Part shown: positions 1-64,000 of the stretch, in pieces
Numbering within the stretch: the stretch's first letter is position 1
Layout: the number at the start of each line of letters is the position of its first letter
Assembly (NCBI GenBank): GCA_963767505.1
Contig: CAVYDV010000008.1
Coordinates: 358,937-422,936 of the forward strand
DNA length: 64,000 nt
Direction of reading: 5' to 3'
Source of the DNA: an uncultured Thermoleophilia bacterium
GTDB taxonomy: Bacteria > Actinomycetota > Thermoleophilia > UBA2241
Notes under the pieces: model-generated
Told to the model about the DNA's origin: nothing
The model's database searches: none
The model's input: the letters and a program-made list of their open reading frames with translations, nothing else
Translations under genes and position numbers: made by a program

Positions 1-1676
1 GGGACTGCCAGGGCGCTCGCCTGAAGCCCACCAGTCTCGCCGTCACGGTTGGCGATCACAACATCCACGAGTTCACGTTGATGAGCGTGCGTGACGCGCT
101 CGGCGCACTGCGCGTGCTTCCGCTCACCGAGACAGAGCGCATGATCGGCGACCGCGTCATCAGGGAGATCGTCGAGCGCCTGACCTTTCTCAACGATGTC
201 GGCGTCGGCTACCTCACGCTGCAGCGCGCCTCGGCGACACTCTCCGGAGGCGAGGCCCAGCGCATCCGCCTGGCGACGCAGATCGGCTCGGCGCTGGTCG
301 GGGTCCTCTACATCCTCGACGAGCCCAGTATCGGCCTGCACCAGCGCGACAACCGTCGGCTCATCGACACCTTGCTGCGGCTGCGCGATCTCGGCAACAC
401 GGTGATCGCCGTCGAACACGACGAAGAGACGATGCGCGCTGCCGACCACATCGTCGACATGGGACCCGGGGCCGGCGATCACGGCGGGCATGTCGTCGCC
501 CAGGGATCGCCGCAGACGATCATGGACGATCGAGGATCGGTGACGGGCGACTTCCTCGCGGGGCGGCGGGCGATCGCCGTGCCGGCGCAGCGGCGCCCTG
601 GGCTGCAGTGGTTCACGGTGCGCGGCGCACGTCTGCACAATCTGCGCGACATCGACGTGGCGTTCCCGGTGGCGGCCTTCACCTGCGTGACCGGGGTCTC
701 CGGGTCCGGCAAGTCGACGCTCATCAATGAGATCCTCTACAAGGGCATGGCCAGTCGTCTGAACCGCACCTCGAAGCTGCGCCCGGGAGCACACGACACC
801 ATCGACGAGGCCGACCTGCTGGACAAGGTGATCGACATCGACCAGTCGCCCATCGGCCGCACACCGCGCTCCAATCCGGCGACCTACACAGGTGTCTTCG
901 ACCACATCCGCCAGCTCTTCGCGCAAACGCCGGAGAGCAAGCTTCGCGGCTACAGGCCCGGTCGCTTCAGCTTCAACGTCAAAGGGGGGCGTTGCGAGAC
1001 CTGCAAGGGTGATGGGCAGATCAAGATCGAGATGCACTTCCTGCCGGACGTCTACGTGCCCTGCGAGGCCTGCGGCGGCAAGCGCTACAACCGCGACACG
1101 CTCGAGGTCTGGTACAAGGGCAAGAGCATCGCCGACGTGCTGGAGATGAGCGTCGAAGAGGCGGTCACCTTCTTCGCGAACGTGCCTCGCATCGCCCGCC
1201 GCCTGCAGGCTCTCGCCGACGTCGGCCTCGACTACGTGCAGCTTGGCCAGCCGGCCACGACGCTGAGCGGCGGGGAGGCGCAGCGCGTCAAGCTCGCCAG
1301 TGAACTCAGCAAGGTGGCCACCGGCAAGACGCTCTACATCCTCGACGAGCCCACCACCGGGCTGCATTTCTCGGATATCGAGAAGCTGCTCGAGATGCTG
1401 CAGCGCCTCGTCGACGCCGGAAACACCGTGGTAGTCATCGAGCACAACCTCGACGTCATCAAGTCGGCCGACTGGATCGTCGACCTGGGGCCGGAGGGCG
1501 GGGAGGAGGGCGGCGCGGTCGTCGCTGCGGGCACCCCGGAGGACCTCGTCGAGCAAGCGGACGTCTCCCACACCGGCGAGTTCCTGGCCAGAGTGCTGCA
1601 GACGGACCAAGGGCTAGTCCCGAGCGCGACCCCCCGTCGTCGTTCGGGGTACAATCGCAGCGATGACGCAGCCTGA
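1..1676 (+). CDS. uvrA: Excinuclease ABC subunit A, C-terminal ~558 aa (5' end upstream of window)
   Basis: Frame 3 is open from base 3 ([17 protein letters not shown]...). Two [11 protein letters not shown] signatures, Walker [10 protein letters not shown], zinc finger [17 protein letters not shown]. Stop at 1674-1676. Confidence 0.95.
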
Positions 1677-3530
1677 CAGGACCCCTTCTCACACGCTGGC
1701 GGGCCTGCGCGAGATTCTGCCGCGCATCCCGCTCGCTCCCGGCGTGTATCGCTTCCTGGACGTGCGCGGCGAGGCGCTCTACGTAGGCAAGGCCAAGGTA
1801 CTGCGCACGCGCGTGAGGTCCTATCTCCGCCCAGCCGGTGTCGCGCATGGACGCACCGCGGAGATGCTCGCCCAGGCGCACGATATCGAGTGGGTCGTGA
1901 CCGCCTCGGAGAGCGAAGCGCTGATCCTCGAGGACAGCTTCATCAAGGAGGCACGACCGCCCTACAATCTCCGCCTTCGCGACGACAAGAGCTACCCCTA
2001 TATCGAGGTCACGTTGCGTGACGAGTGGCCGCGCGTGCGCTTCTTCCGCGGGCGACACGTGCCGGGGAACCTCTACTTCGGGCCGTACTCGAGCGCCGGC
2101 AAGGTGCGTGAGACACTGGACGTGATCGGCCGGATCTTCCCCTACCGCAAGTGCAAGCGCGCACGGCCAGGGCGCTCCAGCGGCTCGCCCTGCCTGCAGC
2201 ACTTCATCAAGCGCTCCTTGGCGCCATGCGACAGGCGTGTCACGCGCGAGGAGTACGCGGCGGTCATCGAGGAGGCCGTGGACTTCCTGCGCGGTCGGCT
2301 GGACGCCGTCGAGGTCGGCATCGAACGTGAGATGGCGACGGCTGCGGCGGCACAGGATTTCGAGAAGGCCGCCGTGCTGCGCGATCGCCTCGCGGCTGTG
2401 AGGCATCTGGGCGAACGCCAGAACGCCAGGCTGGAGGGCAGCGAGTCGTTCGACGTCATCGCACTGCATCAGACCGAGCCCGGCGCCAACGTGCAGGTCT
2501 TCCGCCTGCGCGAGGGAGCAATGGTCGGTCGCCAGTCGTTCTACGTGGAGAATTCCGACGGTCGTGACACCGATGAGGTGCTCGAGGAGTTCCTCCTCGA
2601 GTACTACTGGGACGGACCCGCGATCCCTCCGGAGGTCATCGCGCCGCTCGCCGATGCTGGAAGTGTCGCAGCGCTTCTCAGCACGCGGCGCGGCTCAGGC
2701 GTCAAGGTCCGCGCGGCTCAGCGCGGACCGAAACGACGCCTCATGGAACTGGCCCAGCGCAATGCCGAACTGGCGGCGGAGCACGAGGTCGAGGAGCAGC
2801 GGAGAGGCAGGGTCTCACGCATCGAGGCTCTCGAGCTTCTGCGCGATGCCCTTGGACTCGAGCGCCTGCCGCTTCGCATCGAGTGCTACGACATCTCCAA
2901 CCTCGGCGAAGAGCATCCCGTGGGATCCATGGTCGTCTTCGAGGGAGGGCTGCCCAAGAAGGCGCACTACCGCAAGTTCTCGCTGCGCGATACACGGGCC
3001 AGGATGATTTCGACATGATGAACCAGGTCGTCGGACGACGCTTCGAGCGGCACACGGCGGTATCGGAGGGCACGTACGACGAGAGCTTCGCCGCCCTTCC
3101 CGACCTCGTCGTGATCGACGGTGGCAAGGGCCAGCTCTCGGCGGCCGCGGGGGCTCTGCGCGGCGCGGAAGTCGACGTCGCCGTCGTGAGTCTGGCAAAG
3201 CAGAGGGAGGAGGTCTTCGTCCCTCGGCGCAGCGACCCGCTGCCGCTGCCCCCCGACGACCCCGCCTCGCTTCTTCTGCAGCGCGTTCGCGATGAGGCGC
3301 ATCGCTTCGCCGTGCGGTACCATCGTCAGAAGCGGGACGCAGACCTGCGCAAGTCCTCGGTCTTCGACGAACTACCGCAGGTCGGCCCCGTGCGCCGACG
3401 ACGGATTCTGGAGCATTTCGGCAGCCCCGAGCGCTTCCTCATCGCGTCGCGCGAAGAGATCGAGCATGTGCCGGGACTGCCGGCGAAGGTGGCGAGGGAC
3501 CTGTATGCGCATCTCCACAAGGCAGGCTGA
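1663..3530 (+). CDS. uvrC: Excinuclease ABC subunit C; frame broken once as sequenced (~2990)
   Basis: GIY-YIG N-terminus ([18 protein letters not shown]), UVR motif ([16 protein letters not shown]), C-terminal HhH ([16 protein letters not shown]). ORF 1663-3018 continues in ORF 2883-3530: ...HYRKFSLRD | [17 protein letters not shown]. The ATG overlaps the uvrA stop. Confidence 0.85.
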
Positions 3531-3531
3531 G

Positions 3532-4038
3532 ATGCCCATCGCGACGTCGCGACGCGAGGAGACGTACGTGTGCAGGTTTGGCACGGGGCGCCTGCTGACC
3601 AGCGGCGACCTGCCACTTGAGGTCCGCCTGCCCGGCCCCGGCGCAGACGAGCTCGCTGTCGCGGACGCGCCCAGTCACTGGGCGCTGCTGCTCGAGCGCT
3701 ACTTCGCCGGCGAGGCGGTGTCCTTTGACCTGGACATCGAGGCGTACGCGCAGGCGGTCGGCCTGACGGCCTTCGAGCGCGCCACCTACGCGGCGCTTGC
3801 ACAGATCCCTCGCGGCAGCGTCCTCAGCTATGGCGATCTCGCGGCCGCGGCCGGAAGTCCACGCGCATACCGAGCCGTCGGCTCTGCCATGGCCCGCAAC
3901 CGGCTCCCGGTGATCCTGCCCTGCCACCGCGTCATCAGAAGCGACGGCTACCTGGGGCAGTACGGCGATGACCCGGTCTGGAAGGAGCGCCTCCTCGCGC
4001 TCGAGGCAGTCCGGCTCAACGGGGGGAGACTCGCATGA
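3532..4038 (+). CDS. ogt: Methylated-DNA--protein-cysteine methyltransferase (Ogt/MGMT family)
   Basis: Active-site motif LPVILPCHRVIRSDG. ATG 3532 directly follows the uvrC stop. The stop overlaps the rapZ start (ATGA). Confidence 0.8.
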   Translation: MPIATSRREETYVCRFGTGRLLTSGDLPLEVRLPGPGADELAVADAPSHWALLLERYFAGEAVSFDLDIEAYAQAVGLTAFERATYAALAQIPRGSVLSYGDLAAAAGSPRAYRAVGSAMARNRLPVILPCHRVIRSDGYLGQYGDDPVWKERLLALEAVRLNGGRLA

Positions 4039-4904
4039 CGGAGGCTCTGCAGTTCGTGATCGTCACCGGCCTCTCGGGGGCCGGGAAGTCACTGGCCATG
4101 GATGCCTTCGAGGACGCGGGGTGGTTCTGCATCGACAACCTCCCCCCTGAGTTGGTGCCGACTCTGGTCGACCTCTTCCGTCGCGAGGGCAGCAAGGTAG
4201 ACCGAGTCGCGGTGGTCAGCGACGTGCGTGGGGGCGAGTACTTCACACGCCTCGAGCAGTGCCTCGATGAGCTGCATGAGCGAGGCGTGGAGCACGCCTT
4301 GGTCTTTCTGGAGGCATCGAACGAGGCCCTCGTGCGGCGCTTCAAGGAGACGCGTCGTCGCCACCCGCTGGCCGGCACCGGCAGCGTCATCGACGGCATC
4401 CGCAAGGAGCGCCGCCTGCTGGCCGGTCTGCGCGAGCGCGCCAACCTGGTGGTCGACACGAGCGATACCTCAGCCCACCAGCTCAAGGCGCGCCTCAACG
4501 AGGACCTCATCCAGCACACGAGGCGCTCCAGGATCGTCTTTGCCGTTGTCTCCTTCGGCTACAAGTACGGCATCCCGATCGACGCCGACCTGCTCTTCGA
4601 CGTGCGCTTCCTGCCCAATCCTCACTACGACCTGCGTCTGCGGCCGCTGACCGGACTCGATAGCGAGGTGCGGGACTACGTGATGCAGTCCCCGGGCACT
4701 CAGGAGTACCTGGAACGACTCCTTCCGCTCCTCGACTTCCTCTTCCCGCGGTACGCCGCCGAAGGCAAGGCACACCTCACGATCGGCATCGGCTGCACCG
4801 GGGGCCGGCATCGCTCGGTCGCTATCGCCGAGCTGCTCGGCCGGACCTACGAGAAGCAGGGGTACTACACGATCGTCAGGCACCGGGACATCACGAGAGA
4901 CTGA
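4035..4904 (+). CDS. rapZ: RNase adapter / nucleotide-binding protein RapZ (YvcJ)
   Basis: Intact 289-aa ORF with Walker A GLSGAGKS. It occupies the conserved rapZ-yvcK-whiA position. Confidence 0.9.
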   Translation: MTEALQFVIVTGLSGAGKSLAMDAFEDAGWFCIDNLPPELVPTLVDLFRREGSKVDRVAVVSDVRGGEYFTRLEQCLDELHERGVEHALVFLEASNEALVRRFKETRRRHPLAGTGSVIDGIRKERRLLAGLRERANLVVDTSDTSAHQLKARLNEDLIQHTRRSRIVFAVVSFGYKYGIPIDADLLFDVRFLPNPHYDLRLRPLTGLDSEVRDYVMQSPGTQEYLERLLPLLDFLFPRYAAEGKAHLTIGIGCTGGRHRSVAIAELLGRTYEKQGYYTIVRHRDITRD

Positions 4905-6153
4905 TGCGCACCTCCCTCGACTGGTTCTACCCCGGACTCGGATTCAAACGCTGGCTCCTGCTCGCCTTCGCCGGCGGCGTCCTCCTCGTCTACGGAGGCC
5001 TGAGCGCCATCGCCGTGCTGTGGTCGCCGCAGCTCATGCGTGGCCTCGGCATGGGGTGGCTTCTGGGACGGCCCTGGGTGGCGCTTCTGCTCGCTTTCGA
5101 CGCCATGGTCGTCGGTGGCATCGTGCTGCTGCTGGGAGTGCGGCAGGTCTGGATCTTCCAGAGGACGACCCCGGAGACGGCGAGCGAGATCCGTGCGGCG
5201 GCCCGGCTCGCGCGCGGGCCGCGCGTCGTCGCCATCGGTGGCGGCACAGGTTTGGCGGCGCTGCTCAGCGGCTTCAAGAGCCGCACGAGCAATCTCACGG
5301 CGGTCGTCACGATGGCCGACGACGGCGGCAGCTCCGGGGCTGCTGCGCCGTGACATGGGTATGCCGCCGCCCGGAGATCTGCGCAGCTGTCTCGTCGCCT
5401 TGGCCGACGACGAATCCCTCATGAGCCAGCTCTTCCAGTACCGGTTTCCCGACAGCGGAGGGCTTCACGGGCACAGCTTCGGCAACCTGTTCATGGCCGC
5501 CCTTGGCGGAGGTGACCGGGGACTTCGAGGCGGCGGTCCAGGAGTCGACGCGCGTGCTCAAGGTGAGAGGGCGCGTCCTGCCTTCCACCCTCGAGGATGT
5601 GATGCTGCACGCCCAGCTCGAGGGCGGCGCTCGCGTCAGCGGCGAAAGCACGATCACGGCATCCGACCGTCTGCCGCGTCGTGTCTGGCTCACTCCCGAC
5701 ACGGCGCGTGCTCTGCCGCAGGCGATCGCCGCGATGACCAGCGCCGATCTCGTGGTTCTGGGGCCCGGAAGTCTCTACACGAGCGTGATCCCGAATCTGC
5801 TCATCCCCGACGTGCGGGACGCCCTCATGGAGACGCGCGCGCCGGTGGTGTACGTCTGCAACGTCATGACGCAGCCCGGCGAGACCGACGGGTACAGCGC
5901 CGGCGACCACCTCGATGCCCTGCGGCGGCATGGCATGCGCGGCGTGATCGACGTCGTGCTGGTCAACGAGAGCCCCGTGTCCGACGACGTCGTCGCCAAC
6001 TACGAAAGACTCGGGGCGCAGCCGGTGACGATCGACGACCAGCGCATCCGACAGATGGGCGTGAGAGTGGTGAGCGCTTCGGTGGCGGCCGAGAGCGGCG
6101 TCGTCCGGCACGACTCCGAACGTCTCGCTCAGGCTCTGGAGCACCTTCTCTAG
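4904..6153 (+). CDS. yvcK: YvcK/CofD-like gluconeogenesis factor (UPF0052); two frame breaks as sequenced
   Basis: Homology runs through three frames. These are 4904-~5337 (..[10 protein letters not shown]), ~5338-~5497 ([47 protein letters not shown]) and ~5500-6153 ([14 protein letters not shown]...). The breaks coincide with a G4 run (5336-5339) and a C3 run (5497-5499). Confidence 0.8.
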
Positions 6154-6161
6154 GACGAGAG

Positions 6162-8179
<2,018 letters not shown>

Positions 8180-8321
8180 GAGCAGGGCGCCAGACCCGCC
8201 ATGGGCTCCGCCGGGCGGCCAGCGCACTCATCGTGACCCGGGCTGAGGCGGCCGTCACCCGGCGGAGCCGGGCAGGTCGGGCGACCGCTGCACGAGTCCT
8301 GAGGGGGAGGCGAGATCCGCG

Positions 8322-9490
8322 ATGAAACGCTCTGTCACCGAGTACCCGCTGGCCGGCAAGCGCGTGTTCTGCCGCGTCGACTTCAACGAGCCTGTCGTGC
8401 GTGGCGAAGTCGCCGACGACATGCGTATCCGCGCTGCGTTGCCCACCATCAACTACCTGCTGGAGCAGGACTGCCCGATCATCCTCGCGTCACATCTGGG
8501 TCGACCTCAGGGCCAGGTGATCGAGGCGATGCGCCTCGAGCCTATCGCTCGCCGCCTGCAGGAACTGCATGGGTCGCAAGATCCGCAAGATGGACGACTG
8601 CGTCGGATCCGTGGTGCAGGAGGCGGCCGATCAGCTCCACCCGGGCGAGATCATGCTGCTCGAGAACACTGCGCTTCCACGCCGAGGAGACGTCCGACGA
8701 CCGCGGCTTCGCCAAGCAGCTCGCGAGTCTTGCCGAGGTGTACGTGAACGACGCGTTCGGTACGGCCCACCGCGCCCACGCGTCGACCGAAGGCATCACG
8801 CACTACCTGCCGTCGCTAGCCGGCCTGCTCATGATCCGCGAGCTCGAGATCCTCGCCCGCCTCTTGCGCGACCCGGCTCGACCTCTGGTCGTGGTCCTCG
8901 GCGGGTCGAAGGTCTCGGAGAAGATCTCGCTCATCCAGCGCATGCTGAGCCTGGCCGACACAGTCCTGATCGGTGGGGCGATGGCCAACGCCTTCCTCGT
9001 CGCTCAAGGGCACGACGTGGGTGATTCGAAGTGCGAGTCGGAGCAGGTCGACGTCGCTGCCGAGGTCCTGGCGGCAGCTGCGAAGGCGCGGTGCGAACTC
9101 CTGCTGCCGACCGACGTCGTCGTCGCCGAAGAGGCGACGGGCGGTGTTGAGACGGAGGTCGTCGAGGTCGATGCCATCAAGCCGCACCAGATGGCCCTGG
9201 ACATCGGTCCGGCGACCGTGCGGGAGTTCGTGAACCATCTTCGCAACGCCGGCACCATCTACTGGAACGGACCTATGGGCCTGTTCGAGATCGACGACTT
9301 CGGAGCCGGCACGCAGGCGATCGGCGAAGCCATCGCGTCGAGCGCCTCCGTCACCGTGGCCGGCGGCGGCGACACCGTCGCGGCCACCCGCAAGTTCGGG
9401 ATCGAGGCGCGTTTCACGCACCTCTCCACGGGCGGCGGCGCCTCCATGGAGTTCCTCGAGGGGCGGTCGCTCCCGGGAGTCGAAGCGCTC
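8322..9490 (+). CDS. pgk: Phosphoglycerate kinase; two frame breaks as sequenced; no stop codon before tpiA
   Basis: Frames change at ~8573 (..RRLQEL | [15 protein letters not shown]) and ~8664 (LLEN | [38 protein letters not shown]). C-terminal ..[20 protein letters not shown] runs straight into tpiA in the same frame. Confidence 0.85.
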
Positions 9491-10276
9491 ATGGAACGCG
9501 GCGGTACCGTGGCGGCCGGTCGCCGGCCCCTGATCGCCGGCAACTGGAAGATGTACAAGACGCGCCCCGAGACGATGCAGTACCTGCGTGAGTTCATCCC
9601 GCTGGTGCGGTCCGCCGGCGAGCGCGACATCGTGGTCTGCCCACCGTTCGTGTGCCTGGAGACCGCTGTCGCGGAGTCGCTGCGCACGAACGTCGGCGTC
9701 GGAGCGCAGACCATGGCCGCCGGCGACGAAGGCGCCTACACGGGCGAGGTCTCCCCGGAGATGCTGCGCGAGCTGGGCGTACAGTTCGTCATCCTCGGCC
9801 ACTCCGAGCGGCGCGACTTTCCCTACGATACAGACCGTATGCTGGCCCATAAGGTGAGAGCCGCGCTGAACAAGGGCATCCGCCCGATCCTTTGTGTCGG
9901 AGAGACACTCGAGGAGCGCGAAGGCGGCTTGACCGAAAGCAAGGTCGGCCGCCAGATCGACACCGGCTTGGCCGACGTGAGCCCGGCTGAGTTCGCGCTC
10001 GTCGCCGTGGCCTACGAGCCTATCTGGGCGATCGGCACCGGCCTGCGGGCCACACCCGACATGGCACAGGAGACGATCTCCTTCATCCGTGAGCGGCTGC
10101 GCAGCAGCTTCGGAGGTGCCGCCGACGCCGTGCGCATTCTGTACGGCGGCAGCGTCAATGGGGCAAGCATCGACGCCCTGATGGCCGAGCCGGACATCGA
10201 TGGCGTGCTGGTAGGCGGCGCGAGTCTCGAGCCCAACGAGTTCGCGCGGATCGCGCGCTTCGTGGAGAGCGTGTGA
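9491..10276 (+). CDS. tpiA: Triosephosphate isomerase (in frame with pgk; possible own start ATG 9491 or GTG 9509)
   Basis: [29 protein letters not shown] and YGGSV motifs. Stop at 10274-10276. Confidence 0.9.
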
Positions 10277-11866
10277 CAGGCACGCGATCCGGCGAAGCGC
10301 CGCCTGGCGACCCTGCGCTGTCCCCGACAGGACGGCTGTACAGCCCCGTGGCGCTCGTCATCCTCGATGGCTGGGGCAGCGCGCCCCCCGGGCCGAGCAA
10401 CGCCATCAGTCAAGCGCGGACGCCCGTCTTCGATCGGCTGGAGGCCGAATTCCCTTGCGGCGAGCTCGAAGCATCCGGCCTAGCCGTGGGGCTGCCGCCC
10501 GGCCAGATGGGCAACTCCGAGGTCGGACATCTCAACATCGGAGCAGGCCGGGTCGTCTTCCAGGACCTGACGCGCATCACAGCAGCCATCGCCGACGGCA
10601 CGTTCTTCGACAACCGCGTGCTGCGGCAGGCTTGCGCCAAGGCCGTCCGGGCGTTCGAGCACGCTGCATCTCATGGGCCTCGTCTCCGACGGGGGAGTGC
10701 ACAGCGACCTGGGGCACCTCGAGGCGTGCCTCGTCCTGGCCGCCCGCGAACACGTCCCCAACGTCGTCGTCCACGCCTTCCTCGACGGGCGCGACACCTT
10801 GCCGCGCAGCGCCAAGGGCTACCTGGCCGAGGTGCAGGCGGTCATGGACCGCCTCGGCATCGGCCGCTTCGGCGTGGTCTGCGGTCGCTACTACGCCATG
10901 GACCGCGATACGCGCTGGGATCGGACGAAGCTGGCCTACGACTCCCTGGTCACGGGCGAGGGCTTCGTCGCCGCCGACGCGCAGGCCGCCGTCGAGGCGG
11001 CCTACCGACGGGGGGAGGACGACGAGTTCGTCCGGCCCACCATCGTGGCGCCCGAGCACGACACGCGCATCAAGGATGGTGATGTCTGCCTCTTCTTCAA
11101 CTTCCGGCCCGACCGCGCTCGTCAGCTCACTGAGGCGTTCTTCGAGAGCGAATTCGAGCCGTTCGACCGCGGTCCGCGTCCCCCGGTCGTCGACTTCGTC
11201 ACCATGACCGAGTACAAGCGGGAGTTCCCGGTGCCGGTCGCCTTCCCGCCGGAGCACCCCACGCAGGTGCTGGCGGATGTCCTCGCCGAGCACGGGCGGC
11301 GCCAGCTTCACATCGCCGAGACCGAGAAGTACGCCCACGTCACGTTCTTCTTCAACGGCGGGGTGGAGCCTCCGCCCGACGGGGAGGAGCGCATCCTGGT
11401 GCCGAGCCCGCGGGACGTCCCCACCTACGACCACAGTCCGGCGATGAGCGCGTACGAAGTCACCGACCAGCTCGTCCGTCGGCTGCAGGGCGGCGACTTC
11501 GACTTCGTCGTCGTGAACTTCGCCAACGCCGACATGGTCGGCCACACCGGGGTGATCAGCGCCGCCGTCGAGGCCATCGAGGCGGTCGACGAGTGCGTGG
11601 GACGGCTCACCGCCGCCGTCGCCGCGCTTGGCGGCGTCTGCCTGATCACGTCCGACCACGGCAACGCCGACCACATGCTGGAGCCAACGGGAGGCGCCAA
11701 CACGGCCCACAGCACGAACCGCGTCCCGTTCATCGCGACCGTTCCAGGCGTGCGCGTCCGCCCCGGCGGCCGCCTCTGCGACGTGGCGCCGACGGTTCTC
11801 GCCCTCATGGGCATCGCCCAACCGCCGGTCATGACCGGCATCGCCCTGCTCGAAGCGGCTGGCTGA
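10273..11866 (+). CDS. gpmI: 2,3-bisphosphoglycerate-independent phosphoglycerate mutase; one frame break (~10660)
   Basis: [24 protein letters not shown] | [13 protein letters not shown], ..[11 protein letters not shown] 10273-11082 continues in ORF 10673-11866. The GTG start overlaps the tpiA stop. Confidence 0.85.
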
Positions 11867-11969
11867 TTCGCCGATTCCACGTTCCGGCCAGCCGTGCCGA
11901 TGTTTGTACTCACGCGCGCAACAGATGTATTCTCGTACGCGCTTGCCCAGTCTCCAAAGGGGGAACTCC

Positions 11970-12191
11970 GTGCTCAACGCCATACTGGTCGTCCTGCATC
12001 TGATCGTCTCGGTCACGCTCATCGCACTCGTGCTGCTGCACTCGGGCAAGGACTCCGGCATGGCGAGCGTCACCGGTTTCTCGTTCGCCTCATCGGCGAG
12101 CGTCATGGAGAGGAACCTCACCCGCTACACGGTCATCACCGGGGTCGCGTTCTTCATCACGACGCTGCTTCTCGTCTGGCGGATCGGCTAG
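11970..12191 (+). CDS. secG: Preprotein translocase subunit SecG
   Basis: ~73 aa with two TM segments and LLHSGKDSG (the SecG-type LLQ.GKG.G motif). GTG 11970 is preceded by AAAGGGGGA. Conserved position after the glycolytic genes. Confidence 0.75.
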   Translation: MLNAILVVLHLIVSVTLIALVLLHSGKDSGMASVTGFSFASSASVMERNLTRYTVITGVAFFITTLLLVWRIG

Positions 12192-12406
12192 ACCCGATGG
12201 CGGCCGCTTCGATCTTCAGCGCCGCCGCGATCGCCGGCACTCAAAGGGCAGACAAGATGTGCGCACAAGAGAGCGAAGAACGGAGTCACACGCATATCGG
12301 GAGGTGAAGGAGGCAGAGCTTGTCTGATGGGTGATCCTCCCGCTCTGACGACAGCGCACGCTGCAGCTCGCGGAGGGAACATGTCTCGACCGTCCAGGAG
12401 GGCACA

Positions 12407-14091
12407 TTGAAGATTCTCACCAGGAGATGGCGCGTTCTGCCGCTGGCAGGCGCCATTCTCGTCGTCGGCGCTCTTGCTCTGAGCGGCTGCGGTGGCGAGC
12501 GACGACGAAGGCACGACCAGCACCACCGAGACGCCGAAGCCGGGCGGGACCTACAACTACCCGCTGAGCGCCAATCCCGGTCTCCATCGAGCCGCTCAAC
12601 GCGCAGGAGTCCGAGGGCAGCGCAGGTCGCCCATCAGGTGTTCCAGGGCCTCGCCAAGTACGTCCTGAACGACAAGGGCGAGATGGTCGCCGAGCCGGAC
12701 ATCGCCGAGAAGTGGGAGACTGAGCGACTCACAGACCTGGACTTTCACGCTCAAGAAGGGCGTCATGTACGCGGCGCCGGTGAGCCGTGAGGTCGTGGCG
12801 CAGGACTTCGTCGATTCGTGGAACCGCGTCACCGACCCCAAGAACCAGTCGCTACGTCTCGTACATCCTGGCTCCGGTCGAGGGCTGCGACGACGGCGGC
12901 TACCAGGTCGACACCAAGAAGGGCCTCACCGGCGTCAAGGCGATCGACGACTACACGCTCGAGGTCAAGCTGCGCTACCCGTTCGCGGAGTTCCCGCAGA
13001 CGCTGGGCCACACGGTGGCCGCGGCGACCCCGGTCGAGTACATCAACAAGGTCGGCGACAAGGAGTACGGCAAGAAGCCCGTCGGCACCGGCCCGTACAT
13101 GGTCGAGTCGTGGAAGAACAACCAGTCGGTCCAGCTCGTGAGGAACCCCGACTACTGGGACACCGAGAACGCGGGCTACGTCGACAACATCAACATGCCC
13201 ATCATCCTCGAGGCCTCCGACGAGCTGGCTCGAGTTCCAGAAGGGCACTATCGACTACACCGCCGTGCCGTCCGGGCCAGGTGGCACGCTGCAGAGAACA
13301 AGCCCGAAGGTCACGAGCGGCGAGTGGACCGCCAAGCGCTGGCCGACGCTGGCCATGTACTTCATCGGCATCAACATGACCGACCCGGTGCTCGGCGAGA
13401 AGTCCTCGAGCTCCGCCAGGCGCTCACCGAGTCGGCCGACCGCCCAGAACGTCATCAACATCGTCAACGAGGGCGTGCCCCTGCCGGCCACCGGCTACGT
13501 CCCCGAGGGCATCCCCGGCTACGTCGCCGGACCAGTCGCCCTACCCTACGACCCGGAGGACGCCAAGGCCATCGTCATCGGAGTCTCGGCGCCGTGCCGA
13601 CCCTCAACTACTGGTACAACACCGACGAGCTCACCAGAAGATCGCCGAGGCGCTGCAGGCCGGCTGGAAGGACGCCGGTATCGAGCGTCAAGCTGAGCAA
13701 CTTCGAGTGGGGCACGTTCCTCGACAAGCTCATCCAAGAGCAACTCGGGCAGCGGCAGCCAGCTCTTCCGCATGGGCTGGATCGCCGACTACCCGTCGAT
13801 GGACAACTTCCTGTACCCGCTGTTCCAGTCGGACCAGGCGCGTACGGGCAGCTACACGCTTCTACTCCAACGCGGAGGTCGACGACCTCGCTGCTACGAG
13901 GCCCGCTCCACGATCGACGACGCAGCAGCGGCACGACCTGTACGCGCAGGCCGAGAAGATCGATCCTCACGGATGCGCCGGCCATCCCGCTGTACTACTA
14001 CCGTGACTTCCGCGTCACCAACAACCGCATCGGCGGCTTCGTGCACAACCCCATGGGCTTCACCGACATGTGGACCGTGTGGGTCAAGTAG
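12407..14091 (+). pseudogene. oppA: Peptide/nickel ABC transporter substrate-binding lipoprotein (family 5, OppA/DppA-like), at least 12 frame breaks as sequenced
   Basis: Lipobox ALALSGCGG. Family-5 SBP sequence can be followed only by hopping frames. Readable pieces include ..TPKPGGTYNYPLSANP / VSIEPLNAQESEGS / VAHQVFQGLAKYVLNDKGEMVAEPDIAEKWET / SQTWTFTLKKGVMYAAPVSREVVAQDFVDSWNRVTDPKNQS / YVSYILAPVEG...PIILEASD / WLEFQKGTIDYTAVPSGQ / ...DAPAIPLYYYRDFRVTNNRIGGFVHNPMGFTDMWTVWVK. Confidence 0.8.
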
Positions 14092-14150
14092 CGACGCTGA
14101 GGCTTGCGCAGGCAGTCGTGACCATCCAGACTGCGCGCAGTGATTCGTGT

Positions 14151-14183
14151 GGCGGCCCGCCGCGCTCCGCGCGGCGGGCCGCC
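14151..14183 (+). terminator. Perfect 15-bp GC hairpin (loop TCC) between oppA and oppB; candidate intra-operon terminator/attenuator or mRNA stabiliser
   Basis: GGCGGCCCGCCGCGC-TCC-GCGCGGCGGGCCGCC read directly. No T-tract. Confidence 0.5.
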
Positions 14184-14259
14184 GCGTGCTGTCCGAGACC
14201 CTGCGTTCCGCATCCCCCGGAGGTACCGGCGGGAGCGTTGAGCCGGTAGGCTAGAGCCC

Positions 14260-15237
14260 ATGCTGGCCTACATCATCAGGCGTCTCTTCCAGCTCGTGAT
14301 CGTGCTGATCGGCGTCAGCCTGATCACGTTCCTCATCATGTTCGCCATCCCCGGCGACCCGGCGCGCCAGCTCGCCGGCAAGAACGCCACGCCCGAGAAG
14401 GTCGCCGCGATCTCAGCCCAGCTCGGCCTCGACCAGCCTCTCTACGTGCAGTACTTCAGGTTCCTGGGGCGTCTTCTGCACGGCGATCTCGGAGAGTCCT
14501 ACGCCCTGCAGCAGCCGGTCACGGAGCTCATCCGCGGACAACGCCCCCAACACGATCCAGCTTGCCATGGCGGCGGTGCTGATCGAATTGCTGGGCATCC
14601 CGCTCGGCATCTTCTCGGCGCTGCGCCAGTACACGTTCTGGGACACGGCCCTCACGACCACGGCGCTCATCATCTGGGGCATTCCGGTCTTCGTGCTGGG
14701 CCTCTTCGTTCAGTGGTTCTTCTCGCTCAAGCTGCAGCAGTGGTTCGGCATCGACATCTTCCCGCTCACCGGCGCCGGCGACAACGTCCTGTGGGTCATC
14801 CCCGCGTCTTGGGACAGCTTCATGACGCTGGTTCTTCCCGCCGTCACGCTCGGTCTCATCGGAGTCGCCTACATCTCGTACATGCAGCGAGCTTCGATGC
14901 TCGAGGTGATCCGCTCCGACTACATCCGCACGGCGCGCGCCAAGGGCCTCTCCGAGCGCCAGGTGGTCCGCAAGCACGCCTTCAAGAACGCCATCATCCC
15001 GGTCATGACCATCGCCGGGATCGATCTCGGCGCCCTCATGGCCGGGGCCATCCTCACCGAGACCGTGTTCTCGCGACCCGGGATCGGGCTCGATGATCTA
15101 CCAGGCCATCGGCGCCCGCGACCTCCCGGTCGTCGCGGGAGGAGTGCTCTTCGCGACCTTCATCTACGTGTTCGCCAACCTGTTCGTCGACCTCGGCTAC
15201 GCCTGGGTCGATCCGCGCATCCGGCTGGAGAGGCTGA
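14260..15237 (+). CDS. oppB: Peptide ABC transporter permease (OppB/DppB type); ~3 frame breaks
   Basis: MLAYIIRRLFQLVIVLIGVSLITFLIMFAIPGDP.. The break at ~14545 falls in a C5 run (..ELIRGQR | PNTIQLAMAAVLIELLG..). The second is at ~15090 (..TETVFSRPGIG | MIYQAIGARDLPVV..). The C-terminus ..GYAWVDPRIRLE needs a further shift to reach stop 15235-15237. Confidence 0.8.
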
Positions 15238-15242
15238 ACTCC

Positions 15243-16253
15243 TTGGCCGAGCGCGACACCAGCGGCAACCGTCATCACGACGGACGTCTCGGTCAGTACG
15301 CGTCAGCGAGCGCGACATCGTCGAGGAGTCGCCTTCTCGGGCAGGCGTCCGCTGGGTCTCTGGGCAGATACGTGGCGGCGCCTCAAGCGCAATCACCTCG
15401 CCGTCGTCGGCCTGGGTATCATCGTCGTCTTCCTCGCCGTGGGCCTGAGCCAGGAGATCGCCAATCTCGTCGGCCTGAACACCGGCGATCCGGGCTCCGG
15501 CTACCTGGCGCCCTACGACCCCAACGCCGTGAACTACGAGTTGTCTCCGAAGGGGCTGGGATCGCCGCCCTCGTGGTCGCATCCGTTCGGCACCGACTAC
15601 CTGGGCCGCGACATCCTTTCGCGTACTCTGGTGGCGACGCGCATCTCCATGCTCGTCGGCGTCATCGCAGTCGCCATCGCGCTCACCATCGGCCTCATCC
15701 TGGGACCGATCTCCGGGTACTACGGAGGACGCACCGACGCCGTCATCATGCGCACCGCCGACGTCTTCTTCGCCTTCCCCTACATCCTCTTCGTCCTGCT
15801 GTTCATGACGGTGCTCGGACCCGGCTTGTGGAACGTCTTCATCGCCATCGGCATCCTGGGCTGGGCGACCTACGCGCGCCTCAACCGCGGCTCGGTGCTG
15901 ACCGTCAAGACGATGGAGTACGTCGAGGCGGCCCGCGCCCAGGGGGCCAGCGATCTGCGCATCATCTTCCGCCACGTGCTGCCCAACACGATGGCGCCGG
16001 TCTACGTCGCCATCGCCATGGGCATCGGCGGCGCCATCGTCACGGAGGCGGCGCTGAGCTTCCTCGGCATCGGCCTGCAGCCGCCGGACGCCTCCTGGGG
16101 CAAGATGATCTCCGACTACCTCACCTATCTCCTGGCGGGAAGCTGGTGGATGCTGGTCTTCCCGAGTGCCTGGCCCTGGTCGCGACGGTGTTCGGGTTCA
16201 TCTCGTTCGGCAACGGCCTGCGCGACGCCACCGACCCCAAGCTCAAGGAGTAG
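15243..16253 (+). CDS. oppC: Peptide ABC transporter permease (OppC/DppC type); at least 3 frame breaks, 5' end uncertain
   Basis: ..[12 protein letters not shown] | [28 protein letters not shown].. and the permease core ..[19 protein letters not shown].. The break at ~16160 leads to the C-terminus ..[27 protein letters not shown] (stop 16253). The start is probably TTG ~15243 but is not secure. Confidence 0.7.
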
Positions 16254-16257
16254 GCGC

Positions 16258-17280
16258 ATGGCCGAGCGACTGCTCACGGTCAGCGACCTGTCCACGCACT
16301 TCTTCACCCACGCCGGCGTGGTCAAGGCGGTCAACGGCGTGAGCTTCACTCTCGATCGCCGGGAGACACTCGGCATCGTCGGCGAGTCGGGCTCGGGCAA
16401 GACGGTCGCCGCCCTGTCGCTGATGCGCCTCATCCCCGATCCGCCCGGCAAGATCGTGGAGGGATCGATCATGCTCGGCGACCGCGACCTGCGCACTCTG
16501 GGCGATCAGGAGATCCGCCAGGTCCGCGGCAACGACATCGCGATGATCTTCCAGGACCCCATGACCAGCCTGAATCCCGTGGTCAAGGTCGGCAAGCAGA
16601 TCGCCGAGGCCATCACGCTGCATCAGGGCAAGGCGCAAGGACGAGGCCTGGACGATGGCCGCCGAGCTGCTGGCGCGGGTCGGCATCCCCGACGCGCCGG
16701 CGCGGGTCAACCAGTACCCCTTCGAGTTCTCGGGCGGCATGCGCCAGCGGGTGATGATCGCCATGGCGATCAGCTGCAACCCGGACATCCTGATCGCCGA
16801 CGAGCCCACCACCGCCCTCGACGTGACCATCCAGGCACAGATCATCGACGTGATCGGCGAGATGCAGGAGGCCTACGAGTCAGCCGTCATCCTCATCACC
16901 CACGACCTCGGCCTCGTGGCCGAGATCGCCGACAAAGTGATGGTCATGTACGGGGGCCGGACGGTCGAGTACGGCGACGTCGACGAGATCTTCTACAACG
17001 CGCATCACCCCTACACGTGGGGACTGCTGGGCTCGCTGCCGCGCCTGGACCGCAAGACCCGGCTCACCCCGATCAAGGGGCAGCCGCCGGACCTCATCTC
17101 CCTGGCCGGATGGCTGTCCCTTCTCTGCACGGTGTGGCTACGAGCGCAGCGAGTGCCGCGACCACGTGGCCGGCGCTCGAGATCGTCGGGCCGCAGCACG
17201 GCGTCAACTGCTGGCTGCCGGAGGAGCAGCGCGTGGCGCTGCGCGCCGGGCTGCAGCACGTCAAGGACCCTGTCGCATGA
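16258..17280 (+). CDS. oppD: Peptide ABC transporter ATP-binding protein (OppD/DppD type); 3 frame breaks
   Basis: Walker A GESGSGKT, signature FSGGMRQR, Walker [14 protein letters not shown]-terminal oligopeptide domain ..[15 protein letters not shown].. / [20 protein letters not shown] / [16 protein letters not shown]. Breaks at ~16640, ~17105 and ~17166. Confidence 0.8.
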
Positions 17281-18328
17281 GCCTGCTCGAAGTCCGGGAC
17301 CTGAAGAAGCACTTCCCGATCAGGACAGGGGTCCTCAAGCGGACCACGGGCCACGTCTACGCGGTCGACGGGGTGAGCTTCTCGGTGGAGGCGGGGGAGA
17401 CGCTGGGACTGGTGGGCGAGAGCGGCTGCGGCAAGTCCACGACGGGTCGGGCGGTGATGCGCCTGCATCGACGCCACCGCGGGCAGCGTGACCTTCGAGG
17501 GCATCGACGTCATGGCTGCACGACGCAGCGAGATGCAGCAGCTGCGCCGGGACATGCAGATCATCTTCCAGGACCCCTACGCGTCGCTCAATCCGCGCAT
17601 GCGAGTGCGGAGCATCGTCGGCGAGTCCGCTGGACATCCACAGCATCGGCACGCCCGCCGAGCGCACGGCGCGCGTCTACGAGCTCCTCGAGACGGTCGG
17701 CCTCAACGCCGAGCACGCCGAGCGCTACCCGCACGAGTTCTCCGGCGGTCAGCGCCAGCGCATCGGCATCGCCCGGGCTCTGGCGCTCAATCCCAAGCTG
17801 ATCATCTGCGACGAACCCGTGAGCGCCCTGGATGTCTCCATCCGCGCCCAAGTGATCAACCTGCTCAAGGACCTCCAGGACGATCTCGGCCTCACGTACC
17901 TCTTCATCGCTCACGATCTGTCCCTCGTCAAGCACGCGTCGGATCGGGTCGCGGTGATGTACCTGGGCAAGATCGTGGAGATCTCCGACAGCGACACGCT
18001 CTACGACAGGCCGCAGCACCCCTATACCGAGGCGCTCCTCTCGGCCGTCCCCATACCCGACCCCGATACGGAGCGCGCGCGGCGGCGGATCATCCTCGAG
18101 GGAGACGTACCCAGCCCGGCGAACCCGCCGACGGGCTGTGTCTTCCACCCACGCTGCCAGCGGGTCCAGGAGATATGCACGACGGAGATGCCGACCCTGG
18201 CGAGCACCGGCGGCGACGCCGGCGAGCACCACCAGGTGGCCTGCTACTTCCCGGCGCGCTTCCGCGACGGAACACGCTCGGTGGGCGAAGAGCCGTTCAT
18301 CGCCGACGGCAGTCGGGAGCGGGACTGA
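17277..18328 (+). CDS. oppF: Peptide ABC transporter ATP-binding protein (OppF/DppF type); 2 frame breaks
   Basis: The start shares ATGA with the oppD stop. Walker [38 protein letters not shown]-terminal ..[20 protein letters not shown]. Breaks at ~17465 and ~17632. Confidence 0.8.
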
Positions 18329-19274
18329 TCGGCGCGTTTCGTCGCGGCAGCCTCGCGTGCGTCGGTCTCTGCGCCCTCCTCGGCGCCCTTTCCCTCGGGG
18401 TCGGCGGCTTGCGGCGAGCGCGCCGCGCAGCCGACAGCCTCCGCAAGCCCCGCCCAGCAAGAACTCTTCCAGGTCGAGGGCATCACTGTCGCCCAAGCGG
18501 ATGTCGACGCCATTCGCGCCGAGGCACGGCTCGGTGGCGCCGAGGACGATGCGGAGCGAGCCCGGGAACAGGCGGTGCGCCGCCTGCTGGTGCGCCGCCA
18601 GGCCGAACGCCTGGGCGTGACGGTGCCGGAGCGGAGCGTCGAAGCCCGCCTCGACGCTCTCCGCAAGCGCATCGGCGGCGAGAAGGCCCTCGCCGCAGCG
18701 CTCAGTGGCGCGGCGATGACCTTCGAGCAACTCGACGCAGCGATTCGCTACAGCCTGCTGGAGAGCGCCCTGCAGGACGAGATGTACGCCGACGTACGCG
18801 CCTCGGAGGACGCCGTCTGAGACGTTCTATCGCGAGAATCGCGCCGAGCTGTTCACACGTCCCGCACAGGTGCGCCTGCGCAGCATCACACTGCCCAGCC
18901 GGAACGTCGCTCTTCAGGTCGGCAGGGACGTCGCTGAGGGGGCGGACTTCTCGACCCTCGCGCGCCGCCACAGCATCGACAGAGCGACGCGCGACGACGG
19001 CGGGATGCTGGGCTGGGTGGCCTTGTCGTCCTTGCCCGCAGAAGTGAGAAAGGCGCTCGCCCCGGTGAGTCGCGGCGGCGTGTCGGAGCCTGTCTTCGCC
19101 CTGAGCCGGTGGCACCTCTACGAGGTCGTCGATCGCCGCCCGGAGACGGTCCTGCCGCTGAAGAGGGTGTCGGCGGAGATCACGACAGAACTCACCCGCC
19201 GCCGCCGCGCGACCGCTCTGGAGGAGTGGATCGGCCGCGCTCGTGAGCGAGCGACCGTCGAGTCGTCCCCCTGA
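18325..19274 (+). CDS. Parvulin-type peptidyl-prolyl isomerase lipoprotein (PrsA/SurA-like); 2 frame breaks, start codon unresolved
   Basis: Signal-peptide-like [27 protein letters not shown] followed by Cys in the next frame (AACGERAAQ..). SurA-N-like helical part, then PpiC domain ..[46 protein letters not shown]. Breaks at ~18405 and ~18818. Confidence 0.65.
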
Positions 19275-19322
19275 GAGGCGACTCGGGCCAACGATGAGGC
19301 AGTGGGCCGCCACTGGTGCCGC

Positions 19323-19331
19323 TGCTATACT
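19323..19331 (+). promoter_or_regulatory. Candidate extended -10 promoter element TGCTATACT
   Basis: TGnTATACT lies 37 nt upstream of GTG 19368. The identical 9-mer recurs upstream of dxs (63780-63788). Confidence 0.35.
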
Positions 19332-19367
19332 TCCCGGCACGCGACTCAAGACCAGGAGGTCTCTCCG

Positions 19368-19745
19368 GTGCGCAACGCGCTCATCGTCCTCGTCGCCGTC
19401 GCCCTCGCGCTGGTCGGGATCGGCGGACTCAACCGTTCTCTGCAGTTCGACGTCGACTTCGTGGTCGTGTCCTGGAGCTATGTGTCGGCGTTCTGGATCA
19501 CGCTCGTAGTCGGTGCGGCTCTTCTCCTGACGGGTCTCGTCGCCGCCTTTCTGGCGCGCACCTCAGCCGTCGCAGCTCAGCGCAAGCTCGAGGCGGAACT
19601 CCAGACCACGTACGAACGGCTTCGTGCGGCCGAGGCGCGAATCCCCGTGGAGCCGCCAGCGCCGACCGAGGAAGAGGTGTCCCCCGTGACGCCGATGGGC
19701 GACTCGGCCCCGACGGAACCCGAGGCTCCACCGACGACGGACTGA
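19368..19745 (+). CDS. Small membrane protein, LapA/DUF1049-like, with Pro/Glu-rich tail
   Basis: GTG 19368 follows ACCAGGAGG. Two TM helices, then a coiled segment (QRKLEAELQTTYERLRAAEARI). Confidence 0.55.
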   Translation: MRNALIVLVAVALALVGIGGLNRSLQFDVDFVVVSWSYVSAFWITLVVGAALLLTGLVAAFLARTSAVAAQRKLEAELQTTYERLRAAEARIPVEPPAPTEEEVSPVTPMGDSAPTEPEAPPTTD

Positions 19746-19793
19746 GGTCGCCCCCGCGACGACGCGCCCATCTGTCCTCGGCCCCGGGTAGAC

Positions 19794-22376
19794 TTGGCGA
19801 GTGAAGCTGTCGTGACCGATCAGGCGTCCTGGCGCATTGCGCCGGCCCCCTACGCCGACGTGCGTAGGCTGGCCGCCGAACTCGGCGTCAGCGAGGTGCT
19901 GGCGCAGATCCTCGTCCGCCGCGGCTTCAGCGATGCCGGCGAGGCGCACGCCTTCCTGCATCCGGACTTCCGCGTGCACGATCCGTACGCGATGCTCGGC
20001 ATGGCCGCCGCCAGGCGGCGTATCGACACGGCCCTACAGCGCAATGAGCCCATTGCCGTCCACGGCGACTACGACGCGGACGGCATCACCGCGACCTTCC
20101 TCCTCGTGCGCGTCCTTCGGGATCTCGGCGCAGACGTGCGCTGGCGTCTGCCGAATCGCTTCGCCGACGGCTACGGGATCTCATCTGCCGCGGTCGACGA
20201 TCTCGCCGCCGCCGGGGTGCGGCTGCTGATCACGGTCGACTGCGGGATCACCGCCCGCGAGGAGGTAGCTCGAGCTCAGGGGCTGGGGATGGACGTCATC
20301 GTCACCGACCATCACGAGATGGAGGGCGGGCTACCCGACTGCATCGTCGTGACGCCGAAGCTCGAGGGGTACCCATGCCCGGACCTCGCCGGGGTCGGAG
20401 TGGCGTTCAAGCTGGCCCACGCCCTCATCGAGGAGCCAGACGCGCCTCTCGTCGAGGTGCCGCTGGCCCTGCGTTCTCTCACCGACGTGGTCGCCATCGG
20501 CACCATCGCCGACATGGTGCCCCTGATCGACGAGAACCGCGTGCTTGCCGCTCTGGGCCTCGGGCGCCTGCGCAGCTCGCCACGACCGGGGCTCGCGGCT
20601 CTGATGGAGGTATCCGACGTCAAGGCCGACGCCGTCACCGCGGGCGTCGTCGGCTTCCGGCTGGCGCCGCGCCTCAACGCGGCCGGCCGCCTGGAGGACG
20701 CCTCCCTGGCGCTCGAGCTCCTCGACTGCGAGACGCGCACCGATGCTCTGCCGCTCGCCCTGCGCCTCAACGAACTCAATCGCGAGCGTCAAGCCATCGA
20801 GAAGGCGATCATGACGGAGGCGTGCGCGATGGTGAGCGAGCCGGCTCCGGCGGCCCTTGTGCTCTCGTCTACGCAATGGCACGAGGGCGTCGTCGGGATC
20901 GTCGCCTCGCGCGTCGCCGAGCGCTTCAACCGTCCGACGATCCTGCTCAGCGAAGGCGATACCGACGCCAAGGGCTCCGGCCGAAGCATCGCCGGCTTCG
21001 ACCTGCTCGCCGCCGTCGAGCACAGTTCCGAGCACCTGCTGGCTTTCGGCGGACATCGTGCGGCGTGTGGGCTGCGCCTGCGCCGCGACCACATCGGCCC
21101 GTTCCGCGAGACGTTCGTCGCGCGGGTCGGCCGACACCCTTGGCGACGATCTCACCCGCACACGTCGCATCGACGCGCTGGTCGGGGGTCACGAGCTGAC
21201 CCTGGCTCTCGCGGACGAGCTTGAGCTTCTGGCCCCCCACGGCTTCGGCAATCGAAGCGTGACGCTCCTGCTGCGCGGCGCCGATCTCGTGGCTCCCCGC
21301 CTGACGCGCAACGGCAGGCACATGCAGTACCGGGTGCGTTGCGACGGCTCCTCCTGCAAGGCGATCCACTTCAACTTCTCGGCCCTGGACGAGATCGGTG
21401 CGCCCGGGCGGCACGACGTGGTACTCGCCCTGTCGAAGAACGAGTACAACGGCACGGTGAGCGCCCAGGTGGAGGTCAAGGACCTCGCGCGCCGCGAAGG
21501 GCTGCCGGTCGATCTCTGCCGCACCGCCTGCGACGCGAGCTGCCCAGACCGTCTCCATGGCATCGACTTGTGGCGAGCGCTCGGTCGACGGCCCGACACG
21601 TCGGCCCGTCCGCTCCGAGACACCTGCGCGCTCGCCGCGCTTGGTGCTCGCCAAGCGAATCGTCGACCGCCGCGAGAAGCCGCTGGCGCCCGCGCTCAGC
21701 GCCCTCGCGACCGGCGGCGAGCGCGTCCTCGTGCTGGTCGCCGACGTGGGCCGCCGTCGACCACTGCTCACGCCGAGACGTCCTGGCGCCGCAGATCGAG
21801 CAGAGCGGTCTCTATCTGCACACCGCCTGCGTGGGCCGCCTCGGCCTCGCGCCCGACGTGGACGTGGTCATGGCGGGCTTTGACCTGGCGGCTGCCCTGG
21901 AACCCGCCGAGCTCGCCGTCGCTCTGGCCGATTTCGGACACGTCGTCTTCGCGGATCCTCCTTTCACGAAGGCTCTGCTCCAGGTCGTGGCCGAAGCCTG
22001 TCCCGACGCATGGCTGCACTTCGCCTGGGGGCCTGCCGAAGTAGACTTTGCGGGGAAGATGCGCCAAGCTGAATACGATCTGGATCGCGTCGCGCGACGC
22101 GTCTGGCGTGCCGCGCGAGCGGGGTCGGGCCGGTTTGACGAGGCGCTCGAGGACGAGCTCCTGGGGGGCGAGCCGTTCTTGCCGTCGTCCTCCGCACTGG
22201 TCGCTGCGTTCCGGGTATTGTGCGAAGCGGATCTCCTGCACGTCACCGCCGACACGTACTGGCTCGAGCGACCTGCCGCCAAGGCCGATATCACGCAGAC
22301 CGAGAGCTACGGAGCATGGCACACACTGTTTCAGACAAGCGACTTCCTGCCGACCTGCCTGACAGCGAGACTCTGA
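19794..22376 (+). CDS. recJ: Single-stranded-DNA-specific exonuclease RecJ with a long C-terminal extension; ~3 frame breaks
   Basis: DHH motifs (IAVHGDYDADGITA, LITVDCGI, VIVTDHH) and DHHA1 (GGHRAACG). Breaks at ~21135, ~21610 and ~21770. The last ~300 aa (..GGERVLVLVADVGRRRPLL / ..DVDVVMAGFDLAAALE..HVVFADPPFTKALL..) have no family I recognise. Confidence 0.75.
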
Positions 22377-24567
22377 AGCACGTCCCGGAGCAGTACGCGC
22401 CGCTGCTCGACGATCTGTTCGAGGCCCTGGCGCACTACAATCCGGACGCCGACCGCGACCTCATCACCCGAGCTTTCGTGGCGGCGGCCATCCTCCATGA
22501 GCCGCAGAGCCGCAAGAGCGGCGAAGCCTACATCCATCACCCCGTCGGCACCGCCCTCAACGCGGCGGAGCTCATGCTCGACTCAGTCACCATCGCCGCC
22601 GCCCTCTTGCACGACGTCGTCGAAGACACGGGCACACCCCTCAGCTGGATCGAGGAGCGAGTTCGGCGCCGAGATCGCCATGCTTGTGGACGGAGTCACC
22701 AAGCTCACCAAGATGCACTTCACCTCCCAGGAGGAGGAGCAGGCCGAGAACTACCGCAAGATGATCATCGCCATGGCGACAGACATCCGCGTCATTCTCA
22801 TCAAGCTCTGCGATCGCCTGCACAACATGCACACGCTCTGCTACCTGGGCAAGCAGAAGCAGATCCAGAAGGCGAAGGAGACGCTGGAGATCTATGCGCC
22901 GCTCGCTCATCGCCTCGGTATCCACAACCTCAAGTGGCAGCTGGAGGATCTGGCGTTCTCCTCGCTGCACCCGCGCAAGTACCAGGAGATCCAGAGGTGG
23001 GTCGCACAGCGGCGCGGCGACCGCGAGGACTACGTGGAGCGAGGCGACCGGATTCCTGCGCGAGGCGCTCGCGGAGGCCGGCATCGAAGCCGAGATCGGC
23101 GGGCGCGTCAAGCACTTCTACTCGATCTACACGAAGATGAGTCGCGGCGGCAAGGAGTTCAACGAGATCTTCGACCTCACCGGCATCCGCGTCCTCGTCG
23201 ACTCCGTCAAGGACTGCTATGGAGCCGTGGGCATCATCCACTCCCTCTGGAAGCCCCTCCCAGGGCGCTTCAAGGACTACATCGCGATGCCGAAGTTCAA
23301 TCTCTACCAGTCGCTGCACACCACGGTGATCGGGCCCGGCGGCAAGCCGCTCGAGATCCAGATACGCACCTTCGACATGCACCAGACCGCGGAGTACGGA
23401 GTGGCCGCCCACTGGCTCTACAAGGAGAGAGGCGAACGCGACCAGGACAAGCTCGCATGGCTGCGCCAGATGATGGAGTGGCAGTCCGAGACCGGCGACT
23501 CAGGCGAGTTCATGGACACGCTGCGGGTCGACCTCTTCGAGGATGAGGTCTTCGTGTTCACGCCGAGAGGCGACGTCAAGAGCCTGGCCGCGGGGAGCAC
23601 GCCCATCGACTTCGCCTACGCAGTCCACACCGACGTCGGCAGCCACACGGTGGGGGCGAAGCTCAACGGACGCATCGTCCCCCTGCACACCAAGCTCAGC
23701 TCCGGCGATATCGTCGAGGTCATAACGAGCAAGTCGAGCCGCGGCCCGTCGCGCGACTGGCTCGACATCGTCAATACGCCGCGGGCGCGCCAGAAGATCC
23801 GGCAGCACTTCCGCCGCGAGCAGCGCGAGGATTCTGAGCACTCCGGGCGCGATCTTCTTCAGGAGGTCCTCCGCCGCGAAGGTCTGCCGACGGCGAAGAT
23901 CCTCAGCTCGAAGGCGTTCGCTCAGATCTGCAAGGAGATCGGCTTCAGCAAGCCGGACGACCTCTACATGGCGATCGGATCGGGCCGAGTGCCGGTCAAG
24001 ACCGTCGCCACCAAGGTGCTGCAGGCTTCGGGCACGCTGAAGGCGACGGCGCCGCGGGCGGAGCCTCTGGCCGCCAAGCCGGTCCACGACGCGGACGAGC
24101 CCCAGGCCCTCTCCGGCGAGCTGGGGATCGCCGTCGAGGGCATGAGCGACATCATGGTGCGCATGGCCAAGTGCTGCAAGCCGATCCCCGGCGACGACAT
24201 CGTGGGCTACATCTCGCTGGGCAAGGGCATCACCATCCACCGCAGTGACTGCAAGAACGCTCGCAGCCTGATGAAGAACCCGGAGCGCTTCATGAAGGTC
24301 GATTGGAAGGGGCTCGCCGACAACGCCTTCCACGTCGAGATCATGGTCGAGGCCCTCGACCGGAACCACCTCCTTGAGGATCTCGCACGGACGCTGTCCG
24401 ACTCGGGAGTCAGCATCCTCGGCGGCAGCATGCAGACCCTCTCAGACGGCGCCGTGCGCGACCGCTTCACGCTCCAGGTCGGCGACGTCCGGCAGCTCGA
24501 CAACATCCTCGGCAACATCCGCAGCATCCACACGGTCTACGACGCCTACCGCGTGCTGGGCACCTAG
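22316..24567 (+). CDS. rel: Bifunctional (p)ppGpp synthetase/hydrolase (RelA/SpoT family); 2 frame breaks
   Basis: HD domain (HPVGTALNAAEL..AALLHDVVEDT), synthetase (RVKHFYSIYTKM..DLTGIRVLV..EIQIRTFDMH), TGS (VFVFTPRGDVKSLAAGSTPIDFAY) and ACT at the C-terminus. Breaks at ~22655 and ~23040. The proposed ATG overlaps the recJ 3' end by 61 nt. Confidence 0.85.
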
Positions 24568-24637
24568 TCGCCGCGGCGGACGCGAGGCGACCCGCCAAGG
24601 TCGACCCTCGGGGAGGCGTTTGATACGCTCCGCACGA

Positions 24638-25306
24638 ATGCCTACCGCTCGAGGTTCCGTGCCCGATTCGCTCCAAGTCTCTTCACTGCAGCTCGGTCCT
24701 CTGCAGGCCAACTGCTTTCTCGTGATCCAGGGCCAGGAGGGCCTCGTGATCGACCCCGGCGACGAAGCGGGAGTCGTGGTCGAGGCGATGGGTCGATTCG
24801 GTGTGAGACCCGCGGCCGTCCTCGTCACACACGGCCATTTCGATCACATCGGCGGAGTGGCCGCACTGGCCAGCCACTACGCCGTTCCGGTGTTCGCGGG
24901 TGCCGCCGACGCCGAAGATATCGCCCAGGGCGGCTTCAGCAGCATGGCCGGCTACGAGATCGACTCTGTCGGGAGCGTGCACACCATCGACGGCGAGCAG
25001 GAGCTTGCGCTGCCGGTGGCCGTGACCGCCATCCCGACTCCGGGGCATTCCCTGGGGTCGTTCACGTTCTCCGTCGGCGGAGAGCTCTTCTGCGGGGACC
25101 TTCTCTTTCGCGGAAGCATCGGGCGCAGCGACCTGCCGGGAGGAGACATGGACCAGCTGCTCGATTCGATCGGCGACCTCATGCGCCGCTTCCCGCCCGA
25201 TACCGTCGTCCACTGCGGCCACGGTCCGGACACCTCGCTGGGCCGTGAACTCGCCGTCAACCCCTTCCTGGGCTCACTGCGCCACGACCCGAAGCACCGC
25301 TGGTGA
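24638..25306 (+). CDS. MBL-fold metallo-hydrolase (glyoxalase II-like)
   Basis: VLVTHGHFDHIGG (HxHxDH) and downstream His/Asp ligands. Intact. The stop overlaps the hisS GTG. Confidence 0.85.
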   Translation: MPTARGSVPDSLQVSSLQLGPLQANCFLVIQGQEGLVIDPGDEAGVVVEAMGRFGVRPAAVLVTHGHFDHIGGVAALASHYAVPVFAGAADAEDIAQGGFSSMAGYEIDSVGSVHTIDGEQELALPVAVTAIPTPGHSLGSFTFSVGGELFCGDLLFRGSIGRSDLPGGDMDQLLDSIGDLMRRFPPDTVVHCGHGPDTSLGRELAVNPFLGSLRHDPKHRW

Positions 25307-26570
25307 GCCACATCCAGGCCCCCAAGGGCACGTACGACCTGCTGCGGCGACGAAGCCGCCGAGCGAGATCGCGTGGTAGCGACGGCGGCCGACGTCTTCG
25401 CGTCATACGGGTATCACCGCATCGTCACGCCGGAGTTCGAGGCGACAGACCTCTTCCAGCGGGGAGTCGGTGAGGCGACCGACATCGTGCGCAAGGAGAT
25501 GTACACGTTCAGCGACAAGGGCGGGCGCTCGATGACCTTGCGCCCCGAGGGCACGGCGCCGGTGTGCCGCGCCTACCTCGAGCACGGCCTCCACAAGTGG
25601 CCGCAGCCCGTCAAGCTCTGGTACTACTCTCCGATGTTCCGCTACGAGCGGCCGCAGGCCGGTCGATACCGCGAGCACTACCAGATCGGCGCCGAGGCGA
25701 TCGGCTCGGCCGATCCCGCGGTCGACGCCGAGGTGATCGCCTTGCTCGCCGGCATCTTCGCTGAGGTGGGCGTCGCGGACACACGCCTCAGCATGAACAG
25801 CATGGGCGACGGTCAGTGTCGACCGGCCTACGTCGCCAGGTTGCGGGAGTACCTGAAGGGCCGCGAGAGCGAGCTGTGTGGGGAGTGCCGTCTCCCGACT
25901 GGAGATCAACCCCCTGCGCACCTTCGACTGCAAGGTCGCATCATGCCGAGCGGTGCTCGATGAGGCGCCGCACATCATCGACCACCTCTGTCCGGACTGC
26001 CGGCAGCACTTCGACGTCGTGCTGGAGCTCGTGGGCCGCGCCGGTCTCGAGCCGCACCTCGACTATCGGCTCGTGCGCGGACTGGACTACTACACCCGCA
26101 CCACCTTCGAGTTCAGCTCCGACCGACTGGGGGCACAGAGCGGGGTCGGCGGGGGCGGCCGCTACGACGGGCTCATCGAACAGCTCGGCGGTCAGCCGAC
26201 ACCGGGCGTCGGCTGGGGGAGCGGCCTGGAGCGCATCACCCAGGTGAGACGTGCGGAGCCACGACCTGGTGTTGCGCCTGCGGTGTTCATCGTGACCTTC
26301 TCTGCAGATGCCCGAGGAATCGCTTTCGGCCTCGCTCAGGAATTGCGCGGCAGGGGCATCGCCGCAGAGATGGACCTTGCCGGCCGGAGCCCAAAGGGTC
26401 AGCTCAAACATGCCGGTCGGATGCGGGCTGCCTGGAGCGTTCTCGTCGGCTTGAGCGAGCTCGCTCCCGACATGGTCCGACTGCGCACGATGGACGGCGG
26501 CCGCGAAGAGGATGTACCGGCGATGGAGCTCGTCGGGCTGGTCGCAGGCCGGCTCGGAGGGACGCTGTGA
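25303..26570 (+). CDS. hisS: Histidine--tRNA ligase; 2 frame breaks
   Basis: [14 protein letters not shown] | [32 protein letters not shown].., motif 2 [17 protein letters not shown], | ..[37 protein letters not shown]. Breaks at ~25345 and ~25885. Confidence 0.85.
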
Positions 26571-26592
26571 AGCTGCGCGAGGAGGACGCCTG

Positions 26593-28356
<1,764 letters not shown>

Positions 28357-28416
28357 GCTGAACGCTCAAGGTTCGTGCAGGATTGCCGACTGTGCTGATG
28401 AAACGGTACTCGATAC

Positions 28417-28445
28417 TTGGTGAATCGGGAGACGTTTGCTAGGAT
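28417..28445 (+). promoter_or_regulatory. Candidate sigma-70-type promoter TTGGTG-N17-TAGGAT
   Basis: Read directly in the 260-nt, lower-GC aspS/28618 spacer. It would give a ~165-nt leader. Confidence 0.25.
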
Positions 28446-28617
28446 GGCGCAGCTCGACCTTGTGCGTGACCTCGTGGCATTCTCGAGCCAACATGTCTAC
28501 ATAGGGAGCCCGTTCGTCGACTCATTCGTGGATGAGCCGAGAGGGCACCCACCTGCAAGAGCAGGTTCGAGAATAAAGCGAGCACGGCAAGGTGGAGCAA
28601 TTCACTAGGGAGGATGC

Positions 28618-29205
28618 ATGGGCACGATACGACGCAACTCATCGTTCCTGATCTCGATTGCCCTCATTCTGGCGACCGGCGCCCTTCTTTTCGGCGGCGT
28701 GGTCGTGGTGCGCGTGGTGGCCGCCGAGAACACCACCGCAGCGGCACCGCCACCCTCCGCGACCGATTCCAACAACGCGGTCAGCAGCTACGGCCTCGAG
28801 AACCTGAGCGCCTCCGACTCCAGCCTCACGGCCGCCAGCGCTGGTGCTGGCTACGAGCCGCTGACCATCACCCCCACAGATGAGACCCCGGACTTCATCG
28901 CCGAAAGCCTGGCCGAACAGCAGGGGATCGTTCTGCTCGTGTACGTCCAGGGCGCCTCGGACGACATGGAGATGCTGAGCTACTTCAACACGGTCAAGGC
29001 GCAGTATGCGGCCGACTCCTCGTTCTTCTCCTTCGAGGCCGTCAAGACGACCGAACTCGGCGACACGCTCGGTCAGTTGCGCGCCAGCAACCCACCGGTG
29101 CTTGCCATCATCGATGGCAACGGAGAGGTCTCAGAGCTCTACACAGGATGGATCGGGCTCAAGGTCATGGAACAGCGCGTCGCCGACGCGGTACGCGGCC
29201 TCTAG
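28618..29205 (+). CDS. Hypothetical N-terminally membrane-anchored protein (195 aa)
   Basis: ATG preceded by TAGGGAGGA. One TM helix (SFLISIALILATGALLFGGVVVV), an Ala/Ser/Pro linker, then a ~110-aa globular part. No motif I can name. Confidence 0.6.
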   Translation: MGTIRRNSSFLISIALILATGALLFGGVVVVRVVAAENTTAAAPPPSATDSNNAVSSYGLENLSASDSSLTAASAGAGYEPLTITPTDETPDFIAESLAEQQGIVLLVYVQGASDDMEMLSYFNTVKAQYAADSSFFSFEAVKTTELGDTLGQLRASNPPVLAIIDGNGEVSELYTGWIGLKVMEQRVADAVRGL

Positions 29206-29245
29206 ACTCCCTTCGCCGGCTTTCGGGTTCGAGACGTTCACCTTG

Positions 29246-29276
29246 TTGACGACACACGGCTGCGTGGTACCATAAT
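29246..29276 (+). promoter_or_regulatory. Candidate sigma-70-type promoter (TTGACG ... TACCATAAT) for the Rrf2-iscS-iscU-mnmA operon
   Basis: TTGACG at 29246-29251. TACCAT follows 16 nt downstream and CATAAT 19 nt downstream. About 50 nt upstream of ATG 29324. Confidence 0.4.
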
Positions 29277-29323
29277 GCCGACCTTCCCGGTTGGGTTTTC
29301 ATGCACTCTCTGTCAGGAGCCTC

Positions 29324-29737
29324 ATGCGCATCTCGTCCCGCTGCGAATACGGCCTGAGAGCGATGGTCTATCTCGCCGAGCATGACGAGGCGCGTCCGGT
29401 GCCTCTCACGGAGATCGTCGCCCAGGAGGGCATCCCCGGGCCCTTCCTGGAGCGCATCCTCGCGCGCCTGCGAGAAAGCGGCCTGGTCTCCACGACACGC
29501 GGCGTGAGCGGTGGGTACCAGCTGTCGCGCGGTGCCGAGACGATCGCCGTCAGCCACATCGTGACCGCTCTCGAGGGACCCTTGGCTTTGGTCGGGTGCG
29601 TTCCCGACGACGGTGGTTGCGAGCGTTCCCAGTCGTGCGCCTCACGGGCAGTGTGGCGTCGCTTGGACAGTGCCATCAGCGGCACCCTCGCCGACATCAC
29701 ACTGCGCGATCTGACCACGGAAGCCGGACTTATATGA
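29324..29737 (+). CDS. Rrf2-family transcriptional regulator (IscR/CymR-like)
   Basis: MRISSRCEYGLRAMVYLA N-terminal wHTH. Three-Cys cluster GCVPDDGGCERSQSC typical of Fe-S-ligating Rrf2 proteins. The stop overlaps the next ATG. Confidence 0.85.
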   Translation: MRISSRCEYGLRAMVYLAEHDEARPVPLTEIVAQEGIPGPFLERILARLRESGLVSTTRGVSGGYQLSRGAETIAVSHIVTALEGPLALVGCVPDDGGCERSQSCASRAVWRRLDSAISGTLADITLRDLTTEAGLI

Positions 29738-30894
29738 GGAGCATCTACTTCGACCACGCGGCGACGACACCGGTCGACTCGAGGGTCCTCGACGAGATGC
29801 TCCCGTACTTCAGCGGCGAGTACGGGAACCCCTCAGAGCTCCATCGCCTGGGCAGGGGGGCACGTCTCGCCGTGGAGCGAGCACGATCACGAGTGGCAGC
29901 CACTCTGGGCGCCGCCGACAACGAGATCGTCTTCACCGGCGGCGGCACCGAAGCCGACAACCTGGCGCTGGTCGGCTACCTTCAGCGTCTCGCGCCGGGG
30001 CACCTTGTCGTCAGCGCCGTCGAGCACCCCGCTGTCCTCGAGGCGGCGCGGGCCCTCAATCGCGCCGGGTGGGACGTCGACTTCGTACCGGTCGACGAGC
30101 ATGGGACCATCGACCTCGAGGCCTACGAGAAGGCCTTTCGCCCAGACACCAAGCTGGCCTCGGTACTCCACGCCAGCAACGTCATCGGGACCGTGCAGCC
30201 CATCGCCGAGCTGGCGCGTATCGCCCACGAGAAGGGTGCAGTGTTCCATACGGACGCCGTCCAGTCGGTCGGAGCGCTCGCCATCGACGTCGTCGACCTC
30301 GGTATCGACATGCTCAGCATCTCGGGGCACAAGATCTTCGGCCCCAAAGGTGTGGGGGCCCTCTACCTGAAACGCGGGATCCGTGTGACTCCAATCGCCC
30401 ATGGGGGCGGACAGGAGCGTCGATTGCGCTCCGGGACGGAGAACGTGCCGGGTATCGTCGGGCTCGGCGCCGCCATCGAGTTGGCGGCCGCAGGCATCCC
30501 CGAGACGAGTCCACGCCTGGAGGCGCTGCGCGATCGTCTCGTGGCAGGCGTGCTCGCCGGCGTGCCGGGCTCCCGCTACCTCGGCCATCCGTCGCGTCGG
30601 CTGCCGGGCAACGCCGCCTTCACCGTCCGCTTCGTCGAGGGCGAGTCGATGCTGCTGCGGCTCGATGCCGCAGGCTTCATGGTGTCGAGTGGTTCGGCCT
30701 GCGCCTCCGGCTCGCTCGAGCCCTCCGCCGTGATCATGGCCCTGGGAGTGGGGGCCGAGGAGGCGCACGGCAGCATACGGGTCAGCCTCGGTCGCGAGAA
30801 CACGCAAGCAGAGGTCGATGCGTTCGTCGAGGCGTTTCCGCCGATCGTCGACAATCTGCGACAGATGAGCCCCCTCTACGGCAAGGGGTCATGA
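29734..30894 (+). CDS. iscS: Cysteine desulfurase (NifS/IscS type)
   Basis: PLP-lysine motif SGHKIFGPKGVGALY and active-site loop SSGSACASGS. Intact 386 aa. Confidence 0.9.
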   Translation: MRSIYFDHAATTPVDSRVLDEMLPYFSGEYGNPSELHRLGRGARLAVERARSRVAATLGAADNEIVFTGGGTEADNLALVGYLQRLAPGHLVVSAVEHPAVLEAARALNRAGWDVDFVPVDEHGTIDLEAYEKAFRPDTKLASVLHASNVIGTVQPIAELARIAHEKGAVFHTDAVQSVGALAIDVVDLGIDMLSISGHKIFGPKGVGALYLKRGIRVTPIAHGGGQERRLRSGTENVPGIVGLGAAIELAAAGIPETSPRLEALRDRLVAGVLAGVPGSRYLGHPSRRLPGNAAFTVRFVEGESMLLRLDAAGFMVSSGSACASGSLEPSAVIMALGVGAEEAHGSIRVSLGRENTQAEVDAFVEAFPPIVDNLRQMSPLYGKGS

Positions 30895-31325
30895 TGTACA
30901 CGGACCTCGTGATGGACCACTTCAGCGATCCGCGGAACGTCGGGGAGATCGAGGGTGCCGATGGGGTGGGCCAGGTCGGCAACCCCGTCTGCGGCGACGT
31001 CATGCGTATCAGCATCCGCGTCCAGGACGATCGCCTCTTGGACGTCAAGTTCAAGACCTTCGGCTGCGGGGCCGCGGTGGCGACATCGAGCATGATCACG
31101 GAGATGGCCACGGGCAAGACTCTGAAGGAGGCCGGCGGGCTTTCGAACAGGGCCGTCGCCGCGGCCCTCGGCGGCCTGCCCCCGAGCAAGATGCACTGCT
31201 CTAACCTCGCCGCCGACGCCCTGCATCTCGCCATTCAGGCCTATCTCGAGAACAACGGGCGCGCCGCCGAGGTCGAGGAGGTCCTCGGAACGCTCCCAAA
31301 AGCACCGGAGCCCTCGTCGCACTGA
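30891..31325 (+). CDS. iscU: Fe-S cluster assembly scaffold IscU/NifU-like
   Basis: Three conserved Cys contexts (NPVCGD, FGCGAA, HCSNL). ATGA overlap with iscS. The C-terminal ~15 aa may be affected by an indel at the mnmA junction. Confidence 0.85.
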   Translation: MMYTDLVMDHFSDPRNVGEIEGADGVGQVGNPVCGDVMRISIRVQDDRLLDVKFKTFGCGAAVATSSMITEMATGKTLKEAGGLSNRAVAAALGGLPPSKMHCSNLAADALHLAIQAYLENNGRAAEVEEVLGTLPKAPEPSSH

Positions 31326-32362
31326 GCGGCGGGGTGGACAGCGCCGTGACGGCGCTGCGCCTCGTGGAGCAGGGGCGCGCGCTGGAGGCGGCGATGGTGC
31401 GACTCTGGCCCAGCGACGACGAGCGCAGCTGCTGCTCGCCGGGTGCGCTGCAGCGGGCGCGGCAGACGGCTGCAGCCGTTGGGGTGCCTTTCCACGTGCT
31501 GGACGAGGCCTCCGACTTCGCCGCCCGCGTCGTCGAACCGTTCGTCGCATCCTACGTCGCCGGCGAGACGCCGAACCCCTGCGTCAGGTGCAATCCCCGG
31601 CGGCTGGCGGCCCTCGTCCGCTTGGCCGACGAGCTCGGCGTCAGGCGGGTCGCCACGGGCCACTACGCGCGCCTCGTGTGGAGGGGCGGCGAGCCCTACC
31701 TTGCCCGCGCCGCCGACGCTGTGAAGGACCAGACCTATATGCTGTGGGCCGTCCCTCCCGATATCCTCGCACGTCTCGAGTTCCCCCTCGGCGAGTCGAC
31801 CAAGAGCGAAGTCCGTGCAGCCGCGGCAGCGGCTGGGCTCCCCTCCGCAACGCAGCCTGAGAGCCAGGAGGTGTGCTTCGCGCCCGACGGCTACCGAGGC
31901 TTTCTCGAGAGTCGCGGTGCGGGGCCCGCTCGGGGCGCCGTGGTCGACATCAAGGGCCGCGCTCTCGGCGAGCACAAGGGCCACTGGCGCTACACGATCG
32001 GGCAGCGCCGCGGCCTCGGGATCGCGTCTGAGGAGCCCCTGTACGTGCTCGAGCGACGTGCCCACCACAACGAGGTGGTGGTGGGTCCTCGCCAGGAGCT
32101 CCAAGTCAGAGAGGTGGCGGTCCGCGAGATGGTCGACCGTGACCTCGGCGATGGACGCGATCTGCTGGTCCAACTCCGCTACCGCTCCGCCGCAGTTCCG
32201 GTCGCGGGTATCGAGCGGCGCTCGGCGGCGACGGCAGTGATCCACCTAGCCGAGGAGTTCAGCGGCGCGGCCCCCGGGCAGTCGGCTGTGTTCTACCGTG
32301 ACGACGTTCTGGTGGGCGGCGCGGTGATCGCCGAGCCGCCCCTCGTCAGGCAGGGAGTGTGA
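31298..32362 (+). CDS. mnmA: tRNA 2-thiouridine(34) synthase MnmA; no in-frame start codon upstream of the PP-loop
   Basis: ..ALVALSGGVDSAV (PP-loop), NPCVRCN, catalytic ..ESQEVCF... The frame is open from 31205 but has no ATG/GTG/TTG before GTG 31334, which lies inside the SGGVDS motif. Confidence 0.8.
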   Translation, partial: KSTGALVALSGGVDSAVTALRLVEQGRALEAAMVRLWPSDDERSCCSPGALQRARQTAAAVGVPFHVLDEASDFAARVVEPFVASYVAGETPNPCVRCNPRRLAALVRLADELGVRRVATGHYARLVWRGGEPYLARAADAVKDQTYMLWAVPPDILARLEFPLGESTKSEVRAAAAAAGLPSATQPESQEVCFAPDGYRGFLESRGAGPARGAVVDIKGRALGEHKGHWRYTIGQRRGLGIASEEPLYVLERRAHHNEVVVGPRQELQVREVAVREMVDRDLGDGRDLLVQLRYRSAAVPVAGIERRSAATAVIHLAEEFSGAAPGQSAVFYRDDVLVGGAVIAEPPLVRQGV

Positions 32363-32411
32363 TAGGGTTCGGCCTGTCCCGGAGGCTCACCCAGTCGGCA
32401 AGGAGCGATTG

Positions 32412-32906
32412 ATGGAAGCCATACTCGCGCCAATCGCGCTGACCTCTTCCGAGGTACTGCGCTACGCCGCCGCCTTCTTCTTCGTGTTGGTCGCGATCAC
32501 GATGGCCTATGCGCTCATCAAGGCCGCCAAGGCACTGGATCGCGTCGACACGGTGCTGGCCGACGTCGATCAAGAGGTCGTACCGCTGATGAAGAAGGCC
32601 GGCGTGTCTCTCGACGGCGTCAACGCCAACCTCGGCAACGTCGACGACATCACCAAGGACGTCGCCGACATCACCGACAAGATCGACTCCATGGCCAACA
32701 TCGTCGAAGGCGCCGTCTCCAAGCCCGCGCGCAAGGCGGCATCGTTCAGCGCCGGCGTGCAAACGGCCATGTCCTCGTTCATGCGACGCGACCGGGACGA
32801 CCTCGCTGAAGACGCCCCGTCCGAGGACGCCTCCGCCGCATCCGAGACGGCGGCAGCGGCCAGCGCGGCAGGCGACGATCCGGGGACTCCCCCAAGCGAG
32901 ACCTGA
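32412..32906 (+). CDS. DUF948-like membrane-anchored protein
   Basis: AAGGAG then ATG 32412. One TM helix followed by a long helical region rich in D/V/A (..DRVDTVLADVDQEVVPLMKKAGVSLDGVNANLGNVDDITKDV..). Confidence 0.6.
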   Translation: MEAILAPIALTSSEVLRYAAAFFFVLVAITMAYALIKAAKALDRVDTVLADVDQEVVPLMKKAGVSLDGVNANLGNVDDITKDVADITDKIDSMANIVEGAVSKPARKAASFSAGVQTAMSSFMRRDRDDLAEDAPSEDASAASETAAAASAAGDDPGTPPSET

Positions 32907-32909
32907 GCC

Positions 32910-33194
32910 ATGGGTCTCTCCGCAAGGCTGATCATCGGCGGAGTGGCGGCCGGCGCCGCCCTCGCCTACTACGTCAAGAAGCGCCACGTCGCGACGGGCG
33001 ACTCCTACCTCGACATCGTGGCGCAACTGCCGTCCGCCGCTCGACGCTCAGTCGGCGAGATGAAGCAGCGTGCCACGCTGGCTCTCGAGGAGGGCAAGAC
33101 GGCGGCGCGCGCCCGCGACTCCGAGCTCTCGGGCCAGCTTGAGCCCCCGAAGCCAGCTCCTCCCGCCGCCACCCCGACGCACCCAGGGAGCTGA
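32910..33194 (+). CDS. YtxH-like small membrane/stress protein
   Basis: N-terminal GLSARLIIGGVAAGAALAYY followed by a charged helical tail. Typical YtxH layout and neighbourhood (adjacent to DUF948). Confidence 0.5.
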   Translation: MGLSARLIIGGVAAGAALAYYVKKRHVATGDSYLDIVAQLPSAARRSVGEMKQRATLALEEGKTAARARDSELSGQLEPPKPAPPAATPTHPGS

Positions 33195-33205
33195 AGGAGC
33201 GCACC

Positions 33206-33604
33206 TTGACCGAGAGGATCAACCTCGAGGTGCCGGCTTCGCTCAGCGCTCTCTCGGCGGTCCGCAGAGTGCTCGGCGGTCTCGGTGCGCGGCTCGGCTA
33301 CTCGCTGGACGACATCGAAGACCTCTACCTCGGCACAGAGGAGCTGCTGCGCGCCGCGCTGAGCTACGAATCACTCGAGTGCTTTCGCCTCGAGATGCTG
33401 GTGGCGGCAGACCACCTGCAGCTCACGATCGGCACGTTCTCTTCGGAGCGCCTGCTGGCCGAAGTGGCTGCCGAGGTGCAGGCCTGCGACAGCATCGACC
33501 TCTGCCGCTTGCTGCACCGCACCATGGATGAGGTCAATGTGGTCGATCCAAGCGACGCCTTCAGCGTGGTGCTCCTCCGGCGCCATCGGGATGTGGACTC
33601 GTGA
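33206..33604 (+). CDS. RsbW-like anti-sigma factor lacking the kinase ATP-binding motifs
   Basis: The N-terminal half aligns by eye with B. subtilis RsbW (INLEVPASLSALSAVRRVLGGLGARLGYSLDDIEDLYLGTEELL vs [44 protein letters not shown]). The N-box Asn and the DxGxG/GxG boxes are absent. The stop overlaps the sigma gene GTG. Confidence 0.6.
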   Translation: MTERINLEVPASLSALSAVRRVLGGLGARLGYSLDDIEDLYLGTEELLRAALSYESLECFRLEMLVAADHLQLTIGTFSSERLLAEVAAEVQACDSIDLCRLLHRTMDEVNVVDPSDAFSVVLLRRHRDVDS

Positions 33605-34434
33605 GCGTGGATGCGCACGACGACGTCGAAGGCCGCGGTCGCGACGAGTCGGAGAAGCTGGATCAGTACCTGCTGCGCCGCTACCATTTGCACGGCGACC
33701 AGAAGGCGCGCGAGCAGCTGATCACCATGTACATGCCGCTGGTGCGCTCGCTGGCGCGGCGCTACGCCTCCCGCGGTGAGCACTTCGACGATCTCGTCCA
33801 GGTCGGGGCGATCGGCCTGATCAAGGCCATCGACCGCTTCGACCTTGCTCGGGGTGTCGAGTTGACGACCTACGCCACGCCCAACATCGTCGGCGAGATC
33901 AAGCGCTACTTCCGCGACAAGGGCTGGTCGGTGCGGGTGCCTCGCGGCCTGCAGGAGCTGAACATCCGCGTCAACAAGGTGATCGACGAGCTGACTCCCA
34001 AGCTGCAGCGTTCGCCGACCATCGCCGAGATCGCGGAGTCGGCCAACGCCACGCCGGAGGAAGTCCTCGAAGCGCTTGAGTCAAGCCAGGCCTACAACTC
34101 CATCTCCCTTCAGGCGTCCCCGAACAGCGATTCCGGCGACGACGAGGCCAGCCTCGTGGACTATCTCGGGGGCGAGGAGGACGCCTACGACACGATGGAG
34201 GATCGCACGATGCTGGCCCCGGGCTTCGCCAAGCTCGAAAGCCGCGAGCGCTACATCCTCCACCTGCGCTTCTTCGAGGGCCTTACCCAGAGCCAGATCG
34301 CGTCGCGCGTCGGCATCTCGCAGATGCACGTTTCGCGCCTCATCCGGCGTTCGCTGGAGAAGCTCCGCGAGGAGATCGGTGAGCTCAATGCTCCGCCGGC
34401 CAAGCGCTCGCCGAGCACCGGCGACGACCTGTAG
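33601..34434 (+). CDS. Group-3 sigma-70 family factor (SigB/SigF type)
   Basis: Region 2 (FDDLVQVGAIGLIKAIDRFD, TYATPNIVGEIKRYFRDKGWSVRVPR), region 3, and region 4 HTH (LTQSQIASRVGISQMHVSRLIRRSL). Intact. Confidence 0.85.
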   Translation: MSVDAHDDVEGRGRDESEKLDQYLLRRYHLHGDQKAREQLITMYMPLVRSLARRYASRGEHFDDLVQVGAIGLIKAIDRFDLARGVELTTYATPNIVGEIKRYFRDKGWSVRVPRGLQELNIRVNKVIDELTPKLQRSPTIAEIAESANATPEEVLEALESSQAYNSISLQASPNSDSGDDEASLVDYLGGEEDAYDTMEDRTMLAPGFAKLESRERYILHLRFFEGLTQSQIASRVGISQMHVSRLIRRSLEKLREEIGELNAPPAKRSPSTGDDL

Positions 34435-34451
34435 AACCAACTTCGGACGAC

Positions 34452-37088
34452 GTGAGGGACCCATTGAAGGCTGCCGATATCCGCGACCTGTTCAGAGACT
34501 TCTTCGCCGCGCGCGGACACATCGAGGGTGAGCCTGCAAGCCTGGTTCCCGCCGGCGATACCAGCGTGCTGTTCACAACGGCGGGCATGCAGCAGTTCAA
34601 GCCCTACTACCTGGGTGTGGGGACTCCCCCGGCGAGGCGTATGATCACCTGCCAGCGCTGCTTCAGGACCTCGGACGTCGAGAACGTCGGAAAGACCGCC
34701 CGCCACCTCACGTTCTTCGAGATGCTCGGCAACTTCTCGTTCGGCGACTACTTCAAGGCCGAGGCGATCAAGTGGGCTCTGGAGTTCTCGGACGAACTCG
34801 GCATCGATCGCGATCGGGTCTGGATCTCGGTGTACGGCGGCGACGCGGAGGTACCGGCAGACGAGGAGGCCGTGGAACTCTGGCAGAGCTGCGGCGTCCC
34901 GGCCACGCGCATCGTACGGCTCGGCCGCGGCGACAACTTCTGGGGGCCGGCCGGGCCCACGGGCCCGTGCGGCCCGTGCTCCGAGCTCTACTACGACCTG
35001 GGCTCCGAGTTCGGCTGCGGTTGCGCCACATGTGCGCCCGGCTGCGACTGCGACCGCTTCATGGAGTACTGGAACCTCGTCTTCGTCCAGTACGAGATGG
35101 ACGCCACGGGGGCTCTCACGCCGCTGCCCCAGCCGAGCATCGACACGGGCATGGGGCTCGAGCGCCTGGCCACCATCACGCAAGGCGCAGGCGACGTCTA
35201 CGAGACCGATCTCTTCGCCTCGCTGATGGCTACGGCGTCGCGCCTGGCAGACGTGCGGACGGACGACTCGGCCGCTGCGACTCGTGCACTGCGGGTCATG
35301 ACCGAGCACGCCAGAGCGGCGGCCTTCCTCGTCATGGACGGTGTCCTGCCCGGCAACGAGGGCCGCGACTACGTACTGCGGCGCATCATTCGTCGGGCCG
35401 TGCAGCAGGGCGTCTCCATCGGCATCGACAAGCCATTCCTGGCCGCCTTGGCCGGGCAAGTCGTGGATGAGATGGGCGCCGCCTACCCGCAACTCGTCGC
35501 GGCGCGGTCGGAGATCGATCGGGCCCTCGTCGAGGAGGAAGCCCGTTTTCGCCGTACGCTCGATCAGGGCATGGGTATCATCGACGAGGCCTTGCGGCGC
35601 GCGCGCGACGCAGGCTCCGAGCTTCCGGCCGAAGTGGCTTTCGAGCTGCATGACACGTACGGCTTCCCCTTCGACCTCACGCGAGAGATCGCCGCCGAGT
35701 CAGAGATGAGCGTCGACGAAGAGCGCTTCGAGCACCTCATGGAGGAGCAGCGCCGGCGGGCTCGAGCGGCGCAGAAGGACGCGGGTCTGGCCGGTACGGA
35801 CGAACTCAACAGCTTCCAGCGGCGTACATGCCGGGCTGCCGTCTCGTTCGTCGGATACGAGCAGCTCGAGGTCTTCACAGTCATACGGGCTTGCGACGAG
35901 CTGTCCGACGGCCGTCTCGTCGTCAAGCTCGCCGAGTCGCCGTTCTACGCCGAGGGCGGCGGACAGGTCGCCGATGTCGGGTGGGTGCACACGGACTCGG
36001 GCAAGCTCGATGTGGACGAGGTCCTGCGTTTCGACACCGACCAGGTGCTCGTGGCGCGTCAGGTAGAAGGCGAGGTCGTCGCCGGGGAACGTGCCAAGGC
36101 CATGGTCAACGCCGTCCGCCGTCACCAGACCGCATGCAACCACACCGCGACGCATCTCCTGCACAACGCTCTGCGCATCGTGCTTGGCGACAACGTACGC
36201 CAGGCCGGATCCATGGTGCGTCCGGAACGCCTGCGTTTCGACTTCAACGTTCGCAGGGCGCCGACACGTGAGGAGCTCCGGCAGGTCGAAGAGCTCGTCA
36301 ATCGGCGCATCGTCGAGAGCCACGCTGTGCGGCCGTTCGTGACGACCAAGGAGTATGCAGCCGAGATCGGCGCGTTGGCCTTCTTCGAAGACAAGTACGG
36401 TGAGTTCGTCCGCGTGCTGGAGATCGACGACTTCAGCCGCGAGCTTTGCGGCGGCACGCACGTGACGTCGACCTCCCAGATCGGCATGTTCAGGATCACC
36501 AGCAGTCAGTCGGTCGGCGCCAACACGCGCCGCATCGAGGCCATCACGTCGGCCAGGGCCATCGACCACTACCGTAGGCTCGAGCAGGAGTGGGACGAGG
36601 TCGCCGAAGGTCTCGGCGTCAAGCCCGATCGCCTGGGCGCGACGGTCGACAAGCTCAAGAACCGACTCGCCGAGACGCAGGCCAAGCTCAAGGCGGCGGA
36701 GAGTGGGGGAGGGCAGACCCGGCTGGAGGACCTGCTCACCGCGATGACGCCCGTCGGTGGCGTGTCACTGGTCGCGGGCGCGCCGGATGTGGCCGACGGC
36801 GCTGAGCTGCTCGAGCTCGCGGATCAAGTGCATGCGCGCCACCCGGAGGCCATCGTCCTTCTGGGGGCGGCCCTGGGTGGCAAGGCGGCTCTGGTCGTGT
36901 CCGCCGGCGATGCGGCAGTGGGTCGCGGTGTCCACGCCGGTGAGATCCTGAAGGCCATGCTGCCTGCCGTCGACGGCAGGGGCGGAGGGAAGCCGACCCT
37001 GGCACGCGGGGGCGGGGCCAACGAGGCCGGCATCGCCGCGGCCCTTGAGGCGGGCGTCGCCCGAGCCCGAGGCCTGCTGGAGGAGTAG
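34452..37088 (+). CDS. alaS: Alanine--tRNA ligase
   Basis: Intact 878 aa. FTTAGMQQFKPY, editing-domain HxxxH (NHTATHLLHNAL) and CGGTH, C-terminal DHHA1. Confidence 0.95.
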   Translation: MRDPLKAADIRDLFRDFFAARGHIEGEPASLVPAGDTSVLFTTAGMQQFKPYYLGVGTPPARRMITCQRCFRTSDVENVGKTARHLTFFEMLGNFSFGDYFKAEAIKWALEFSDELGIDRDRVWISVYGGDAEVPADEEAVELWQSCGVPATRIVRLGRGDNFWGPAGPTGPCGPCSELYYDLGSEFGCGCATCAPGCDCDRFMEYWNLVFVQYEMDATGALTPLPQPSIDTGMGLERLATITQGAGDVYETDLFASLMATASRLADVRTDDSAAATRALRVMTEHARAAAFLVMDGVLPGNEGRDYVLRRIIRRAVQQGVSIGIDKPFLAALAGQVVDEMGAAYPQLVAARSEIDRALVEEEARFRRTLDQGMGIIDEALRRARDAGSELPAEVAFELHDTYGFPFDLTREIAAESEMSVDEERFEHLMEEQRRRARAAQKDAGLAGTDELNSFQRRTCRAAVSFVGYEQLEVFTVIRACDELSDGRLVVKLAESPFYAEGGGQVADVGWVHTDSGKLDVDEVLRFDTDQVLVARQVEGEVVAGERAKAMVNAVRRHQTACNHTATHLLHNALRIVLGDNVRQAGSMVRPERLRFDFNVRRAPTREELRQVEELVNRRIVESHAVRPFVTTKEYAAEIGALAFFEDKYGEFVRVLEIDDFSRELCGGTHVTSTSQIGMFRITSSQSVGANTRRIEAITSARAIDHYRRLEQEWDEVAEGLGVKPDRLGATVDKLKNRLAETQAKLKAAESGGGQTRLEDLLTAMTPVGGVSLVAGAPDVADGAELLELADQVHARHPEAIVLLGAALGGKAALVVSAGDAAVGRGVHAGEILKAMLPAVDGRGGGKPTLARGGGANEAGIAAALEAGVARARGLLEE

Positions 37089-37090
37089 CC

Positions 37091-37486
37091 ATGCGCATCG
37101 TCGCTCTCGATCACGGAGCGGTGCGTACTGGGGTCGCGATCTCGGATGAGACGGCCACTCTGGCGCGGCCTCTCACCACGCTCGCAAAGGTTGACACGGC
37201 GCCGGGCTTCTCGGCGCTGCTCGCGTTGCTCGAGGCCGAAGCGCCCGGACTCATCGTGGTAGGGTTGCCCGTGTCCCTTGACGGCCGCGAACACGAGCAG
37301 GCGCGACACGCGCGGTCCTTCGCGGAGCGCCTCAGGCTGGCGGTGGCCCTTCCCGTGGAGCTGTACGACGAGCGCTTCACGAGCAGGATCGCTGACCAGC
37401 GCGGTGGCCGCGCGTCGCGCGACGCGCGGGCCGCTGCAACGCTGCTCGAGGACTACCTGAGGATGATCGGTGAGCCGACCTTCTAG
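37091..37486 (+). CDS. ruvX: Putative pre-16S rRNA nuclease / Holliday-junction-resolvase-like YqgF
   Basis: MRIVALDHGAVRTGVAISD start, 131 aa. Conserved alaS-ruvX-mltG order. Confidence 0.85.
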   Translation: MRIVALDHGAVRTGVAISDETATLARPLTTLAKVDTAPGFSALLALLEAEAPGLIVVGLPVSLDGREHEQARHARSFAERLRLAVALPVELYDERFTSRIADQRGGRASRDARAAATLLEDYLRMIGEPTF

Positions 37487-38657
37487 TGGTCCCCACGTTC
37501 CGGGCGGACCGCCTCAGTCCGATGGCGAGTGGTTTCGCTATGACCCCGACGACCGCTGGGCGAGCGACGGACCCGCGCACTCTGACGACGATCTGAGCTT
37601 CGTGCGTCGTTCACGCCGCGGGCCGCCTGAGCGTCGGCGAAGGCGGGGTCGTCTGATCGGCCTTGTCCTGGTGGCCATCCTCGCGCTGTTGGCCGGAATG
37701 GGTGCGGGGTATGCACGGAGCTACTTCTCCAGCGGCGCGGTGGGCGAGGAGGTCACCGTGGTCATCGCCGCGGGCGACAGCTTGAGTACGATCGCCGACA
37801 AGCTCGAAGCGGCGGGTGTCGTCGAGCACGCGGGGGCCTTCGTAGTCCGCGCGAAGACCGATGGCTACTCCTCGCAATTCAAGGCCGGGACGTATCGACT
37901 GCGCGAGAACGAACCGTATGCGGATCTCGTCACCATTCTCGTGGAGGGGCAGAAGCCCCTCACGGTCAAGGTCACCATCTTCGAGGGGAGCACGCTCAGG
38001 CAGTCGGCCGCTCTTGTGGCCGAGAGGGTCGAAGGCGTCGAGGCCGAGGACTACATTCGAATCGCGCGAGACGATCCTCCGAAGATCCGGCTGGAGGGCT
38101 ACAAGACCGGGACGACGCTGGAGGGCCTGCTGTTCCCAGCCACATACGAGCCCGAGCCCGAAGTGAAGGCAAGACCCTTCATCGAAGGACAGCTCGCCGC
38201 CTTCGAGGAAGGCTTCGCAGAGGTCGACATGAGGCGTGCCGACAAGGCGAACCTCACACCCTACGAAGTTGTCATCATCGCATCGATGATCGAACGCGAG
38301 GCGCAGGCGGAGGATGAGCGCCCGCTGGTCGGGGCGGTGATCTGGAACCGCCTGCAAGACGACATGCTGCTGCAGATCGACGCGACGATCCAGTACGCCC
38401 TGGGAGAGACCAAGCCCCTCCTCACCTTCGAGGATCTCAAGATCGACTCACCATACAACACGTACACGAACGCCGGCCTGCCGCCGACGCCGATTGCCAA
38501 CCCCGGACTCGCTTCACTGCAGGCCGCCGCCGACCCAGCCGCAGTAGACTACCGCTACTACGTGGCGCGCGCCGACGGCACGGGAAAGCACTACTTCTCG
38601 CGCACCTACGAGGAGTTCCTCGCGAATCAGGCCAAGGCCGTGCGCAACAGCCAGTAG
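37470..38657 (+). CDS. mltG: Endolytic murein transglycosylase MltG (YceG-like)
   Basis: N-terminal TM helix, ..LEGLLFPATYE.., IIASMIEREA, SPYNTYTNAGLPPTPIANPG. Intact. Confidence 0.9.
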   Translation: MSRPSSGPHVPGGPPQSDGEWFRYDPDDRWASDGPAHSDDDLSFVRRSRRGPPERRRRRGRLIGLVLVAILALLAGMGAGYARSYFSSGAVGEEVTVVIAAGDSLSTIADKLEAAGVVEHAGAFVVRAKTDGYSSQFKAGTYRLRENEPYADLVTILVEGQKPLTVKVTIFEGSTLRQSAALVAERVEGVEAEDYIRIARDDPPKIRLEGYKTGTTLEGLLFPATYEPEPEVKARPFIEGQLAAFEEGFAEVDMRRADKANLTPYEVVIIASMIEREAQAEDERPLVGAVIWNRLQDDMLLQIDATIQYALGETKPLLTFEDLKIDSPYNTYTNAGLPPTPIANPGLASLQAAADPAAVDYRYYVARADGTGKHYFSRTYEEFLANQAKAVRNSQ

Positions 38658-38676
38658 GCGGGGGCAGCGCCAGGTC

Positions 38677-38698
38677 GGGGCAGGAGACGCCCCCTTTT
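38677..38698 (+). terminator. Weak candidate intrinsic terminator after mltG (GGGGC-N7-GCCCC + CTTTT)
   Basis: 5-bp GC stem followed by the only T4 tract in this spacer. Confidence 0.3.
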
Positions 38699-38831
38699 CC
38701 GCCAATCAATAGGGCGACACGCTCGTCGGCGATTCCCTCGAAGCTGCCTCGCGCCGCCCGAGAACCGCCGTTGACGGGACTTCACACGGGGGCACGAGAC
38801 GATCCAGGGAACGACACAAGTCATAGGCATC

Positions 38832-39641
38832 ATGGGCGACCCCGTAGCGCACTCGCTGTCGCCGGCGGTCCACAACGCCGCCTTCGCAGCAGCGGGCCTC
38901 GACATGGTCTACGTGCCGCTGCCGGTGCGCGCCCAGGACGTCGGCGCCGCGGTCAACGGCCTTGTCGCCCTTGGCTTCCGCGGCGCCAACGTGACCGTCC
39001 CTCACAAGGGAGCCGTGATCCCGTGGCTCGACTGGCTCGACGACGACGCCCGCCTCGCGCAGGCGGTCAACACGATCGTCGTCGAAGATGGCGTGCTACG
39101 CGGCTACAACACCGATATCGACGGCGCACGCACGGCGCTGGTCGGCGTATGCGGAGACTCCTTGCGCGGCTCCCGCGCCCTTGTCCTCGGAGCCGGGGGC
39201 GCCGCGAGAGGTGTCGCGCTGGCGCTGGCGAGGCTGGGCGCCGTGCTCACGGTCGTGAATCGTACCGGCGCTGGAGCCGAGCGCCTCGCCGCGCTCGCCG
39301 AAGCCGGCGTGCCCGGCGCCGCCTGCCGCTGGCTTCCCCTCGACGAACTCACGCCGGCGGATGTCGCGCAGCAGAGCCTGCTTGTCAATGCGACCTCCCT
39401 CGGGATGACAGGAGCAGGTAAAGTCCCCGCGTCGTTGGTCGATACAGTGTCAGCAGGGCAAGTCGTATTCGATGTTGTGTACGGCCGCACGGAGACAGAT
39501 CTGCTGCGGCAGGCGCGCAGCCGGGGGGCCCAGACGGTGGACGGCAAAGCCATGTTTCTGGCCCAGGCGATTGGGGCCTTCCGACTCTGGACGGGTCAGG
39601 CGCCACCGGCAGACGTGATGCAGACTGCACTGAACTCATGA
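38832..39641 (+). CDS. aroE: Shikimate dehydrogenase; homology appears to extend upstream of the first ATG
   Basis: GDPVAHSLSPAVHNAAF and NVTVPHK. The in-frame upstream codons read ..TQVIGIM, the usual beta-1 strand, but lack a canonical start. TTG 38771 is in another frame. The stop overlaps the pilB ATG. Confidence 0.85.
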   Translation: MGDPVAHSLSPAVHNAAFAAAGLDMVYVPLPVRAQDVGAAVNGLVALGFRGANVTVPHKGAVIPWLDWLDDDARLAQAVNTIVVEDGVLRGYNTDIDGARTALVGVCGDSLRGSRALVLGAGGAARGVALALARLGAVLTVVNRTGAGAERLAALAEAGVPGAACRWLPLDELTPADVAQQSLLVNATSLGMTGAGKVPASLVDTVSAGQVVFDVVYGRTETDLLRQARSRGAQTVDGKAMFLAQAIGAFRLWTGQAPPADVMQTALNS

Positions 39642-41533
39642 GCAAATCGGGAAGTGGGGACTTGGAGTCCACGACGTTCGACACTGACGAGGGCATCGCC
39701 GTCGACGAGGCGATCGTCCTGCTCGAGCAGCCCGAAGTCGAGAGGCTCGACCTGCCGGCGAGTGATTCCGTGCCCGAAGCCAATGGGAACGGCTCCAACG
39801 GCGAGCGTGGAGTGACCACCGCCGATGCCTTGGACGGCTTCGTGCGCACGCAGCGCGCCTCCAAGCTCAGCCTCGGCGACATCCTCAAGGACATGGGTCT
39901 CGCGACAGAGAAGCAGATCACGACGGCGTTGGCGAAGCAGAAGGAGACGCGGCAACGCATCGGCCAGATCCTCATCGATGACGGCTCGATCAGTCAGCTC
40001 GATCTGACGAAGGCCCTGGCCAACAAGTTCGGCGTAGCCTTCCTCGACCTCTCGGACACGACCCTCGAACCCGCCGCCGCCGGAACGATCGACGAGAAGC
40101 TGGCGCGACGGTACGGCGCTGCGCCCATACGCTATGTAGACGAGAACACGCTGCTCGTCGCCATGGTCGACCCCCAGAATCTGCTGGCGCTCCAGGACCT
40201 CGAGATCATCACCGGCTACGGCATCCAGGCGGCGATCGCCAGCGAGGAGGACGTGTACGGCGCCATCTCCAAGATCTACCGCGACCGCCCCGAGGTCGAT
40301 CTGGACGAGGCCGACCTGGCAGACCTGGACGACGGCGCCGACGTCGCCGACATCCGCGACGCCACCGATGAGGCGCCGATCGTCAAGCTGGTGAACTCGA
40401 TCATCGCCCAGGCTGTCGACGACGGCGCCAGCGACATCCACTTCGAGCCGCAGATGAAGGAGCTCTCGATCCGCTTCCGCATCGACGGCGTGCTGCAAGA
40501 GATCATGTCGGTCCCGCGGCGCATGCTGAGCGGCGTCATCAGCCGCCTCAAGATCATGGCCGACCTCGACATCGCCGAGCGCCGCGTTCCGCAGGACGGT
40601 CGAATCGGCCTCATGGTCGGCGGCCGGCCCATCGACATGCGTGTCGCCACTCTGCCGACCGTCTACGGCGAGAAGATCGTCATGCGCCTCCTCGACAAGT
40701 CCAACGTCATGCTCGACCTCGAGGATCTGGGCTTCTCGGAGAAGGCGCTGAAGCGCTTCCGCGGGTCGTTCACGAAGCCCTACGGCGCCATCCTGGTGAC
40801 GGGGCCCACCGGCTCCGGCAAGTCGACGACGCTGTACGCGGCGCTCAACATCCTCAACTCCACCGAGAAGAACATCATCACCGTCGAGGATCCGGTCGAG
40901 TACCGCCTCGGCGGCATCAACCAGGTCCAGGTCAACACGCGCGCCGGGATGACCTTCGCCGCCGCGCTGCGCTCGATCCTGCGCTGCGACCCCGACATCG
41001 TGATGATCGGCGAGATCCGCGACCGCGAGACGGCGCAGATCGCCGTCGAATCGGCGCTCACCGGACACCTCGTGCTCAGCACGCTCCACACCAACGATGC
41101 CCCTGGGGCGCTCTCGCGGCTCACCGAGATGGGCATCGAGCCGTTCCTCTCGTCTTCGGCGGTCGATTGCGTGCTGGCCCAGCGCCTCGCGAGACGCCTC
41201 TGCACGGTCTGCAAGGAGCCCTACACTGCGACGCGCGAGATGCTGCGCAAGAACGACTTCCCCGCCGAAGTGTGGGAGCGCGACGATGTCGTCCTGCATC
41301 GCGCCAAGGGCTGCCCGCGGTGCAAGAACACGGGCTACAAGGGGCGTCTCGGCCTCTACGAGGTGATGATCGTGAGCGAGGCGATCCGCCGATTGACCGT
41401 GGAGCGCAAGAGCGCCGACGAGATCTCCCGGGTGGCCAAGGCGGAGGGCATGAAGAGCCTTCGCGAGGACGGCATCGACAAGGTACTGCAAGGGGCGACC
41501 TCCTTCGAGGAGATCGCCCGCGTCATCATCTGA
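39638..41533 (+). CDS. pilB: Type IV pilus assembly ATPase PilB (GspE family) with MshEN-like N-terminal domain
   Basis: Intact 631 aa. Walker A GPTGSGKST, Asp box, Walker B, His box, tetracysteine CTVCKEPY..CPRCKNTGYKGR. The N-terminal T2SSE_N region has two 24-aa motifs (aa 78-101 and 107-130). Confidence 0.9.
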   Translation: MSKSGSGDLESTTFDTDEGIAVDEAIVLLEQPEVERLDLPASDSVPEANGNGSNGERGVTTADALDGFVRTQRASKLSLGDILKDMGLATEKQITTALAKQKETRQRIGQILIDDGSISQLDLTKALANKFGVAFLDLSDTTLEPAAAGTIDEKLARRYGAAPIRYVDENTLLVAMVDPQNLLALQDLEIITGYGIQAAIASEEDVYGAISKIYRDRPEVDLDEADLADLDDGADVADIRDATDEAPIVKLVNSIIAQAVDDGASDIHFEPQMKELSIRFRIDGVLQEIMSVPRRMLSGVISRLKIMADLDIAERRVPQDGRIGLMVGGRPIDMRVATLPTVYGEKIVMRLLDKSNVMLDLEDLGFSEKALKRFRGSFTKPYGAILVTGPTGSGKSTTLYAALNILNSTEKNIITVEDPVEYRLGGINQVQVNTRAGMTFAAALRSILRCDPDIVMIGEIRDRETAQIAVESALTGHLVLSTLHTNDAPGALSRLTEMGIEPFLSSSAVDCVLAQRLARRLCTVCKEPYTATREMLRKNDFPAEVWERDDVVLHRAKGCPRCKNTGYKGRLGLYEVMIVSEAIRRLTVERKSADEISRVAKAEGMKSLREDGIDKVLQGATSFEEIARVII

Positions 41534-41555
41534 CAACCGCACGAAGGAAGTGGAG

Positions 41556-42630
41556 ATGGATCTGGTCGACGTCCTTCTCGAGGTCCTGGAACGCGATGCC
41601 AGCGACCTGCACCTCTCGGTGGGGTCGCCGCCCATCATCCGCATCAACGGCGCGCTCGAGCGGCTCGACTACCCGAGGCTCGAGGCCAACGACACCCGCG
41701 AGCTCATCTACAGCATCCTCTCGCAGGACCAGCGCCAGCGCCTCGAGAACGAGTGGGAGATCGACTTCTCGTACTCGGTCCCGGGCAGAGCGCGCTTCCG
41801 CGTCAACGCCTTCTTCCAGCGCAACAGCCTGGGAGCGGCCTTCCGCCTGATCCCCATCCAGATCAGGCCGCTCGAGGAGCTCGGTCTGCCCAAGGCGCTG
41901 CACGAGCTCACCAGGAAGCCGCGCGGCTTCGTCATCGTCACCGGGCCGACCGGCTCGGGCAAGTCGACGACGCTGGCGGCGATGATCGACGAGATCAACG
42001 AGACACGCGACGAGCACATCATGACGATCGAGGACCCCATCGAGTTCCTCCATCGCCACAAGAAGTGCATGGTGAACCAGCGCGAGGTGGGCGCCGACAC
42101 CAAGGGCTTCAACCGCGCCCTCAAGAGCGTTCTGCGCCAGGACCCGGACATCATCCTGGTCGGCGAGATGCGCGACACCGAGACGATGGCCACGGCGCTG
42201 ACCGCGGCCGAGACCGGGCACCTCGTCTTCGCGACCCTGCACACCCAGGACGCGCCGCAGACGATCGACCGCATCATCGACGTCTTCCCGCCGCACCAGC
42301 AGGAGCAGGTCCGCGTGCAGCTCTCGACCACCCTGATGGGCGTCTGCACGCAGCAGCTGCTGCCGACCCGCGACGGGCGCGGTCGCGTCGTCGCCTGCGA
42401 GGTCCTCATGCCGACGCCCGCGGTGCGCAACCTCATCCGCGAGGGCAAGACGCACCAGATCTACTCGGCCATGCAGACGGGGTCGGCCTTCGGCATGCAG
42501 ACGATGGACGCGGCGCTCGCCGACCTGGTGCGCCGCAACATCATCAGTCGCGAGCTGGCCATGCATCGCTCCAGCGACCCGAACGGGCTGGAGCGGCTGG
42601 TCGGGCAACCAGTGCCCGATGGGGGTCTAA
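41556..42630 (+). CDS. pilT: Type IV pilus retraction ATPase PilT; the 3' end needs a 1-nt correction in a G5 run
   Basis: SDLHLSVGSPPIIRINGAL, Walker A GPTGSGKST, GEMRD, AETGHLVFATLHT, ..VRNLIREGK. The frame reads on into pilC unless G5 (42621-42625) is G4. That would give ..PVPDGV-TAA (42628-42630), followed by GGGAGGA and the pilC ATG. Confidence 0.85.
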
Positions 42631-42639
42631 GGGAGGATC

Positions 42640-43854
42640 ATGAGCACCTTCGCCTACAAGGCGCTCGACGCCAGAGGCATGGCCGCGGGCGGACAGATCG
42701 ACGGTGCCAGCAAGGCCGCCGCGGCCGCTGCCCTGCGTCACCGGGGCCTCACCGTCCTCGACCTCAACGAGGTCAAGCGCGGCATCGGGCAGATCGAGAC
42801 TCGGCGGTCGCATCAAGCCCAAGGACCTGACCATCTTCTCGCGGCAGTTCGCGACCATGGTCAACTCGGGTCTCTCGATGCTGCGCTGTCTCTACGTGCT
42901 CGAGGAGCAGACGCAGAACAAGAAGCTCGCCAAGGTCGATCGGCGCCGTGCGCGCCGACGTCGAGGCCGGCATCATCCTGTCGGACGCGCTCGAGAAGCA
43001 CCCCAAGGTGTTCAGCCGGCTCTACGTCAGCATGGTCCGCGCCGGAGAGGTCGGCGGCATCCTCGATGAGGTGCTCAACCGCCTGGCGACCCAGCTGGAG
43101 AAGGAAGACAGCATCCGCCGCGCCGTCAAGTCGGCCATGGTGTACCCGGTGGTCATCGGCGTGTTCGCCATCCTCGTCCTGGTCGGCATGGTGATGTTCC
43201 TCATCCCCATCTTCGCCGGCATGTACAAGGAACTCGGGGACGCCGAGCTGCCGCTCCTCACGCGTATCATGGTGGGCCTCTCGGAGATCTTCCGCAGCTG
43301 GTGGGGTCTCGTCATCCTGGGTGTGATCATCCTCCTCATCTGGGTCGTCGCCCGGCTCAAGCGCACGCGAGAAGGGCGCCATGGTGTGGGACCGCTTCAA
43401 GCTGCGCATCCCCATGGGCATCGGCCAGATCGTCCGCAAGCTCGCCATCGCGCGCTTCTCGCGCACCCTGGGCACGCTCATCTCTTCCGGCGTGCCCATC
43501 CTCCAGGCTATCGAGATCACCGGCCAGGCAGCCGGCAACGCCGTCATCGAGCACGCCATGAAGGATGTGCAGCAGAGCGTCAAGGAGGGCGAGCCGATCA
43601 CCACCCCTCTCGAGAAGGTCTCGGTGTTCCCGCCCATGGTCACGCAGATGATCGCCGTGGGCGAGGAGACGGGCTCGCTCGACGCCATGCTGGGCAAGAT
43701 CGCCGACTTCTACGAGGACGAGGTCAACGCCAGCATCAAGTCGCTCACCTCGATCATCGAGCCCATCCTCATGCTCGGCGTCGGCATCATCGTCGGCATC
43801 GTCGTCATCTCGATGTACCTGCCGATCTTCAACATGATGAACATCGTCAAGTAG
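42640..43854 (+). CDS. pilC: Type IV pilus inner-membrane platform protein PilC (GspF family); 3 frame breaks
   Basis: MSTFAYKALDARG.., two GspF repeats (..LTIFSRQFATMVNSGLSMLRCL.., ..IARFSRTLGTLISSGVPILQAI.., PPMVTQMIAVGEETGSLD). Breaks at ~42795, ~42940 and ~43378. Confidence 0.85.
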
Positions 43855-43873
43855 GTCGCGGAAGGGATCTGCC

Positions 43874-44615
43874 GTGGAGAACGAGCAGCTGATCGCCGGA
43901 TATGCGACGAGCGGGTCGGCCGCGGCGCTCGACGAACTCGTCCGCCGCAACCAGAACCTGCTGCACCATATCCTCAAGCGTTTCGCGTACGCCAACGAGT
44001 CCTACGAGGACCTTCTGCAGGTCGCCAATCTGGGGCTCATCAAGGCGGCACAGCGCTACGACGCCACACGGGGCACGCGCTTCTCGACCTATGCGACGGC
44101 GATCATCGACGGCGAGTTGCGCCACCATCTGCGCGACTCGCTGCTCCTGCGACAACCTCGCTGGGTCAAGAAGGTCTACGCCGATATCCAGGTCAAGTCG
44201 AACGAGCTCATGCACAAGCTCGGCCGGGCTCCGGAGCTGGGCGAGATCGCGGCGGCTCTGAACATCGACGAAGACGGCATCCTCGAGGTCATGCGCCTCT
44301 ACGCGCGCATCGATCTGCACAGCCAGAACGAGCCGTACAGCGGCGACGACATGGGCATCGAGGCAGATCGCCAGTCCGTACGGGCCCTGCGGCAGGAGTC
44401 GTTCGCGCTGCCCATCGAGGACCGGATCGTCCTCTACGACGCTCTCGACACTCTCACTGGGTTCCAGCGTCGGCTCGTCTACCTCCTCTTCTTCAAGCAA
44501 CTCACGCAGTCCGAGGTCGCAGACCTGCTCGGCTTGAGTCGAAGGTCTCGCGCGAGCAGATCAAGCTGCTCGCACGACTTCGCCAAGCGTCTGCGCGGCT
44601 GGCCGCTTCACGATA
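43874..44615 (+). CDS. Group-3 sigma-70 family factor (FliA/SigD/WhiG-SigF-like) encoded inside the pilus cluster; one frame break (~44537)
   Basis: Region 2 (YEDLLQVANLGLIKAAQRYDATRGTRFSTYATAIIDGELRHHLRD), region 3 (LGRAPELGEIAAALNIDEDG), region 4 (RRLVYLLFFKQLTQSEVADLLGLS | KVSREQIKLLARLRQ..). Corrected stop TAG 44613-44615. GTG lies 19 nt after the pilC stop. Confidence 0.8.
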
Positions 44616-44855
44616 GTGCGGGCAAGAGACCCGCCTGCGCGGCTGCAGGCAGCGTCAGCGCCGCGCTGAGGCGTCCCCCGACTGGCGCACGGCCTGCCCC
44701 TCGATGGCCACTCCCGTCCACACGAGGGCATCCGTCGGCCGCTCACCGATCACGCAGTTCCTCGCCGCCGACCACGTGTCGACGAACCACTAGACGCTTG
44801 TTCCAGTCTGGGAGTGCCTGATCGGGGCAGAGTAGGTGTGCGTCAGACAGTCGCC

Positions 44856-44883
44856 TAAAGTGTCAACACGCGATTGCCGAAAG
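44856..44883 (+). promoter_or_regulatory. Candidate sigma-28-type promoter TAAAG-N15-GCCGAAAG upstream of the pilA leader
   Basis: TAAA at 44856-44859, a 16-nt spacer, then GCCGAAAG at 44876-44883 (consensus TAAA-N15-GCCGATAA). A second copy with identical spacing is at 51830-51857. Confidence 0.5.
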
Positions 44884-44919
44884 AGTGTCTAGGAAACGCA
44901 CAAGGAGGCACACTAGGGA

Positions 44920-45000
44920 CGAAAGCGATAAAGGCAAACCACCCGCGAGGGTGGGGCGCAAAGCTACAGGACTCACAGAGTCGGCTGAGCTGCCGCTACA
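44920..45000 (+). promoter_or_regulatory. Candidate c-di-GMP-I (GEMM-I) riboswitch aptamer in the pilA 5' leader
   Basis: GGCAAACC (44933-44940). Helix CCACCC/GGGTGG capped by GNRA loop GCGA (44939-44954). GGCGCAAAGC (44955-44964). A 12-bp second hairpin (44962-44991). Closing pairs GGC/GCC and AGC/GCT. Confidence 0.65.
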
Positions 45001-45155
45001 GGAGCGTTCAACAAAGCCTGTGAAGCCCGGCCGCGCCAAGCCAGAGCTTCGCAGGCTTCTTCTGTGGGGTCCGCGCAGGAAGCAGGGTCGGCAAGTCGTA
45101 CTACGCAGTCGTGTACATGTGGGGCAACGCACCAACAGAGAGGAGATGGCAGAAC

Positions 45156-45542
45156 ATGAAGCGTTTCACCAAAAAGCAGGGGGGCTTCACCCTCATCGAG
45201 CTCCTGATCGTGATCATCATCATCGGCATCCTCGCCGCGATCGCGATCCCGATGTTCCTCAACCAGCGCACCAAGGCCAAGGACGCAGGCGTCAAGGAAG
45301 GCACGCACAGCATCCAGATCGGCGTGCAGAGCTACGCCGTCGACAACAACGACGTCTATCCGCTGACCGCCACCATCGTCGCCGACGTCACGCCTCAGCT
45401 CGACCCGTGGCCGGACAACTCGTTCACCGGTGCCGCTATGGCCAACGACGGCGCCTTGGGCAACTTCACCTACGCGTCTGTCGCCGGAGCCGACTACACG
45501 CTCCTGGGTGTCTTGAGCGGCGGCAACTTCGTGGTGCGCTAG
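45156..45542 (+). CDS. pilA: Type IV major pilin (class III signal peptide)
   Basis: MKRFTKKQG|GFTLIELLIVIIIIGILAAIAIP shows a prepilin leader, cleavage-site Gly, Phe+1 and Glu+5. RBS AGAGAGGAG. 128 aa. Confidence 0.92.
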   Translation: MKRFTKKQGGFTLIELLIVIIIIGILAAIAIPMFLNQRTKAKDAGVKEGTHSIQIGVQSYAVDNNDVYPLTATIVADVTPQLDPWPDNSFTGAAMANDGALGNFTYASVAGADYTLLGVLSGGNFVVR

Positions 45543-45567
45543 GCAACTCCATTAAGAGAAGCCGTGT

Positions 45568-45603
45568 GCAGCGGGACGGGGCCATAAGGCCCCGTCCCGC
45601 TGC
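45568..45603 (+). terminator. Strong stem-loop after pilA (16-bp perfect stem, loop ATAA); candidate terminator
   Basis: GCAGCGGGACGGGGCC-ATAA-GGCCCCGTCCCGCTGC read directly, 26 nt after the pilA stop. No T-tract. Confidence 0.6.
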
Positions 45604-45748
45604 GTTGGGCCCCACGGTCGCCGCGCACAGGAGTGAGTGCGGTGGGCGGCGAACACCCAATTGCGTCGCCGTCCGATCGCACCGGGCCATTGCGAGCGAC
45701 GAGCGGTTCTCGGACTGGAACGACCCTGCGAAAGGCGGATGCGAGGGA

Positions 45749-46513
45749 ATGGTTCAGGAAGACCTGACTACCAGCATCGAGCCGTCGGCGAACGACGCTG
45801 GCGGTCCGGCCGTTCTGATTGCGGCCTCCACAAGACGGTCGCCGTCGGGTTCCGGCGCCGGAAGGTTGACATCCTGAAGGGCGTCGATCTCGTCGTCAAC
45901 CGGAATGAGGTGTTCGGCCTCCTGGGGCCCAACGGAGCGGGCAAGACGACGACCGTGAAGGTCGCCCTCGGCCTGATGAGAGCCGACGGCCGGCAACGCC
46001 CGCCTCGGCGTCGACGGGCTCGCGCGCGTCGGCTACCTCCCGGAGAACGCCTACTTCTACGACTATCTCTCGGGGCGCGAGTTCCTGGCGTTCTGCGCCC
46101 GTCTCTTCGCGCTCGACCCGGACGTGCGCCACGAGCGCGTCGACGAACTGCTGTGCGACGTCAGCCTCGAGGCGGCGGCCGACATCCACCTGCGCAAGTA
46201 CTCCAAGGGCATGCTGCAGCGCATCGGCATCGCGCAGGCGCTCATCAACGACCCGGAGCTGGTGCTCCTCGACGAGCCCATGACGGGACTCGACCCGGTC
46301 GGCCGGGTCGAGGTCAAGCGCATCATCCAGGACCTCCACGAGCGCGGCAAGACCGTACTCTTCAACTCCCACATCCTCGGCGATGTCCACGAGCTCTGCT
46401 CGCGCATCGCCATCATGCGCGCCGGCCGCGTCGTATGGACCGGAGCCGTCGCCGAGGCCCTGAACGAGGCGGCCTCCCTCGAGGACTTCTTCATGAAGGT
46501 GGTGACGGCATGA
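45749..46513 (+). CDS. ABC transporter ATP-binding protein (ABC-2 type, PilH-like position); 2 frame breaks
   Basis: ..[30 protein letters not shown] (Walker A), [15 protein letters not shown] (signature), [12 protein letters not shown] (Walker B). Breaks at ~45820 and ~45985. Confidence 0.8.
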
Positions 46514-47275
46514 ACCAGGTCGTGGCCATCGCCATGAACACATTCCGCGAGACGATCCGCGACAGAGTTCTCGCGGTCATCGTGGTGTTCGCCCTGCTGA
46601 TGATCGCCGGCGGCCTCTGGCTGGGCAGCATCAGCCTCGGCGAGCAGGGACGCATGATCATCGACTTCGGGTCTGGTCGCAGTCACGGGCTTCGGGCTCA
46701 TCGTGGCGGTGTTCGTGGCCGCCAGCCTGGTGCACAAGGAAGTCGAGAAGCGCACCGTGTTCGTGCTTTTCTCCAAGCCGGTGAGCCGTGCAGCGTTCAT
46801 CGCCGGCAAGTTCCTCGGCCTCTGCGGCACGATGGCCGTTGTGCTCACCGGCATGGGGCTGTTCCTCTTCGCGCTCGTCTGGCTGGTCGCCGGGCAGGCC
46901 TCGGGCATGGTGCTCCTCGCCGTGCTCATGATCTACGTGCAGCTTCTCGCCGTCGTCGCAGTCACGGTCTTCTTCTCGACCCTGGGCTCGGCTATCCTAG
47001 CGGCCGTGCTCGGCATCTGCGTGTTCGTGGCCGGGCAGCTCAGCCACAACGTCCTTTCTCTGACGCGCCTCGGCGACAATCCCGTCACCGAGGCCCTCTC
47101 CTGGGTGGTCTACGTCATCATCCCCAACTTCTCGGCGGTCGACGTGAAGGCCGGCGCCGTCGGGGAGCAGACGCTCGCCTGGGGGCAGATCGGGCTGTGG
47201 GCGGCGTACCTGCTCGCCTACATCGTCGTCGCCCTGGCGCTGGCTACCGTCGTCTTTCGCCGCAAGGAGTTCTGA
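46510..47275 (+). CDS. ABC-2 family transporter permease (PilI-like position); one frame break (~46670)
   Basis: ATGA overlap with the ATPase gene. [20 protein letters not shown].. and about six hydrophobic segments. Confidence 0.75.
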
Positions 47276-47277
47276 GC

Positions 47278-48021
47278 GTGTTTCGACGAGTGGTCGCCAT
47301 CATCGTGGTCGCGGCGTGTGCCGCAGGAGTGCTGGCCTACCAGGCGACGCGGCCTGCAAAGGCTCCGGCGGAGCCGCGGGTGTTCGTTCCTCCACCGCAG
47401 GTCTTTCTCGACTTCTCGCCGAGCTTCCGCACGTCGATCGCCGACGTCTACTATCTGAACATGGTTCAGTACTACGGCGAGCACGTCAATGGAGACGGGC
47501 GCCTCGACTCACTGCCTCAGATGGTCGACCTCGTCACGGAGCTGAGTCCACACTTCACGCGGCCGTACCGCTTCGGGGCCTTCGGCCTGGTCGACGCCGG
47601 GCAACCAGGAGCCAGCTACGAGATGCTCGAACGCGGCTTCGCCGCGAACCCCGACGACTGGCGATTCCCGTCATACCTCGGGTACTTCACCTACACATAT
47701 GCCAGCAACAAGGACAAGGACCGCATCGCCGCGGACTGGTACTCGAAGGCTGCCGCGATGCCGGGGAGCCCCGACTACCTCAAACGGCTCGCTGCGGTGC
47801 TTCACGGCAAGGGTGGAGAGACGCAGAAGGCCGTCCTGATGTGGGGGCAGGTCTACGCCGACGGCGACAAGTACTCCCGCCAGAAGGCCGTCGACGGTCT
47901 CGACCGCATCCTGCCGAAGGGCAAGCAGGCCCGGATGAAGGCCCTGGCTCCGCTCGTCGACACCATGCCCGAGGACGAGCTGAACCAACTCATCGCCGAG
48001 CTCTTCGCGGGGTACGAGTGA
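47278..48021 (+). CDS. Hypothetical membrane-anchored protein (247 aa), third gene of the ABC module
   Basis: GTG 47278 lies 2 nt after the permease stop. N-terminal TM helix ([17 protein letters not shown]), then a helical/aromatic-rich domain (..[12 protein letters not shown].., ..[27 protein letters not shown]..). Intact. Confidence 0.6.
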
Positions 48022-48046
48022 GTCGCGCGCTGACCATGGTCCGCCC

Positions 48047-48824
48047 GTGACGGCCTCCCTCGTGGTCATCGCCGTCCTCTTCGGCCTCCTCATCGGCAGC
48101 TTCCTCAACGCCTGGGCTTGGCGACTCGCTCATGAGGAGAAAATCAGCAGCGGCCGCTCTGCATGCCCGAAGTGCCACCATCAGATCCGCGCCTACGACA
48201 ACATCCCTGTGATGAGCTGGCTCATCCTCCGAGGGCGCTGCCGAGACTGCGGGACGTCGATCAGCTGGCGCTACCCGGTGGGGGAGGGGGTGACTGCCGT
48301 CTTGTTCGGTAGCCGTCGCCGCCTTCGATGGCCTGAGCTGGCTGCTCGTCCCGCATCTGATCTTCGTCTCGGTGATGATCCTCATCAGCCAAGTGGACCT
48401 GGAGACGATGATCATCCCCGACGTCGTGATCCTCCCGGCGGCGCTCATCGGCCTTCCATTGATGATCGCCCTGGGTGACGGCCCTTGGTGGGAGTGGCCG
48501 CTGGCCGGGCTCGCTGCCGCGGGCGCGCTCTGGCTGATCGGCGAAGCCTACTACCGGCTGAGACATGTCGAGGGTCTGGGATTCGGCGACGTCAAGCTGG
48601 CACTCTGCATGGGCGTGTACCTCGGCGCCGCCGTGGTCCCTGCCGTCTTCATCGGCTTCATCAGCGGCGCCCTTATCGGAGTCGCTGTGATAGGCGTGCG
48701 CAAGGCCGGCGCGAAGACCGCCGTTCCCTTCGGACCATTCCTGGCTGCCGGCGCAATAGTCGCCCTGTTCGCCGGCCAGTGGCTCATCGACGCGTACCTC
48801 GGTCTCGCCTTCCCCGATCGCTGA
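48047..48824 (+). CDS. pilD: Prepilin peptidase (A24 family) PilD; one frame break (~48305)
   Basis: N-terminal Cys pairs CPKCHH..CRDCG, then ..ISQVDLETMIIPD.. and GLGFGDVKL (the two catalytic Asp contexts). Confidence 0.85.
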
Positions 48825-48966
48825 GCAGGCGGTACGTCATCCGGGTGACCACTCCGTCACCCTCGTGACCTTCCGCCTGCTCGGCTAGGCTGGCTGCGTT
48901 CTCCCCCCGGGTCGACACGAGGCATCCTCCCGGCCTCGTTCGACCCCCTCCCGCCGGAGGTGAGGA

Positions 48967-49419
48967 ATGCGCCAGCAGAGAGGCTCCACCCTGTTCGAGC
49001 TCATGACCGTGCTCGCCGTCGGCGGGCTCCTGGCGGGCATCGCGATCCCTGGGGTCGGCGCAGCGCGGCGCACGCTGGCCGGCGATGCGGGGGCGCGAAT
49101 GCTCGCGCTCGTTCTGCGCGCCGCGCAGTCCCGAGCCCAGGCGCACGCAACGACAGTGACGGTGGCGATAGCGGGCGACGGCGCCTACACAGTGCACGAG
49201 GCGCAGACTGGCGCCGGGCCCTCGAGTGGGCCCGCGCTCGTCGCCTCCGGTGGGCTGGGGGCGGATGTCGGAAGCAACTACCCGTCCGCCGTCGTCGAGT
49301 TCGGTCCGCGGGGATGGCCCCGCCTGCCCGGCTACGGGAGTCCGCGAGCCGGCACCTTCACCGTGGGCGGCGACAACCGGGTCGTCCTGCAGCTGGGCGG
49401 CTGCATCCGATGCAGATGA
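48967..49419 (+). CDS. Minor pilin / pseudopilin (GspH/FimT-like)
   Basis: MRQQRG|STLFELMTVLAVGGLLAGIAIP prepilin N-terminus. RBS GGAGGTGAGGA. Intact 150 aa. Confidence 0.75.
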   Translation: MRQQRGSTLFELMTVLAVGGLLAGIAIPGVGAARRTLAGDAGARMLALVLRAAQSRAQAHATTVTVAIAGDGAYTVHEAQTGAGPSSGPALVASGGLGADVGSNYPSAVVEFGPRGWPRLPGYGSPRAGTFTVGGDNRVVLQLGGCIRCR

Positions 49420-50013
49420 GCAGTTCGGGCAGAGGGTTCTCGCTCATCGAAGCCATAGTCGCCGTCGCCGTTCTGCTCGCCACCTGCCTCGCGGTGAGCG
49501 CCAGTCTGGCGGTGGCGCTCCAGGCGGATCGGCAAGTCGAGAGGCGCGACACGCTGGAGGGGATCCTGGGGTCCGAAAGCGCGCGTCTGGCTTCCCTGCC
49601 CTTCCGCCGGACGACGGCGCCACCTGTCGCGGGCGTGGCGTGGAGCCCAGACCCGCGCTCGCTGCTCGGCGAGGTCTTTCCGCACGCAGACGCAGGGCAC
49701 GACGGCGACGGCTCCTACCACGTCGAGGGCGGCGTCGGCGTGTTCGTCGCGAGCCGTACCACTGAAGGCTTCGAGATATTCAGCGAGGCGCGCTTCGTGC
49801 GACGCAAGCCACGCAGGGTGGGTACCCGTGCCCGCGGCGTCCTTGCAGGGTTGGAGCGTCTGGGGTACTCAGCCTCTCCCTGCGGCGACGGTGGAACTGC
49901 GCCTCACGGCGTCGCGAGGCTCCGCCACTGCGTCCGCTCAGATGATCCTCGGCGCGCTGCGAACCAGAGTCAGCCCTATAGCGTCTGCTCTCGGAGGCTC
50001 TCGTGAGGGCTAG
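49410..50013 (+). CDS. Minor pilin (PilV-like); possible frame break ~49815
   Basis: MQMSSSGRG|FSLIEAIVAVAVLL. The C-terminus looks more protein-like in the +1 frame (..VELRLTASRGSATASAQMILGAL..). The start overlaps the previous stop. Confidence 0.65.
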
Positions 50014-50581
50014 GCTGATCGCCCGTCGGCCCTGCGCGTCCCGTCCGATCGGGGGAGTCCCCAGCCAGGGCGGAGCGACGCTCACGGAACTGCTTGTGGC
50101 TCTTTCCCTGTCGGCGGTCGCGCTCGCTGCCGCCTGGCCATGGCTCTGGAACGTCGCCGAGGTCGCTCGTGCCGCGGACGCCAGAGCCCAGGCCGCGACG
50201 TCATCTGCCTTCGCCACGCGCAGCATCGCAGCCGATCTCGAGTGCGCTACGGCACTGCTCGCCCCGCCACCTGGCGCGTCGCCAGAGCGCTGTCTCCAGC
50301 TGACGCATGCTCACCCTGGCCAGACGCGTGAGACGGTCCTCATTGCCTGGAGCGCGCCACGGCGAGTTCTGTGGCGCAAGACGACGGCGACATACCTCGC
50401 CGACAACGTCGAGTCATTCACGATCACGTACTTCGACCACCACGGCGAACCCTTGGCGCCAATCGACTTGGCCCAGCCGGCGTGGCCTGACACGGTCAGC
50501 AGAGTGCGCATCAGGGTCGGCGTGTCAACGCCCTTGGGATCCTCCAGCGCCGCTTGCGACGTGGTACTGCGCGCCCGATGA
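50003..50581 (+). CDS. Minor pilin (PilW/GspJ-like)
   Basis: ..SQGG|ATLTELLVALSLSAVALAAAW prepilin-type N-terminus. Intact 192 aa. Confidence 0.7.
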   Translation: MRARLIARRPCASRPIGGVPSQGGATLTELLVALSLSAVALAAAWPWLWNVAEVARAADARAQAATSSAFATRSIAADLECATALLAPPPGASPERCLQLTHAHPGQTRETVLIAWSAPRRVLWRKTTATYLADNVESFTITYFDHHGEPLAPIDLAQPAWPDTVSRVRIRVGVSTPLGSSSAACDVVLRAR

Positions 50582-51718
50582 AGGGCCCCCGACGCGCAGA
50601 CGGCTACGCTCTTGTTGCCGCATTGGTGATCATCGCTCTGGCGGGCACGCTAGCAGCGCTCTGCATTGCTGCCGCCTCCGCGCAGCAGGAGATATCGGGC
50701 GTAGACCGTCAGGCAGCCGCCGCCACGGCAGCGATCAATGAGGGACTCGACGACGTCTGTGGCCAGCTCCGCTGGATTCCGCAGACTCGCTCCGGCACTC
50801 GACGATCGGCGCCAGGGACGGGCAGCCGTTGGGCCGCCACCTGGCGCCCAGCGATCCCCGCGGCTGCAGGGACGCCAAGGCTCACGCTCGACCTCACATC
50901 GATGGATGCTCGCGCCCAGCGCAGCCTTCAGGCGATCGTCGAGCTTCGCCCGGAGCTCGTCTCGCAGGGCGTAGTGGTCTCGGGTGACGTGGATCTCCGG
51001 GCCCCGACCACTATCAGCGGGAGCGGCGTCTACACAGGCGGCTGCCTGCGAGGGCGCCAATGGCTGCGGTTCACAAGCGGTGACCTTGCGGCCCGTCTGC
51101 CCCCGCGCGCGACGAGGTGCATCCGGAGATGTGGTCGATGGCCGGCGTCCGCGCTATGGGCGGCATCTGGGCAGACGGCAATGAGATTCACGCTCCGGGA
51201 GAGGCCTCCGCATGGACGGACGACACTGACACGCACACGCCCGAAGACGGCCTTGCCGACCTCACGCGCGCCTTCGACCAGGACCTGCTCTGCGCGCTGA
51301 GTGAGCAGGCCATCCCTCCCGGTGATGCTCTGATCGACGGCGTCCTCGATCTGGCGCGTCTGCCCGCCCGCCCAGCGAACGGCGGCGTCGAGGCCATCGT
51401 CGTACTTCGTACGACCCGTGGCCGACGCGACGCTCCTCATCGTTGGCGCGCGCAGCGCTGCGGATTGTCCACTCGTGCTGATCGTCGACGGCGACGCGTG
51501 CTTCGGGCTTCCCGACTCGCCACCGATCTTCGCGCGGGGCGCACTCGTGGTCGCCGGAGGACTTCGAAGTCAGGGGGCCCACTCGCTATGCCGGCCACGT
51601 CCACGCCCAACAGCTTCTGATCGATGCGCCGACGCACTTCGAGGTGCCCCGCGACTGGCGAGAGCGCCCTCTCCCGGGCCTCACTGAGCCCGTCATCGTC
51701 GCGCTTTCCGGATCATGA
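50578..51718 (+). CDS. PilX-N-like large minor-pilin/tip-associated protein; ~3 frame breaks
   Basis: MKGPRRADGYALVAALVIIALAGTLAAL has a hydrophobic N-terminus without Glu+5, as in PilX/GspK. The coding signal follows frames 1 > 0 (~51105) > 1 (~51415) > 2 (~51570), ending at TGA 51716-51718. Confidence 0.55.
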
Positions 51719-51829
51719 CCCTCAGACGCAGGAGGCCGGACGAATGCTCTGTACCTCGTTTACCCAGTATGAGAGACTTGTGCCATGTGCAGGGAAGGTG
51801 CCGAAAGCAGCTCGGCGAACTCTGCGTCT

Positions 51830-51857
51830 AAAGGTATCCGTGCTGTCTGCCGACAAC
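51830..51857 (+). promoter_or_regulatory. Candidate sigma-28-type promoter TAAAG-N15-GCCGACAA upstream of pilM
   Basis: TAAA at 51830-51833, a 16-nt spacer, then GCCGACAA at 51850-51857 (7/8 to GCCGATAA). It lies 36 nt upstream of the pilM ATG, which has RBS GAAGGGG. Confidence 0.5.
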
Positions 51858-51892
51858 GCCGCCAGAGCGGCGATGTGAGTGAAGGGGCTGGA

Positions 51893-52996
51893 ATGGGGAA
51901 GAGTGGACCGCGCGTCGGGATCGACTTGGAGCAGTCCTCGATCGCCGGGGCGCAGGTGAACGGCTCGCGGCAGGGGCATGCATTGACTCATGCTGCCGTC
52001 CGATCCCTCCCACCGGGATTGATGTTCGAGGGCGAGGTCGTCGACGTAGAGGGTCTCGCCGCGGAACTCAAGTCCTTCTGGAAGGCGAGCGGCTTCAGCG
52101 GCAAGAGGTTCGCCCTCGGAGTCGCGAACCAGAAGGTCGTGGTCCGCACCATGGACTTCCCGATCATGGACGAGAAGGAGTTGCGCGCCGCGATCGAGTT
52201 CCAGGCCCAGGAGGCCATTCCCATCCCGCTCGCTGACGCCATCCTCGACTTCGAGGTACTGACGACAAGCTCTGGTCCAGACGGCGGCGGCTCCCAGAAG
52301 GTGCTGATCGTCGCGGCGCAACGAGAGATGGTCGAGCAGTTCGTAGAGGCAGCGCGAAAGGCCGGACTCACCATCGACGGACCTCGACCTGCAGGCGTTC
52401 GCCCTCATGCGGTCGATGGCTCCCCCGGTTGCGTTCGTCGATCAGGGTTCGCAATCTGCCGGAGAGGCGACGGCGCTCGTCAACATGAGCTCCAGCACCA
52501 CCAACCTCGTCGTGGCCGTCAACGAAGTACCCCAGTTCACGCGCGTCGTGAACCTCGGCTGCGAAGCGCTTCTTGAGGCGCTTGATGACCAACCGCGGCA
52601 TCAATCACGATGAGGCCGACGTCCTGCGTCTCAACGTGGGGCTCACCGGCTCGGAGCCGCCGTTCGCGGACCTCGAACAAGAGACGCTGGCCGAGGTCCA
52701 TCGGGTCCTCGACACCGCCTGCGAGGCGTTCGCCGACGAGGTGCGCAGGTCGATCGACTACTACCACTCCCAGGACAACCCCGGGCAGATCGGCGAGATC
52801 CTGCTCAGCGGCGAGGGCGCCCTGACGCGCAACATGTGCGACTACCTGGCGCAAGCGCTCCACCTGAGCGTCGCGCTCGGGAATCCCCTGCAGCATCTCA
52901 GCGAGAACAAGACGAGCATTCCCCAGAGCCGACCTTGAGGCGATCTCTCCGCGCCTCGCCGTCGCCTTGGGTCTCGGCCTGGACAGCGAGGAGTAG
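51893..52996 (+). CDS. pilM: Type IV pilus assembly protein PilM (actin-like ATPase fold); 3 frame breaks
   Basis: ..RVGIDLEQSSIAGAQV.., ..FALGVANQKVVVRTMDFPIMDEKELRAAIEFQAQE.., ..LVNMSSSTTNLVV.., ..ILLSGEGA.., C-terminal ..ISPRLAVALGLGL. Breaks at ~52385, ~52585 and ~52925. Confidence 0.8.
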
Positions 52997-53002
52997 GCGG
53001 CC

Positions 53003-53665
53003 ATGAAGCGTTTCAACCTTCTGCCTCCCGAACAGCGCGTCAAGGCGTCGCGCGATCGAGGAATGCTGTATGCCATCTTGGGCCTCGTCGTGCTCGTGCT
53101 GGCCCTCGGCGCCGTCTATCTCCAGCAGAACAGCGTGGTCAACGACCGACAGGCCGAACTCGATCGACTCAACGCCGAGAACCAGATCGTCCAGGCGCAG
53201 CTTGCGGAACTCCAGCCATACGCCGACATCCACAACCTGCGCACGGCCATGACTGAGACCGCCGTGAACATCTACGACGCGCGTGTGCCCTGGTCCAACA
53301 TCGTCGAAGAGGTCAGTCTAGTGATTCCTGAGAACGTTCGCCTGCAGACCATGAACTGCGTCGTCCCGCCGGAGATGCTCCCGGGGCCGGCTCAGCCCGA
53401 GACGACCGCCGACACCACGCCGACCGTCGACGTCACGTTCACCGGCGATACCTACACGCACAAGGACGTGGCCGAGTTCATGACGCGCCTCGGCCTCATC
53501 CCGCAGCTCACCGACATCCAGCTCGCCAGTTCCACGGAGTCGACCGGCCCCGTCGCAGCCGCGATTTCAGGCTCGACAGTGACGTTCACCGTGAACGCCT
53601 CGCTGCGGTCCTATATCAAGTCACCGCCGACGACCACTCTGCAGACCGCGGGGGCCACACAATGA
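53003..53665 (+). CDS. pilN: Type IV pilus assembly protein PilN
   Basis: MKRFNLLPPEQR is the conserved PilN N-terminal INLLP-type motif. It is followed by a TM helix and coiled coil. Intact 220 aa. Confidence 0.85.
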   Translation: MKRFNLLPPEQRVKASRDRGMLYAILGLVVLVLALGAVYLQQNSVVNDRQAELDRLNAENQIVQAQLAELQPYADIHNLRTAMTETAVNIYDARVPWSNIVEEVSLVIPENVRLQTMNCVVPPEMLPGPAQPETTADTTPTVDVTFTGDTYTHKDVAEFMTRLGLIPQLTDIQLASSTESTGPVAAAISGSTVTFTVNASLRSYIKSPPTTTLQTAGATQ

Positions 53666-54290
53666 AGAGAGCTCGCGGCAAAGAGGTCTACATCATCACC
53701 GCCGTCGTAGCGGTCGTCATCGCGGTCGCCTGGTACTTCCTCCTGCTCAGCCCCACGCGCAGCGAGATCGCCGACGAAGACGGATGAGGTGCAGGTCGCT
53801 CAGGCGAACCTGAACACCTCACGACAGCAGGTCACTCGGCTCGAGGCCTACAAGAAGACCGCCCCCCAGTCACGCGCCGAGATCGTGCGACTCGGCAAGA
53901 TGCTGCCGGTGAGCGAGGGCATCCCCTCGCTGATCGTCGAGCTGACGAAGACCGCCTCATCATCCGGCGTCGGGCTGGTCGGCATCACGCGCGGCGAATC
54001 CTCTCCCGGTGCGCCCTTCGGCATCCAGGCGGTCAACGTCCAGGTCAGCGGCCGTTTCTTCGAGACCGAGGACTTCCTGAACCGGCTTGAGAGCTACGTG
54101 GCGTTCAACAACGCCAACTTCCGCGTGACGGGCCGGCTTCTTCAGGTGGTCAGCGTCAATATGGCCGTCCAGGCCCTTGCTGACCGAGACCTCCGCCACT
54201 TCTCCTCCGCTCACCGTGAGCATCGTCCTGAACGCGTACCTCTGGGGTGGCGGTGCGTCCACCGCGGCGAGCGCGGGAGGTGCAACGTGA
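53662..54290 (+). CDS. pilO: Type IV pilus assembly protein PilO; 2 frame breaks
   Basis: ATGA overlap with pilN. TM helix (YIITAVVAVVIAVAWYFLLL), coiled coil, then ..IPSLIVELTKTASSSGVGLVGIT..VQVSGRFFETEDFLNRLE... Breaks at ~53783 and ~54168. Confidence 0.75.
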
Positions 54291-55099
54291 TCAAGAACAA
54301 GCGCCGACTCGCCCTCGTGGTCATCGCGCTAGTCCTCGGCGCGGCACTGGCGCTGGCAGTGGTGCTCTCCCGAGGCGACTCATCGGAGAGCACGGAAGCC
54401 AGCCAGGCCACGCCCTCGCCGGCCGCCACGACGCCCGTGGCCGCGCAGACCACAGACGACGACCCCCTCGCCGTCGACCCGGCGAAGCAGGAGCCGCTGC
54501 TCGACAAGTTCAAGAGCAAGGACCCCTTCATCCCGCTCACCGTGGCGAGCACCGGTAGCACCGGCGCCACCACCGGCACGACGACGAATACCAGCACGAC
54601 CGGCCTGAAGGCGAAGATCACCGTGAACGGAACCGCCTCCACGGTATCCGCGGGTGATGAGGTGCCCCCAGGTGGCGCCGTCTTCACGATCTCGAGCATC
54701 ACCGCCAGCAGCGTCACGTTCAAGCTCCTCTCCGGGGTGTTCGAGAACGGTGATTCCTCTGTGACCGTGGGCGTCGGCGAGAGCGTCAAGGTCACTCAGG
54801 ACGGTGGTCCGTCCTACACACTCACGGTGGTCAGCACCGGCAGCGCGAGCAGCACCACGACGTCCACGGCATCGGGCCACTCGATCACGGTGCTGAGCAT
54901 CAACGAGAGCAACGGGACCTCCCTCGTGTCCCTCGAGATCGACAAGAAGACGTACACGGACAAGAAGACGGGGCAGACCTTCAGCACCACGTGGGGCGAG
55001 GTCAAGGTCCTGTCGATCGACCAGGCTGCCCAGACCGTGACGATCATGCATGGCGATCAGACCATCACCTTGCGAGCAGGCCAAGTGGTCGTGAAGTAG
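54287..55099 (+). CDS. Membrane-anchored Thr/Ser-rich protein in the PilP position (PilP-like, two beta-rich segments)
   Basis: GTGA overlap with pilO. TM helix (LALVVIALVLGAALALAVVL), KDPFIPL motif, T/S-rich linkers. The two segments end ..FTISSITASSVTFKLL and ..VKVLSIDQAAQTVTIMHGDQTITLRAGQ. Intact 270 aa. Confidence 0.55.
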   Translation: MIKNKRRLALVVIALVLGAALALAVVLSRGDSSESTEASQATPSPAATTPVAAQTTDDDPLAVDPAKQEPLLDKFKSKDPFIPLTVASTGSTGATTGTTTNTSTTGLKAKITVNGTASTVSAGDEVPPGGAVFTISSITASSVTFKLLSGVFENGDSSVTVGVGESVKVTQDGGPSYTLTVVSTGSASSTTTSTASGHSITVLSINESNGTSLVSLEIDKKTYTDKKTGQTFSTTWGEVKVLSIDQAAQTVTIMHGDQTITLRAGQVVVK

Positions 55100-55124
55100 A
55101 GCCCAGCCGGATCCGCAGGTACGC

Positions 55125-55150
55125 ACGGGGCGGCTGCAATGCCGCCCCGT
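55125..55150 (+). terminator. Stem-loop after the pilus cluster (10-bp perfect stem ACGGGGCGGC/GCCGCCCCGT); candidate terminator
   Basis: Read directly 26 nt after stop 55099, followed by CCTGTTCC. Confidence 0.55.
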
Positions 55151-55235
55151 CCTGTTCCGGTCCCCGCTCCGTTGCCAGCGGACTAGGCCTCCGGCCCGTC
55201 TTCCCACGGGCACCCGGTCTCGATAGGGTAGTGCC

Positions 55236-56403
55236 ATGAGCAGACTACGATTCCTCACAGCGGGCGAGTCGCACGGCGCCCAGCTCACAGCGATCGTCGA
55301 GGGATGCCCGGCCGGACTCGACGTGGACGTCGCCGATATCGATCGCGATCTGGCCCGTCGACAGCAGGGCTACGGCCGGGGCGGGCGCATGGCCATCGAG
55401 AGGGACCGGGTCACGCTGCTCGGGGGTGTGCGCTACGGCCGCACGACCGGGGCGCCGATCGCCATGGCGATCGCCAATCGTGACGCAGGCAATTGGGGAT
55501 CGACGCTGGCGATCGCCCGCCCCGACGACGACGCCGAATCGGGCGGCGCCGGTGCGCGTGCCACGTCCGGGGCACGCCGATCTCGGTGGAGCGCTGCTCT
55601 ACGACCTCGACGACATCCGCGACGTGATCGAGCGAGCCAGCGCCCGGGAGACAGCCGCGAAGGTCGCCTGCGGCGCAGTGGCGCGACTGCTGCTACGGCG
55701 GATCGGCTGTAGCGTCGTCAGCCATGTCGTCGCGATAGGTGGGGAGCATGCCGGCGAGCGGCTCGAGACGGACGATCTCGAACGCGTCGAGGCCGACCCC
55801 GTGCGTTGCGCGGATCCCGCCGCCAGCGCCAGGATGTGCGTCTCGATCGACGAGGCCGCCGCTGCCGGGGACACGCTGGGCGGCGTCGTTGAGATCCTTG
55901 CCGTCGGGTATCCGCCGGGCGTCGGGAGCTACGTCCACGGCGACCGCCGGCTCCAATCACGGCTGGCGGCAGCGGTACTCACCATCCCGGCGATCAGAGG
56001 GGTGGAGTTCGGGCTCGGCTTCGCTGCCGCGAAGCTCCCCGGCAGCGCGGTGCACGACCCGCTGGGCCACGAAGCGGAGTGCGGCTACACACGGAGCACG
56101 AACAACGCCGGCGGCATCGAGGGCGGGATGTCCACCGGCGACGATATCGTCCTGCGCGCTGCGATGAAGCCGATCGCGACGCTTCGGAGTCCGCTGCAGA
56201 GCGTCGAGCTCGGAACGCATCGATCCGTGGAATCGCGCTTCGAGCGGTCGGACGTATGTGCGGTGCCCGCCGCCGGGGTCGTAGCCGAGGCCGTCGTCTC
56301 CCTGGCGCTCGCCGATGCGGCGCTCGAGCGCTTCGGCGGCGCGACGGTCGCCGAGCTCGAGGCGGCTGCCGCCCGCCACCGCGAGCACTGTCGGCGCCGG
56401 TGA
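55236..56403 (+). CDS. aroC: Chorismate synthase; one frame break (~55540)
   Basis: MSRLRFLTAGESHG.., GYGRGGRM | ..RPGHADL..ERASARETA.., ..NNAGGIEGGMSTG... Confidence 0.85.
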
Positions 56404-56982
56404 GTGCCTCGACCAGGGCAGAGCTCGACCACGGACCTTCCGTCAGCACTCGCCCTCGTGGGATTCATGGGAGTCGGCAAGAGCACCATCGGAAGGCTCG
56501 CAGCGGCCAAGCTCCACTGCCCCTTCGTCGATAGCGATGTGCTCGTCGAGCAACGCCACGGCGACATCTCCGAGATCTTCGCCGCCCGCGGCGAGCAGGT
56601 GTTTCGCCAGTTCGAACGTGACGAGGTGTGCGCGGCGCTCACGGCGGCGCTCGAGCGCCCCTCCGTGGTCGCCCTGGGCGGAGGGGCCGTGCTGAGCCCC
56701 GAGGTTCGCGAGACGCTCGGGCGCCTGCGGCATGTCGTCTGGCTCACGGCTCCGGCGGACGTTCTCTGGGCGCGCGTCAAGAGGTCGGCCGGTCACAGAC
56801 CTCTGGCCTCGGACAAGGACCGGTTCCGCCGCCTCCTGGAAGAGCGATCTGCTCTCTACGCCACCGTCGCGACCGACGCAGTGGTCAACGACGGTCGCCG
56901 CCCGCAATCGGATGTGGCCGACGAGGTGGCGCGGATCGCGTCGGCGGCCACGGGCGCGTACACGGGAGAGCGTGGGGCATGA
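56404..56982 (+). CDS. aroK: Shikimate kinase
   Basis: Walker A GFMGVGKSTIG, DSD, and the ..GGGAV.. lid. Confidence 0.85.
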   Translation: MPRPGQSSTTDLPSALALVGFMGVGKSTIGRLAAAKLHCPFVDSDVLVEQRHGDISEIFAARGEQVFRQFERDEVCAALTAALERPSVVALGGGAVLSPEVRETLGRLRHVVWLTAPADVLWARVKRSAGHRPLASDKDRFRRLLEERSALYATVATDAVVNDGRRPQSDVADEVARIASAATGAYTGERGA

Positions 56983-57010
56983 GCGGGCGACTCGACGGAG
57001 CCGGCGAGCC

Positions 57011-58105
57011 ATGAAGAGACTCTCCGCAGTCACGTCCTCCCGCGACTACGATGTGCTCGTCGGCAGGGGCTGCCTGCCGTCGCTCGGCGGGGCGCTCGCT
57101 TCGCGCGTTCCCGGAGGCCAGATCGTGCTGTGCTGCGACGAGAACGTGGCGCCTCTCTACCTCGGCACCGTCGGCGAGAGCCTGAGGGCAGCAGGCTATC
57201 CGGTCTCCCAGATCGTCATCCCGGCCGGGGAGGCCCAGAAGAGCCTGGCCCGCGCCGAAGAGCTCTACGGTGTGCTGTACGACCGCGGACTGCGGCGCAG
57301 CGACACACTCGTGGCGCTCGGAGGCGGCGTCATCGGCGACCTGATCGGCTTCGTCGCGGCCACCTACCAACGCGGGATACGGCTTCGTCCAAACGCCCAC
57401 CACGCTGCTCGCGCAGGTCGACGCGGCGATCGGCGGCAAGGTGGCAGTGGACTTCCGCGCCGGGAAGAACTACGTCGGCTGCTTCTACCAGCCCTCCCTG
57501 GTGTTCGTCGACGTCGACACGCTGGTCTCCCTGCCGGGCCAGGAGCTGCGCAGCGGATCCGCGGAGGTAGCCAAGTACGCTCTGGCGGACGGCGGCGAGC
57601 TGCTCGAGAGCTGCGAGGGTCTGGCCGCTCGCAAGGGCCTCTCCTGCCGAGCAGATCAGCGAGGCGCTGGTCGCCTCGTGCATCCAGCGCAAAGCTCGAC
57701 GTGGTGGCTGCCGACGAGCGTGAGGAGTCCGGTGCGCGCGCCGTCCTCAACCTCGGCCACACCATCGGCCACGCGATCGAGGGGGCCACTGCGTTCTCGC
57801 GCTTCTCGCACGGCGAGGCTGTGGGGCTCGGCCTGCGCGCCGCGCTCTGGCTGTCCGAGAAGCTCTGCGGCCTGCCCGCTGCCGATGCCGCCCGGGGACA
57901 GGCGCTGCTCGACGGACTGGGCCTGCCGCAGCGCGTGACCGACGTGCCGGTCGACTTGATCTGCGACCTCACGCGACGCGACAAGAAGGCCGGCAAGGAC
58001 GGCGTCGGCTACGTGCTGCTGGAGCAGCTGGGCAGCCCGGTGATCGGCGTGCCCGTCTCCGCCGCGATAGAACGGGAAGCGGTCGAGTGGCTGACACGCC
58101 GTTGA
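57011..58105 (+). CDS. aroB: 3-dehydroquinate synthase; 3 frame breaks
   Basis: ..LVALGGGVIGDLIGFVAATYQRGI | FVQTPTTLLAQVDAAIGGKVAVD.. | ..EQISEALVASCIQRKA | VVAADEREESGARAVLNLGHTIGHAIE..HGEAV. Breaks at ~57380, ~57640 and ~57695. Confidence 0.85.
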   Translation: MKRLSAVTSSRDYDVLVGRGCLPSLGGALASRVPGGQIVLCCDENVAPLYLGTVGESLRAAGYPVSQIVIPAGEAQKSLARAEELYGVLYDRGLRRSDTLVALGGGVIGDLIGFVAATYQRGIRLRPNAHHAARAGRRGDRRQGGSGLPRREELRRLLLPALPGVRRRRHAGLPAGPGAAQRIRGGSQVRSGGRRRAARELRGSGRSQGPLLPSRSARRWSPRASSAKLDVVAADEREESGARAVLNLGHTIGHAIEGATAFSRFSHGEAVGLGLRAALWLSEKLCGLPAADAARGQALLDGLGLPQRVTDVPVDLICDLTRRDKKAGKDGVGYVLLEQLGSPVIGVPVSAAIEREAVEWLTRR

Positions 58106-58554
58106 AGACGCTCTGGCTGCTGCACGGGGTCAACCTCGACATGCTCGGCCGACGCGATCCGGAGCACTACGGGACTCTCACACTGGAACGACTCGAGGAC
58201 ATGGTCGCCGAGCGCGCGGCGAGCAGAGGTTTCTCGTTGCGCTGTTTCCAGACCAATCACGAGGGCGAGTTCGTGGAGAAGCTCCACCAGATCGCCCGCG
58301 AGGGGGCCGGTGGGGTGCTCATCAACCCCGGCGCCTGGACGCACTACAGCTACGCCATCCGCGACGCCCTCGAACTGGTTGAGGCCCCCGTCGCTGAGAT
58401 CCATCTGTCAGCTGTCGACGAGCGTGAGGAGTGGCGTCGTCTCTCGGTCATCGCCGACCTCGCCACCGTGCGCATCAGCGGGAAGGGAGCCGAAGGGTAC
58501 ATGGATGCCGTGGAGGCGCTCGCCGACGCTGTCCAGCGAGCGCTGACGCCATGA
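58087..58554 (+). CDS. aroQ: Type II 3-dehydroquinate dehydratase
   Basis: LLHGVNLDMLGRRDPEHYG, FQTNHEGE, INPGAWTHYSYAIRDA. Intact. Confidence 0.9.
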   Translation: MADTPLKTLWLLHGVNLDMLGRRDPEHYGTLTLERLEDMVAERAASRGFSLRCFQTNHEGEFVEKLHQIAREGAGGVLINPGAWTHYSYAIRDALELVEAPVAEIHLSAVDEREEWRRLSVIADLATVRISGKGAEGYMDAVEALADAVQRALTP

Positions 58555-59677
58555 GCCGACGCGCTCCGGCAAAGACGACAGGGCCCACCGAAGCTGGCGC
58601 TGGCCGATCGTCTGCGCCGTTGCCGTGACCTCATCGCCGAGGCCGGACTCGACGCCCTGATGGTCAGCGACAGCCACGACGTAAGGTACCTCTCGGGGTT
58701 TCGAGGGGAGGACGCGACCCTCGTCGTGATGTCGGGATGTGGCGCTCATCTGCACCGATTCCCGCTACTGGCCGCAGGTCCGCGAGGAAGTCGCCGGCTT
58801 CGAGCTTGTCAAGACCCACGGGGACCTGATCTCCGAGACGGCCGCTGCCACAGCCGCGCATCTCGGGCCGGCCGCGGCTCTCGGCTTTCAGGGGACGCAT
58901 CTCAGCTACGCGGGGTACCGCCGGCTGAGACGGCGCCACGACGGTCGCCTGCGCGACCTGCGCCGCCGCGTGAGCCGCCTGCGCGCGGTCAAGGACGCAT
59001 ACGAGATCGAGCAGATGCGGCGTGCCGCGGCGATCACCGACGAGGCTCTTCGGGCGGTCACGCTCCAGGGGCTCGCGGGCCGCACCGAGGCTGAGGTCGC
59101 CTGGGCGCTGCAGAGCGCCTTCCGCCGGCTGGGTGCTGAGGGCGAGGCCTTTCCTGCGATCGTCGCCGCGGGTGACCACGCAGCCCACGGCCACGCACTC
59201 CCGGGCAACCGGGTCATCGCTGCCGGGGAGCTCGTCGTCATCGACACCGGCGCGAGAGTCAACGGCTACTGCAGCGACATCACGCGTACGTTCGCAGCCG
59301 GCGAGCCGGCGTCGGAGCTGCGCGAGATGTACGCCTTGGTCCTCGACGCCCAGATGGCCGGACTCGCGGCCGTGCGCAGCGGCGCCCACGGCCGCGACGA
59401 CGTCGACGCCGCCTGCCGCCGCGTCATCGCATCTGGCGGCCACGCCGACGACTTCGGCCACGGCACCGGCCACGGCGTAGGCCTCGAGATCCACGAGGCA
59501 CCGGACCTGGGCAGCACAAGGGGGGACGTACTGAGCACGGGCATGGTCTGCACCGTCGAACCCGGCATCTACGTCGAGGGTGTCGCCGGCGTGCGCATCG
59601 AGGACACGGTGCTCGTCACAGAGGACGGCTGCGAGCGTCTCACGACCCATGCCAAGGATCTGCAAGTCCTCGACTGA
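58551..59677 (+). CDS. pepP: Xaa-Pro aminopeptidase/dipeptidase (M24B); 2 frame breaks
   Basis: ATGA overlap with aroQ. ..GLDALMVSDSHDVRYLSGF.., metal ligands ..VIDTGARVNGYCSDITRT.., HGTGHGVGLEIHE, ..VEPGIY..GVRIED. Breaks at ~58575 and ~58735. Confidence 0.85.
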
Positions 59678-59763
59678 GCCGCTACACCCCGGCGCGACCT
59701 TGCTGTATCATGGCCTACTAGCGTTCTGGTCCGTTCACACCTTCGCATTCACATAGGATCCGC

Positions 59764-60331
59764 ATGGCAGAAGTAGTCTCCACGAACCAGTTCAAGAGCG
59801 GCATGGCGATCGAGATCGACGGTCAGCCGTTCACGATCGTCGAGTTCCAGCACGTCAAACCTGGCAAGGGTGGCGCGTTCGTGCGCACCAAAGTGCGCAA
59901 CATCGCCAACGGCGCGGTCCTCGACAAGACCTACCGCGCCGGCGAGAAGTTCGTGCGCATGCACACCCGGTCGCGCAAGATGGCCTACCTCTACTCGACC
60001 GAGGACGAAGTGGTCCTCATGGACAATGAGACGTACGAGCAGGTCTCCGTGAGCCGCCCCATGGCGAAGGACGCGCTCGAGTGGGTCGTGGAGAACATGG
60101 AGGTCGAGCTCCTGTTGCATCAACGACGCCCCGTTCGAGGTGGCGGCGCCGAACTTCGTCGAGCTGACGATCACTCAGTCGGATCCCGGCGTGCGCGGCG
60201 ACACAGCTCAGGGGGCCACGAAGCCGGCCGTCCTCGAGACAGGCGCCGTCGTGCAGGTGCCGCTGTTCGTCGAAGAGGGTCAGCGCGTCAAGGTCGACAC
60301 GCGCACCAGGGAGTATCTGAGCCGCGCCTGA
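59764..60331 (+). CDS. efp: Elongation factor P; one frame break (~60120)
   Basis: ..[37 protein letters not shown].. | ..[39 protein letters not shown]... Confidence 0.9.
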
Positions 60332-60357
60332 CGGCGCGCCGGGGACAGGAGGACGCG

Positions 60358-62193
60358 ATGCGCGCCCGTCAAGTACAGATCACCGATACGACGCTGCGCG
60401 ACGGCCACCAGTCGTTGTGGGCGACGCGCATGCGCACCAACGAGATGCTTCCCATCCTCGAGCAGATGGACGAGATCGGCTACCACTCGCTCGAGTGCTG
60501 GGGAGGCGCGACCTTCGACGCCTCGCTGCGCTTCCTCGACGAGGACCCGTGGGAGCGTCTGCGCCTGATCAAGAAGCACGTCGTGCGCACGCCCCTGCAG
60601 ATGCTGCTGCGCGGCCAGAACATCGTCGGCTACCGTCACTACGGCGACGATATCGTCCGCCGCTTCGTGCACAAGGCGGCCGAGAACGGGATGGACATCT
60701 TCCGAGTGTTCGACGCGCTCAACGACATCCGCAACTTCGAGACGGCCGCCGCGGCGATCAAGGAGACCGGGAAGCACTTCCAGGGCGCGGTGGTGTACAC
60801 GATCTCGCCGGTGCACTCGCTCGATCACTACCTCGAAGTCGCCCACAAGCTGGTCGACATGGGCGCCGATTCCATCTGCATCAAGGACATGGCGGCACTC
60901 CTCTCTCCATACTACGCCGAGCAGCTCATCGGGCGCCTCAAGGCCGAGATCAGCGTCCCCATCCAGCTCCACTGCCACTACATCGGTGGCCTCGCGCCGA
61001 TGACGTACCTGAAGGCCGTCGAAGCCGGCGTCGACGTGATCGACACGGCCACCGTGCCGCTCGCCTTCGGCAACTCCCAGCCGGCCACCGAGATGGTGGT
61101 GACGGCGCTGATCGGTACGCCGTATGACACCGAACTCGATCTCGACAAGCTCTTCACGATCGCCAAGTACTTCGAGGGGGTTCGCGTCGAGATCGGCCAC
61201 GAGCGCGGCGTCACCTCGCTCACCCACATGCAGGTGTACTCTCATCAGGTGCCCGGAGGCATGATCAGCAACCTCGAGAGCCAGCTCAAGGAACAGACCG
61301 CTCTCGACCGTATGCCCGAGGTGCTCGAGGAGATCCCGATCGTTCGCGCCGAGATCGGCTTCCCACCCCTGGTGACCCCGATGTCCCAGATCGTCGGGAC
61401 TCAGGCCGTCCTCAACGTGCTCTCCGGCCGTCGCTGGCACATCGTCCCGGACGAGATGAAGGCCTATATCCGCGGCATGTACGGCGCGGCGCCCGGTCCC
61501 ATCTCGGACGAGGTCGTCAAACGAGTGCTCGGCGACGAGAAGCCCATCACGGGCCGGCCGGCCGATCTCGTCGACGAGACGGTCGAGGGGTACCGGGAGG
61601 AGATAGGCGACCTGGCGCGGTCGGAGGAGGATGTCATCAGCTACGCGCTCTTCCCGCAGACGGCACGGACCTATCTGGAGCGGCACCAGGTCGGTGCCGA
61701 GGCCGACGTGTTCGGAATGCACGAACGCTACCTCGCCACGCAGATCGGCGCGGCGCTCGCCGACTCCTCGGCAGACCGTGTGCGCGAGATCCTGACGATG
61801 GTCGAGGACAGTGAGGTCGATGAGGTCGTGATCGAGGAAGGCGACCTCAAGGTCACGGTACGCAAAGCGGGGGCTGCACCCGTGGCGGCTCCGGTGGGGG
61901 CGGCTGCGGCGAGCACCGCCGCGGCGGAGGCCGCGGATGCGAGCGCCAACGGACACCACGTCGTCCGCTCCAAGTGGGTGGCGACCTTCTACAGAGCTCC
62001 CTCGCCTCAGTCGCCGACGTTCGTCGAGATCGGCGACCCCGTCGAGGCCGGTCAGACGCTCTGCATCCTCGAGATGATGAAGATGATGAACGAACTGACC
62101 GCCGACATCGACGGTGTCGTTCGCGACATCCTGGTGGAGAATGGACAGACCGTGGAGTACGGACAGCCCCTGTTCGCCATCGAGCCGACCTGA
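60358..62193 (+). CDS. Carboxyltransferase (oxaloacetate decarboxylase alpha / pyruvate carboxylase subunit B / 5S type) fused to an AccB-like biotin carboxyl carrier domain
   Basis: ITDTTLRDGHQSLWATRM (HMGL-like/PYC_OADA N-terminus). The C-terminal ~75 aa read VATFYRAPSPQSPTFVEIGDPVEAGQTLCILEMMKMMNEL..VENGQTVEYGQPLFAIE, with the biotinyl-Lys MKM motif. Intact 611 aa. Confidence 0.85.
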   Translation: MRARQVQITDTTLRDGHQSLWATRMRTNEMLPILEQMDEIGYHSLECWGGATFDASLRFLDEDPWERLRLIKKHVVRTPLQMLLRGQNIVGYRHYGDDIVRRFVHKAAENGMDIFRVFDALNDIRNFETAAAAIKETGKHFQGAVVYTISPVHSLDHYLEVAHKLVDMGADSICIKDMAALLSPYYAEQLIGRLKAEISVPIQLHCHYIGGLAPMTYLKAVEAGVDVIDTATVPLAFGNSQPATEMVVTALIGTPYDTELDLDKLFTIAKYFEGVRVEIGHERGVTSLTHMQVYSHQVPGGMISNLESQLKEQTALDRMPEVLEEIPIVRAEIGFPPLVTPMSQIVGTQAVLNVLSGRRWHIVPDEMKAYIRGMYGAAPGPISDEVVKRVLGDEKPITGRPADLVDETVEGYREEIGDLARSEEDVISYALFPQTARTYLERHQVGAEADVFGMHERYLATQIGAALADSSADRVREILTMVEDSEVDEVVIEEGDLKVTVRKAGAAPVAAPVGAAAASTAAAEAADASANGHHVVRSKWVATFYRAPSPQSPTFVEIGDPVEAGQTLCILEMMKMMNELTADIDGVVRDILVENGQTVEYGQPLFAIEPT

Positions 62194-62214
62194 TCTCGAG
62201 CCGGCGACGCCACA

Positions 62215-62639
62215 CTGAGCGCCACGAGACCCAGCAGGAAGCAGGCACGGCGAGATGCTGCTGTTCCTGCTCTATCAACGTGAGGTCACGTCGCTGTCGC
62301 ATGGAAGAGCTCGTCGATGGCCAACGACGACGTGAGGGCTACGCGCCTGACGATTTCACCATCGACGCCGTGGAGGGAGTCCTGGCGAAGCGGGAAGAGA
62401 TCGACGCACAGCTCGCCATGCTCTCCAGCGCGTGGCCGCTCAGCCGCATGGCTCCTCTCGAGCGCAGCATCCTCCGCCTCGCCCTGTGGGAGATGAAGAG
62501 CGGCGTCACCCCGGCGCCCGTTGCCATCGACGAGGCGGTCAGACTCGCCAAGCGCTACTCGACCGACGAGGCCGGCGCCTTCGTGAACGGCATCCTGGGG
62601 GCCGCGCAGCGCGAGCAGGAGGACGGCGGCGGTGACTGA
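62215..62639 (+). CDS. nusB: Transcription antitermination factor NusB; 2 frame breaks, start codon unresolved
   Basis: ..RKQARRDA | LLFLLYQREVTSLS | MEELVDG..IDAQL..WPLSRMAPLERSILRLALWEM..VAIDEAVRLAKRYSTDEAGAFVNGILG. Breaks at ~62255 and ~62298. Confidence 0.8.
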
Positions 62640-62844
62640 GGCAGCGTCCGGAGCGAGCGGGTCTCACGACATGGCGGACCCGACGGAGAGGGTCCACGCA
62701 CTGATGGGGCAGATCGAGGATCTCGAGGAGCGCCTCGCGGGCTCGGGCACCGGAGAGGTCGAGCTGACCCTGCTGGAGCAGGCCACCGAGCTGGTCGAGG
62801 AGGCCGGCCGGCTCCTGGAGCGGGTCGGGCACGCCTCGGGCTAG
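62632..62844 (+). CDS. xseB: Small helical protein in the xseB position (exodeoxyribonuclease VII small subunit-like)
   Basis: 70 aa with a helical hairpin pattern (..RVHALMGQIEDLEERLA....LTLLEQATELVEEAGRLLERV). It sits immediately upstream of ispA-dxs, as in the E. coli xseB-ispA-dxs and B. subtilis nusB..xseA-xseB-ispA-dxs operons. Confidence 0.5.
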   Translation: MTEAASGASGSHDMADPTERVHALMGQIEDLEERLAGSGTGEVELTLLEQATELVEEAGRLLERVGHASG

Positions 62845-62862
62845 GGGCACCTCTCCGCTGCC

Positions 62863-63744
62863 ATGCCCGAGGAGATCGACAGGGGAACGTATCCGACAGA
62901 CCTGCTCGCGATGGTCGAGGAGTACCTCCTCGCGGTCGAGTTCGGAGCCGACACTCGAGCCGCGCGCCTCGTCGAGGCGATGCGCTACTCGCTCCTCGCC
63001 GGCGGCAAGCGCATCCGCCCGGTCCTGACACTGGCTGCGGCGCGCAGTCTGGGCGCCGACCCGGCGAGAGCGCTCCCGACCGCGGCGGCGTTCGAGTTCA
63101 TCCACACGTACTCGTTGATCCACGACGACCTCCCGGCCATCGACGACGACACCCTGCGCCGCGGCCGCCCCACATGCCACGTGAGGTTCGGCGAGGACAT
63201 CGCCATCCTGGCCGGCGACGGACTGTTCGCCGAGGCCTTCCGCATCCTCCTGGACCGACAGGAGGGCACTCCGGTCACCGTCCTCGCGGTGGCGAGCGAG
63301 ATCGCCCGCGCGACGGGAGTGCAGGGCATGGTCGGCGGCCAGTACATGGATGTCACCGGCGCGGCACGCGACGACGTCGATCTGCGCCTCCTGCACGCCC
63401 TGAAGACCGGGAGGCTGATCGAGGCGGCCGTCGTGTGTGGGGCCCTCCTCGGGGGCGCCCCGGACGTCGCGCCGTACCGCGCCTTCGCGGCGGAGGTCGG
63501 TCTGCTGTTCCAGATCGTCGACGACATCCTCGATGAGGCGGGAGACGCCGGTGAGCTTGGCAAGAGCGTGGGGAAGGACCGCGCCCAGGACAAGATCACG
63601 TACGTCTCGCGCTTCGGTATGGACGGCGCGGAGCATCTTGCGAACGCCGTGTACGAGCGCTCCGGCCAGCGAATCGCCGCCCTCCCCGGCGATACCTCCG
63701 ATCTCGCGTCGGTAGCCGCCTACATCCGCCACCGGCGACGCTGA
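62863..63744 (+). CDS. ispA: Polyprenyl (farnesyl/geranylgeranyl) diphosphate synthase
   Basis: FARM LIHDDLPAIDDDTLRRGRP and SARM FQIVDDILD. Intact 293 aa. Confidence 0.9.
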   Translation: MPEEIDRGTYPTDLLAMVEEYLLAVEFGADTRAARLVEAMRYSLLAGGKRIRPVLTLAAARSLGADPARALPTAAAFEFIHTYSLIHDDLPAIDDDTLRRGRPTCHVRFGEDIAILAGDGLFAEAFRILLDRQEGTPVTVLAVASEIARATGVQGMVGGQYMDVTGAARDDVDLRLLHALKTGRLIEAAVVCGALLGGAPDVAPYRAFAAEVGLLFQIVDDILDEAGDAGELGKSVGKDRAQDKITYVSRFGMDGAEHLANAVYERSGQRIAALPGDTSDLASVAAYIRHRRR

Positions 63745-63779
63745 TCCAAGGCACGGGGCCCGCGCCCGAGTGAGCCGGA

Positions 63780-63788
63780 TGCTATACT
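63780..63788 (+). promoter_or_regulatory. Candidate extended -10 promoter TGCTATACT, 9 nt upstream of the dxs ATG (leaderless or near-leaderless mRNA)
   Basis: TG-C-TATACT at 63780-63788. No Shine-Dalgarno sequence between it and ATG 63798. Confidence 0.4.
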
Positions 63789-63797
63789 CCTGCGACG

Positions 63798-64000
63798 ATG
63801 CGCTACCTCTCCAGGATCTCCGACACGGCCGACCTCCGCCAGTTCTCGGAACGCGAATTGAGTCTGCTCTCAGGCGAGATTCGCGAGGCGATCCTCTCCT
63901 GCGTAAGCGAGGTCGGTGGCCACCTGGCTCCCAGTCTCGGAACCGTCGAACTCACGGTGGCGCTACACAGCATCTTGCGCAGTCCGCAGGACAAGATCAT
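63798..64000 (+). CDS. dxs: 1-deoxy-D-xylulose-5-phosphate synthase, N-terminal 67 aa (continues beyond window)
   Basis: MRYLSRISDTADLRQFSERELSLLSGEIREAILSCVSEVGGHLAPSLGTVELTVALHSILRSPQDKI matches the conserved Dxs N-terminus (GGHL..SLG..EL..ALH). Not in the ORF track because it has no stop. Confidence 0.85.
   Translation, partial: MRYLSRISDTADLRQFSERELSLLSGEIREAILSCVSEVGGHLAPSLGTVELTVALHSILRSPQDKI

Follow-up and report, generated by a model that had tools for sequence, protein, structure and literature searches.

A type IV pilus (T4P) cluster occupies positions 39638-55099 of the plus strand in the 64,000-nucleotide (64-kb) stretch of DNA analysed here, the window, and is a real, well-conserved variant of a known machine. 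From sequence comparison we think it very probable that a Thermoleophilia bacterium carries its chromosomal type IVa pilus (T4aP) locus here, that this locus encodes a single-membrane machine and has been inherited vertically, and that the frameshifts within it are assembly errors. It encodes PilB, PilT, PilC, a sigma factor, PilA, an ABC-2 transporter, a TPR-like membrane protein, PilD, four minor pilins, PilM, PilN, PilO and a PilP-like protein. Gene families were assigned by Pfam and NCBIfam profile matches. Every gene named in the original prediction lies where it had been proposed, on the plus strand, with the cluster exactly between aroE and aroC-aroK-aroB-aroQ.

The 5′ flank is aroE (38832-39641; Shikimate_dh_N and SDH_C), whose stop codon overlaps the start of pilB in an ATGA; this overlap, noted earlier, is present in the sequence and recurs in relatives. 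pilB (39638-41533) encodes a PilB-type extension ATPase (T2SSE, 485 bits) with an N-terminal MshEN c-di-GMP-binding domain. PilB scores 649 bits on TIGR02538, slightly below the equivalog cut-off of 675.65, and 53 bits on the MshE-related c-di-GMP motif NF053729, above the cut-off of 38. The product of pilT (41550 to ~42630) is a true PilT-family retraction ATPase, as had been proposed (TIGR01420, 504.6 bits, cut-off 319.1), and the genome has a second PilT paralogue. A single platform gene, pilC (42640-43854), carries two T2SSF domains and is intact in the relatives L006 and L056. The major pilin PilA (45156-45542; N_methyl, TIGR02532) is a 128-aa protein with a class III signal peptide, MKRFTKKQGG/FTLIE, and a strong GC-rich hairpin is seen in the alignment at ~45565-45606, 3′ of its gene.

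The prepilin peptidase/N-methyltransferase gene pilD (48047-48824; A24_N_bact and Peptidase_A24) precedes four minor pilin genes, delimited by three-frame reading. These encode minor pilins 1 (GspH/FimU-like; 48967-49419), 2 (49410 to ~50006), 3 (50003-50581) and 4 (PilX/GspK-like and frameshifted; 50554 to ~51700), with N_methyl and GspH matches among them. N_methyl is found on PilA and three minor pilins. The alignment subcomplex is encoded by pilM (51893-52940; PilM_2, PF11104, on its N- and C-terminal pieces), pilN (53003-53665; PF05137) and pilO (53660-54250; PF04350), the last with uncertain ends and sharing a reading frame with the next gene in the assembly. The 3′ flank, aroC-aroK-aroB-aroQ (55236-58554), matches Chorismate_synt in two frames, SKI, DHQ_synthase and DHquinase_II, with aroC at 55236, aroK at 56404 and aroQ at 58087.

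Tad/Flp (type IVc) pili have so far been called typical of Actinobacteria (PMC6916266). The cluster departs from these pili, exemplified by Bifidobacterium breve and Micrococcus luteus: a single PilC carrying two T2SSF domains stands where they have TadB and TadC, the pilin is 128 aa long with a GFTLIE leader rather than a short Flp, and PilT and PilMNO are present. A Tad/type IVc assignment was rejected on the single PilC, the pilin and the presence of PilT.

A profile search for the PF00263 secretin found none in the window's own genome or in 100 of 101 class genomes, each at least 90% complete; the same search was positive in six well-known genomes, including Escherichia coli and Thermus thermophilus. 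This bears out the proposal of a secretin-less system, and because the PilQ secretin of the diderm form was not found in that search, we file the locus under the monoderm T4aP form. In being secretin-less it resembles the T4aP of the Firmicutes Streptococcus sanguinis, Clostridium perfringens and C. difficile, and it differs from them in belonging to the Actinomycetota. PilP is absent from S. sanguinis, and its absence in monoderms has been called logical (Pelicic 2019). The window lineage, in contrast, keeps a putative PilP-fold protein with ~100 homologues.

This protein, the 269-aa product of the last gene (54290-55099), is membrane-anchored: a TM anchor is followed by a linker with the motif KDPF and by two domains of beta structure. 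It has no match in Pfam, including PF04351, or in NCBIfam, and no sequence-profile match to PilP in the PDB. Across its 107 homologues F74, K77, P79 and F80 are invariant, so that the KDPF linker is conserved. AF2 models were made, and the C-terminal domain has a pLDDT of 94. Its Foldseek matches are to Myxococcus xanthus PilP (3jc8_Pa, prob 0.99, TM 0.59), GspB (4wfw, prob 0.96, TM 0.57) and Neisseria meningitidis PilP (2ivw, prob 0.94, TM 0.51), all with non-significant E-values of 0.16-0.28. The model suggests a putative PilP/GspC-type fold, weak by E-value, even though the system is secretin-less.

The single T4aP cluster of M. xanthus has the order pilB-T-C-S/R-A-G-H-I-D … M-N-O-P-Q (PMC6060248). 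The window's cluster runs B-T-C-(regulator)-A-(ABC)-D…M-N-O-P and so follows this description, as anticipated: all core genes lie together and keep their relative order, and pilA and pilD are separated by an ABC-type module (PMC6060248). M. xanthus PilP (3jc8) is also among the structural matches of the last gene's product, at a non-significant E-value. That module comprises a frameshifted ABC transporter ATPase gene (45686-46513; ABC_tran), whose orthologue in L056 has its best match to the DrrA, GldA, NodI type, and an ABC-2 permease gene (46465-47275; ABC2_membrane_2). To the predicted transporter we add a third conserved gene behind it (47278-48021), recognized from its homologues, which encodes a 247-aa, N-terminally anchored TPR-like membrane protein. 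A Pfam search gave no match for this protein; it has 509 homologues, the best 120 of the 509 at 68-100% identity, and JGI labels some of them ‘TPR repeat protein’, while PF14559 is present in one. The trio agrees with M. xanthus pilG/H/I in position and in the broad ABC/ABC-2 families, and is a candidate counterpart of it.

In other respects the two clusters differ. The window cluster lacks PilQ, TsaP and Tgl, it is flanked by aro genes rather than ribF, and in place of PilS/PilR with sigma-54 it has a sigma factor, a riboswitch and sigma-28-type promoters. The gene behind pilC (43874-44615), predicted to be a regulator, is present, but its product is a group-3 sigma-70-family sigma factor (SigB/F/G-like). 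A role as PilS/PilR analogue was rejected, since the protein carries sigma-70 regions 2, 3 and 4 (Sigma70_r2, r3, r4).

At least 12 single-base frameshifts interrupt the assembled sequence, including pilC, pilD, pilM, aroC, aroB and efp. The pilT ORF runs on to 42830 because of a +1 insertion near 42618. pilC has three (~42799, 42939 and 43367), leaving four abutting pieces that match the intact L006 and L056 orthologues; the sigma factor gene has at least one (near 44537), the ABC-2 permease gene one (near 46670), pilD one (near 48312) and pilM two (frame plot). Their distribution is patchy: ten genes at 29.9-42.6 kb are free of them, whereas many lie at 42.6-60.3 kb. This contrast between uncompensated indels and the clean genes directly upstream would fit true decay of the cluster and the adjoining aro and efp genes in this genome, with the pilus no longer made. 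So would the nature of the indels, mostly +1 insertions outside homopolymers and unlike the classic long-read error signature. However, aroC, aroB and efp, which are essential or near-essential, are affected too, and the gene pieces abut exactly, are free of in-frame stops, deletions and raised divergence, and are 68-100% identical to intact orthologues. Within the same genus 14 genomes have pilC in a single frame and six others (10-40 contigs) have it similarly split, and the present genome, in 8 contigs, has an estimated completeness of only 77.7%. Decay is therefore unlikely, and the frameshifts most likely arose as errors in assembling this metagenome-assembled genome (MAG) from long reads.

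The source organism is described as an uncultured soil/water actinobacterium of the class Thermoleophilia. The 80 named loci of relatives are all from Actinomycetota MAGs and include no cultured member of its clade, and the closest among them is a Thermoleophilia MAG with 96% PilB identity. The order alaS-ruvX-mltG-aroE-pilB-pilT-pilC is found again in nearly all 80. The complete aroE…aroC form is present in twelve (L064-L069, L073, L077, L080, L081, L084 and L085), and alaS-ruvX-mltG-aroE-pilBTC…pilMNO-aroCKBQ occurs in Thermoleophilia, Acidimicrobiia and Nitriliruptoraceae. In a survey of 40 loci, defined by the best PilD match per genome from ~36 family codes across the phylum, at least 19 had pil genes with aro flanks (17 of the 19 outside the window's class) and six more had PilD, with or without pilins, adjoining aroC or efp. 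These counts are a lower bound, because only the best PilD match per genome was examined; the family codes are anonymous, so that the class-level spread rests on the NCBI labels of the MAGs.

The original prediction described the cluster as inserted in the shikimate operon. Frequent transfer of T4P systems (Denise et al. 2019) lends some plausibility to a recent horizontal insertion into a once contiguous aroE-aroC operon, as that wording implies. Yet dozens of divergent Actinomycetota have the same flanks, and the relatives, without an uninterrupted aroE-aroC, show the same pil arrangement across many families. PilB patristic distances follow those of AlaS (Mantel r 0.92, a value reached in 0 of 999 permutations), and the GC content of the cluster, 0.64-0.70 as elsewhere in the window, is not atypical, with GC and GC3 both typical of the genome. 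Several relatives show translational coupling of the pilB start to aroE, and a predicted pilB promoter is embedded within aroE codons. Recent insertion is largely refuted and, in our estimate, highly improbable. Because many Actinomycetota share this spot between shikimate-pathway genes, we regard the locus as old and inherited, and the aroE-pil…pilMNO-aroCKBQ arrangement appears to be vertically transmitted and widespread in the phylum.

Other lineages appear to have reduced the locus, some to a lone PilD-like gene. Remnants with PilD only, which had been suspected between aroE and aroC, adjoin aro genes in five loci (L091, L106, L118, L120 and L123). One further genome of 5.1 Mb has aroE followed by a Peptidase_A24 match, with aroC ~4 kb beyond, and Peptidase_A24 is found in 286 of 301 phylum genomes. 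Rv2551c of Mycobacterium tuberculosis, named in that context, is entered in one paper's list as a 13.8-kDa membrane protein with 4 TM. The 3′ border has a parallel in Proteobacteria, where a pilMNOPQ-aroK-aroB junction is known and E. coli has hofMNOPQ-aroK-aroB (PMC7545093). Both loci have shikimate-pathway genes directly after the alignment-complex genes on the same strand. The window locus differs in lacking a secretin gene at exactly that junction, in having aroC and aroQ there and aroE on its other side, and in also holding motor, pilin and peptidase genes. Because E. coli has this order, the pilMNO(P)-aro junction probably predates the Actinomycetota.

The earlier reading overlooked the frameshifts, a c-di-GMP-I riboswitch and the sigma-28-type promoters. 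Its proposal of co-transcription with alaS-aroE covers only part of the story, as a conserved sigma-28/WhiG-type promoter-like motif (39419-39442, plus strand; TAAAG-N14-GTCGA) lies inside the 3′ end of aroE, ~220 nt upstream of pilB, where relatives carry GCCGATAA. Among the ~26 relatives with this motif, no synonymous site in the −35 or −10 element changes, whereas codons in the spacer do. A motif of the same type precedes the pilA leader (44856-44880, plus strand; TAAAG-N15-GCCGA), is one of only 2 matches in the 64 kb against 0.14 expected, and is kept ~300 nt 5′ of pilA in relatives. A second such motif lies ~40 nt upstream of pilM (51829-51853, plus strand) and is kept ~60 nt upstream in seven relatives (L006, L011, L020, L024, L037, L043 and L044). 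These elements may drive pilB, pilA and pilM. Within the pilA leader, a c-di-GMP-I (GGC variant) riboswitch aptamer (44924-44998, plus strand) matches RF03167 at 66.9 bits (gathering 59, E 3.8e-14; clan CL00126). The orthologous pilA leaders of four relatives, L011 (with two copies of the riboswitch), L020, L023 and L056, likewise pass RF03167 or RF01051. C. difficile likewise places its major pilin under c-di-GMP riboswitch control, but its pilA1 riboswitch is of class II.

Which sigma factor would read these promoters can be argued from several observations. The motif is the same as the FliA/WhiG consensus, TAAA-N15/16-GCCGATAA, and a true FliA_WhiG member is encoded outside the window (C8:455551-456348; 277 bits, cut-off 190) in the context xerC-whiG-rpsB, with no flagellin found in the genome. 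The L056 orthologue of the cluster sigma factor scores 165 bits on TIGR02980 and just 80 bits on FliA_WhiG, and the motif precedes pilB and pilA in L064, L068 and L081, all of which lack the cluster sigma factor; behind pilC, that gene is found only in closer Thermoleophilia relatives. We lean slightly towards the WhiG/FliA orthologue as the factor that reads the promoters, with the cluster sigma factor serving another task. Against this, closer relatives keep the cluster sigma factor directly between pilC and the pilA promoter, and no SigF/SigB-type promoter was found within the 64-kb window. Actinoplanes missouriensis offers an actinomycetote T4P for comparison, one reportedly studied experimentally in its zoospores. 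In that organism FliA-family sigma factors read at least the flagellar genes. It is flagellated and sporulating, whereas the window's genome has no flagellin.

In the proposed machine, PilD would mature PilA and the four minor pilins, and PilB and PilT would work on the PilC platform in extension and retraction. PilM, PilN, PilO and the putative membrane-anchored PilP-like protein would form an alignment complex without a secretin, with the ABC-2 transporter and the TPR-like membrane protein as candidate accessory parts. c-di-GMP probably acts on pilus expression and activity through the MshEN domain of PilB and the pilA-leader riboswitch. We infer from gene content that pili are made and retract. 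Rather than twitching motility, they could mainly serve competence (DNA uptake) or else adhesion and aggregation, a reading we hold at somewhat less than even probability. T4aP serve all such roles; pilins under c-di-GMP riboswitch control are said to drive aggregation in C. difficile, and the zoospore pili of A. missouriensis are reportedly adhesive. The sequence, however, carries no feature that tells these roles apart, and PilT with its second paralogue suits any retraction-dependent function.

The gene cluster between aroE and aroC is genuine and conserved, a monoderm form of a known machine, the type IVa pilus (T4aP). A GC3 frame plot, an ORF list, and Pfam and NCBIfam scans bore out both the genes named in the original prediction and their order, and a Tad or Com system was rejected as the identity of the cluster. 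The window has a GC content of 0.64–0.71 and belongs to a genome of 2.54 Mb in 8 contigs. On its forward strand, alaS (34452–37088), ruvX (37091–37486), mltG/YceG (37470–38657) and aroE (38832–39641) lead into pilB (39638–41533; T2SSE plus MshEN), and the sequence bears out the prediction that the aroE stop and the pilB start overlap in ATGA. These are followed on the same strand by pilT (41550–~42630; TIGR01420, 505 bits) and pilC (42640–43854; two T2SSF domains). The gene after pilC, originally called a regulator, is there, but its identity is that of a group-3 sigma factor of the sigma-70 family (43874–~44615). Beyond it lies pilA (45156–45542), whose product has the leader MKRFTKKQGG/FTLIE. 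The ABC transporter expected between pilA and pilD is present as an ATPase and an ABC-2 permease (45.7–47.3 kb), but the pair is adjoined by a third conserved gene, for a TPR-like membrane protein of 247 aa (47278–48021). A single cluster with pilGHI has been described in M. xanthus. The remaining forward-strand genes are pilD (48047–48824), four minor-pilin genes (48967–~51700), pilM (~51893–52940), pilN (53003–53665), pilO (~53660–54250) and the gene for a membrane-anchored, PilP-like protein of 269 aa (54290–55099), 3' of which lie aroC, aroK, aroB, aroQ, pepP and efp, in that order.

A strong, GC-rich hairpin directly 3' of pilA (45565–45606) is likely a terminator, which would make pilA a separate transcription unit. 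A sub-threshold Rfam match to 'ar35' at 45470–45606 was discarded as this same hairpin. An ORF of 809 aa (59764–62193) is an artefact: a frameshift joins the EFP_N domain of efp to a carboxylase-like gene further downstream, which has a C-terminus of the biotinyl type. Elsewhere in the genome we found a second PilB-like ATPase on the contig of the window, C8 (942360–944031; 45% identity, apparently in two frames), and on contig C4 a second PilT paralogue (460529–461404; 57% identity) and a pilA paralogue (222492–222785; 39% identity). A search of the rest of the genome for a second pilC, pilD or pilMNO found none.

Several genes of the cluster are broken. Compared with the intact orthologues of two related loci, L006 (~93% DNA identity) and L056, pilC consists of four abutting pieces, pilM has two frameshifts, and the sigma factor gene, ABC ATPase, permease and pilD each have at least one. 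The aroC, aroB and efp genes are likewise split, and the fourth minor-pilin gene is also frameshifted. We read these frameshifts as most likely long-read assembly errors. That this copy of the cluster is truly decaying seems improbable, given that the gene pieces meet exactly and are 68–100% identical to their orthologues, and that the genome has an estimated completeness of only 77.7% though it is in 8 contigs. Within the genus, moreover, 14 genomes have pilC in a single frame, and six others (of 10–40 contigs) have it split. Decay would nevertheless agree with the distribution and kind of the lesions: single-base frameshifts are concentrated at 42600–60330, upstream of which the ten genes at 29.9–42.6 kb are clean, and most of the indels are insertions (+1) not located in homopolymers. 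This patchiness and the non-homopolymer +1 insertions do not fit neatly with assembly error, the reading we prefer.

The original prediction described the cluster as secretin-less and inserted in the shikimate operon. Its position and the lack of a secretin stand; insertion does not. This is an old locus that has been passed on vertically and that also occurs in reduced forms. A PilB search returned 80 loci, all in Actinomycetota MAGs mostly labelled Thermoleophilia, with the nearest PilB at 96% identity. When the window proteins were compared with these loci, alaS-ruvX-mltG-aroE-pilB-pilT-pilC was found in almost all of them. Where the cluster is shorter, the whole series aroE-pilBTC-(pilA, pilD)-pilMNO-aroC-aroK-aroB-aroQ is visible, as in an Acidimicrobiia MAG (L080) and six unclassified Actinomycetota (L065, L066, L069, L073, L077 and L085). 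A Nitriliruptoraceae MAG (L071) has the upstream half, alaS-ruvX-mltG-aroE-pilB-pilT-pilC, and then its contig ends. The sigma factor, ABC pair and TPR gene are confined to closer Thermoleophilia relatives. Patristic distances of PilB and AlaS across 38 loci are strongly correlated (Mantel r 0.92, reached by 0 of 999 permutations), and the base composition of the cluster is ordinary. Synteny, PilB/AlaS co-variation and composition together make a recent insertion very unlikely; the checks for an empty aroE–aroC site in relatives and for a secretin were also negative.

The same address recurs across the phylum. Of 301 genomes, an even sample of the phylum, 286 have Peptidase_A24, and 20 kb around the best PilD match was surveyed in 40 genomes (~36 family codes). 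The pil genes are flanked by aroE and/or aroC at 19 of these 40 loci, 17 of them outside the class of the window, and PilD alone, with or without pilins, sits beside aroC or efp at six; both counts are lower bounds because only the best match per genome was considered. At the other 15 loci, the best PilD copy, to which alone this count refers, lies elsewhere. One remnant (L106) reads alaS-ruvX-mltG-aroE-PilD'-aroC-aroK-aroB-aroQ-pepP-efp, and another, in a closed 5.1-Mb genome (L123), has a Peptidase_A24 match immediately 3' of aroE. For Rv2551c of M. tuberculosis, the literature yielded only size and TM count. This fixed position explains orphan prepilin-peptidase-like genes beside aro genes in other Actinomycetota and is a simple marker for tracing where the machine was gained, lost or reduced.

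What is new here is a conserved genomic address common to the phylum, perhaps beyond. We found no paper on the PilD remnants or on the location of the actinobacterial cluster between aroE and aroC, none that connects a prepilin peptidase to shikimate dehydrogenase and chorismate synthase, and nothing on a T4P–shikimate linkage in Clostridia. T4aP are known from monoderms, including Actinobacteria, with repeated loss of the secretin (Denise et al. 2019), and the Actinomycetota pili studied are Tad-type (Pelicic 2019). A literature search on Thermoleophilia pili returned nothing. The type IV pili of zoospores of Actinoplanes, reportedly studied as well, are an exception to the Tad-type rule. A complete, predicted retractile T4aP is widespread in the deep classes Thermoleophilia, Acidimicrobiia and Nitriliruptoria. 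Matching MAG and metagenome records suggest that this little-known host group is common in soils and waters.

The secretin domain PF00263 is absent from the genome of the window and from 100 of 101 genomes of the class (at least 90% complete), 11 of them of the same genus. The same search was positive in six control genomes, including E. coli and Thermus thermophilus. The single match in the class is located right where its contig begins (G372:C11:532–1002) and is possibly contamination. E. coli K-12 is annotated with hofM-hofN-hofO-hofP-hofQ-aroK-aroB, all on the same strand, and a T4aP secretin survey placed aroK and aroB downstream of pilMNOPQ, 'consistent with literature precedent' (PMC7545093). 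In the window, pilM-pilN-pilO-(PilP-like)-aroC-aroK-aroB forms the same junction minus the secretin gene. Tentatively, this arrangement may be the direct counterpart of diderm pilM-N-O-P-Q-aroK-aroB and the locus a syntenic scar of secretin loss, although we regard this as doubtful. A diderm-type T4aP locus would have been handed down to an ancestor of the Actinomycetota, and pilQ would have been deleted in place upon loss of the outer membrane. PilP would have been kept and gained a new job in the single-membrane envelope, such as guiding the fibre through peptidoglycan. The lone PilD-like genes that other Actinomycetota have between aroE and aroC would then be all that is left of the locus. 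A pilMNO(P)–aro junction shared with Proteobacteria bears on the diderm-to-monoderm transition.

The 'PilP-like' label of the last gene is supported, but not proven, by position, topology, motif and predicted fold. The protein has ~100 homologues, all unnamed and none with a Pfam domain, among which a K-D-P-F motif in the linker is nearly invariant. An AlphaFold2 model consists of a TM helix, disordered Ser/Thr-rich linkers and two beta domains. The full-length model gave only weak, mixed matches to the PDB, and a single-domain model was needed. Modelled alone (pLDDT 94), the C-terminal domain had as its most compact Foldseek matches PilP of the M. xanthus T4aP machine model (3jc8_Pa; probability 0.99, TM 0.59, rmsd 3.4), Dickeya GspB (4wfw; 0.96, TM 0.57) and N. 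meningitidis PilP (2ivw; 0.94, TM 0.51), with rmsd 3.4–7.2 over ~75 columns. The label falls short of proof because the E-values of these three matches are non-significant (0.16–0.28) and sequence profiles do not connect the family with PilP: the family profile run against PDB sequences found no PilP or GspC. BLASTP of one beta domain against the other found no similarity, so internal duplication is not shown. In the view of a recent review, it is 'logical' that monoderms lack PilP, given its connection to the secretin (PMC6916266). If a protein with the PilP fold is indeed conserved here, that statement would need qualifying, and such a component without a secretin, new if the modelled fold is right, tests the idea that PilP exists solely for coupling to PilQ.

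The cluster has a conserved, promoter-like motif of the sigma-28 type. The motif TAAA-N15-17-GCCGA occurs just twice in 64 kb (0.14 expected), before the pilA leader and before pilM. Relatives carry it at the same two sites and within the aroE 3' end, ~220 nt upstream of pilB. In ~26 relatives this embedded copy falls on codons for G-K-V-P…A-D-N, and within both elements the synonymous sites are invariant (GGT AAA G… and GCC GAT AA) whereas the spacer codons vary freely, which points to selection on the DNA itself. AAA and GAT are the rarer synonymous codons in high-GC genomes. The aroE-internal copy of the window (39419–39442) has one mismatch. Judging from these sequences, translation of pilB is coupled to that of aroE, and pilB probably has a promoter of its own too. 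A SigF/SigB-type pattern (GTTT-N14-18-GGGTA) was not found in the window, nor was a sigma-70 consensus at 38–57 kb. A true WhiG/FliA-family sigma factor (TIGR02479, 277 bits) is encoded at C8:455551–456348, ~33 kb past the window end, between an xerC-like gene and rpsB (xerC-whiG-rpsB-tsf). No flagellin gene was found in this genome, and relatives that lack the cluster sigma factor still carry the motif. We therefore lean, by a little, towards the WhiG/FliA orthologue as the sigma factor that recognises the pilus-gene promoters TAAA-N16-GCCGATAA.

Cyclic di-GMP would add to this control. The pilA leader contains a c-di-GMP-I-GGC aptamer (44924–44998; 66.9 bits against an Rfam gathering threshold of 59), and aptamers of the c-di-GMP-I class precede pilA genes in four relatives. 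PilB carries the MshE-type c-di-GMP-binding motif NF053729 (53 bits, cut-off 38). The putative control layer of c-di-GMP and sigma-28-type promoters is new, and riboswitch, MshEN and promoters together form a compact, testable predicted circuit for pilus regulation. Several relatives have two to four pilA copies, compared with one in the window, and one related locus (L011) has two c-di-GMP-I-class aptamers (15031–15105 and 15840–15914), one ahead of each of its two tandem pilA paralogues.

Follow-up and report, generated by a model that had tools for sequence, protein, structure and literature searches.

An MshEN domain of the c-di-GMP-receptor type on the type IVa pilus extension ATPase of an uncultured Thermoleophilia bacterium, encoded near a pilA c-di-GMP-I riboswitch

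MshEN domains on PilB-type motors are an ordinary, textbook feature for which NCBI has a curated motif model, so the finding described here serves mainly to annotate its gene correctly. V. cholerae MshE (5HTL; PMC5013675, PMC4624772) resembles our protein in its 24 + 5 + 24 residue motif layout, in its fold and in the placement of the domain at the N-terminus of a pilus extension ATPase. T. thermophilus PilF also has c-di-GMP-binding GSPII domains on a type IV pilus assembly ATPase, three of them in tandem where the protein studied here has one. A single N-terminal c-di-GMP-binding MshEN domain, as here, is present in the PilB proteins of M. xanthus and Chloracidobacterium thermophilum and in PilB2 of Clostridium perfringens (PMC11656802), the last being a Gram-positive precedent; all three come from other phyla than our bacterium, and no pilin-gene c-di-GMP riboswitch has been reported in the same cluster in any of them. 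Clostridioides difficile has both a pilA1 riboswitch, whose ligand turns expression on (PMC11656802), and a PilB similar to orthologues that bind c-di-GMP (PMC11656802, PMC8653836), and is a precedent for a two-level signal, on the PilB side by prediction. Wang et al. 2016 state that there are more than 10,000 MshEN proteins, some of them in actinobacteria including Rubrobacter, and describe MshEN as the only c-di-GMP protein receptor known there (PMC5013675). Type IV pili of Rubrobacter, which belongs to the sister class, are controlled by a (RsiG)2-(c-di-GMP)2-WhiG switch, in work that deals with transcription initiation only (PMC8325347, a paper in which the words "PilB" and "riboswitch" do not occur). 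Published work on the pili of early-branching Actinomycetota is confined to this transcriptional switch, and the analysis below places a probable direct c-di-GMP sensor on a pilus motor of that group.

The window is the whole 64,000 nucleotide stretch of DNA that was analysed, and all features given below lie on its + strand. It contains the gene order pilB-pilT-pilC-sigma-pilA, which is kept in seven related loci. The pilB gene (39638..41533), whose start codon overlaps the aroE stop codon (ATGA), encodes a 631 aa type IVa pilus extension ATPase with Pfam T2SSE (485 bits) and MshEN (67 bits) matches. Its ATPase core, N2D plus CTD (aa 242-628, 40361..41521; PF00437, 485 bits), has the catalytic motifs: Walker A is GPTGSGKST at residue 389, the Asp box EDPVE at 417, Walker B DPDIVMIGEIRD at 451 and the His box TGHLVLSTLH at 475, and a tetracysteine zinc site (CTVC...CPRC, CxxC...CxxC) is present at 522. 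TIGR02538 is the best-scoring family at 649 bits, slightly below its equivalog cut-off of 675.65, and since the PilB proteins of five relatives score 633-662 bits, the shortfall looks like lineage divergence and not another function. Residues 1-77 (39638..39868) form a variable acidic extension that differs in length among homologues (total lengths 583-680 aa) and is probably disordered, judging from a pLDDT below 50 at the start of the modelled segment. MshE has no such extension ahead of its domain, and the host in our case, unlike that of MshE, is a monoderm actinobacterium.

Translation of 39869-40027 gives SLGDILKDMGLATEKQITTALAKQ, KETRQ and RIGQILIDDGSISQLDLTKALANK as PilB residues 78-101, 102-106 and 107-130, exactly where the sequence-only reading had put a two-motif MshEN-type c-di-GMP binding signature. 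These 53 residues align without a gap to V. cholerae MshE 9-61 (5HTL): motif 1 (39869..39940) equals MshE 9-32, motif 2 (39956..40027) equals MshE 38-61, and the five-residue spacer (39941..39955), of which T104 is invariant in the clade, has the MshE counterpart KNTGR. Motif 1 retains L79, G80, I94, L98 and Q101, with Ser at position 1 and Lys at position 7; motif 2 retains R107, I108, G109, L123 and L127, with K130 in place of Gln. Both glycines of MshE, its six triad residues, Q32 and R38 all have equivalents in the window protein, and the differences are R9 to Ser78, V15 to Lys84 and Q61 to Lys130 (both clade-wide), and F48 to Ser117 (a variable position).

How well does this segment agree with what has been published for MshEN? 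The strict pattern for each motif is RLGxx(L/V/I)(L/V/I)xxG(L/V/I/F)(L/V/I)xxxxLxxxLxxQ, and the relaxed one that Wang et al. 2016 used for searching is [RKPN]hGxxhhxx[GAS]hhxxxxhxxxhxx[QNKRYWST] (PMC5013675). Neither PilB motif matched either one as a regular expression, and position scoring and the curated HMM were therefore used. The segment agrees with the strict pattern at 15 of 22 specified positions (7/11 in motif 1, 8/11 in motif 2) and with the relaxed pattern at 19 of 22, the misses being S78 and K84 (positions 1 and 7 of motif 1) and S117 (position 11 of motif 2). Thus the proposed layout of two 24-residue motifs and a 5-residue spacer stands and the proposed fit to the published strict pattern does not; to call the second motif nearly perfect was generous (8/11 strict, 10/11 relaxed), and the first was rightly seen as partly degenerate, with S for R and K at position 7, although the weight of the Ser, at the MshE R9 position, was underrated. 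We counted the failure of both motifs to pass the relaxed pattern against c-di-GMP binding.

The NCBIfam model NF053729 ("c-di-GMP_motif", 53 positions, cut-off 38 bits) matches PilB aa 79-129 with 53 bits (E = 2e-14; 55.9 bits for the same segment in a scan of the genome), and together with the gapless MshE alignment, the fold and the clade conservation (below) this bears out the two-motif signature. When 5.07 million 53-residue windows in six frames of the genome were scored against the strict pattern, those above 12 were the PilB segment at 15, one at 14 and another MshEN_N protein at 18, with none at 13, so that the PilB motif ranks second among about 5 million. Residues of the S117 type and the K84 type occur in 25 and 13 of 241 MshEN_N instances, respectively, and are within natural variation. 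A search of the PDB with the PilB sequence matched PilF, Geobacter PilB and MshE. The Pfam MshEN/T2SSE_N search that had been recommended as a check is misleading: PF05157 (67 bits) matches only the C-terminal subdomain, aa 131-218 (40028..40291; AF2 pLDDT above 90), which follows the motifs, and a Pfam "MshEN" match is therefore no evidence for the motif.

In an alignment of 121 homologues, G80, L83, L88, Q101, T104, R107, G109, L112, L127 and K130 are invariant, K130 being K or R across a wider sample of the class, and the triad positions (L79, L123, L127 and I108, I94, L98) are L, I or V throughout the clade. The AF2 model (pLDDT 85) has four helices, at aa 79-85, 91-104, 108-114 and 120-131. 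Its top Foldseek match is 5HTL, MshE with c-di-GMP (TM 0.83, rmsd 2.4, 33% identity), and ligand-bound PilF GSPII-B gives TM 0.82; the domains that are reported not to bind give lower values, 0.55-0.66 for XpsE and 0.70-0.73 for X. citri PilB-N. None of the changes that Wang et al. associate with XpsE-type loss (G11V, R38G, G40L, L54H, L58C, Q61V) is present in PilB. The position-3 glycines of both motifs are in place (G80, G109), and replacement of their MshE counterparts G11 or G40 abolishes binding according to Wang et al. (PMC5013675).

PilB residues 78-218 are an MshEN (GSPII) domain on an intact extension ATPase, and we consider it likely that its N-terminal four-helix bundle (78-130) serves as a c-di-GMP receptor like those of MshE and PilF; the binding, its affinity and its sign are deduced from homology. 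One extended c-di-GMP molecule would lie on the two hydrophobic triads, L79 + L123 + L127 and I108 + I94 + L98, with the main-chain amides of G80-D81 and G109-Q110 holding it in place and Q101 and K130 contacting the ribose-phosphates. One guanine would be capped by R107 and the other, in nearly all relatives, by an Arg whose place is taken by Ser here. By analogy with V. cholerae MshE, T. thermophilus PilF and M. xanthus PilB, the bound ligand would then permit pilus extension by PilB or stabilise the motor for it. The genome encodes both synthesis and breakdown of c-di-GMP, with 17 GGDEF and 8 EAL matches, and no PilZ domain was found in it (it is 78% complete), which favours direct sensing by PilB. 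For the same reason an indirect relay of the PilZ/FimX type was set aside.

Two substitutions point against binding: K84 stands in for a hydrophobic core residue, and K130 for a Gln that bonds the ribose-phosphate. A good motif is also no guarantee by itself: PilF GSPII-A has one and does not bind.

The guanine-capping position 1 has its Arg in motif 2 (R107) and lacks it in motif 1, where codon 78 (39869..39871) is AGC (Ser), the counterpart of V. cholerae MshE R9. The homologues have Arg here in 119 of 121 cases, a genome of the same genus (G038) has it too, and all 22 other representatives of the class have R or P; the nearest relatives use AGG and others CGN. Among 241 diverse MshEN_N instances, Ser occupies this position in four. 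The change is private to the window assembly and differs by one base (AGG to AGC) from the two nearest relatives, which are 96% identical in nucleotide sequence; Ser recurs in an independent lineage (P0029).

Is Ser78 biological? If the Ser came from an erroneous base, or from a minor allele that an error-prone metagenome assembly had fixed, the true protein would have Arg78 and be a standard MshEN-PilB; we regard this as a serious possibility, although we lean against it. The single-base difference and the near-universal Arg (above) are what such an error would look like, and reading frames are interrupted repeatedly a short way downstream in this assembly. In the following 5 kb at least four indels of one base disrupt pilC and the sigma gene, with indel sites at 42618, 42799, 42939, 43367, 44182 and 44540, yet the segments that those broken genes encode are still 78-93% identical to relatives. 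Several GGDEF and EAL matches in other parts of the genome are also divided over two or more frames. These visible errors, however, are indels and not substitutions, pilB itself is free of frameshifts across 1.9 kb, and the Ser of the independent lineage indicates that this residue is viable in nature. If the Ser is real, it is a natural variant at the MshE R9 position with which the importance of the capping residue could be gauged, and the affinity of this PilB is probably several-fold below that of its sister strains.

Taken as real, Ser78 raises the further question of whether the fold has been kept while c-di-GMP sensing has been lost or strongly weakened in this strain, R78S acting much like MshE R9A with K84 and K130 in addition, and only an N1 domain that docks on the pilus platform remaining. 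MshE R9A reduces binding by 83%, abolishes function and does not complement (PMC4624772); Ser is small and polar and unable to stack on guanine; the NF053729 score of 53 bits is the lowest of six clade proteins (59-71 bits for the five others); and the downstream frameshifts, if genuine, could mean that selection on the cluster is relaxed. Against this, Wang et al. give changes at R9, D12 and Q32 an effect on affinity of at most about fivefold (PMC5013675), and both glycines and all six triad residues, the loss of which abolishes binding, are intact. In proven binders position 1 need not be Arg: PilF GSPII-B, with K and L there and no Arg at all, has an affinity of 6 nM, and GSPII-C has P, these PilF replacements being hydrophobic or basic and never Ser. 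K84 and K130, moreover, occur throughout the clade, where purifying selection maintains them along with the rest of the motif. We therefore think such a loss unlikely, and retain binding, probably weakened, as the better account.

We find it very unlikely that the motif is kept throughout the clade for structure only, in hexamer or platform contacts, with no nucleotide bound there by any of these PilB proteins. Such domains do exist, since GSPII domains of the same fold that do not bind are known (XpsE, X. citri PilB, PilF GSPII-A), and a family of the same class (f4) has drifted motifs, the first reading RTG or RMG and the second having lost position 10. The residues conserved here, however, are exactly the set that contacts the ligand, including the solvent-facing R107 and Q101; non-binders typically lack the glycines or triads that PilB retains; and its model is closer to the ligand-bound structures than to the non-binding ones. 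A preference for another cyclic dinucleotide such as 3'3'-cGAMP, which is suggested by a heading in Wang et al. 2016 stating that MshEN can bind cGAMP as well (PMC5013675), is highly improbable given a genome rich in GGDEF and EAL genes and a linked riboswitch that appears to carry G at the position equated with G20 (below).

Further down the cluster, the pilA leader contains a c-di-GMP-I (GEMM-I) aptamer (44924..44998; RF01051 63.7 bits with a cut-off of 35, RF03167 66.9 bits with a cut-off of 59), so the aptamer named in the sequence-only reading is real. It precedes pilA (45156..45542), an ORF for the major pilin (MKRFTKKQGGFTLIELL...) with a class III signal sequence, and relatives have N_methyl pilin genes at the same place. 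The window aptamer and 10 related aptamers have GCGCAAAGC, with the canonical A in all 11 aligned sequences; we equate this column with A47 and another with G20. An A at the G20 position marks cGAMP-sensing riboswitch variants. The Rfam label c-di-GMP-I-GGC (RF03167) was rejected once the 11 aptamers had been aligned and the consensus lines of the two models compared: at model position 37, where the variant has its diagnostic G, the window aptamer and each of its 10 relatives carry the canonical A. The label is thus an artefact that arises because models of the same clan compete. The C. difficile pilA1 riboswitch is of class II, and that of the window, from another phylum, is of class I.

The pairing of this aptamer with an MshEN-bearing PilB is conserved, recurring in seven of seven related loci and in at least two families of the class. 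With the canonical aptamer core, this upholds the earlier idea that c-di-GMP acts at two levels on one pilus, pilin mRNA and PilB motor; the same signal probably controls the pilin gene. A sigma-28/WhiG-type promoter motif, TAAA-N16-GCCGAAA (44856..44882), stands before the pilA leader and occurs once in the window against 0.01 expected. As in Rubrobacter, WhiG is encoded in the genome (277 bits), and so is an RsiG-like protein with a single motif (PF22802, 51.8 bits); an RsiG-WhiG switch is a likely third c-di-GMP input. RsiG-bound c-di-GMP would lower transcription from sigma-28-type promoters and MshEN-bound c-di-GMP usually promotes extension, so the layers may have opposite signs, and piliation could then be limited to a band or pulse of c-di-GMP (an incoherent feed-forward). 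We offer only tentatively, and with some doubt, the full scheme in which the Thermoleophilia pilus is wired to c-di-GMP through three mechanistically unrelated receptors of one cluster (RsiG-WhiG, the pilA class I riboswitch and PilB MshEN), with layers of perhaps opposite sign, piliation confined to such a band or pulse, and the R78S allele as a natural mutation that tunes the threshold of the motor. The circuit is testable, because the motor sensor and the pilin-leader riboswitch are co-inherited across at least two families.

In the remainder of the pilA leader, a consensus scan of the + strand found no intrinsic terminator, and ViennaRNA predicts a long hairpin at about 45015-45059, with or without an aptamer constraint.

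The pilB open reading frame (39638-41533, + strand) encodes a 631 amino acid PilB-type extension ATPase: the Pfam T2SSE match scores 485 bits, the top NCBIfam family is TIGR02538 (PilB) at 649 bits (slightly below its equivalog cut-off of 675.65), and the protein has an intact Walker A, Asp box, Walker B, His box and tetracysteine zinc site. It is the first gene of a pilB-pilT-pilC-sigma-pilA cluster whose order is seen again in seven related metagenomic loci, and those of its homologues that bear names are 'Thermoleophilia bacterium' MAG proteins. Translation of 39869-40027 gives PilB amino acids 78-130 as SLGDILKDMGLATEKQITTALAKQ-KETRQ-RIGQILIDDGSISQLDLTKALANK, exactly as the sequence-only reading had proposed.

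The further proposal that these residues fit the published pattern of MshEN, a c-di-GMP-binding domain, is correct in its 24 + 5 + 24 layout, which aligns without gaps with residues 9-61 of V. cholerae MshE, but neither motif passes the strict pattern. Neither is matched by the relaxed search pattern in the Methods of Wang et al. (PMC5013675) either. Motif 2, described as nearly perfect, has only 8 of the 11 strict positions, and the departures named for motif 1 (S for R, and K at position 7) are present as S78 and K84. The PilB and MshE equivalents are S78 = R9, L79 = L10, G80 = G11, I94 = L25, L98 = L29 and Q101 = Q32 in motif 1, and R107 = R38, I108 = L39, G109 = G40, L123 = L54, L127 = L58 and K130 = Q61 in motif 2.

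The resemblance is beyond chance, and the segment is an MshEN module. NF053729, the curated 53-position NCBIfam model of the MshEN_N (two-motif) part, matches amino acids 79-129 at 53 bits against a cut-off of 38. Scored on the 22 positions that the published pattern specifies, PilB reached 15; across every 53-residue window of the six-frame translated genome (5.07 million in all), the only other scores above 12 were one unlocated window at 14 and another MshEN_N protein at 18, with none at 13. A Pfam MshEN/T2SSE_N search had been suggested as a check, and a match does exist, but it bears on a different segment: PF05157, in spite of its name 'MshEN', covers only the C-terminal subdomain (amino acids 131-218), past the motifs. 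An AlphaFold2 model of amino acids 66-232 (mean pLDDT 85, and >90 through the domain) shows four helices, as expected, and after them an alpha/beta subdomain. Its top Foldseek match in the PDB is the MshE-c-di-GMP complex (5HTL, TM 0.83, rmsd 2.4 Å), followed by ligand-bound PilF GSPII-B (TM 0.82); scores were lower for X. citri PilB-N (TM 0.70-0.73), which acts via PilZ-FimX, and for XpsE (TM 0.55-0.66). c-di-GMP binding has been lost in XpsE according to Wang et al. (PMC5013675).

How unusual are the departures from the consensus? The 148 most similar cluster representatives supplied 241 MshEN_N instances of 53 residues without gaps. Among these, S117 (motif 2 position 11) lies at a variable site with Ser in 25, K130 (for Gln) has K in 21, and K84, at a core hydrophobic position, has K in 13. 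Position 130 is always K in 121 aligned homologues, and across the wider class sample it is either K or R; K84 is a clade trait (K/R/Q in 120/121). Ser78 is rarer: motif 1 position 1 is R/P/L/K in 218 and Ser in 4 of the 241, Arg in 119/121 of the clade, and, with one genome per species, R in 12, P in 10 and Ser in one (the window's own PilB) of 23 motifs read across the class. Ser78 should weaken the predicted c-di-GMP site but probably does not destroy it, since the MshE R9A change lowers binding by 83% and does not restore pili, attachment or biofilm (PMC4624772), whereas Wang et al. (PMC5013675) found that such changes shift affinity at most about fivefold and PilF GSPII-B, which carries K and L at position 1, binds at 6 nM (PMC11731258).

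Codon 78 is AGC in the window and AGG in the two nearest relatives (96% nucleotide identity), and AGC could be an assembly artefact, which we consider somewhat improbable. Against a same-genus genome, the window shows single-base insertions at 42618, 42799, 42939 and 43367 and deletions of 1 nt at 44182 and 4 nt at 44540; these break pilC into four frame segments (pilT end and pilC region, 42618-43854), and the cluster sigma gene (44182-44540) stays in frame only up to residue 221 of 246, which truncates its match. Because the segments still encode protein 78-93% identical to relatives, assembly error looks likelier than decay, and such probable errors raise the odds of one at codon 78 as well. 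The MshEN reading of PilB stands whether or not Ser78 is an artefact.

The module is of an already known type. MshEN is well established on extension ATPases (MshE, PilF, M. xanthus and C. thermophilum PilB, and C. perfringens PilB2; PMC11656802), and Supplementary Table 5 of Wang et al. (PMC5013675) already includes actinobacteria, among them Rubrobacter xylanophilus, in which no protein receptor for c-di-GMP other than MshEN is known. C. difficile, like the window, pairs a riboswitch on a pilin operon with a PilB predicted to bind c-di-GMP (PMC11656802, PMC8653836). Only two points are of some interest: the R78S variant and the multi-layer wiring that is conserved in Thermoleophilia.

The pilA-leader aptamer (44924-44998), which the sequence-only reading paired with PilB, is real (RF01051, 63.7 bits against a threshold of 35) and is the sole such aptamer found in the 78% complete genome. 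Rfam clan competition assigns it to c-di-GMP-I-GGC (RF03167, 66.9 bits), an identity we rejected because the window and 10/10 related aptamers carry A, the canonical base, in the column of the G that is diagnostic for the variant; the Rfam label of near-identical aptamers in related loci alternates between RF03167 and RF01051. PilB homologues led to seven related loci, and in each of them one or two such aptamers precede pilin genes. Of 60 further genomes of the class, taken at species level, 17 (counted from our tables) have an RF01051 match 4-6.5 kb downstream of an MshEN-PilB gene on the same strand: 6/10 in the window's family, 10/10 in a second and one genome in a third. In family f6 (within genomes G006-G060) PilB has Pro as the first residue of motif 1 and Arg as the last of motif 2, and a c-di-GMP-I aptamer lies ~5 kb downstream of pilB in 10/10 genomes sampled. 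In family f4 (loci L032-L049 cover f6 and f4) the motifs show drift (RTG or RMG in motif 1, loss of motif 2 position 10) and the best-matching pilB has no adjoining aptamer; in one f4 genome, G052, a second PilB-like gene is followed ~2.3 kb downstream by an aptamer.

Since the genome has 17 GGDEF and 8 EAL matches, and a search of its 78% complete assembly found no PilZ domain, direct c-di-GMP sensing by PilB would be the economical reading. RsiG-WhiG, a c-di-GMP-dependent anti-sigma/sigma pair, together with a sigma motif, probably constitutes a third c-di-GMP level on the pilus, as judged from sequence. The genome has a bona fide WhiG/FliA sigma factor (contig C8:455641-456318, outside the window; TIGR02479, 277 bits, cut-off 190) and a 97 amino acid RsiG-like protein (about C8:486170-486460, also outside; PF22802, Pfam RsiG, 51.8 bits) with a single RsiG motif, EKNISRRRRVLQGKLD. 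Located 40 nt upstream of the aptamer is a TAAA-N16-GCCGAAA motif, for which 0.01 matches were expected in the window and one was observed. PMC8325347 proposes that a (RsiG)2-(c-di-GMP)2-WhiG switch governs type IV pilus genes in Rubrobacter; word searches of that paper and of a 2026 follow-up preprint found neither 'PilB' nor 'riboswitch'.

The best MshEN_N motif in the genome is at locus L001 (C8:209841-209999, outside the window), VIGRRLVEKALIAEPQLTQALVQQ-EVHPR-PLGTLLVERGFVAESDLREVLSRQ, with 18/22 strict positions and 58 bits to NF053729; it sits in a 229-codon open frame whose flanks appear out of frame. In both L003 (C4:191039-192334) and L005 (C5:112155-112997) a DUF4388 domain (117 and 79 bits) is combined with a tandem motif resembling MshEN_N, and their proteins are candidates for further c-di-GMP receptors in this genome without a PilZ match. 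L004 (C8:942192-943964), a second PilB/GspE-like ATPase gene, has only half a motif (QRLGEVLVGDGAIAEQEIIAAVAGQ) and a reading frame broken past the Asp-box region. The window also contains a 6S RNA at 28449-28602 (RF00013, 79.9 bits).

Follow-up and report, generated by a model that had tools for sequence, protein, structure and literature searches.

What does a sigma factor gene do within a type IV pilus cluster, and which promoters would its product recognize? In Pseudomonas and Myxococcus, the regulator genes beside pilA in the pilus cluster encode PilS/PilR, which control pilin transcription by a wholly different mechanism, relying on a two-component system, an enhancer-binding protein and sigma-54. 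In the 64-kb stretch of Thermoleophilia DNA analysed here (the window; coordinates are positions within it), no PilS/PilR-type genes were found between pilC and pilA. The original prediction had placed there a group 3 sigma factor gene starting 19 nt after the pilC stop, and both points hold: the ORF starts with GTG at 43874, the pilC stop lies at 43852-43854, and Pfam detects regions 2, 3 and 4. The unrepaired ORF extends to 44821 (315 aa) and matches Sigma70_r2 (E 7e-18), r3 (3e-06) and r4 (1.6e-06), the r4 match ending at residue 223, profile position 34 of 50. Shifting the frame after 44541 yields a C-terminus reading KVSREQIKLLARLRQASARLAASR and a stop codon at 44614-44616, which moves the predicted gene end by one nucleotide, from 44615 to 44616. 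The repaired protein has 247 aa, covers r4 profile positions 1-49 of 50 and scores 65.1, 28.9 and 27.6 bits for r2, r3 and r4, respectively, each above the Pfam cutoff. With all three regions, about 250 aa and no long N-terminal region of the group 1/2 kind, it belongs to group 3 of the sigma-70 family.

Features of the pilus cluster and its surroundings (positions within the 64-kb window)
Feature	Position	Strand	Remarks
Weakly RsbW-like ORF (33206-33604) overlapping canonical SigB/F/G-family sigma gene (33601-34434)	33206..34434	+	
WhiG-type motif TAAA-N15-GTCGATAC	39419..39445	+	In 3' part of aroE, ~190 nt before pilB start
pilB (extension ATPase)	39638..41533	+	Intact; Pfam T2SSE 1e-145, MshEN
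pilT (retraction ATPase)	41550..42620	+	Pfam T2SSE
pilC (platform protein)	42640..43854	+	Four frame pieces; Pfam T2SSF, tblastn
Group 3 sigma gene of the pilus cluster, SigB/F-like clade	43874..44616	+	Frame break at 44540/44541
Second WhiG-type motif TAAA-N16-GCCGAAAG	44856..44883	+	Before pilA
SigB/F-like motif GTGTCTAG-N11-GGAGGCA	44885..44910	+	Ends 13 nt before aptamer
c-di-GMP-I-type aptamer (Rfam GGC variant)	44924..44998	+	pilA leader; Rfam RF03167
pilA (major pilin; MKRFTKKQGGFTLIEL...)	45156..45542	+	Pfam N_methyl 1.7e-09; tblastn to L002 pilins

The sigma gene is real and strongly conserved. More than 1,400 homologues were found, mostly of 246 aa and 72-85% identical, and the order aroE-pilB-pilT-pilC-sigma is kept in essentially all of the 80 related Thermoleophilia loci; the same sigma clade is present in pilus clusters of Rubrobacter-type genomes. 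The gap between pilC and the sigma gene measures 13-38 nt in 63 of 78 loci. No recognisable promoter was found in the larger gaps of deep-branching loci, which probably hold N-terminal extensions. A survey of related genomes for sigma-pilA linkage, as proposed with the original prediction, found a c-di-GMP-I aptamer and a pilin downstream of the sigma gene in 66 of the 76 loci having downstream sequence. In the window, PilB aligns in a single frame (tblastn, 82% identity to the PilB of locus L002) and PilT over residues 1-353 of 357 (92% identity), the pilT stop being lost through a 1-nt insertion near 42618 such that the ORF continues to 42830. The tblastn pieces of pilC (42640-42801, 42788-42937, 42939-43376 and 43369-43851) fall in frames 1, 2, 3 and 1, in agreement with the GC3 frame plot. 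The absence of nearby flagellar genes and of an anti-sigma candidate had also been predicted, and is borne out: none of the window's 20 largest remaining ORFs contains a flagellar Pfam family, and no RsbW/SpoIIAB-like or STAS gene adjoins the sigma gene in the window or in about 80 loci, pilC preceding it and riboswitch-pilA following it. A partner of this kind may be encoded elsewhere in the genome. On the + strand, neither a sigma-70-type promoter within 44500-45700 nor a classical terminator between the sigma gene and pilA was found.

To which family does the cluster sigma belong? It had been described as FliA/SigD/WhiG-SigF-like, of which HMM scores and tree retain a SigB/F-like affinity and discard the FliA/WhiG part. 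The best NCBIfam family is SigB/F/G (TIGR02980; 160.2 bits), but this score is below the curated cutoff of 234.35, and consequently specificity cannot simply be transferred from SigB. The FliA/WhiG models score lower still, with 81.4 bits for TIGR02479 (cutoff 189.6) and 68 bits for the WhiG model NF004935 (cutoff 343). NF005644/PRK07408, which we take to be the cyanobacterial SigF model, gives 127.4 bits for the cluster sigma, below its cutoff of 261, and 139.8 bits for the Rubrobacter homologue. Among PDB structures, the sigma chains of 1l0o (100 bits) and 8x6g (88 bits) score best; they are presumably Geobacillus SigF and Staphylococcus SigB. E. coli FliA reaches 63 bits. In a neighbour-joining tree with 200 bootstraps, the pilus sigmas, including that of Rubrobacter, are monophyletic in 200/200 replicates and the sigma-28 proteins stand apart in 200/200, contrary to the clustering with flagellar FliA for which the placement was checked. 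Regions 2.4 (DGELRHHLRD) and 4.2 (SQKKVSR) of the cluster sigma resemble their SigB counterparts, GEIKRYLRD and SQMHVSR, whereas the sigma-28 signatures RIRGAMxDELR (region 2.4) and (T/S)ESRVSQ (region 4.2) are absent. Linkage to flagellar genes, FlgM or RsiG, expected of a sigma-28 gene, was not seen within 64 kb; the window contains no WhiG gene and, in any frame, no RsiG motif E(X)3S(X)2R(X)3Q(X)3D. Scores, signatures and tree together rule out a FliA/WhiG identity. Identity with the solved R. radiotolerans WhiG (7lq4) is likewise ruled out, since that protein and the R. taiwanensis pilus sigma (locus L080) match with only 39 bits and are thus different proteins. The cluster sigma is therefore a member of a separate, uncharacterised group 3 clade nearest to SigB/SigF and distinct from FliA/WhiG. 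The clade is defined by LLQVANLGLIKA, DGELRH(H/Y)LRD and SQ(K/R)KVSR, all of which the window sigma shares, together with a position in the pilus cluster, directly after pilC or, in other lineages, after pilB or pilD.

Two kinds of conserved promoter-like motifs flank the sigma gene. The first kind is of the sigma-28/WhiG type. A homologue of the motif in aroE, TAAAGT-N12-14-G[CT]CGATA, occurs in 53 of the 69 loci holding that part of aroE, and the motif is made of rare codons (GGT AAA ... GAT), AAA accounting for 3 of the 73 Lys codons in five intact window genes. The pattern TAAAG-N13-17-GCCGAW has its sole match in the 64-kb window at 44856-44883 (chance expectation 0.04), and this second motif is conserved ahead of the first aptamer in 47 of the 82 regions compared upstream of aptamers. 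Its T(A/C)AA variation across loci matches the sigma-28/WhiG2 promoter consensus T(A/C)AA-N16-GCCGATAA given in the searched part of PMC12871210. We considered as WhiG2-type any site upstream of a gene with a -35 element T(A/C)AA, a 15-16-nt spacer and a -10 element GCCGA whose central CGA is invariant. By sequence, both window motifs are of this type, that at 39419-39445 with one mismatch outside the central CGA. The searched parts of PMC8325347 and PMC12871210 describe such promoters within the pilus cluster of the sister class Rubrobacteria as WhiG targets under RsiG/c-di-GMP control. The "matching promoter motifs" that the original prediction assigned to the cluster sigma, presumably these TAAA...GCCGA motifs, fit the sigma-28/WhiG consensus.

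The second kind is SigB/F-like and lies just ahead of the aptamer-pilin unit. The aptamer in the pilA leader matches RF03167 with 66.9 bits (gathering score 59, E 1.3e-13), and its homologues in related loci match RF03167 or RF01051. In nine loci without an nhmmer aptamer match Rfam finds no riboswitch either, and we regard these as true absences. The region following the aptamer is predicted to fold as a long hairpin followed by CUUCUGU, though at z = -0.41. A motif of the form GTGTCTAG-N11-14-GGGYA or GGAGGCA, the latter -10-like part being that of the window's own subclade, lies at a fixed position 12-14 nt (mostly 13) ahead of every aptamer. It is also kept where the aptamer is missing, in L031 and in Rubrobacter (L080), whose pilin gene lacks a riboswitch. 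Over 2.19 Mb, 69 of the 85 strict matches are upstream of pilin genes. Strict matches also occur inside pilB in 13 loci (+1444 from the start), where the coding sequence itself is conserved, and we took these for a coincidence of coding. The SigB-type promoter consensus is GTTT-N12-15-GGGTAT, to which this motif bears a resemblance. Judging from these sequences, the SigB/F-like motif is a more plausible target of the cluster sigma than the TAAA...GCCGA motifs.

We consequently propose, as a reading of these sequences that stands about evenly balanced between right and wrong, that WhiG drives pilBTC-sigma and that the cluster sigma then drives the riboswitch-gated pilin. The sigma gene would be co-transcribed with pilB-pilT-pilC from the putative sigma-28/WhiG-type promoter within the 3' part of aroE. 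Its product would bring RNA polymerase to the GTGTCTAG-N11-14-GGGYA/GGAGGCA site 13 nt before each c-di-GMP riboswitch-pilin unit and thereby probably switches on the pilin gene, while a second WhiG-type promoter would act just upstream of the first such unit. Pilin output would then depend on WhiG, the cluster sigma and the riboswitch. According to the searched text of PMC8325347, WhiG in related classes is restrained by RsiG together with c-di-GMP; such a feed-forward cascade would receive c-di-GMP input at more than one level. More tentatively, and with somewhat greater doubt than trust, we extend this to the early-branching Actinobacteria (Thermoleophilia and Rubrobacteria), which may run an undescribed three-layer circuit leading from c-di-GMP-controlled WhiG to the pilus SigB/F-like sigma and on to riboswitch-bearing pilins. 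In such a circuit, c-di-GMP would gate pilin at initiation, via RsiG-WhiG and the sigma cascade, and afterwards, via the aptamer.

The cluster sigma could also be genuine with its targets elsewhere, the GTGTCTAG...GGGYA motif being read by another sigma factor, serving as the site of another regulator or acting as an RNA element in the leader of a WhiG transcript. A rival reader could be the canonical paralogue encoded 9.5 kb upstream at 33601-34434, which scores 301 bits on TIGR02980, above the family cutoff of 234, and overlaps an ORF with a weak RsbW match (28 bits); L001, L002 and Rubrobacter L083 share this gene arrangement. No SigB-type autoregulatory promoter (GTTT...GGGTA) precedes the operon of this canonical sigma in the window or in Rubrobacter L083. 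In the window, moreover, the SigB/F-like motif begins only 2 nt after the WhiG-type -10 element and so overlaps the predicted WhiG-type start site, meaning that it could be a leader or operator element, and residues of the sigma could not be seen to covary with variants of the motif. Several observations nevertheless argue for a promoter read by the cluster sigma. Second aptamer copies that have no WhiG-type motif, as well as the Rubrobacter pilin, are still preceded by the SigB/F-like motif. Its two blocks are near-invariant while the spacer varies in sequence at a fixed length, a pattern more in keeping with a promoter than with an RNA helix. Motif and pilus sigma co-occur across two classes, and the window holds a single such site, chance-level matches aside. 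We thus consider it rather unlikely that the targets of the cluster sigma lie elsewhere.

Another possibility is that the cluster sigma itself reads both TAAA-N15/16-GCCGA motifs, in an autoregulated and self-contained system functionally analogous to WhiG/FliA. No conserved element of the region is more striking than these two motifs, which flank the operon of the sigma itself and the pilin. The window has no WhiG gene, and the assignment of such promoters to WhiG in Rubrobacter rests, in the searched text of PMC8325347, on consensus and start-site mapping, without direct WhiG assays. The cluster sigma is nonetheless unlikely to read the TAAA...GCCGA motifs, given that the sigma-28 signatures are missing from its regions 2.4 and 4.2 and SigB-like ones are present. 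The HMM scores (81 bits for FliA/WhiG vs 160 for SigB/F/G) and the separation of sigma-28 in all bootstraps point the same way, as does the solved Rubrobacter WhiG being a protein other than the pilus sigma. Cultured Thermoleophilia and Rubrobacter, in addition, encode a separate bona fide WhiG together with RsiG, according to the same part of PMC8325347. A self-reading cluster sigma is accordingly improbable.

The original prediction gave a 247-aa product with an apparent 1-nt indel at ~44537; length and break are real, but what the window lacks, relative to intact orthologues, is 4 nt (AGAA; net -1). The orthologues read GGCTTGAGTCAGAAGAAGGTC (GLSQKKV) at this site (44531-44547). It is very improbable that the gene and the entire pilus cluster are truly decaying and that the break is a real pseudogenising mutation, even though at least 13 frame breaks lie within 42.6-54.2 kb (pilT to pilO), none lies in the 8 kb directly upstream, and L001, a close relative, has a break at this spot too. 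L001 lacks 5 nt, different from the 4 nt missing in the window, and L074, conspecific with L001, is intact there. The nonsynonymous/synonymous counts are 70/91 on the window branch vs 64/94 on the sister branch, a substitution pattern no worse than that of the sister branch or of the upstream genes and without nonsynonymous excess. Other parts of the window have broken or fused ORFs as well: EF-P is joined to a carboxylase, and hisS, pgk and uvrA are partial. Genes are fragmented throughout many sister assemblies, whose MFD isolate and contig_N names suggest long-read metagenome assemblies. With L074 intact, selection not relaxed and indels numerous in the assembly, the frame break can most probably be put down to an assembly error. 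Programmed frameshifting, phase variation or a true pseudogene at the AAGAAG run are unlikely, as L074 is intact, the lesions differ and selection is unrelaxed. An apparent pseudogene of this kind cautions against taking indels in this assembly at face value.

How does the proposed arrangement compare with known systems? To our knowledge, sigF of Synechocystis is not encoded within a pilus cluster, and we know of no sigma factor dedicated to pilA1 of Clostridioides difficile. In Synechocystis sp. PCC 6803, pilA1 is driven by SigF, which like the cluster sigma is a group 3 factor neither of the FliA nor of the RpoD type and is required for transcription of the major pilin (PMC2532724). Its purine-rich promoter has a G-rich -12 block, GGTAA, and an upstream block with TAGG, to be compared here with GGGTA/GGGCA and GTGTCTAGG, although the TAGG-GGGTA spacing is ~14 nt there vs 11 nt here; the Synechocystis system has no riboswitch, unlike the pilin unit described here. 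The relation of the cluster sigma to SigF is one of analogy, not of membership. SigB, SigF and SigG are its best HMM and structural relatives and share its region 2.4 and 4.2 signatures, but they operate with the partner-switching anti-sigma factors RsbW and SpoIIAB, whereas the cluster sigma has no adjacent partner, scores below the family cutoff and forms its own clade. C. difficile, a monoderm bacterium, also has a c-di-GMP riboswitch in the leader of the major pilin gene pilA1, but of the c-di-GMP-II class, as opposed to the class I GGC variant found here (PMC6200980). The WhiG-RsiG-c-di-GMP switch of Rubrobacter, in the searched parts of PMC8325347 and PMC12871210, belongs to these same deep actinobacterial lineages and acts on the same pilus cluster, with c-di-GMP as the governing signal and TAAA-N15/16-GCCGATAA-type promoters within the cluster. 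WhiG differs in being a sigma-28-family protein whose gene lies elsewhere and which the anti-sigma factor RsiG restrains. The searched text of these two papers makes no mention of a pilus-cluster sigma or of a riboswitch. Culturable Rubrobacter strains carry the same sigma and the same putative promoter; in R. radiotolerans and R. taiwanensis the sigma gene follows pilB, and the motif ahead of the pilin gene reads GTGTCTA-N14-GGGCC. A literature search for a pilus-cluster sigma or a riboswitch-pilin link in Thermoleophilia returned nothing beyond PMC8325347. The original claim that this regulatory design had not been described needs narrowing: WhiG/c-di-GMP control of pili and the pilA1 riboswitches of C. 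difficile are described, while for a cluster-encoded SigB/F-like sigma and for the combination no paper was found.

c-di-GMP control of actinobacterial type IV pili has so far been explained by one switch, RsiG-WhiG. Our data suggest that a further sigma factor, encoded within the pilus cluster of two whole classes and conserved like the pilus motor proteins, is dedicated to these pili, and that each pilin gene has a private promoter and a riboswitch of its own. Should this be confirmed, the arrangement would be a clear case from nature of a sigma cascade and a riboswitch acting on one output, and the theme of pilin driven by a group 3 sigma factor, known from cyanobacteria, would extend to actinobacteria. 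The reading of the published Rubrobacter pilus regulon would be refined as well.

A group-3 sigma factor gene (hereafter the pilus sigma gene) does follow pilC in the pilus cluster; its position and frame break are real and its flanking genes are as originally predicted, with pilB, pilT and pilC upstream and the pilin gene downstream. Its ORF starts with GTG at 43874, 19 nt past the pilC stop codon (43852-43854), and, left unrepaired, extends to 44821 (315 aa). Pfam recognizes Sigma70_r2 (E 7e-18), r3 and r4, the r4 match ending at residue 223 (profile position 34 of 50). The next frame, read from 44542, continues as KVSREQIKLLARLRQASARLAASR to a stop at 44614-44616, giving a repaired protein of 247 aa that covers r4 profile positions 1-49 of 50.

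Features of the pilus sigma locus (window positions)
Feature	Position	Remarks
Block (a)-type motif in aroE	39419-39445	TAAA-N15-GTCGATAC
pilB	39638-41533	upstream of sigma
pilT	from 41550	upstream of sigma
pilC	42640-43854	directly upstream of sigma
Block (a) before pilA	44856-44883	TAAA-N16-GCCGAAAG
Block (b)	44885-44910	before the aptamer
c-di-GMP-I-GGC aptamer	44924-44998	Rfam, 66.9 bits, E 1.3e-13
Pilin gene (pilA)	45156-45542	N-terminal methylation motif; downstream of sigma

The protein had been described as both FliA/SigD/WhiG- and SigF-like; profiles, tree and signatures uphold only the SigF side. NCBIfam ranks SigB/SigF/SigG first (160 bits, under the curated cutoff of 234), with FliA/WhiG at 81 bits and the WhiG equivalog at 68 bits. 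Among solved structures, the 1l0o and 8x6g sigma chains (taken to be SigF and SigB, respectively) come nearest, and E. coli FliA and Streptomyces WhiG rank lower. In a neighbour-joining tree of sequences verified against PDB alignments, the pilus sigmas, including that of Rubrobacter taiwanensis, form their own clade (200/200 bootstraps) and the sigma-28 proteins separate (200/200); clustering with flagellar FliA, one part of the refutation named beforehand, was not found. Their promoter-recognition segments, DGELRH(H/Y)LRD and SQ(K/R)KVSR, are close to those of SigB (GEIKRYLRD, SQMHVSR) and unlike those of FliA/WhiG (RIRGAMxDELR, (T/S)ESRVSQ). Between R. radiotolerans WhiG of known structure (7lq4) and the R. 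taiwanensis pilus sigma (locus L080) the match scores only 39 bits, hence these are different proteins. The window also encodes a canonical SigB/F/G-family paralogue (33601-34434, 301 bits) overlapping a weakly RsbW-like ORF upstream (33206-34434 together); unlike this paralogue, the pilus sigma has no adjoining RsbW-like partner, in keeping with the predicted lack of a neighbouring anti-sigma gene. Public annotation calls the protein just 'sigma-70 family' or 'sigma-B factor'; almost certainly, it represents a SigB/F-like sigma linked to the pilus cluster and conserved in two classes.

With each species represented by a single genome, a scan yielded 80 loci, nearly all from Thermoleophilia MAGs and one from R. 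taiwanensis. The order aroE-pilB-pilT-pilC-sigma is kept wherever the flank exists, and in 63 of 78 loci only 13-38 nt separate pilC from sigma, suggesting that the two genes are co-transcribed. The proposed survey of sigma-pilin linkage found a homologous aptamer (Rfam class c-di-GMP-I-GGC or c-di-GMP-I) after sigma in 66 of the 76 loci having downstream sequence; its first copy lies about 65-380 nt past sigma in most loci and the pilin gene about 170 nt further. In many loci there are two pilins, both preceded by an aptamer. Tandem pilins occur 700-2600 nt after sigma in L015, L016, L018, L020, L022, L023, L026, L027, L043, L044, L064, L069 and L077, and every copy has a c-di-GMP-I-type aptamer and a GTGTCT...GGGCA motif to itself. 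The Rubrobacter order is pilB, sigma, minor pilins, and another Rubrobacter-type lineage has pilD, then sigma, then pilins. Rubrobacter and the window share the succession DUF948 (32409-32906 in the window), small ORFs, canonical sigma, alaS, ruvX, mltG, aroE and pilB. Relative to the intact locus L002, sigma is 85% identical, pilB 82%, pilC about 86%, aroE 72% and mltG 68% (tblastn); sigma is therefore conserved as strongly as the pilus machinery. Between pilA and the prepilin peptidase gene pilD, nearly all Thermoleophilia loci retain genes for an ABC transporter ATPase, an ABC-2 permease and a protein of 247 aa without Pfam match (45826-48018 in the window).

In an alignment of the 110 nt preceding each aptamer, two blocks are conserved. 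Block (b) reads GTGTCTAG followed by 12 bases and (T/G)(T/G)GGG(C/T)A or, counted alternatively, GTCTAG-N13-GGGYA; in the window's subclade the second part is GGAGGCA after an 11-base spacer. In the 32 regions with the first-pass pattern, 12-14 nt (mostly 13) separate its end from aptamer position 1, and like placement is visible in the remaining aligned upstream regions. It is present at every aptamer, including second copies without block (a), and is retained in locus L031 though the aptamer is lost; it also precedes the riboswitch-less Rubrobacter pilin, as GTGTCTA-N14-GGGCC. Of 85 strict matches in 2.19 Mb, 69 lie upstream of pilins and 15 in a conserved coding stretch of pilB. At about +1444 from the pilB start in 13 loci (e.g., L006 4124), TGTCTCGCCTCACCGAGATGGGCA fits the strict pilin-promoter pattern; this is most likely a coincidence of the conserved peptide LSRLTEMG, although it may be an internal promoter. 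L031 (7800-8084) keeps both motifs before its pilin with no aptamer recognisable by Rfam or nhmmer and so offers a natural comparison case without the riboswitch.

The near-invariant parts, the variable spacer of fixed length and the predicted start just before the aptamer make block (b) promoter-like; no sigma-70-type promoter was found on the + strand of the sigma-pilA region. The SigB-type consensus is GTTTAA-N12-15-GGGTAT, to which GTCTAG-N13-GGGTA is similar. The SigF-read pilA1 promoter of Synechocystis (purine-rich TAGGC/GGTAA) also recalls block (b), but its spacing differs. There is a nearly even chance that the pilus sigma reads block (b). We consider it unlikely that the canonical paralogue reads block (b) instead, or that this block serves as an operator or leader element.

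Block (a), T(A/C)AAG-N15/16-(G/A)CCGA(A/T), is restricted to the first aptamer of a locus; the copy before pilA is the sole match in 64 kb (0.04 expected by chance). In 53 of 69 loci, a motif of this type also lies ahead of pilB, within the end of the aroE coding sequence. The window copy uses codons that the genome avoids (AAA accounts for 3 of 73 Lys codons and GGT for 12% of those for Gly), which argues for selection on the DNA. Block (a) presumably corresponds to the 'matching promoter motifs' of the original prediction: the motifs are indeed conserved, but they fit the sigma-28/WhiG consensus, given for WhiG2 as T(A/C)AA-N16-GCCGATAA (PMC12871210), and by precedent would belong to WhiG rather than to the cluster sigma. 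The Rubrobacter pilus cluster contains WhiG-type promoters with mapped start sites, and Thermoleophilia and Rubrobacteria possess WhiG together with a single-motif RsiG, its anti-sigma, that binds c-di-GMP (PMC8325347). It is quite improbable that the pilus sigma itself reads block (a).

The frame break was predicted to be an apparent 1-nt indel; in fact AGAA (4 nt) is missing, an intact relative reading GGCTTGAGTCAGAAGAAGGTC. At E <= 1e-10 there are more than 1,400 homologues; nearly all of the best ones have 246 aa, with identities of 72-85%, and homologues read GL(S/T)QKKVSRE where the window has GLSR and KVSRE on either side of the break. The 93%-identical contig L001 has lost GAGTC at the same spot, and the site is intact in L074, which is practically conspecific with L001. 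That two contigs have lost different stretches at one spot, next to an intact conspecific, points to consensus errors, not inheritance. At the shared spot, GAGTC/AGAAGAAG (window 44531-44547; L001 10655-10670, 5 nt), basecalling or consensus building may fail systematically, and GAGTC could, speculatively, be a methylation motif. Mapping with proteins of L002 (tblastn) located three frame switches in pilC, one in sigma, three in the gene of a 383-aa protein, two in pilM and one each in the ABC ATPase, ABC permease, pilD and pilO genes; the pilT stop is destroyed by a 1-nt insertion. In total, at least 13 breaks occur across 42.6-54.2 kb, most being single-base insertions relative to L001. The indels of 42618-54200 fall mostly at non-homopolymer sites, pilC being in four pieces, and 34464-42614 has no frame-breaking indels. 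Fused or truncated ORFs also occur at 8303-10273, 25307-25960 and 59722-62190. Outside the broken region, EF-P domains are fused to a carboxylase, hisS and uvrA are partial and a truncated pgk piece runs into tpi. Many sister contigs are similarly fragmented and, to judge by their MFD isolate names and contig_N naming, probably stem from long-read metagenome assemblies. Substitutions polarised with L002 as outgroup gave nonsynonymous/synonymous counts of 70/91 (window branch) and 64/94 (L001 branch) in the broken region and of 63/97 and 82/153, respectively, in intact upstream genes, with no sign of relaxed selection. A true pseudogene is very improbable given the intact conspecific L074, the differing lesions of the window and L001, the widespread indels and the unrelaxed selection. 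The break is most likely an assembly artefact, and the gene is very probably intact in the organism.

We infer the following order of steps. WhiG, which in the published switch is free when c-di-GMP is low, would initiate inside aroE and drive pilB, pilT, pilC and the pilus sigma gene. With its SigB/F-like recognition regions, the pilus sigma would then fire block (b) before each riboswitch-pilin unit, while WhiG could also fire block (a) before the first. Finally, the aptamer would set the amount of full-length pilin mRNA made or translated. After the aptamer, a 13-bp hairpin (AAGCCUGUGAAGC...GCUUCGCAGGCUU) followed by CUUCUGU (45013-45072) may serve as an expression platform or a weak intrinsic terminator; folded as a whole, this region does no better than shuffled sequence. 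At 48834-48891, and at the corresponding position of most related loci, a different conserved element precedes the minor-pilin (GspH-like) operon: a direct repeat ACGTCAYCC-N11-12-CGTCAYCCTC and, about 20 nt later, TAGSCT. The element resembles a housekeeping-type -10 combined with a repeat operator, suggesting that minor pilins are controlled separately from pilA. A 6S RNA lies at 28449-28602 (Rfam RF00013, 79.9 bits).

The design had been proposed as undescribed, and several of its parts have precedents: in actinobacteria, WhiG-type promoters within pilus clusters and c-di-GMP control via RsiG (PMC8325347), c-di-GMP riboswitches before pilA1 in C. difficile (e.g., PMC6200980) and group-3 SigF driving pilA1 in cyanobacteria (PMC2532724). 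The searchable literature gives no account of a SigB/F-like sigma encoded inside a pilus cluster, of a private promoter for it, or of sigma and promoter paired with a class-I c-di-GMP aptamer per pilin gene. Rather than a new principle, this is an addition to a current model that is well supported and directly testable; culturable Rubrobacter strains carry the same parts.

Follow-up and report, generated by a model that had tools for sequence, protein, structure and literature searches.

A sigma-28-type promoter motif upstream of pilB, pilA and pilM in the type IV pilus cluster of an uncultured Thermoleophilia bacterium and its relatives

The pilin gene pilA in the type IV pilus cluster of an uncultured Thermoleophilia bacterium is preceded by a bipartite motif which, judged by its sequence and its conservation, is very probably a genuine promoter of the sigma-28 class. 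The motif recurs upstream of pilM and, as a variant copy within the aroE coding sequence, upstream of pilB, and the pilA copy stands in front of a leader that contains a c-di-GMP riboswitch aptamer and an intrinsic terminator. For the joint claim that these are sigma-28-class promoters and that they are read by a WhiG-type sigma factor encoded elsewhere in the genome, we estimate a probability of about 0.55.

Results

Sigma-28-type motifs in the pilus cluster

The DNA analyzed (the window) is a contiguous stretch of 64,000 nucleotides with a G+C content of 67%, and coordinates refer to it unless a related locus is named. Its pilus region comprises mltG (37470), aroE (38832), pilB (39638), pilT (41550), pilC (approximately 42640-43854, in several frames) and a sigma factor gene (43874) and then, after pilA (45158-45542), ABC-transporter and prepilin-peptidase genes, minor pilin genes and pilM (51893). 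An intact relative, locus L081, has the order SigB-like sigma, alaS, ruvX, mltG, aroE, pilB, pilT, pilC and a 246-aa sigma, followed by a 373-nt gap, pilA, a second pilin gene, two ABC genes, one unknown gene and pilD, and finally by minor pilin genes, a 167-nt gap and pilM-pilN-pilO. In the window pilC is split over several frames and pilM (51893-52938) is truncated; together with the many 1-nt gaps against the nearest related locus, L053 (93% DNA identity), this points to long-read indel errors and not to a decaying pilus cluster. Further upstream the window holds a 6S RNA (RF00013; 28449-28602, + strand; 79.9 bits against a gathering score of 46.4) and a canonical SigB/F-like sigma gene (33601-34434, + strand) encoding GEIKRYFRDKGWSVRVPR and ISQMHVSRL. 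The latter is preceded by a small ORF (33206-33604, + strand), the pair being located upstream of alaS and conserved in relatives; from its position alone, our guess is that this ORF could encode an anti-sigma factor.

The region in front of the pilA leader reads gcCTAAAGtgtcaacacgcgattGCCGAAAGa, in which TAAA (44856-44859) is separated by a 16-nt spacer (44860-44875) from the octamer GCCGAAAG (44876-44883), exactly as an earlier reading of this DNA, made from the sequence only, had described. The candidate promoter, P_pilA, lies on the + strand and has a -35 element CTAAAG (44855-44860), extended to CCTAAAG (44854-44860), 15 nt from a -10 element that matches the sigma-28 octamer GCCGATAA at 6 of 8 positions, with the GCCGA core, CGA included, intact. 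Because the last base of the octamer is at -8 in the Pseudomonas aeruginosa sigma-28 open complex, the numbering of the fliC promoter of that organism (PMC12784957) places the predicted pilA transcription start near A44891 (44890-44892, + strand). This lies approximately 33 nt before the Rfam aptamer, close to the 25-30 nt that had been proposed. P_pilA is 274 nt from the pilA start codon, and a sigma-70 promoter scan found no sigma-70-like promoter in the sigma-pilA spacer. That spacer, measured with the sigma frame repaired to stop at 44615, is 542 nt long; the earlier description of it as 540 nt of otherwise featureless DNA does not hold, as it contains the aptamer, a terminator hairpin, conserved blocks and a 176-nt insertion.

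Upstream of pilM the same arrangement is found on the + strand as TCTAAAG-N15-GCCGACAA (P_pilM, 51827-51856), made up of TCTAAAG at 51827-51833 and GCCGACAA at 51849-51856 with 16 nt between TAAA and the octamer, which ends 36 nt before the pilM ATG (51893); the predicted start is near 51864. This copy had been noticed previously at 51830-51857 and is real, with the same spacing as at pilA; its coordinates were one base off. The third site, P_pilB, is TAAAG-N14-GTCGATAC (39419-39445, + strand; full sequence TAAAGTCCCCGCGTCGTTGGTCGATAC), which lies within the aroE coding sequence 192 nt before the pilB ATG (39638) and is a variant copy relative to the pilA and pilM sites, with 15 nt between TAAA and the octamer as against 16 nt at the other two; its predicted start is near 39453.

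We considered whether the motif could be a chance resemblance in AT-poor DNA, given that the pilA -10 element departs from the consensus at 2 of its 8 positions and that the motif was first spotted by eye. The exact pattern TAAA-N15/16-GCCGA occurs twice on both strands of the window (128 kb), against 0.12 occurrences expected, and none of 100 shuffled sequences reached two, in agreement with the earlier statement that no other exact pair is present. The relaxed pattern TAAAG-N14/15-GYCGA adds the aroE site, giving three matches where 0.07 are expected (0 of 100 shuffles reached three). All three (39419, 44856 and 51829) are on the gene strand and upstream of pilB, pilA and pilM, and the presence of several sigma-28-type promoters within one type IV pilus cluster is a feature shared with the Rubrobacter-type RsiG-WhiG regulon. 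The shuffle tests and the conservation of position over dozens of species-level genomes, described below, refute chance, to which we assign practically no weight.

Conservation of the motif across related loci

A scan of species-representative genomes yielded 80 related loci, nearly all from Thermoleophilia metagenome-assembled genomes plus one from Rubrobacter taiwanensis. In a regular-expression search of these loci the motif appeared, on the gene strand, at three places that recur in relation to the sigma gene. There are 131 exact matches in 82 sequences (1.45 Mb), compared with approximately 9 expected by our own calculation from base composition. The gene strand carries 124 of the 131, and 119 can be assigned to the three position classes: pilA (42), pilM (40) and pilB (37). 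Within these classes there are 35, 34 and 24 distinct spacer sequences for pilA, pilM and pilB, respectively; nearly all spacers differ, so the conservation of the motif is not simply that of undiverged DNA. Spacer length is 15 or 16 nt at every site in the relatives.

Bases that were absent from the search pattern are conserved as well: TAAA is followed by G in 118 of 119 sites, including all 42 exact-core pilA orthologous sites, and preceded by C in 40 of 40 pilM sites. We also enumerated all dyads (4-mer, N14-18, 5-mer) without reference to the motif. Between the sigma gene and the riboswitch core, TAAA..GCCGA ranked first (30 of 47 regions), as did CTAA or TAAA..GCCGA upstream of pilM (27 of 29 regions). 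When 59 loci were anchored on the riboswitch, TAAAG..GCCGA matched at 10 of 10 positions in 38, at 9 in 8 and at 8 in 7; the variants found at these sites, TCAAG and ACCGA, fit the published WhiG2 consensus T(A/C)AA (PMC12871210).

Strand and distance from the transcription unit are kept in the orthologous loci. The end of the octamer is 50-59 nt from the aptamer core in the near clade or 79-88 nt in distant clades; at pilM, all 40 loci place it 34-40 nt ahead of the start codon. The pilB-class octamer is GTCGATAC in the window and GCCGATAA in the relatives. Taken together, the comparative evidence strongly supports both the original call of a sigma-28-type promoter and its link with the pilM copy.

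The site within aroE

The pilB-class site could be conserved merely as coding sequence, and we rejected this explanation. In most loci the site reads xxT AAA GTC CCx ... GCC GAT AAC in the aroE frame, and the codon before AAA always ends in T, though it encodes Gly, Ser, Leu or Asp. A distant Gaiellales-like clade encodes a different protein sequence (Leu-Lys ... Val-Asp-Lys) in a shifted register, CTA AAG ... GTC GAT AAA, and despite the register shift it keeps TAAAG-N15-GTCGATAA. The nucleotides are thus retained while both amino acids and codon register change, so it is the DNA itself that is under selection, as would be the case with a promoter of pilB.

The pilA leader

The segment that would open the transcript, GUGUCUAGGA...GGAGGCA, is conserved. 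This 5' leader (GTGTCTAGGA...GGAGGCA..., 44885-44923, + strand) pairs with the 3' side of the aptamer in an extended outer helix (alignment columns 69-71 with 171-173) that shows 4 compensatory changes. The aptamer itself (44924-44998, + strand) is a c-di-GMP-I-GGC riboswitch (RF03167) with a score of 66.9 bits (gathering score 59), and 47 of 48 sigma-pilin spacers contain its core. The Rfam gathering score was passed in 6 of 6 Thermoleophilia loci, 5 of them as RF03167 (61-66 bits in the relatives) and L044 as c-di-GMP-I, RF01051. Rfam found no c-di-GMP riboswitch at the Rubrobacter locus examined.

Downstream of the aptamer is a terminator-like hairpin (AAGCCTGTGAAGC / GCTTCGCAGGCTT, then CTTCTGTGG; 45014-45067 with the hairpin at 45014-45058, + strand). 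Its helix covaries, with 7-8 double changes at the outer pairs, and in relatives a T-run follows it; strong covariation together with the T-run identifies it as an intrinsic terminator. The 5' strand of the terminator is complementary to the aptamer bases AGCYACAGG, and this alternative helix pairs in 91% of sequence-pair cells, compared with 23-47% when the partner is slid; the competing helix is invariant and hence without covariation support. From this pairing scheme we infer that the folded, ligand-bound aptamer would free the terminator, making the element a putative OFF switch. The minimum-free-energy fold of the whole leader is no better than that of shuffled sequences (z-score -0.7), so our structural statements on the leader are based on the alignment.

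The gene that follows, pilA (45158-45542, + strand), encodes a canonical type IV prepilin, KKQGGFTLIELLIV (pilin sequence MKRFTKKQGGFTLIELLIV...), and its orthologues in L081 and L083 carry the PF07963 N_methyl domain. Just after it is a perfect 16-bp GC-rich hairpin (45568-45603, + strand; fold -53 kcal/mol, z-score -6.4) that has no clear U-tract and probably marks the end of a monocistronic pilA transcription unit.

Further conserved blocks flank the motif: CTAGAC..TTCCAGTC and GGGGCAGAGT upstream, and GTGTCTAGGA downstream. Those upstream of the -35 element are CTAGACGCTTGTTCCAGTC (44790-44808), positioned just after the sigma stop codon in relatives, and GGGGCAGAGTAGG (44824-44836), likewise conserved in relatives. 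Both are similar to two blocks of the leader on the downstream side of the promoter, GTGTCTAGGA and ATAGGGGCAGAGG, and they could be operator sites or the remnant of a duplication. A different layout is found in L027, where the riboswitch and terminator (10738-11084) lie directly 3' of the sigma gene and TAAAG..GCCGAACT comes after the terminator, approximately 65 nt before pilA. There, judged from this order of elements, the riboswitch would control transcripts that read through from the operon upstream, and transcripts from the promoter itself would not include it. The L027 arrangement shows the promoter and the riboswitch to be separable modules.

The spacer between pilD and the minor pilin genes (48834-48891) contains a pair of direct repeats, ACGTCATCC (48834-48842) and CCGTCACCC (48854-48862), 20 nt apart, and a housekeeping-type -10 element TAGGCT (48886-48891) approximately 23 nt after them. 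GTCA..CGTCA is the top dyad of this spacer in 29 of 46 relatives, and the element looks like an activator-dependent promoter. We had considered this spacer as the site of a second promoter type that would be the cluster sigma's own target and rejected it: direct repeats with a housekeeping-like -10 element are not of SigB/F type. Around the second pilin gene, dyad enumeration in the spacers yielded nothing but GC-rich dyads resembling hairpins.

The cluster-encoded sigma factor

The sigma gene immediately upstream of the spacer (43874-44615, + strand) encodes a group-3 sigma factor that has hundreds of 246-aa orthologues in uncultured Thermoleophilia. It is SigB/F-like: the best family is TIGR02980 (SigB/SigF/SigG) at 163.7 bits, below that model's cutoff of 234.35, and the FliA/WhiG model TIGR02479 gives 82.2 bits against a cutoff of 189.6. 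Among solved structures it is closest to SigF (96 bits) and a SigB-type chain (91), with FliA at 50 and Streptomyces WhiG at 45. In sigma-28 of P. aeruginosa, S224 and Q228 make base-specific contacts with the -35 element (PMC12784957). A hand alignment of region 4.2, QKKVSR(ES) in the cluster sigma and ESRVSQ in P. aeruginosa, places K and R at these two positions, residues shared with SigB/F proteins. An R. taiwanensis orthologue sits in the same pilus cluster of that genome, and the idea that the cluster sigma is the Rubrobacter WhiG was rejected, since this orthologue matches the crystallised WhiG (chain 7lq4) with only E = 3e-9 and over region 4 only.

The 3' end of the sigma gene is structurally different in three genomes that are about 93% identical (window 44500-44821; L053 10600-10800; L083 10600-10900). 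L053 retains an intact 3' end. In the window, 4 nt are missing near 44538, within region 4.2, by comparison with the intact orthologues, and the 3' end is replaced by a lineage-specific 176-nt replacement or insertion (44605-44780). L083, 93% identical to the window, has a different 5-nt deletion and an insertion of approximately 95 nt at the same spot, and Pfam detects only regions 2 and 3 in its sigma; its pilB, pilT, pilC, pilA and pilD are intact and its pilA promoter is identical to that of the window. Between the window and L053, 59 of 70 gaps are 1 nt and look like long-read errors, for which a 4-nt deletion is atypical. Genuine decay or variation of region 4.2 could account for the damage, as could an assembly artefact.

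Which sigma factor reads the promoters

In the mechanism we propose, a holoenzyme with sigma-28 (FliA/SigD/WhiG) specificity would bind CTAAAG and GCCGAAAG as -35 and -10 elements and start near A44891, giving a transcript that would run from the conserved leader through the c-di-GMP-I-type aptamer, the terminator hairpin and pilA to the strong terminal hairpin. P_pilB, in aroE, would drive pilB-pilT-pilC-sigma, P_pilA the pilin gene and P_pilM the unit pilM-pilN-pilO. The class of promoter agrees with the published sigma-28 consensus, including TCTAAAG (PMC12784957), and with the WhiG2 consensus T(A/C)AA-N16-GCCGATAA (PMC12871210). The likeliest reader would be a WhiG-type sigma factor encoded outside the 64-kb window, as proposed for Rubrobacter. 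By analogy with Rubrobacter, where the alternative sigma factor is held by a c-di-GMP-armed anti-sigma factor (PMC8325347), WhiG would here be held by RsiG; if so, c-di-GMP would control the pilin at two steps, acting on initiation by way of the sigma/anti-sigma pair and on elongation by way of the predicted OFF riboswitch.

The window and the approximately 80 loci (1.45 Mb) revealed neither a FliA/WhiG-family sigma nor RsiG, and tblastn with Escherichia coli FliA and Streptomyces venezuelae WhiG against the window and all loci returned only two non-sigma-28 sigmas at 26-31% identity. The window likewise yielded no WhiG or RsiG genes and no diguanylate cyclase or phosphodiesterase genes sharing the promoter, as they do in the Rubrobacter regulon. 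A protein search with a 72-residue fragment of R. radiotolerans WhiG, taken from PDB alignments, returned just 9 short fragments.

The promoters may instead be real and read by the cluster sigma, a SigB/F-like protein that would then have sigma-28-like specificity and form an autoregulated private module through P_pilB. We hold this to be rather unlikely. WhiG was not found nearby, that is, in the window and related loci, and the cluster sigma gene is syntenic with the three promoters from Thermoleophilia to Rubrobacter. P_pilA lies directly 3' of it, and its co-transcription from P_pilB would be an arrangement typical of autoregulation. The cluster showed no further conserved promoter type that might be its target, the motif of the minor-pilin operon being different (a direct repeat and then a TAGGCT-type -10 element). 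The properties of the protein argue the other way: HMM and solved-structure comparisons put it nearer to SigB/F than to FliA/WhiG, and in its QKKVSRES helix K and R take the places of the S and Q with which sigma-28 contacts the -35 element. Both the window and L083 have a damaged region 4.2, and in L083 the pil genes are intact and the pilA promoter is that of the window. Known SigB/F-type promoters are GGGTA-type and look different from the motif. Cyanobacteria supply points on both sides, as the group-3 SigF of Synechocystis, a sigma of the SigB/F lineage, is dedicated to the pilin gene pilA1 and autoregulated, a precedent for such a module, and the promoter of pilA1, TAGGC (-32) / GGTAA (-12), is unlike the motif (Asayama and Imamura 2008, PMC2532724). 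Sigma-28-type sites have moreover been predicted in the pilus clusters of other actinobacterial families (PMC12871210).

The pairing of the motif with the 43874-44615 sigma, implied by the sequence-only reading, is therefore not supported: the protein is SigB/F-like, the -35 contacts are missing, and region 4.2 is broken while the promoters are intact. A broken cluster sigma beside intact promoters, together with the wrong -35 residues, favors a reader encoded elsewhere, if not decisively. In its full form the opposing view would have the orphan SigB/F-like sigma read all three promoters as an autoregulated module, with sigma-28-like specificity despite the different helix and layered with the c-di-GMP OFF riboswitch, which is unlikely. 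If the cluster sigma does read them, the WhiG assignment of the Rubrobacter pilus promoters needs re-examination.

That the bipartite motif instead binds some other regulatory protein, or belongs to an RNA element in a read-through transcript from the sigma gene, is very improbable. Such a role would be in keeping with the other conserved blocks that flank the motif and with L027, where the position of the motif after the terminator implies read-through into the riboswitch in at least one lineage. The two boxes, however, are asymmetric, are separated by a variable 15-16-nt spacer and occur in strict orientation at promoter-like distances from three different genes; one copy is within a coding sequence, which makes an RNA role unlikely, and agreement with the well-defined sigma consensus includes bases outside the search pattern.

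Discussion

With these results, the association of type IV pili with sigma-28/WhiG-type promoters reaches beyond Rubrobacter into a large, uncultured share of the Thermoleophilia. They indicate two-level control of the pilin, by an alternative sigma factor at initiation and a c-di-GMP riboswitch in the same transcript at elongation. They also raise the question of the role of the conserved second sigma inside these pilus clusters. Such promoters in actinobacterial pilus clusters have already been published, in Rubrobacter, and are described here from an unstudied lineage. New to our knowledge are the coupling to a c-di-GMP riboswitch in the same leader, the promoter embedded in aroE, and the location of P_pilA and P_pilB outside published search criteria. 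Those criteria take intergenic sites within 200 bp of a start codon, and they miss two of the three sites, since P_pilA is more than 200 nt from its start codon and P_pilB is inside a gene.

A c-di-GMP riboswitch upstream of the pilin gene pilA1 of Clostridioides difficile, with a class II aptamer and acting as an ON switch, is said to have been described by Bordeleau and coworkers in 2015. In both organisms a c-di-GMP-sensing leader would control premature termination before a type IV pilin gene. The C. difficile leader is of class II, is ON and is not known to be paired with a sigma-28-type promoter, whereas the element here is a class I GGC variant whose sign we predict to be OFF.

Promoters of the FliA/sigma-28 type are a close match. 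The P. aeruginosa fliC promoter reads (-36)TCTAAAG(-30) ... (-15)GCCGATAA(-8) (PMC12784957) and shares with the sites described here the extended -35 element CTAAAG/TCTAAAG, the GCCGA core and the 15-16-nt spacer. The present sites differ in serving a pilus and not a flagellum, in the last three bases of the -10 element (AAG and CAA) and in that the sigma that reads them is only proposed.

Among Actinomycetota, a preprint by Denis et al. (2026) predicts type IV pilus genes as WhiG targets in several families and gives the WhiG2 consensus as T(A/C)AA-N16-GCCGATAA, with CGA invariant and the 3' end (last three bases) variable (PMC12871210). Pilus targets, consensus and invariant CGA are all paralleled here, in the Thermoleophilia, which are absent from the text of that work, and with a riboswitch, which goes unmentioned there.

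A closely similar system is that of Rubrobacter (R. radiotolerans and R. xylanophilus; Schumacher et al. 2021, PMC8325347), which represents a sister class of basal Actinomycetota. In R. radiotolerans, 12 sigma-28-type promoters have been confirmed by start-site mapping, and three mapped TAAA/GCCGATAA promoters lie within the pilus cluster (PMC8325347). Their assignment to WhiG comes from consensus matching and start-site mapping, not from a whiG mutant or in vitro transcription, and WhiG with a single-motif RsiG also occurs in cultured Thermoleophilia (PMC8325347). The rsiG gene of Rubrobacter is located away from the pilus cluster. In the present lineage a c-di-GMP riboswitch leader follows the pilA promoter, an element absent from the Rubrobacter locus examined, one promoter is inside aroE, and the starts are predicted in uncultured Thermoleophilia, whereas those of Rubrobacter are mapped.

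In the R. taiwanensis locus (L079), TAAAG..GCCGACAA is found at 7274, 21 nt before the likely aroE start, and TAAAG..TCCGATAA at 14244, after a pilin gene. The pilus cluster of this species encodes an orphan group-3 sigma (9905-10732), of which we found no mention in the searched text of the Rubrobacter paper. The two lineages share the TAAA/GCCGATAA consensus, three promoters per pilus cluster and the alaS-ruvX-mltG-aroE-pilB neighborhood, and in R. taiwanensis, as here, the motif is associated with aroE-pilB, in that case preceding the pair.

Follow-up and report, generated by a model that had tools for sequence, protein, structure and literature searches.

A predicted c-di-GMP-I (GEMM-I) riboswitch in a type IV pilin leader from an uncultured Thermoleophilia bacterium

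Judged from its sequence, the element at 44924–44997 on the plus strand of the 64,000-nt stretch of DNA analysed here (the window) is a canonical class I c-di-GMP (GEMM-I) aptamer with a GYRA tetraloop and without a tetraloop receptor, and it very probably serves as a c-di-GMP-I riboswitch acting in cis on pilA, the major type IV pilin gene. About 30 related Thermoleophilia/Actinomycetota genomes likewise have this aptamer ahead of pilin genes. We describe a new example of a well-known RNA switch, which is neither a new mechanism nor a new RNA class and which standard Rfam annotation would flag. A preliminary description of this DNA had proposed a GEMM-I aptamer in a type IV pilin leader, and the proposal is borne out by a score of 66.9 bits, above an Rfam gathering threshold (GA) within the clan, by covariation in about 30 genomes and canonical ligand contacts. 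The novelty it attached to the pairing was overstated, since a link of GEMM to pilus genes goes back to the paper that first described it (PMC1950547), and this instance is detected by Rfam without manual help. What is added is a predicted RNA-level c-di-GMP sensor acting on pilin expression in an actinobacterial class that branches deeply and is mostly uncultured; among actinobacterial pili, those characterised to date are of the Tad/Flp type, and the type IVa pili of Thermoleophilia are without experimental study (PMC6916266). The aptamer consists of the following parts:

44924–44997, plus strand: the whole c-di-GMP-I (GEMM-I) aptamer, from the RF03167 match and our own covariance model
44924–44927, plus strand: P1 5' strand, AGCG, paired with 44994–44997; the helix is predicted independently by RNAalifold
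44933, plus strand: G equivalent to Vc2 G20, a ligand contact, aligned to model position 10
44934–44959, plus strand: P2 hairpin, from model alignment, covariation and an architecture as in PMC1950547
44960–44961, plus strand: junction J2/3, AA, from the RF03167 model alignment, with model G37 opposite the A of the window
44962–44991, plus strand: P3 hairpin of 12 bp, from covariation (44962–74/44978–91)
44993, plus strand: C equivalent to Vc2 C92, a ligand contact, aligned to model position 75 and invariant in relatives
44994–44997, plus strand: P1 3' strand, CGCU, from model alignment, covariation and RNAalifold
44995–45003, plus strand: second copy of GCTACAGGA, which copies the P3 5' strand and overlaps the P1 3' strand

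The Rfam model RF03167 matched 44924–44998 on the plus strand over its full length, with 66.9 bits (GA 59) and an E-value of 1.3e-13 for the 64-kb window. The scan displays only the best member of a clan, and one further family of clan CL00126 exceeded its own GA for the same segment. The best model is RF03167 and not RF01051, the family that the preliminary description had named for the check. Orthologous leaders reach 55–61 bits on RF01051 (GA 35 bits). With P1 left out, the segment 44929–44993 still found its best Rfam model in RF03167 (52.9 bits), and with a covariance model built in this analysis the aptamer scored 99.9 bits. The ligand contacts of this class are G20, A47 and C92, together with the interhelical pair C44–G83, in Vc2 numbering (PMC4744006). 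Placed through the covariance-model alignment, with the transfer of Vc2 numbers onto model positions being our own reasoning, all of them are canonical in the window (G44933, A44960 and C44993, with the interhelix pair C44957–G44984). Since the pocket nucleotides are canonical, we file the element as an ordinary c-di-GMP-I (GEMM-I) aptamer despite its best score on RF03167, and it would be expected to bind c-di-GMP.

The first GEMM hairpin has been described as a 2-bp and a 6-bp stem with a 3-nt internal loop between them and a GNRA loop as the cap, with a near-invariant AAA linker joining it to the second hairpin (PMC1950547). All these hallmarks are present here. The base of P2 is formed by G44934–C44959 and C44935–G44958, the internal loops are AAA and GGC, and the 6-bp stem CCACCC/GGGTGG (44939–44/44949–54) carries the GCGA (GYRA) tetraloop; C44957 within P2 is the equivalent of Vc2 C44. 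The AAA linker is A44960–A44962, in which A44960 corresponds to Vc2 A47 and is an A in the window versus a G in the RF03167 consensus, and CGCAAAGC is invariant in 33 relatives. P3 contains a bulged A44966 and the bulge G44983–G44984, has an ACA loop and lacks a tetraloop receptor; G44984 is the Vc2 G83 equivalent, and the relatives show no variation from G at the second position of this bulge. A bulge near the base of the second hairpin is what characterises GEMM-I with a GYRA tetraloop. The placement is that of a 5' regulatory element, on the same strand as pilA, before a gene of the environment, membrane or motility type and 158 nt upstream of its ATG at 45156, which corrects an earlier estimate of about 155 nt.

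Much of the preliminary reading of the letters stands. The quoted sequence is present exactly at 44931–44997, with the CCACCC/GGGTGG helix and its GCGA loop, the junction GGCGCAAAGC and the 12-bp second hairpin as described; the 9-nt direct repeat GCTACAGGA occurs at 44963–71 and 44995–45003 (0.31 copies expected in the window), and CCTGT lies at 45017–21. The proposed closing of the three-way junction needs revision in one half: the AGC/GCT pairing lies in P1 (AGCG 44924–27/CGCU 44994–97), whereas the helix GGC(44933–35)/GCC(44992–94) is rejected, because the family fold pairs G44934 with C44959 and C44935 with G44958 and leaves G44933 and C44993 as unpaired contacts.

Covariance-model searches gave 40 hits across 30 of the 80 loci around pilB homologues; L066 and L064, with weak hits of 29.7 and 20.9 bits, were left out of the membership. 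Among 39 distinct homologues, 97.6% of the helix cells are paired, compared with 30–47% in slid controls, and both-side (compensatory) changes occur in 11 of the 24 pairs, with none of 500 shuffles reaching the observed values. Such changes are found in three of the four pairs of P1, in three pairs of P2 (helix 3, 98.3% paired) and in five pairs of P3 (helix 4, 97.6% paired), and RNAalifold on the homologues recovers the same helices. PilB identity across the genomes that keep the aptamer is only 51–96%. A GFTLIE pilin ORF follows every aptamer hit with readable downstream sequence, and in 19 of the 20 genomes in which a pilin gene comes just after the cluster sigma gene, the distance from the aptamer down to the pilin motif is at most 330 nt. 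The binding pockets vary among these orthologous pilin leaders: most are canonical, L011 carries A47G ('GGC') and L021 carries G20A (cGAMP-like).

The gene behind the leader is well supported as a pilin gene:

45140–45145, plus strand: Shine-Dalgarno sequence GAGGAG, read from the sequence, 10 nt before the ATG
45156–45542, plus strand: pilA, a type IV pilin of 128 aa (MKRFTKKQG/FTLIELL...), from TIGR02532 and PDB matches

PilA matches TIGR02532 (IV_pilin_GFxxxE) with 32.8 bits (cutoff 16.3) and type IV pilins of the PDB with an E-value of 2e-10, and its N-terminus, KQG/FTLIELLIVIIIIGILAAIAIP, shows the G/FxxxE cleavage and methylation motif and the hydrophobic alpha1-N helix. The gene lies inside a pilB-pilT-pilC ... 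pilD-pilMNO cluster in which a prepilin peptidase is present, and PilB carries the MshEN c-di-GMP motif. The sigma gene shows an apparent frameshift at about 44537. Motif searches of the window revealed no convincing GGDEF, EAL or HD-GYP motif and no convincing RsiG motif E(X)3S(X)2R(X)3Q(X)3D, and no WhiG/RsiG pair was found within it.

Between the aptamer and pilA lies a hairpin that resembles an intrinsic terminator, and another follows pilA itself:

45014–45058, plus strand: terminator-like hairpin with the 13-bp stem AAGCCUGUGAAGC / GCUUCGCAGGCUU, an inverted repeat of 45014–26/45046–58
45059–45069, plus strand: tail CUUCUGUGGGG, a degenerate U-tract (UUUUU(G)GUGG in relatives)
45568–45603, plus strand: putative pilA terminator, a 16-bp hairpin after the pilA stop with the tail GUUGGG, read from the sequence

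The first hairpin begins 16 nt after the aptamer, shares no nucleotide with it, has a predicted dG of −27.3 kcal/mol and is G+C-rich as in an intrinsic terminator. The preliminary description had assembled an expression platform from the repeat, CCTGT and a weak hairpin; this was broadly right in that a conserved terminator-like hairpin is found, and wrong about its strength, the 13-bp inverted repeat being strong. Its stem ends in UU and continues into the interrupted tail CUUCUGU, and a simple terminator scan makes no call there. The hairpin at 45568–45603, with its tail GUUGGG, indicates that a clean U-tract can be missing from hairpins of the terminator-like kind here. The lone 'terminator' that the scan reported in 44600–45700 is a minus-strand artefact, made of the P2 hairpin and then the reverse complement of AAAGGCAAA. 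In about 30 relatives, a homologous hairpin stands 7–23 nt after the aptamer with dG values of −17 to −35 kcal/mol, and its tail is often UUUUU (0–8 U in the first 9 nt, many with UUUU-UUUUUU). The stem flanks of these hairpins covary between AU and GC, and the 5' strand CCUGUGG is nearly invariant, keeping its U against A or G as partner (UA 17/UG 10 and UG 19/UA 9).

The 5' part of the leader contains two further conserved features:

44856–44883, plus strand: flagellar/WhiG-type promoter-like motif TAAAG-N15-TGCCGAAAG, from its enrichment upstream of homologous aptamers
44886–44919, plus strand: conserved block GTGTCTAGGAA...GGAGGCA...CTAGGG, lying after the promoter motif and before the aptamer, from 19 aligned leaders

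The WhiG-type consensus has a −35 element TAAA and a −10 element GCCGATAA, with up to two mismatches allowed (PMC8325347); read as TAAA-N16-GCCGAAAG, the motif of the window has two mismatches. TAAA-N14-17-GCCGA occurs within 200 nt upstream in 18 of 40 homologous aptamers against a background of 0.005 per 200 nt, and it keeps a fixed distance of 38–43 nt from the aptamer in the close clade (38 nt in the window). The motif is the probable promoter and would set the transcription start. A sigma-70 promoter scan of 44600–45700 found none. In the conserved block, which stands at a constant distance from the aptamer, GTCTAG is invariant and GGAGGCA and ATAGG are nearly so across the 19 leaders; the leader 5' end or an operator are candidate roles. 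Judged by eye, this block gave no good fit to a sigma-54, SigB/F-type or BldD site, nor to a small hairpin at the 5' end or a leader ORF.

In the model we propose, transcription would start near 44890, some 30 nt before the aptamer, probably from the flagellar/WhiG-type promoter. The RNA would fold into P1, P2 and P3 and hold c-di-GMP through G44933, A44960 and C44993, and the terminator-like hairpin at 45014–45058, followed by CUUCUGU, could coexist with the folded aptamer. Without ligand, an ..ACAGG strand would capture the terminator 5' strand (CCUGUG..GC), and RNA polymerase would read through into pilA; the capturing strand would be the repeat copy at 44995–45002, which overlaps the P1 3' strand, in the window and the P3 5' strand in relatives. 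With c-di-GMP bound, P1 and P3 would be locked, the terminator would form and pilA transcription would be attenuated, as in a Cd1-type OFF switch. We lean modestly towards this direction, in which c-di-GMP binding favours termination before pilA, because the terminator lies clear of the aptamer: a non-overlapping terminator is the Cd1 (OFF) arrangement and an overlapping one the pilM (ON) arrangement (PMC9262584). Attenuation by bound c-di-GMP is also coherent with the sister class Rubrobacteria, in which type IV pilus promoters that depend on WhiG are shut off via RsiG when c-di-GMP is high (PMC8325347); the same type of promoter motif stands 38 nt upstream of the aptamer here.

The partner of the terminator 5' strand is clearer in the relatives than in the window. 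In most relatives its best duplex partner is the P3 5' strand GCCACAGG, and in about half of them the aptamer fold loses significantly more stability to the linker plus terminator 5' strand than to shuffles (z 2–3.4). For the window and its closest relative L001, platform–aptamer complementarity was not significant (ddG 4.0 versus 3.6 ± 2.0 kcal/mol in shuffles, z 0.2), and minimum free energies (MFEs) of truncated transcripts with a shuffle control gave no significant anti-terminator signal for either. A fold constrained to pair 44997–45002 with 45017–22 has −38.2 kcal/mol at the decision point, where the aptamer fold has −36.5 kcal/mol, and a fold in which the P3 5' strand is forced onto the terminator 5' strand is 3.5 kcal/mol less favourable than the aptamer fold. 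The candidate anti-terminator comprises 8 bp with a bulge, is about isoenergetic with the apo aptamer and much weaker than the 13-bp terminator, and only three of its pairs exclude P1. Changes between the terminator 5' strand and the aptamer are all one-sided and wobble-compatible, with no truly compensatory ones. Since these tests are weak in the window, we claim no specific anti-terminator and regard the pairing of the repeat copy at 44995–45003 with 45017–45026 as a candidate.

The same aptamer and ligand could serve a different output, either switching pilA ON or controlling translation or mRNA stability, which we consider rather unlikely. In the ON variant, the bound aptamer would free ACAGGAG (44998–45004), which in a relay would hold the terminator 5' strand; a 5-bp ACAGG/CCUGU pairing is still possible with P1 formed, and the non-significant energy test for an aptamer-dependent anti-terminator in the window also speaks for another output. 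The best-known riboswitch case, the c-di-GMP-II riboswitch of Clostridioides difficile pilA1, is an ON switch through which c-di-GMP promotes type IV pili (cited in PMC6916266 and PMC6366702). With c-di-GMP usually pro-pilus in this sense, an OFF switch on a pilin would oppose the trend, and the MshEN motif of PilB likewise suggests that c-di-GMP favours piliation. However, without shared nucleotides the ligand cannot block the terminator directly, unlike in the GEMM ON designs (PMC1950547, PMC9262584), and the platforms of the relatives point to aptamer strands capturing the terminator 5' strand. In the translation or stability variant, CUUCUGUGG (45059–67) would pair with 44996–45004 or with the Shine-Dalgarno region ACAGAGAGGAG (45136–45146), and the full-length MFE fold does pair 44993–45004 with 45059–45069, in competition with P1. 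This U-tract pairing would form only after the termination decision, and the Shine-Dalgarno sequence lies 97 nt past the hairpin, with no conserved sequestering helix in the sequence between them.

A different ligand is highly improbable in our view, although the best Rfam match could suggest an orphan c-di-GMP-I-GGC variant (RF03167) that senses something other than c-di-GMP. This variant was reportedly defined by Weinberg et al. in 2017, its name giving the nucleotides at positions 20/47/92. RF03167 scores best for the window, L001, L054 and L077, also when P1 is removed, and a true A47G variant (CGUGAAGC) occurs in a homologous pilin leader (L011:17888–17965). But the defining G of the CGCGAAGC consensus is absent from the window, which has A44960 within CGCAAAGC as well as canonical G20 and C92 equivalents. 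Nor does the best model track position 47: for the A47G leader L011 it is RF01051 (41 bits), as it is for near-identical canonical relatives. RF03167 probably wins because its model includes P1 and a short P3, while in the RF01051 consensus the flanks are unpaired and P3 is longer; the two models recognise the same sequences (PMC9943018). For annotation, this is a warning that a best match to RF03167 does not make a sequence a GGC variant. Chance resemblance or a decayed, non-functional relic is more improbable still. The weak U-tract and a platform unlike that of most relatives would fit a relic, but the E-value of 1e-13, the fixed position before pilin genes and compensatory changes that preserve the structure across genomes with PilB proteins 51–96% identical stand against it, and the covariation effectively refutes this reading.

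Taken with the WhiG-type promoter motif and the MshEN-carrying PilB, the predicted c-di-GMP-I riboswitch suggests layered c-di-GMP control of one appendage, and control of the pilus by c-di-GMP appears layered. More tentatively, and with some doubt, Thermoleophilia type IV pili may stand under three stacked c-di-GMP inputs, which may include a GEMM-I attenuator in the pilin leader, present in its own copy at each of the tandem pilin genes, and the MshEN-domain PilB ATPase, while the leaders would form a natural series of pocket alleles. Such a layered picture would extend the protein-only scheme drawn for Rubrobacter (PMC8325347). The pocket series would allow the ligand of the orphan GGC variant to be approached in a defined genetic context, and the set of about 40 aptamers, in which platforms differ and two variant pockets occur, is a clean one for comparison.

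Among known systems, Vc2 of Vibrio cholerae (RF01051) shares with the window element the three-helix junction, the GGCAAACC...GNRA...GGG(A/G)CGCAAAGC core, the 5' leader location, the contacts G20/A47/C92 and the interhelical C44–G83 pair. Vc2 has a GAAA loop with a receptor, whereas the element here has GCGA (GYRA) and a short P3 without receptor ('type 2' GEMM), a P1 of only 4 bp, a Thermoleophilia host and a candidate terminator as its output in place of the translational control proposed for Vc2. Cd1, upstream of flgB in Clostridioides difficile, belongs to the same aptamer class and also controls a surface-appendage or motility operon. In a Cd1-type design the terminator is separate from the folded aptamer and can coexist with it, so an anti-terminator must compete. 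Cd1 differs in serving flagellar genes of a Firmicute, in its longer platform, where the decision point comes about 60 nt past the aptamer, and in that its OFF direction was shown experimentally (PMC9262584), whereas here the direction is predicted.

With Cdi2_4, the c-di-GMP-II riboswitch of C. difficile pilA1, the element shares the ligand c-di-GMP, here predicted, the leader of a major type IV pilin gene and a monoderm host, but Cdi2_4 has an unrelated class II fold and is an ON switch, making it a functional analogue and not a homologue. The pilM c-GAMP riboswitch (GEMM-Ib) of Geobacter metallireducens likewise places a GEMM-I fold with transcriptional control before type IV pilus genes; it carries G20A, senses 3'3'-cGAMP, has a terminator that overlaps the aptamer (ON) and precedes the assembly gene pilM instead of a pilin gene, and its G20A is found in the relative L021 but not in the window. 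The RF03167 variant resembles the window element as its best-scoring model, with a short P3 and a modelled P1, and differs in the consensus G at the A47 position, where the window has the canonical A. Finally, the (RsiG)2-(c-di-GMP)2-WhiG switch of the sister lineage Rubrobacter links the same signal to the same type IV pilus output (PMC8325347), and its TAAA/GCCGATAA-type promoter motif recurs upstream of the leader in the window; that switch is protein-based and acts at transcription initiation, and a riboswitch is absent from its description in PMC8325347.

A scan of the whole 64-kb window against Rfam at the gathering threshold gave two matches in all, a 6S RNA and an aptamer at 44924-44998 (+), the latter matching the full RF03167 model ('c-di-GMP-I-GGC') with 66.9 bits (GA 59, E 1.3e-13). 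One additional family of the RF03167 clan was above its own threshold at the aptamer. The preliminary description proved accurate in most particulars: the quoted sequence matches exactly at 44931-44997, the 6-bp helix CCACCC/GGGTGG with its GCGA loop was found at 44939-54, and the junction GGCGCAAAGC, the 12-bp second hairpin (44962-74/44978-91), both copies of the 9-nt direct repeat GCTACAGGA (44963-71 and 44995-45003) and the downstream CCTGT (45017-21) are all present. Because these features are confirmed and the Rfam match is so strong, the aptamer is real, far beyond chance. The suggested helix GGC(44933-35)/GCC(44992-94) is contradicted by the family fold, in which G44934-C44959 and C44935-G44958 pair, G44933 and C44993 are unpaired, and P1 is formed by AGCG 44924-27 and CGCU 44994-97. 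The 6S RNA (SsrS) lies at 28449-28602 (+) (RF00013, 79.9 bits; gathering score 46.4).

The genes flanking the aptamer form a type IVa pilus cluster:

39638-41533 (+), pilB, whose product has an MshEN c-di-GMP motif (NF053729, 53 bits; cutoff 38)
41550-42830, pilT
ending at 43892, pilC
43874-44821 (+), a group-3 sigma factor gene (SigB/F/G-like) between pilC and pilA
44924-44997 (+), the aptamer
45156-45542 (+), pilA
45637-48021, a 794-aa protein with a P-loop
starting at 48047, prepilin peptidase
further downstream of the prepilin peptidase gene, minor pilins and pilM/N/O

PilA begins with MKRFTKKQG/FTLIELL..., scored above the TIGR02532 cutoff and matched solved type IV pilins. Judged by its PilB homologues, the window belongs to Thermoleophilia; the closest of them (96% identity) is encoded on MAG contig CAVQVW010000002.1. 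Since PilB, the pilus extension ATPase, carries an MshE-type c-di-GMP-binding motif (NF053729, residues 79-129; Pfam MshEN, residues 131-218), it probably gives the cluster a second receptor for c-di-GMP. In the cluster sigma gene, homology ends after residue 221 (near 44537) and a 94-aa unrelated tail follows; the region 4.2 helix absent from this product (SKVSREQIKLLARLRQ) is found in a different frame, an apparent frameshift that is either a sequencing error or the mark of a pseudogene. Its homologues have 246 aa, and about 35 related loci keep the gene in the same place. Another group-3 sigma factor gene (33601-34434, +), 33% identical to the first, is preceded by a 153-aa ORF (33070-33531).

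Three nucleotides contact the ligand in c-di-GMP-I aptamers, G20, A47 and C92 in the numbering of the Vibrio cholerae prototype Vc2 (PMC4744006). The RF03167 consensus has CGCGAAGC where the window has CGCAAAGC, and the differing position is the equivalent of A47. The window carries G44933, A44960 and C44993 as well as the interhelical pair C44957 and G44984, which is conserved universally; judged from its sequence, the pocket is a canonical c-di-GMP pocket, for which ligand binding is predicted. Membership of the GGC variant is very unlikely, the defining nucleotide being absent (A44960, canonical). Orthologues near-identical to the aptamer had RF01051 as best model (55-61 bits, GA 35), and so did the sole homologue truly carrying G at the A47 position (L011, 41 bits); the choice of best model thus does not follow this nucleotide. 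RF03167 probably outranks RF01051 for the window because it includes P1 and a short P3, while in the RF01051 consensus the flanks are unpaired and P3 is longer. That the two models pick up the same sequences has been noted elsewhere (PMC9943018). All structural and pocket features that define c-di-GMP-I and can be read from sequence are present in the aptamer. Given the canonical pocket and a model ranking blind to A47, we class it as canonical c-di-GMP-I, specifically the type with a GYRA tetraloop and no receptor that the original GEMM paper describes (PMC1950547).

Natural pocket variants occur among the loci fetched around pilB homologues. A true 'GGC'-type pocket, with G in place of A47, is seen at L011:17888-17965 (+), where the homologous aptamer reads GCGAACC and CGUGAAGC and precedes the second gene of a tandem pilin pair. 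In another pilin leader, of a MAG from a bog, the homologous aptamer at L021:15078-15160 (+) shows the G20-to-A change that marks cGAMP-sensing GEMM-Ib (AAGAGCAAACC), and a clean terminator, GGGCC...GGGCCCUUUUU, comes next.

The 80 loci around pilB homologues were searched first by pattern and then with a covariance model made from 33 sequences; 40 aptamers were found, in 30 of the loci. Every aptamer with readable downstream sequence is followed, at a distance of 140-270 nt, by a GFTLIE pilin ORF, and 19 of the 20 genomes with a pilin gene after the cluster sigma gene have an aptamer at most 330 nt before the pilin motif. Two tandem pilin genes with one aptamer each, about 750-1150 nt apart, occur in L004, L005, L006, L007, L024, L030, L039, L051 and L067 (both copies identical in L067); in these pairs the second leader is the shorter one, with about 50-85 nt to the ATG, and has no WhiG-type promoter motif. 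The preliminary description had named an absence of conservation or covariation in related genomes among the grounds for rejecting its proposal. In the model-based alignment, 97.6% of cells held standard pairs and 11 of 24 pairs showed changes on both sides, values reached by none of 500 shuffles; sliding the partners lowered pairing to 30-47%. RNAalifold, unaided, recovered the same helices. The proposal is therefore not refuted on these grounds.

Upstream of the aptamer lies the motif TAAAG-N15-TGCCGAAAG (44856-83). TAAA-N14-17-GCCGA precedes 18 of the 40 aptamers (background 0.005 per 200 nt), at a fixed distance of 38-43 nt in the close clade. Motifs of this type fit the flagellar/WhiG consensus that Schumacher et al. 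applied; they place single-motif RsiG in Thermoleophilia and do not mention a riboswitch (PMC8325347). Another such motif, TAAAGGTATCCGTGCTGTCTGCCGACAA, at 51829-51856 (+), just upstream of the PilM_2 domain in the pilM ORF, suggests that the pilMNO genes may also use a flagellar/WhiG-type promoter. The block between promoter-like motif and aptamer (44886-44919, +), GTGTCTAGGAA...GGAGGCA...(A/C)TAGG, is strongly conserved, with GTCTAG invariant in 19 leaders, and could be the transcript 5' end or a protein-binding site.

The hairpin downstream of the aptamer, previously called weak, is in fact a strong 13-bp inverted repeat, AAGCCUGUGAAGC...GCUUCGCAGGCUU, 16 nt past P1 (45014-26/45046-58, -27.3 kcal/mol) and followed by CUUCUGUGGGG. 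Homologous hairpins stand 7-23 nt past the aptamer in about 30 relatives, often with UUUUU(G)GUGG next, and beside the stem core there are covarying positions, AU in some relatives and GC in others. A simple terminator scan did not call the hairpin at 45014-45058, whose U-tract is interrupted in the window; we read it as a conserved intrinsic-terminator-like element. Between terminator and SD (45070-45155, +, about 90 nt), relatives hold further conserved pieces, a GCCGCGG...CCGCGGC hairpin with a purine-rich loop plus AAGCCAGGCAAGUCG, only partly retained in the window (GGCAAGUCGUAC at 45090-45101). A perfect 16-bp hairpin directly past the pilA stop codon (45568-45603, +; tail GUUGGG, no clean U-tract) is probably the pilA terminator, and its position suggests that pilA is monocistronic.

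Aptamer and terminator hairpin share no nucleotides and can coexist. The core of the terminator 5' strand, CCUGUGG, is almost invariant among relatives, its U being retained although the base opposite is sometimes A and sometimes G; in most relatives it forms its best duplex with the P3 5' strand GCCACAGG; and in about half of the relatives the aptamer fold meets significantly stronger competition from the linker and terminator 5' strand than from shuffled sequence (z 2-3.4). All three findings favour a model in which an aptamer strand captures the terminator 5' strand and would thereby serve as anti-terminator. The candidate in the window is the repeat copy at 44995-45002, which overlaps three P1 nucleotides, pairs with 45017-45026, and has about the same energy as the apo aptamer but is much weaker than the terminator. 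Binding of c-di-GMP would then favour termination ahead of pilA. We lean, by a little, towards such an OFF switch, because of the strand-capture evidence and because aptamer and terminator coexist as in Cd1. An ON or post-transcriptional output seems rather unlikely; it gains from the competition test, which was not significant in the window and in the related locus L001 (z 0.2 against shuffles), but GEMM ON designs have a terminator overlapping the aptamer (PMC9262584, PMC1950547), and here the two do not overlap. If the switch is OFF, riboswitch and WhiG sequestration at high c-di-GMP would push the same way, and the PilB MshEN motif could act opposite to both.

The pilA-leader element is a real, ordinary riboswitch whose function is predicted from sequence. 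GEMM has been tied to pilus genes since its discovery (PMC1950547); our literature search found no description of a GEMM-I/pilin-gene pairing in Actinomycetota, although the aptamer is detectable by standard annotation. Functionally closest is Cd1, with the same aptamer class and a separate terminator, an OFF switch (as predicted here) whose aptamer and terminator coexist without overlap in the same arrangement (PMC9262584). In the pilM ON switch, unlike the pilA leader, the terminator overlaps the aptamer (PMC9262584), and the class II ON switch of C. difficile pilA1 is an analogue of this element, not a homologue.
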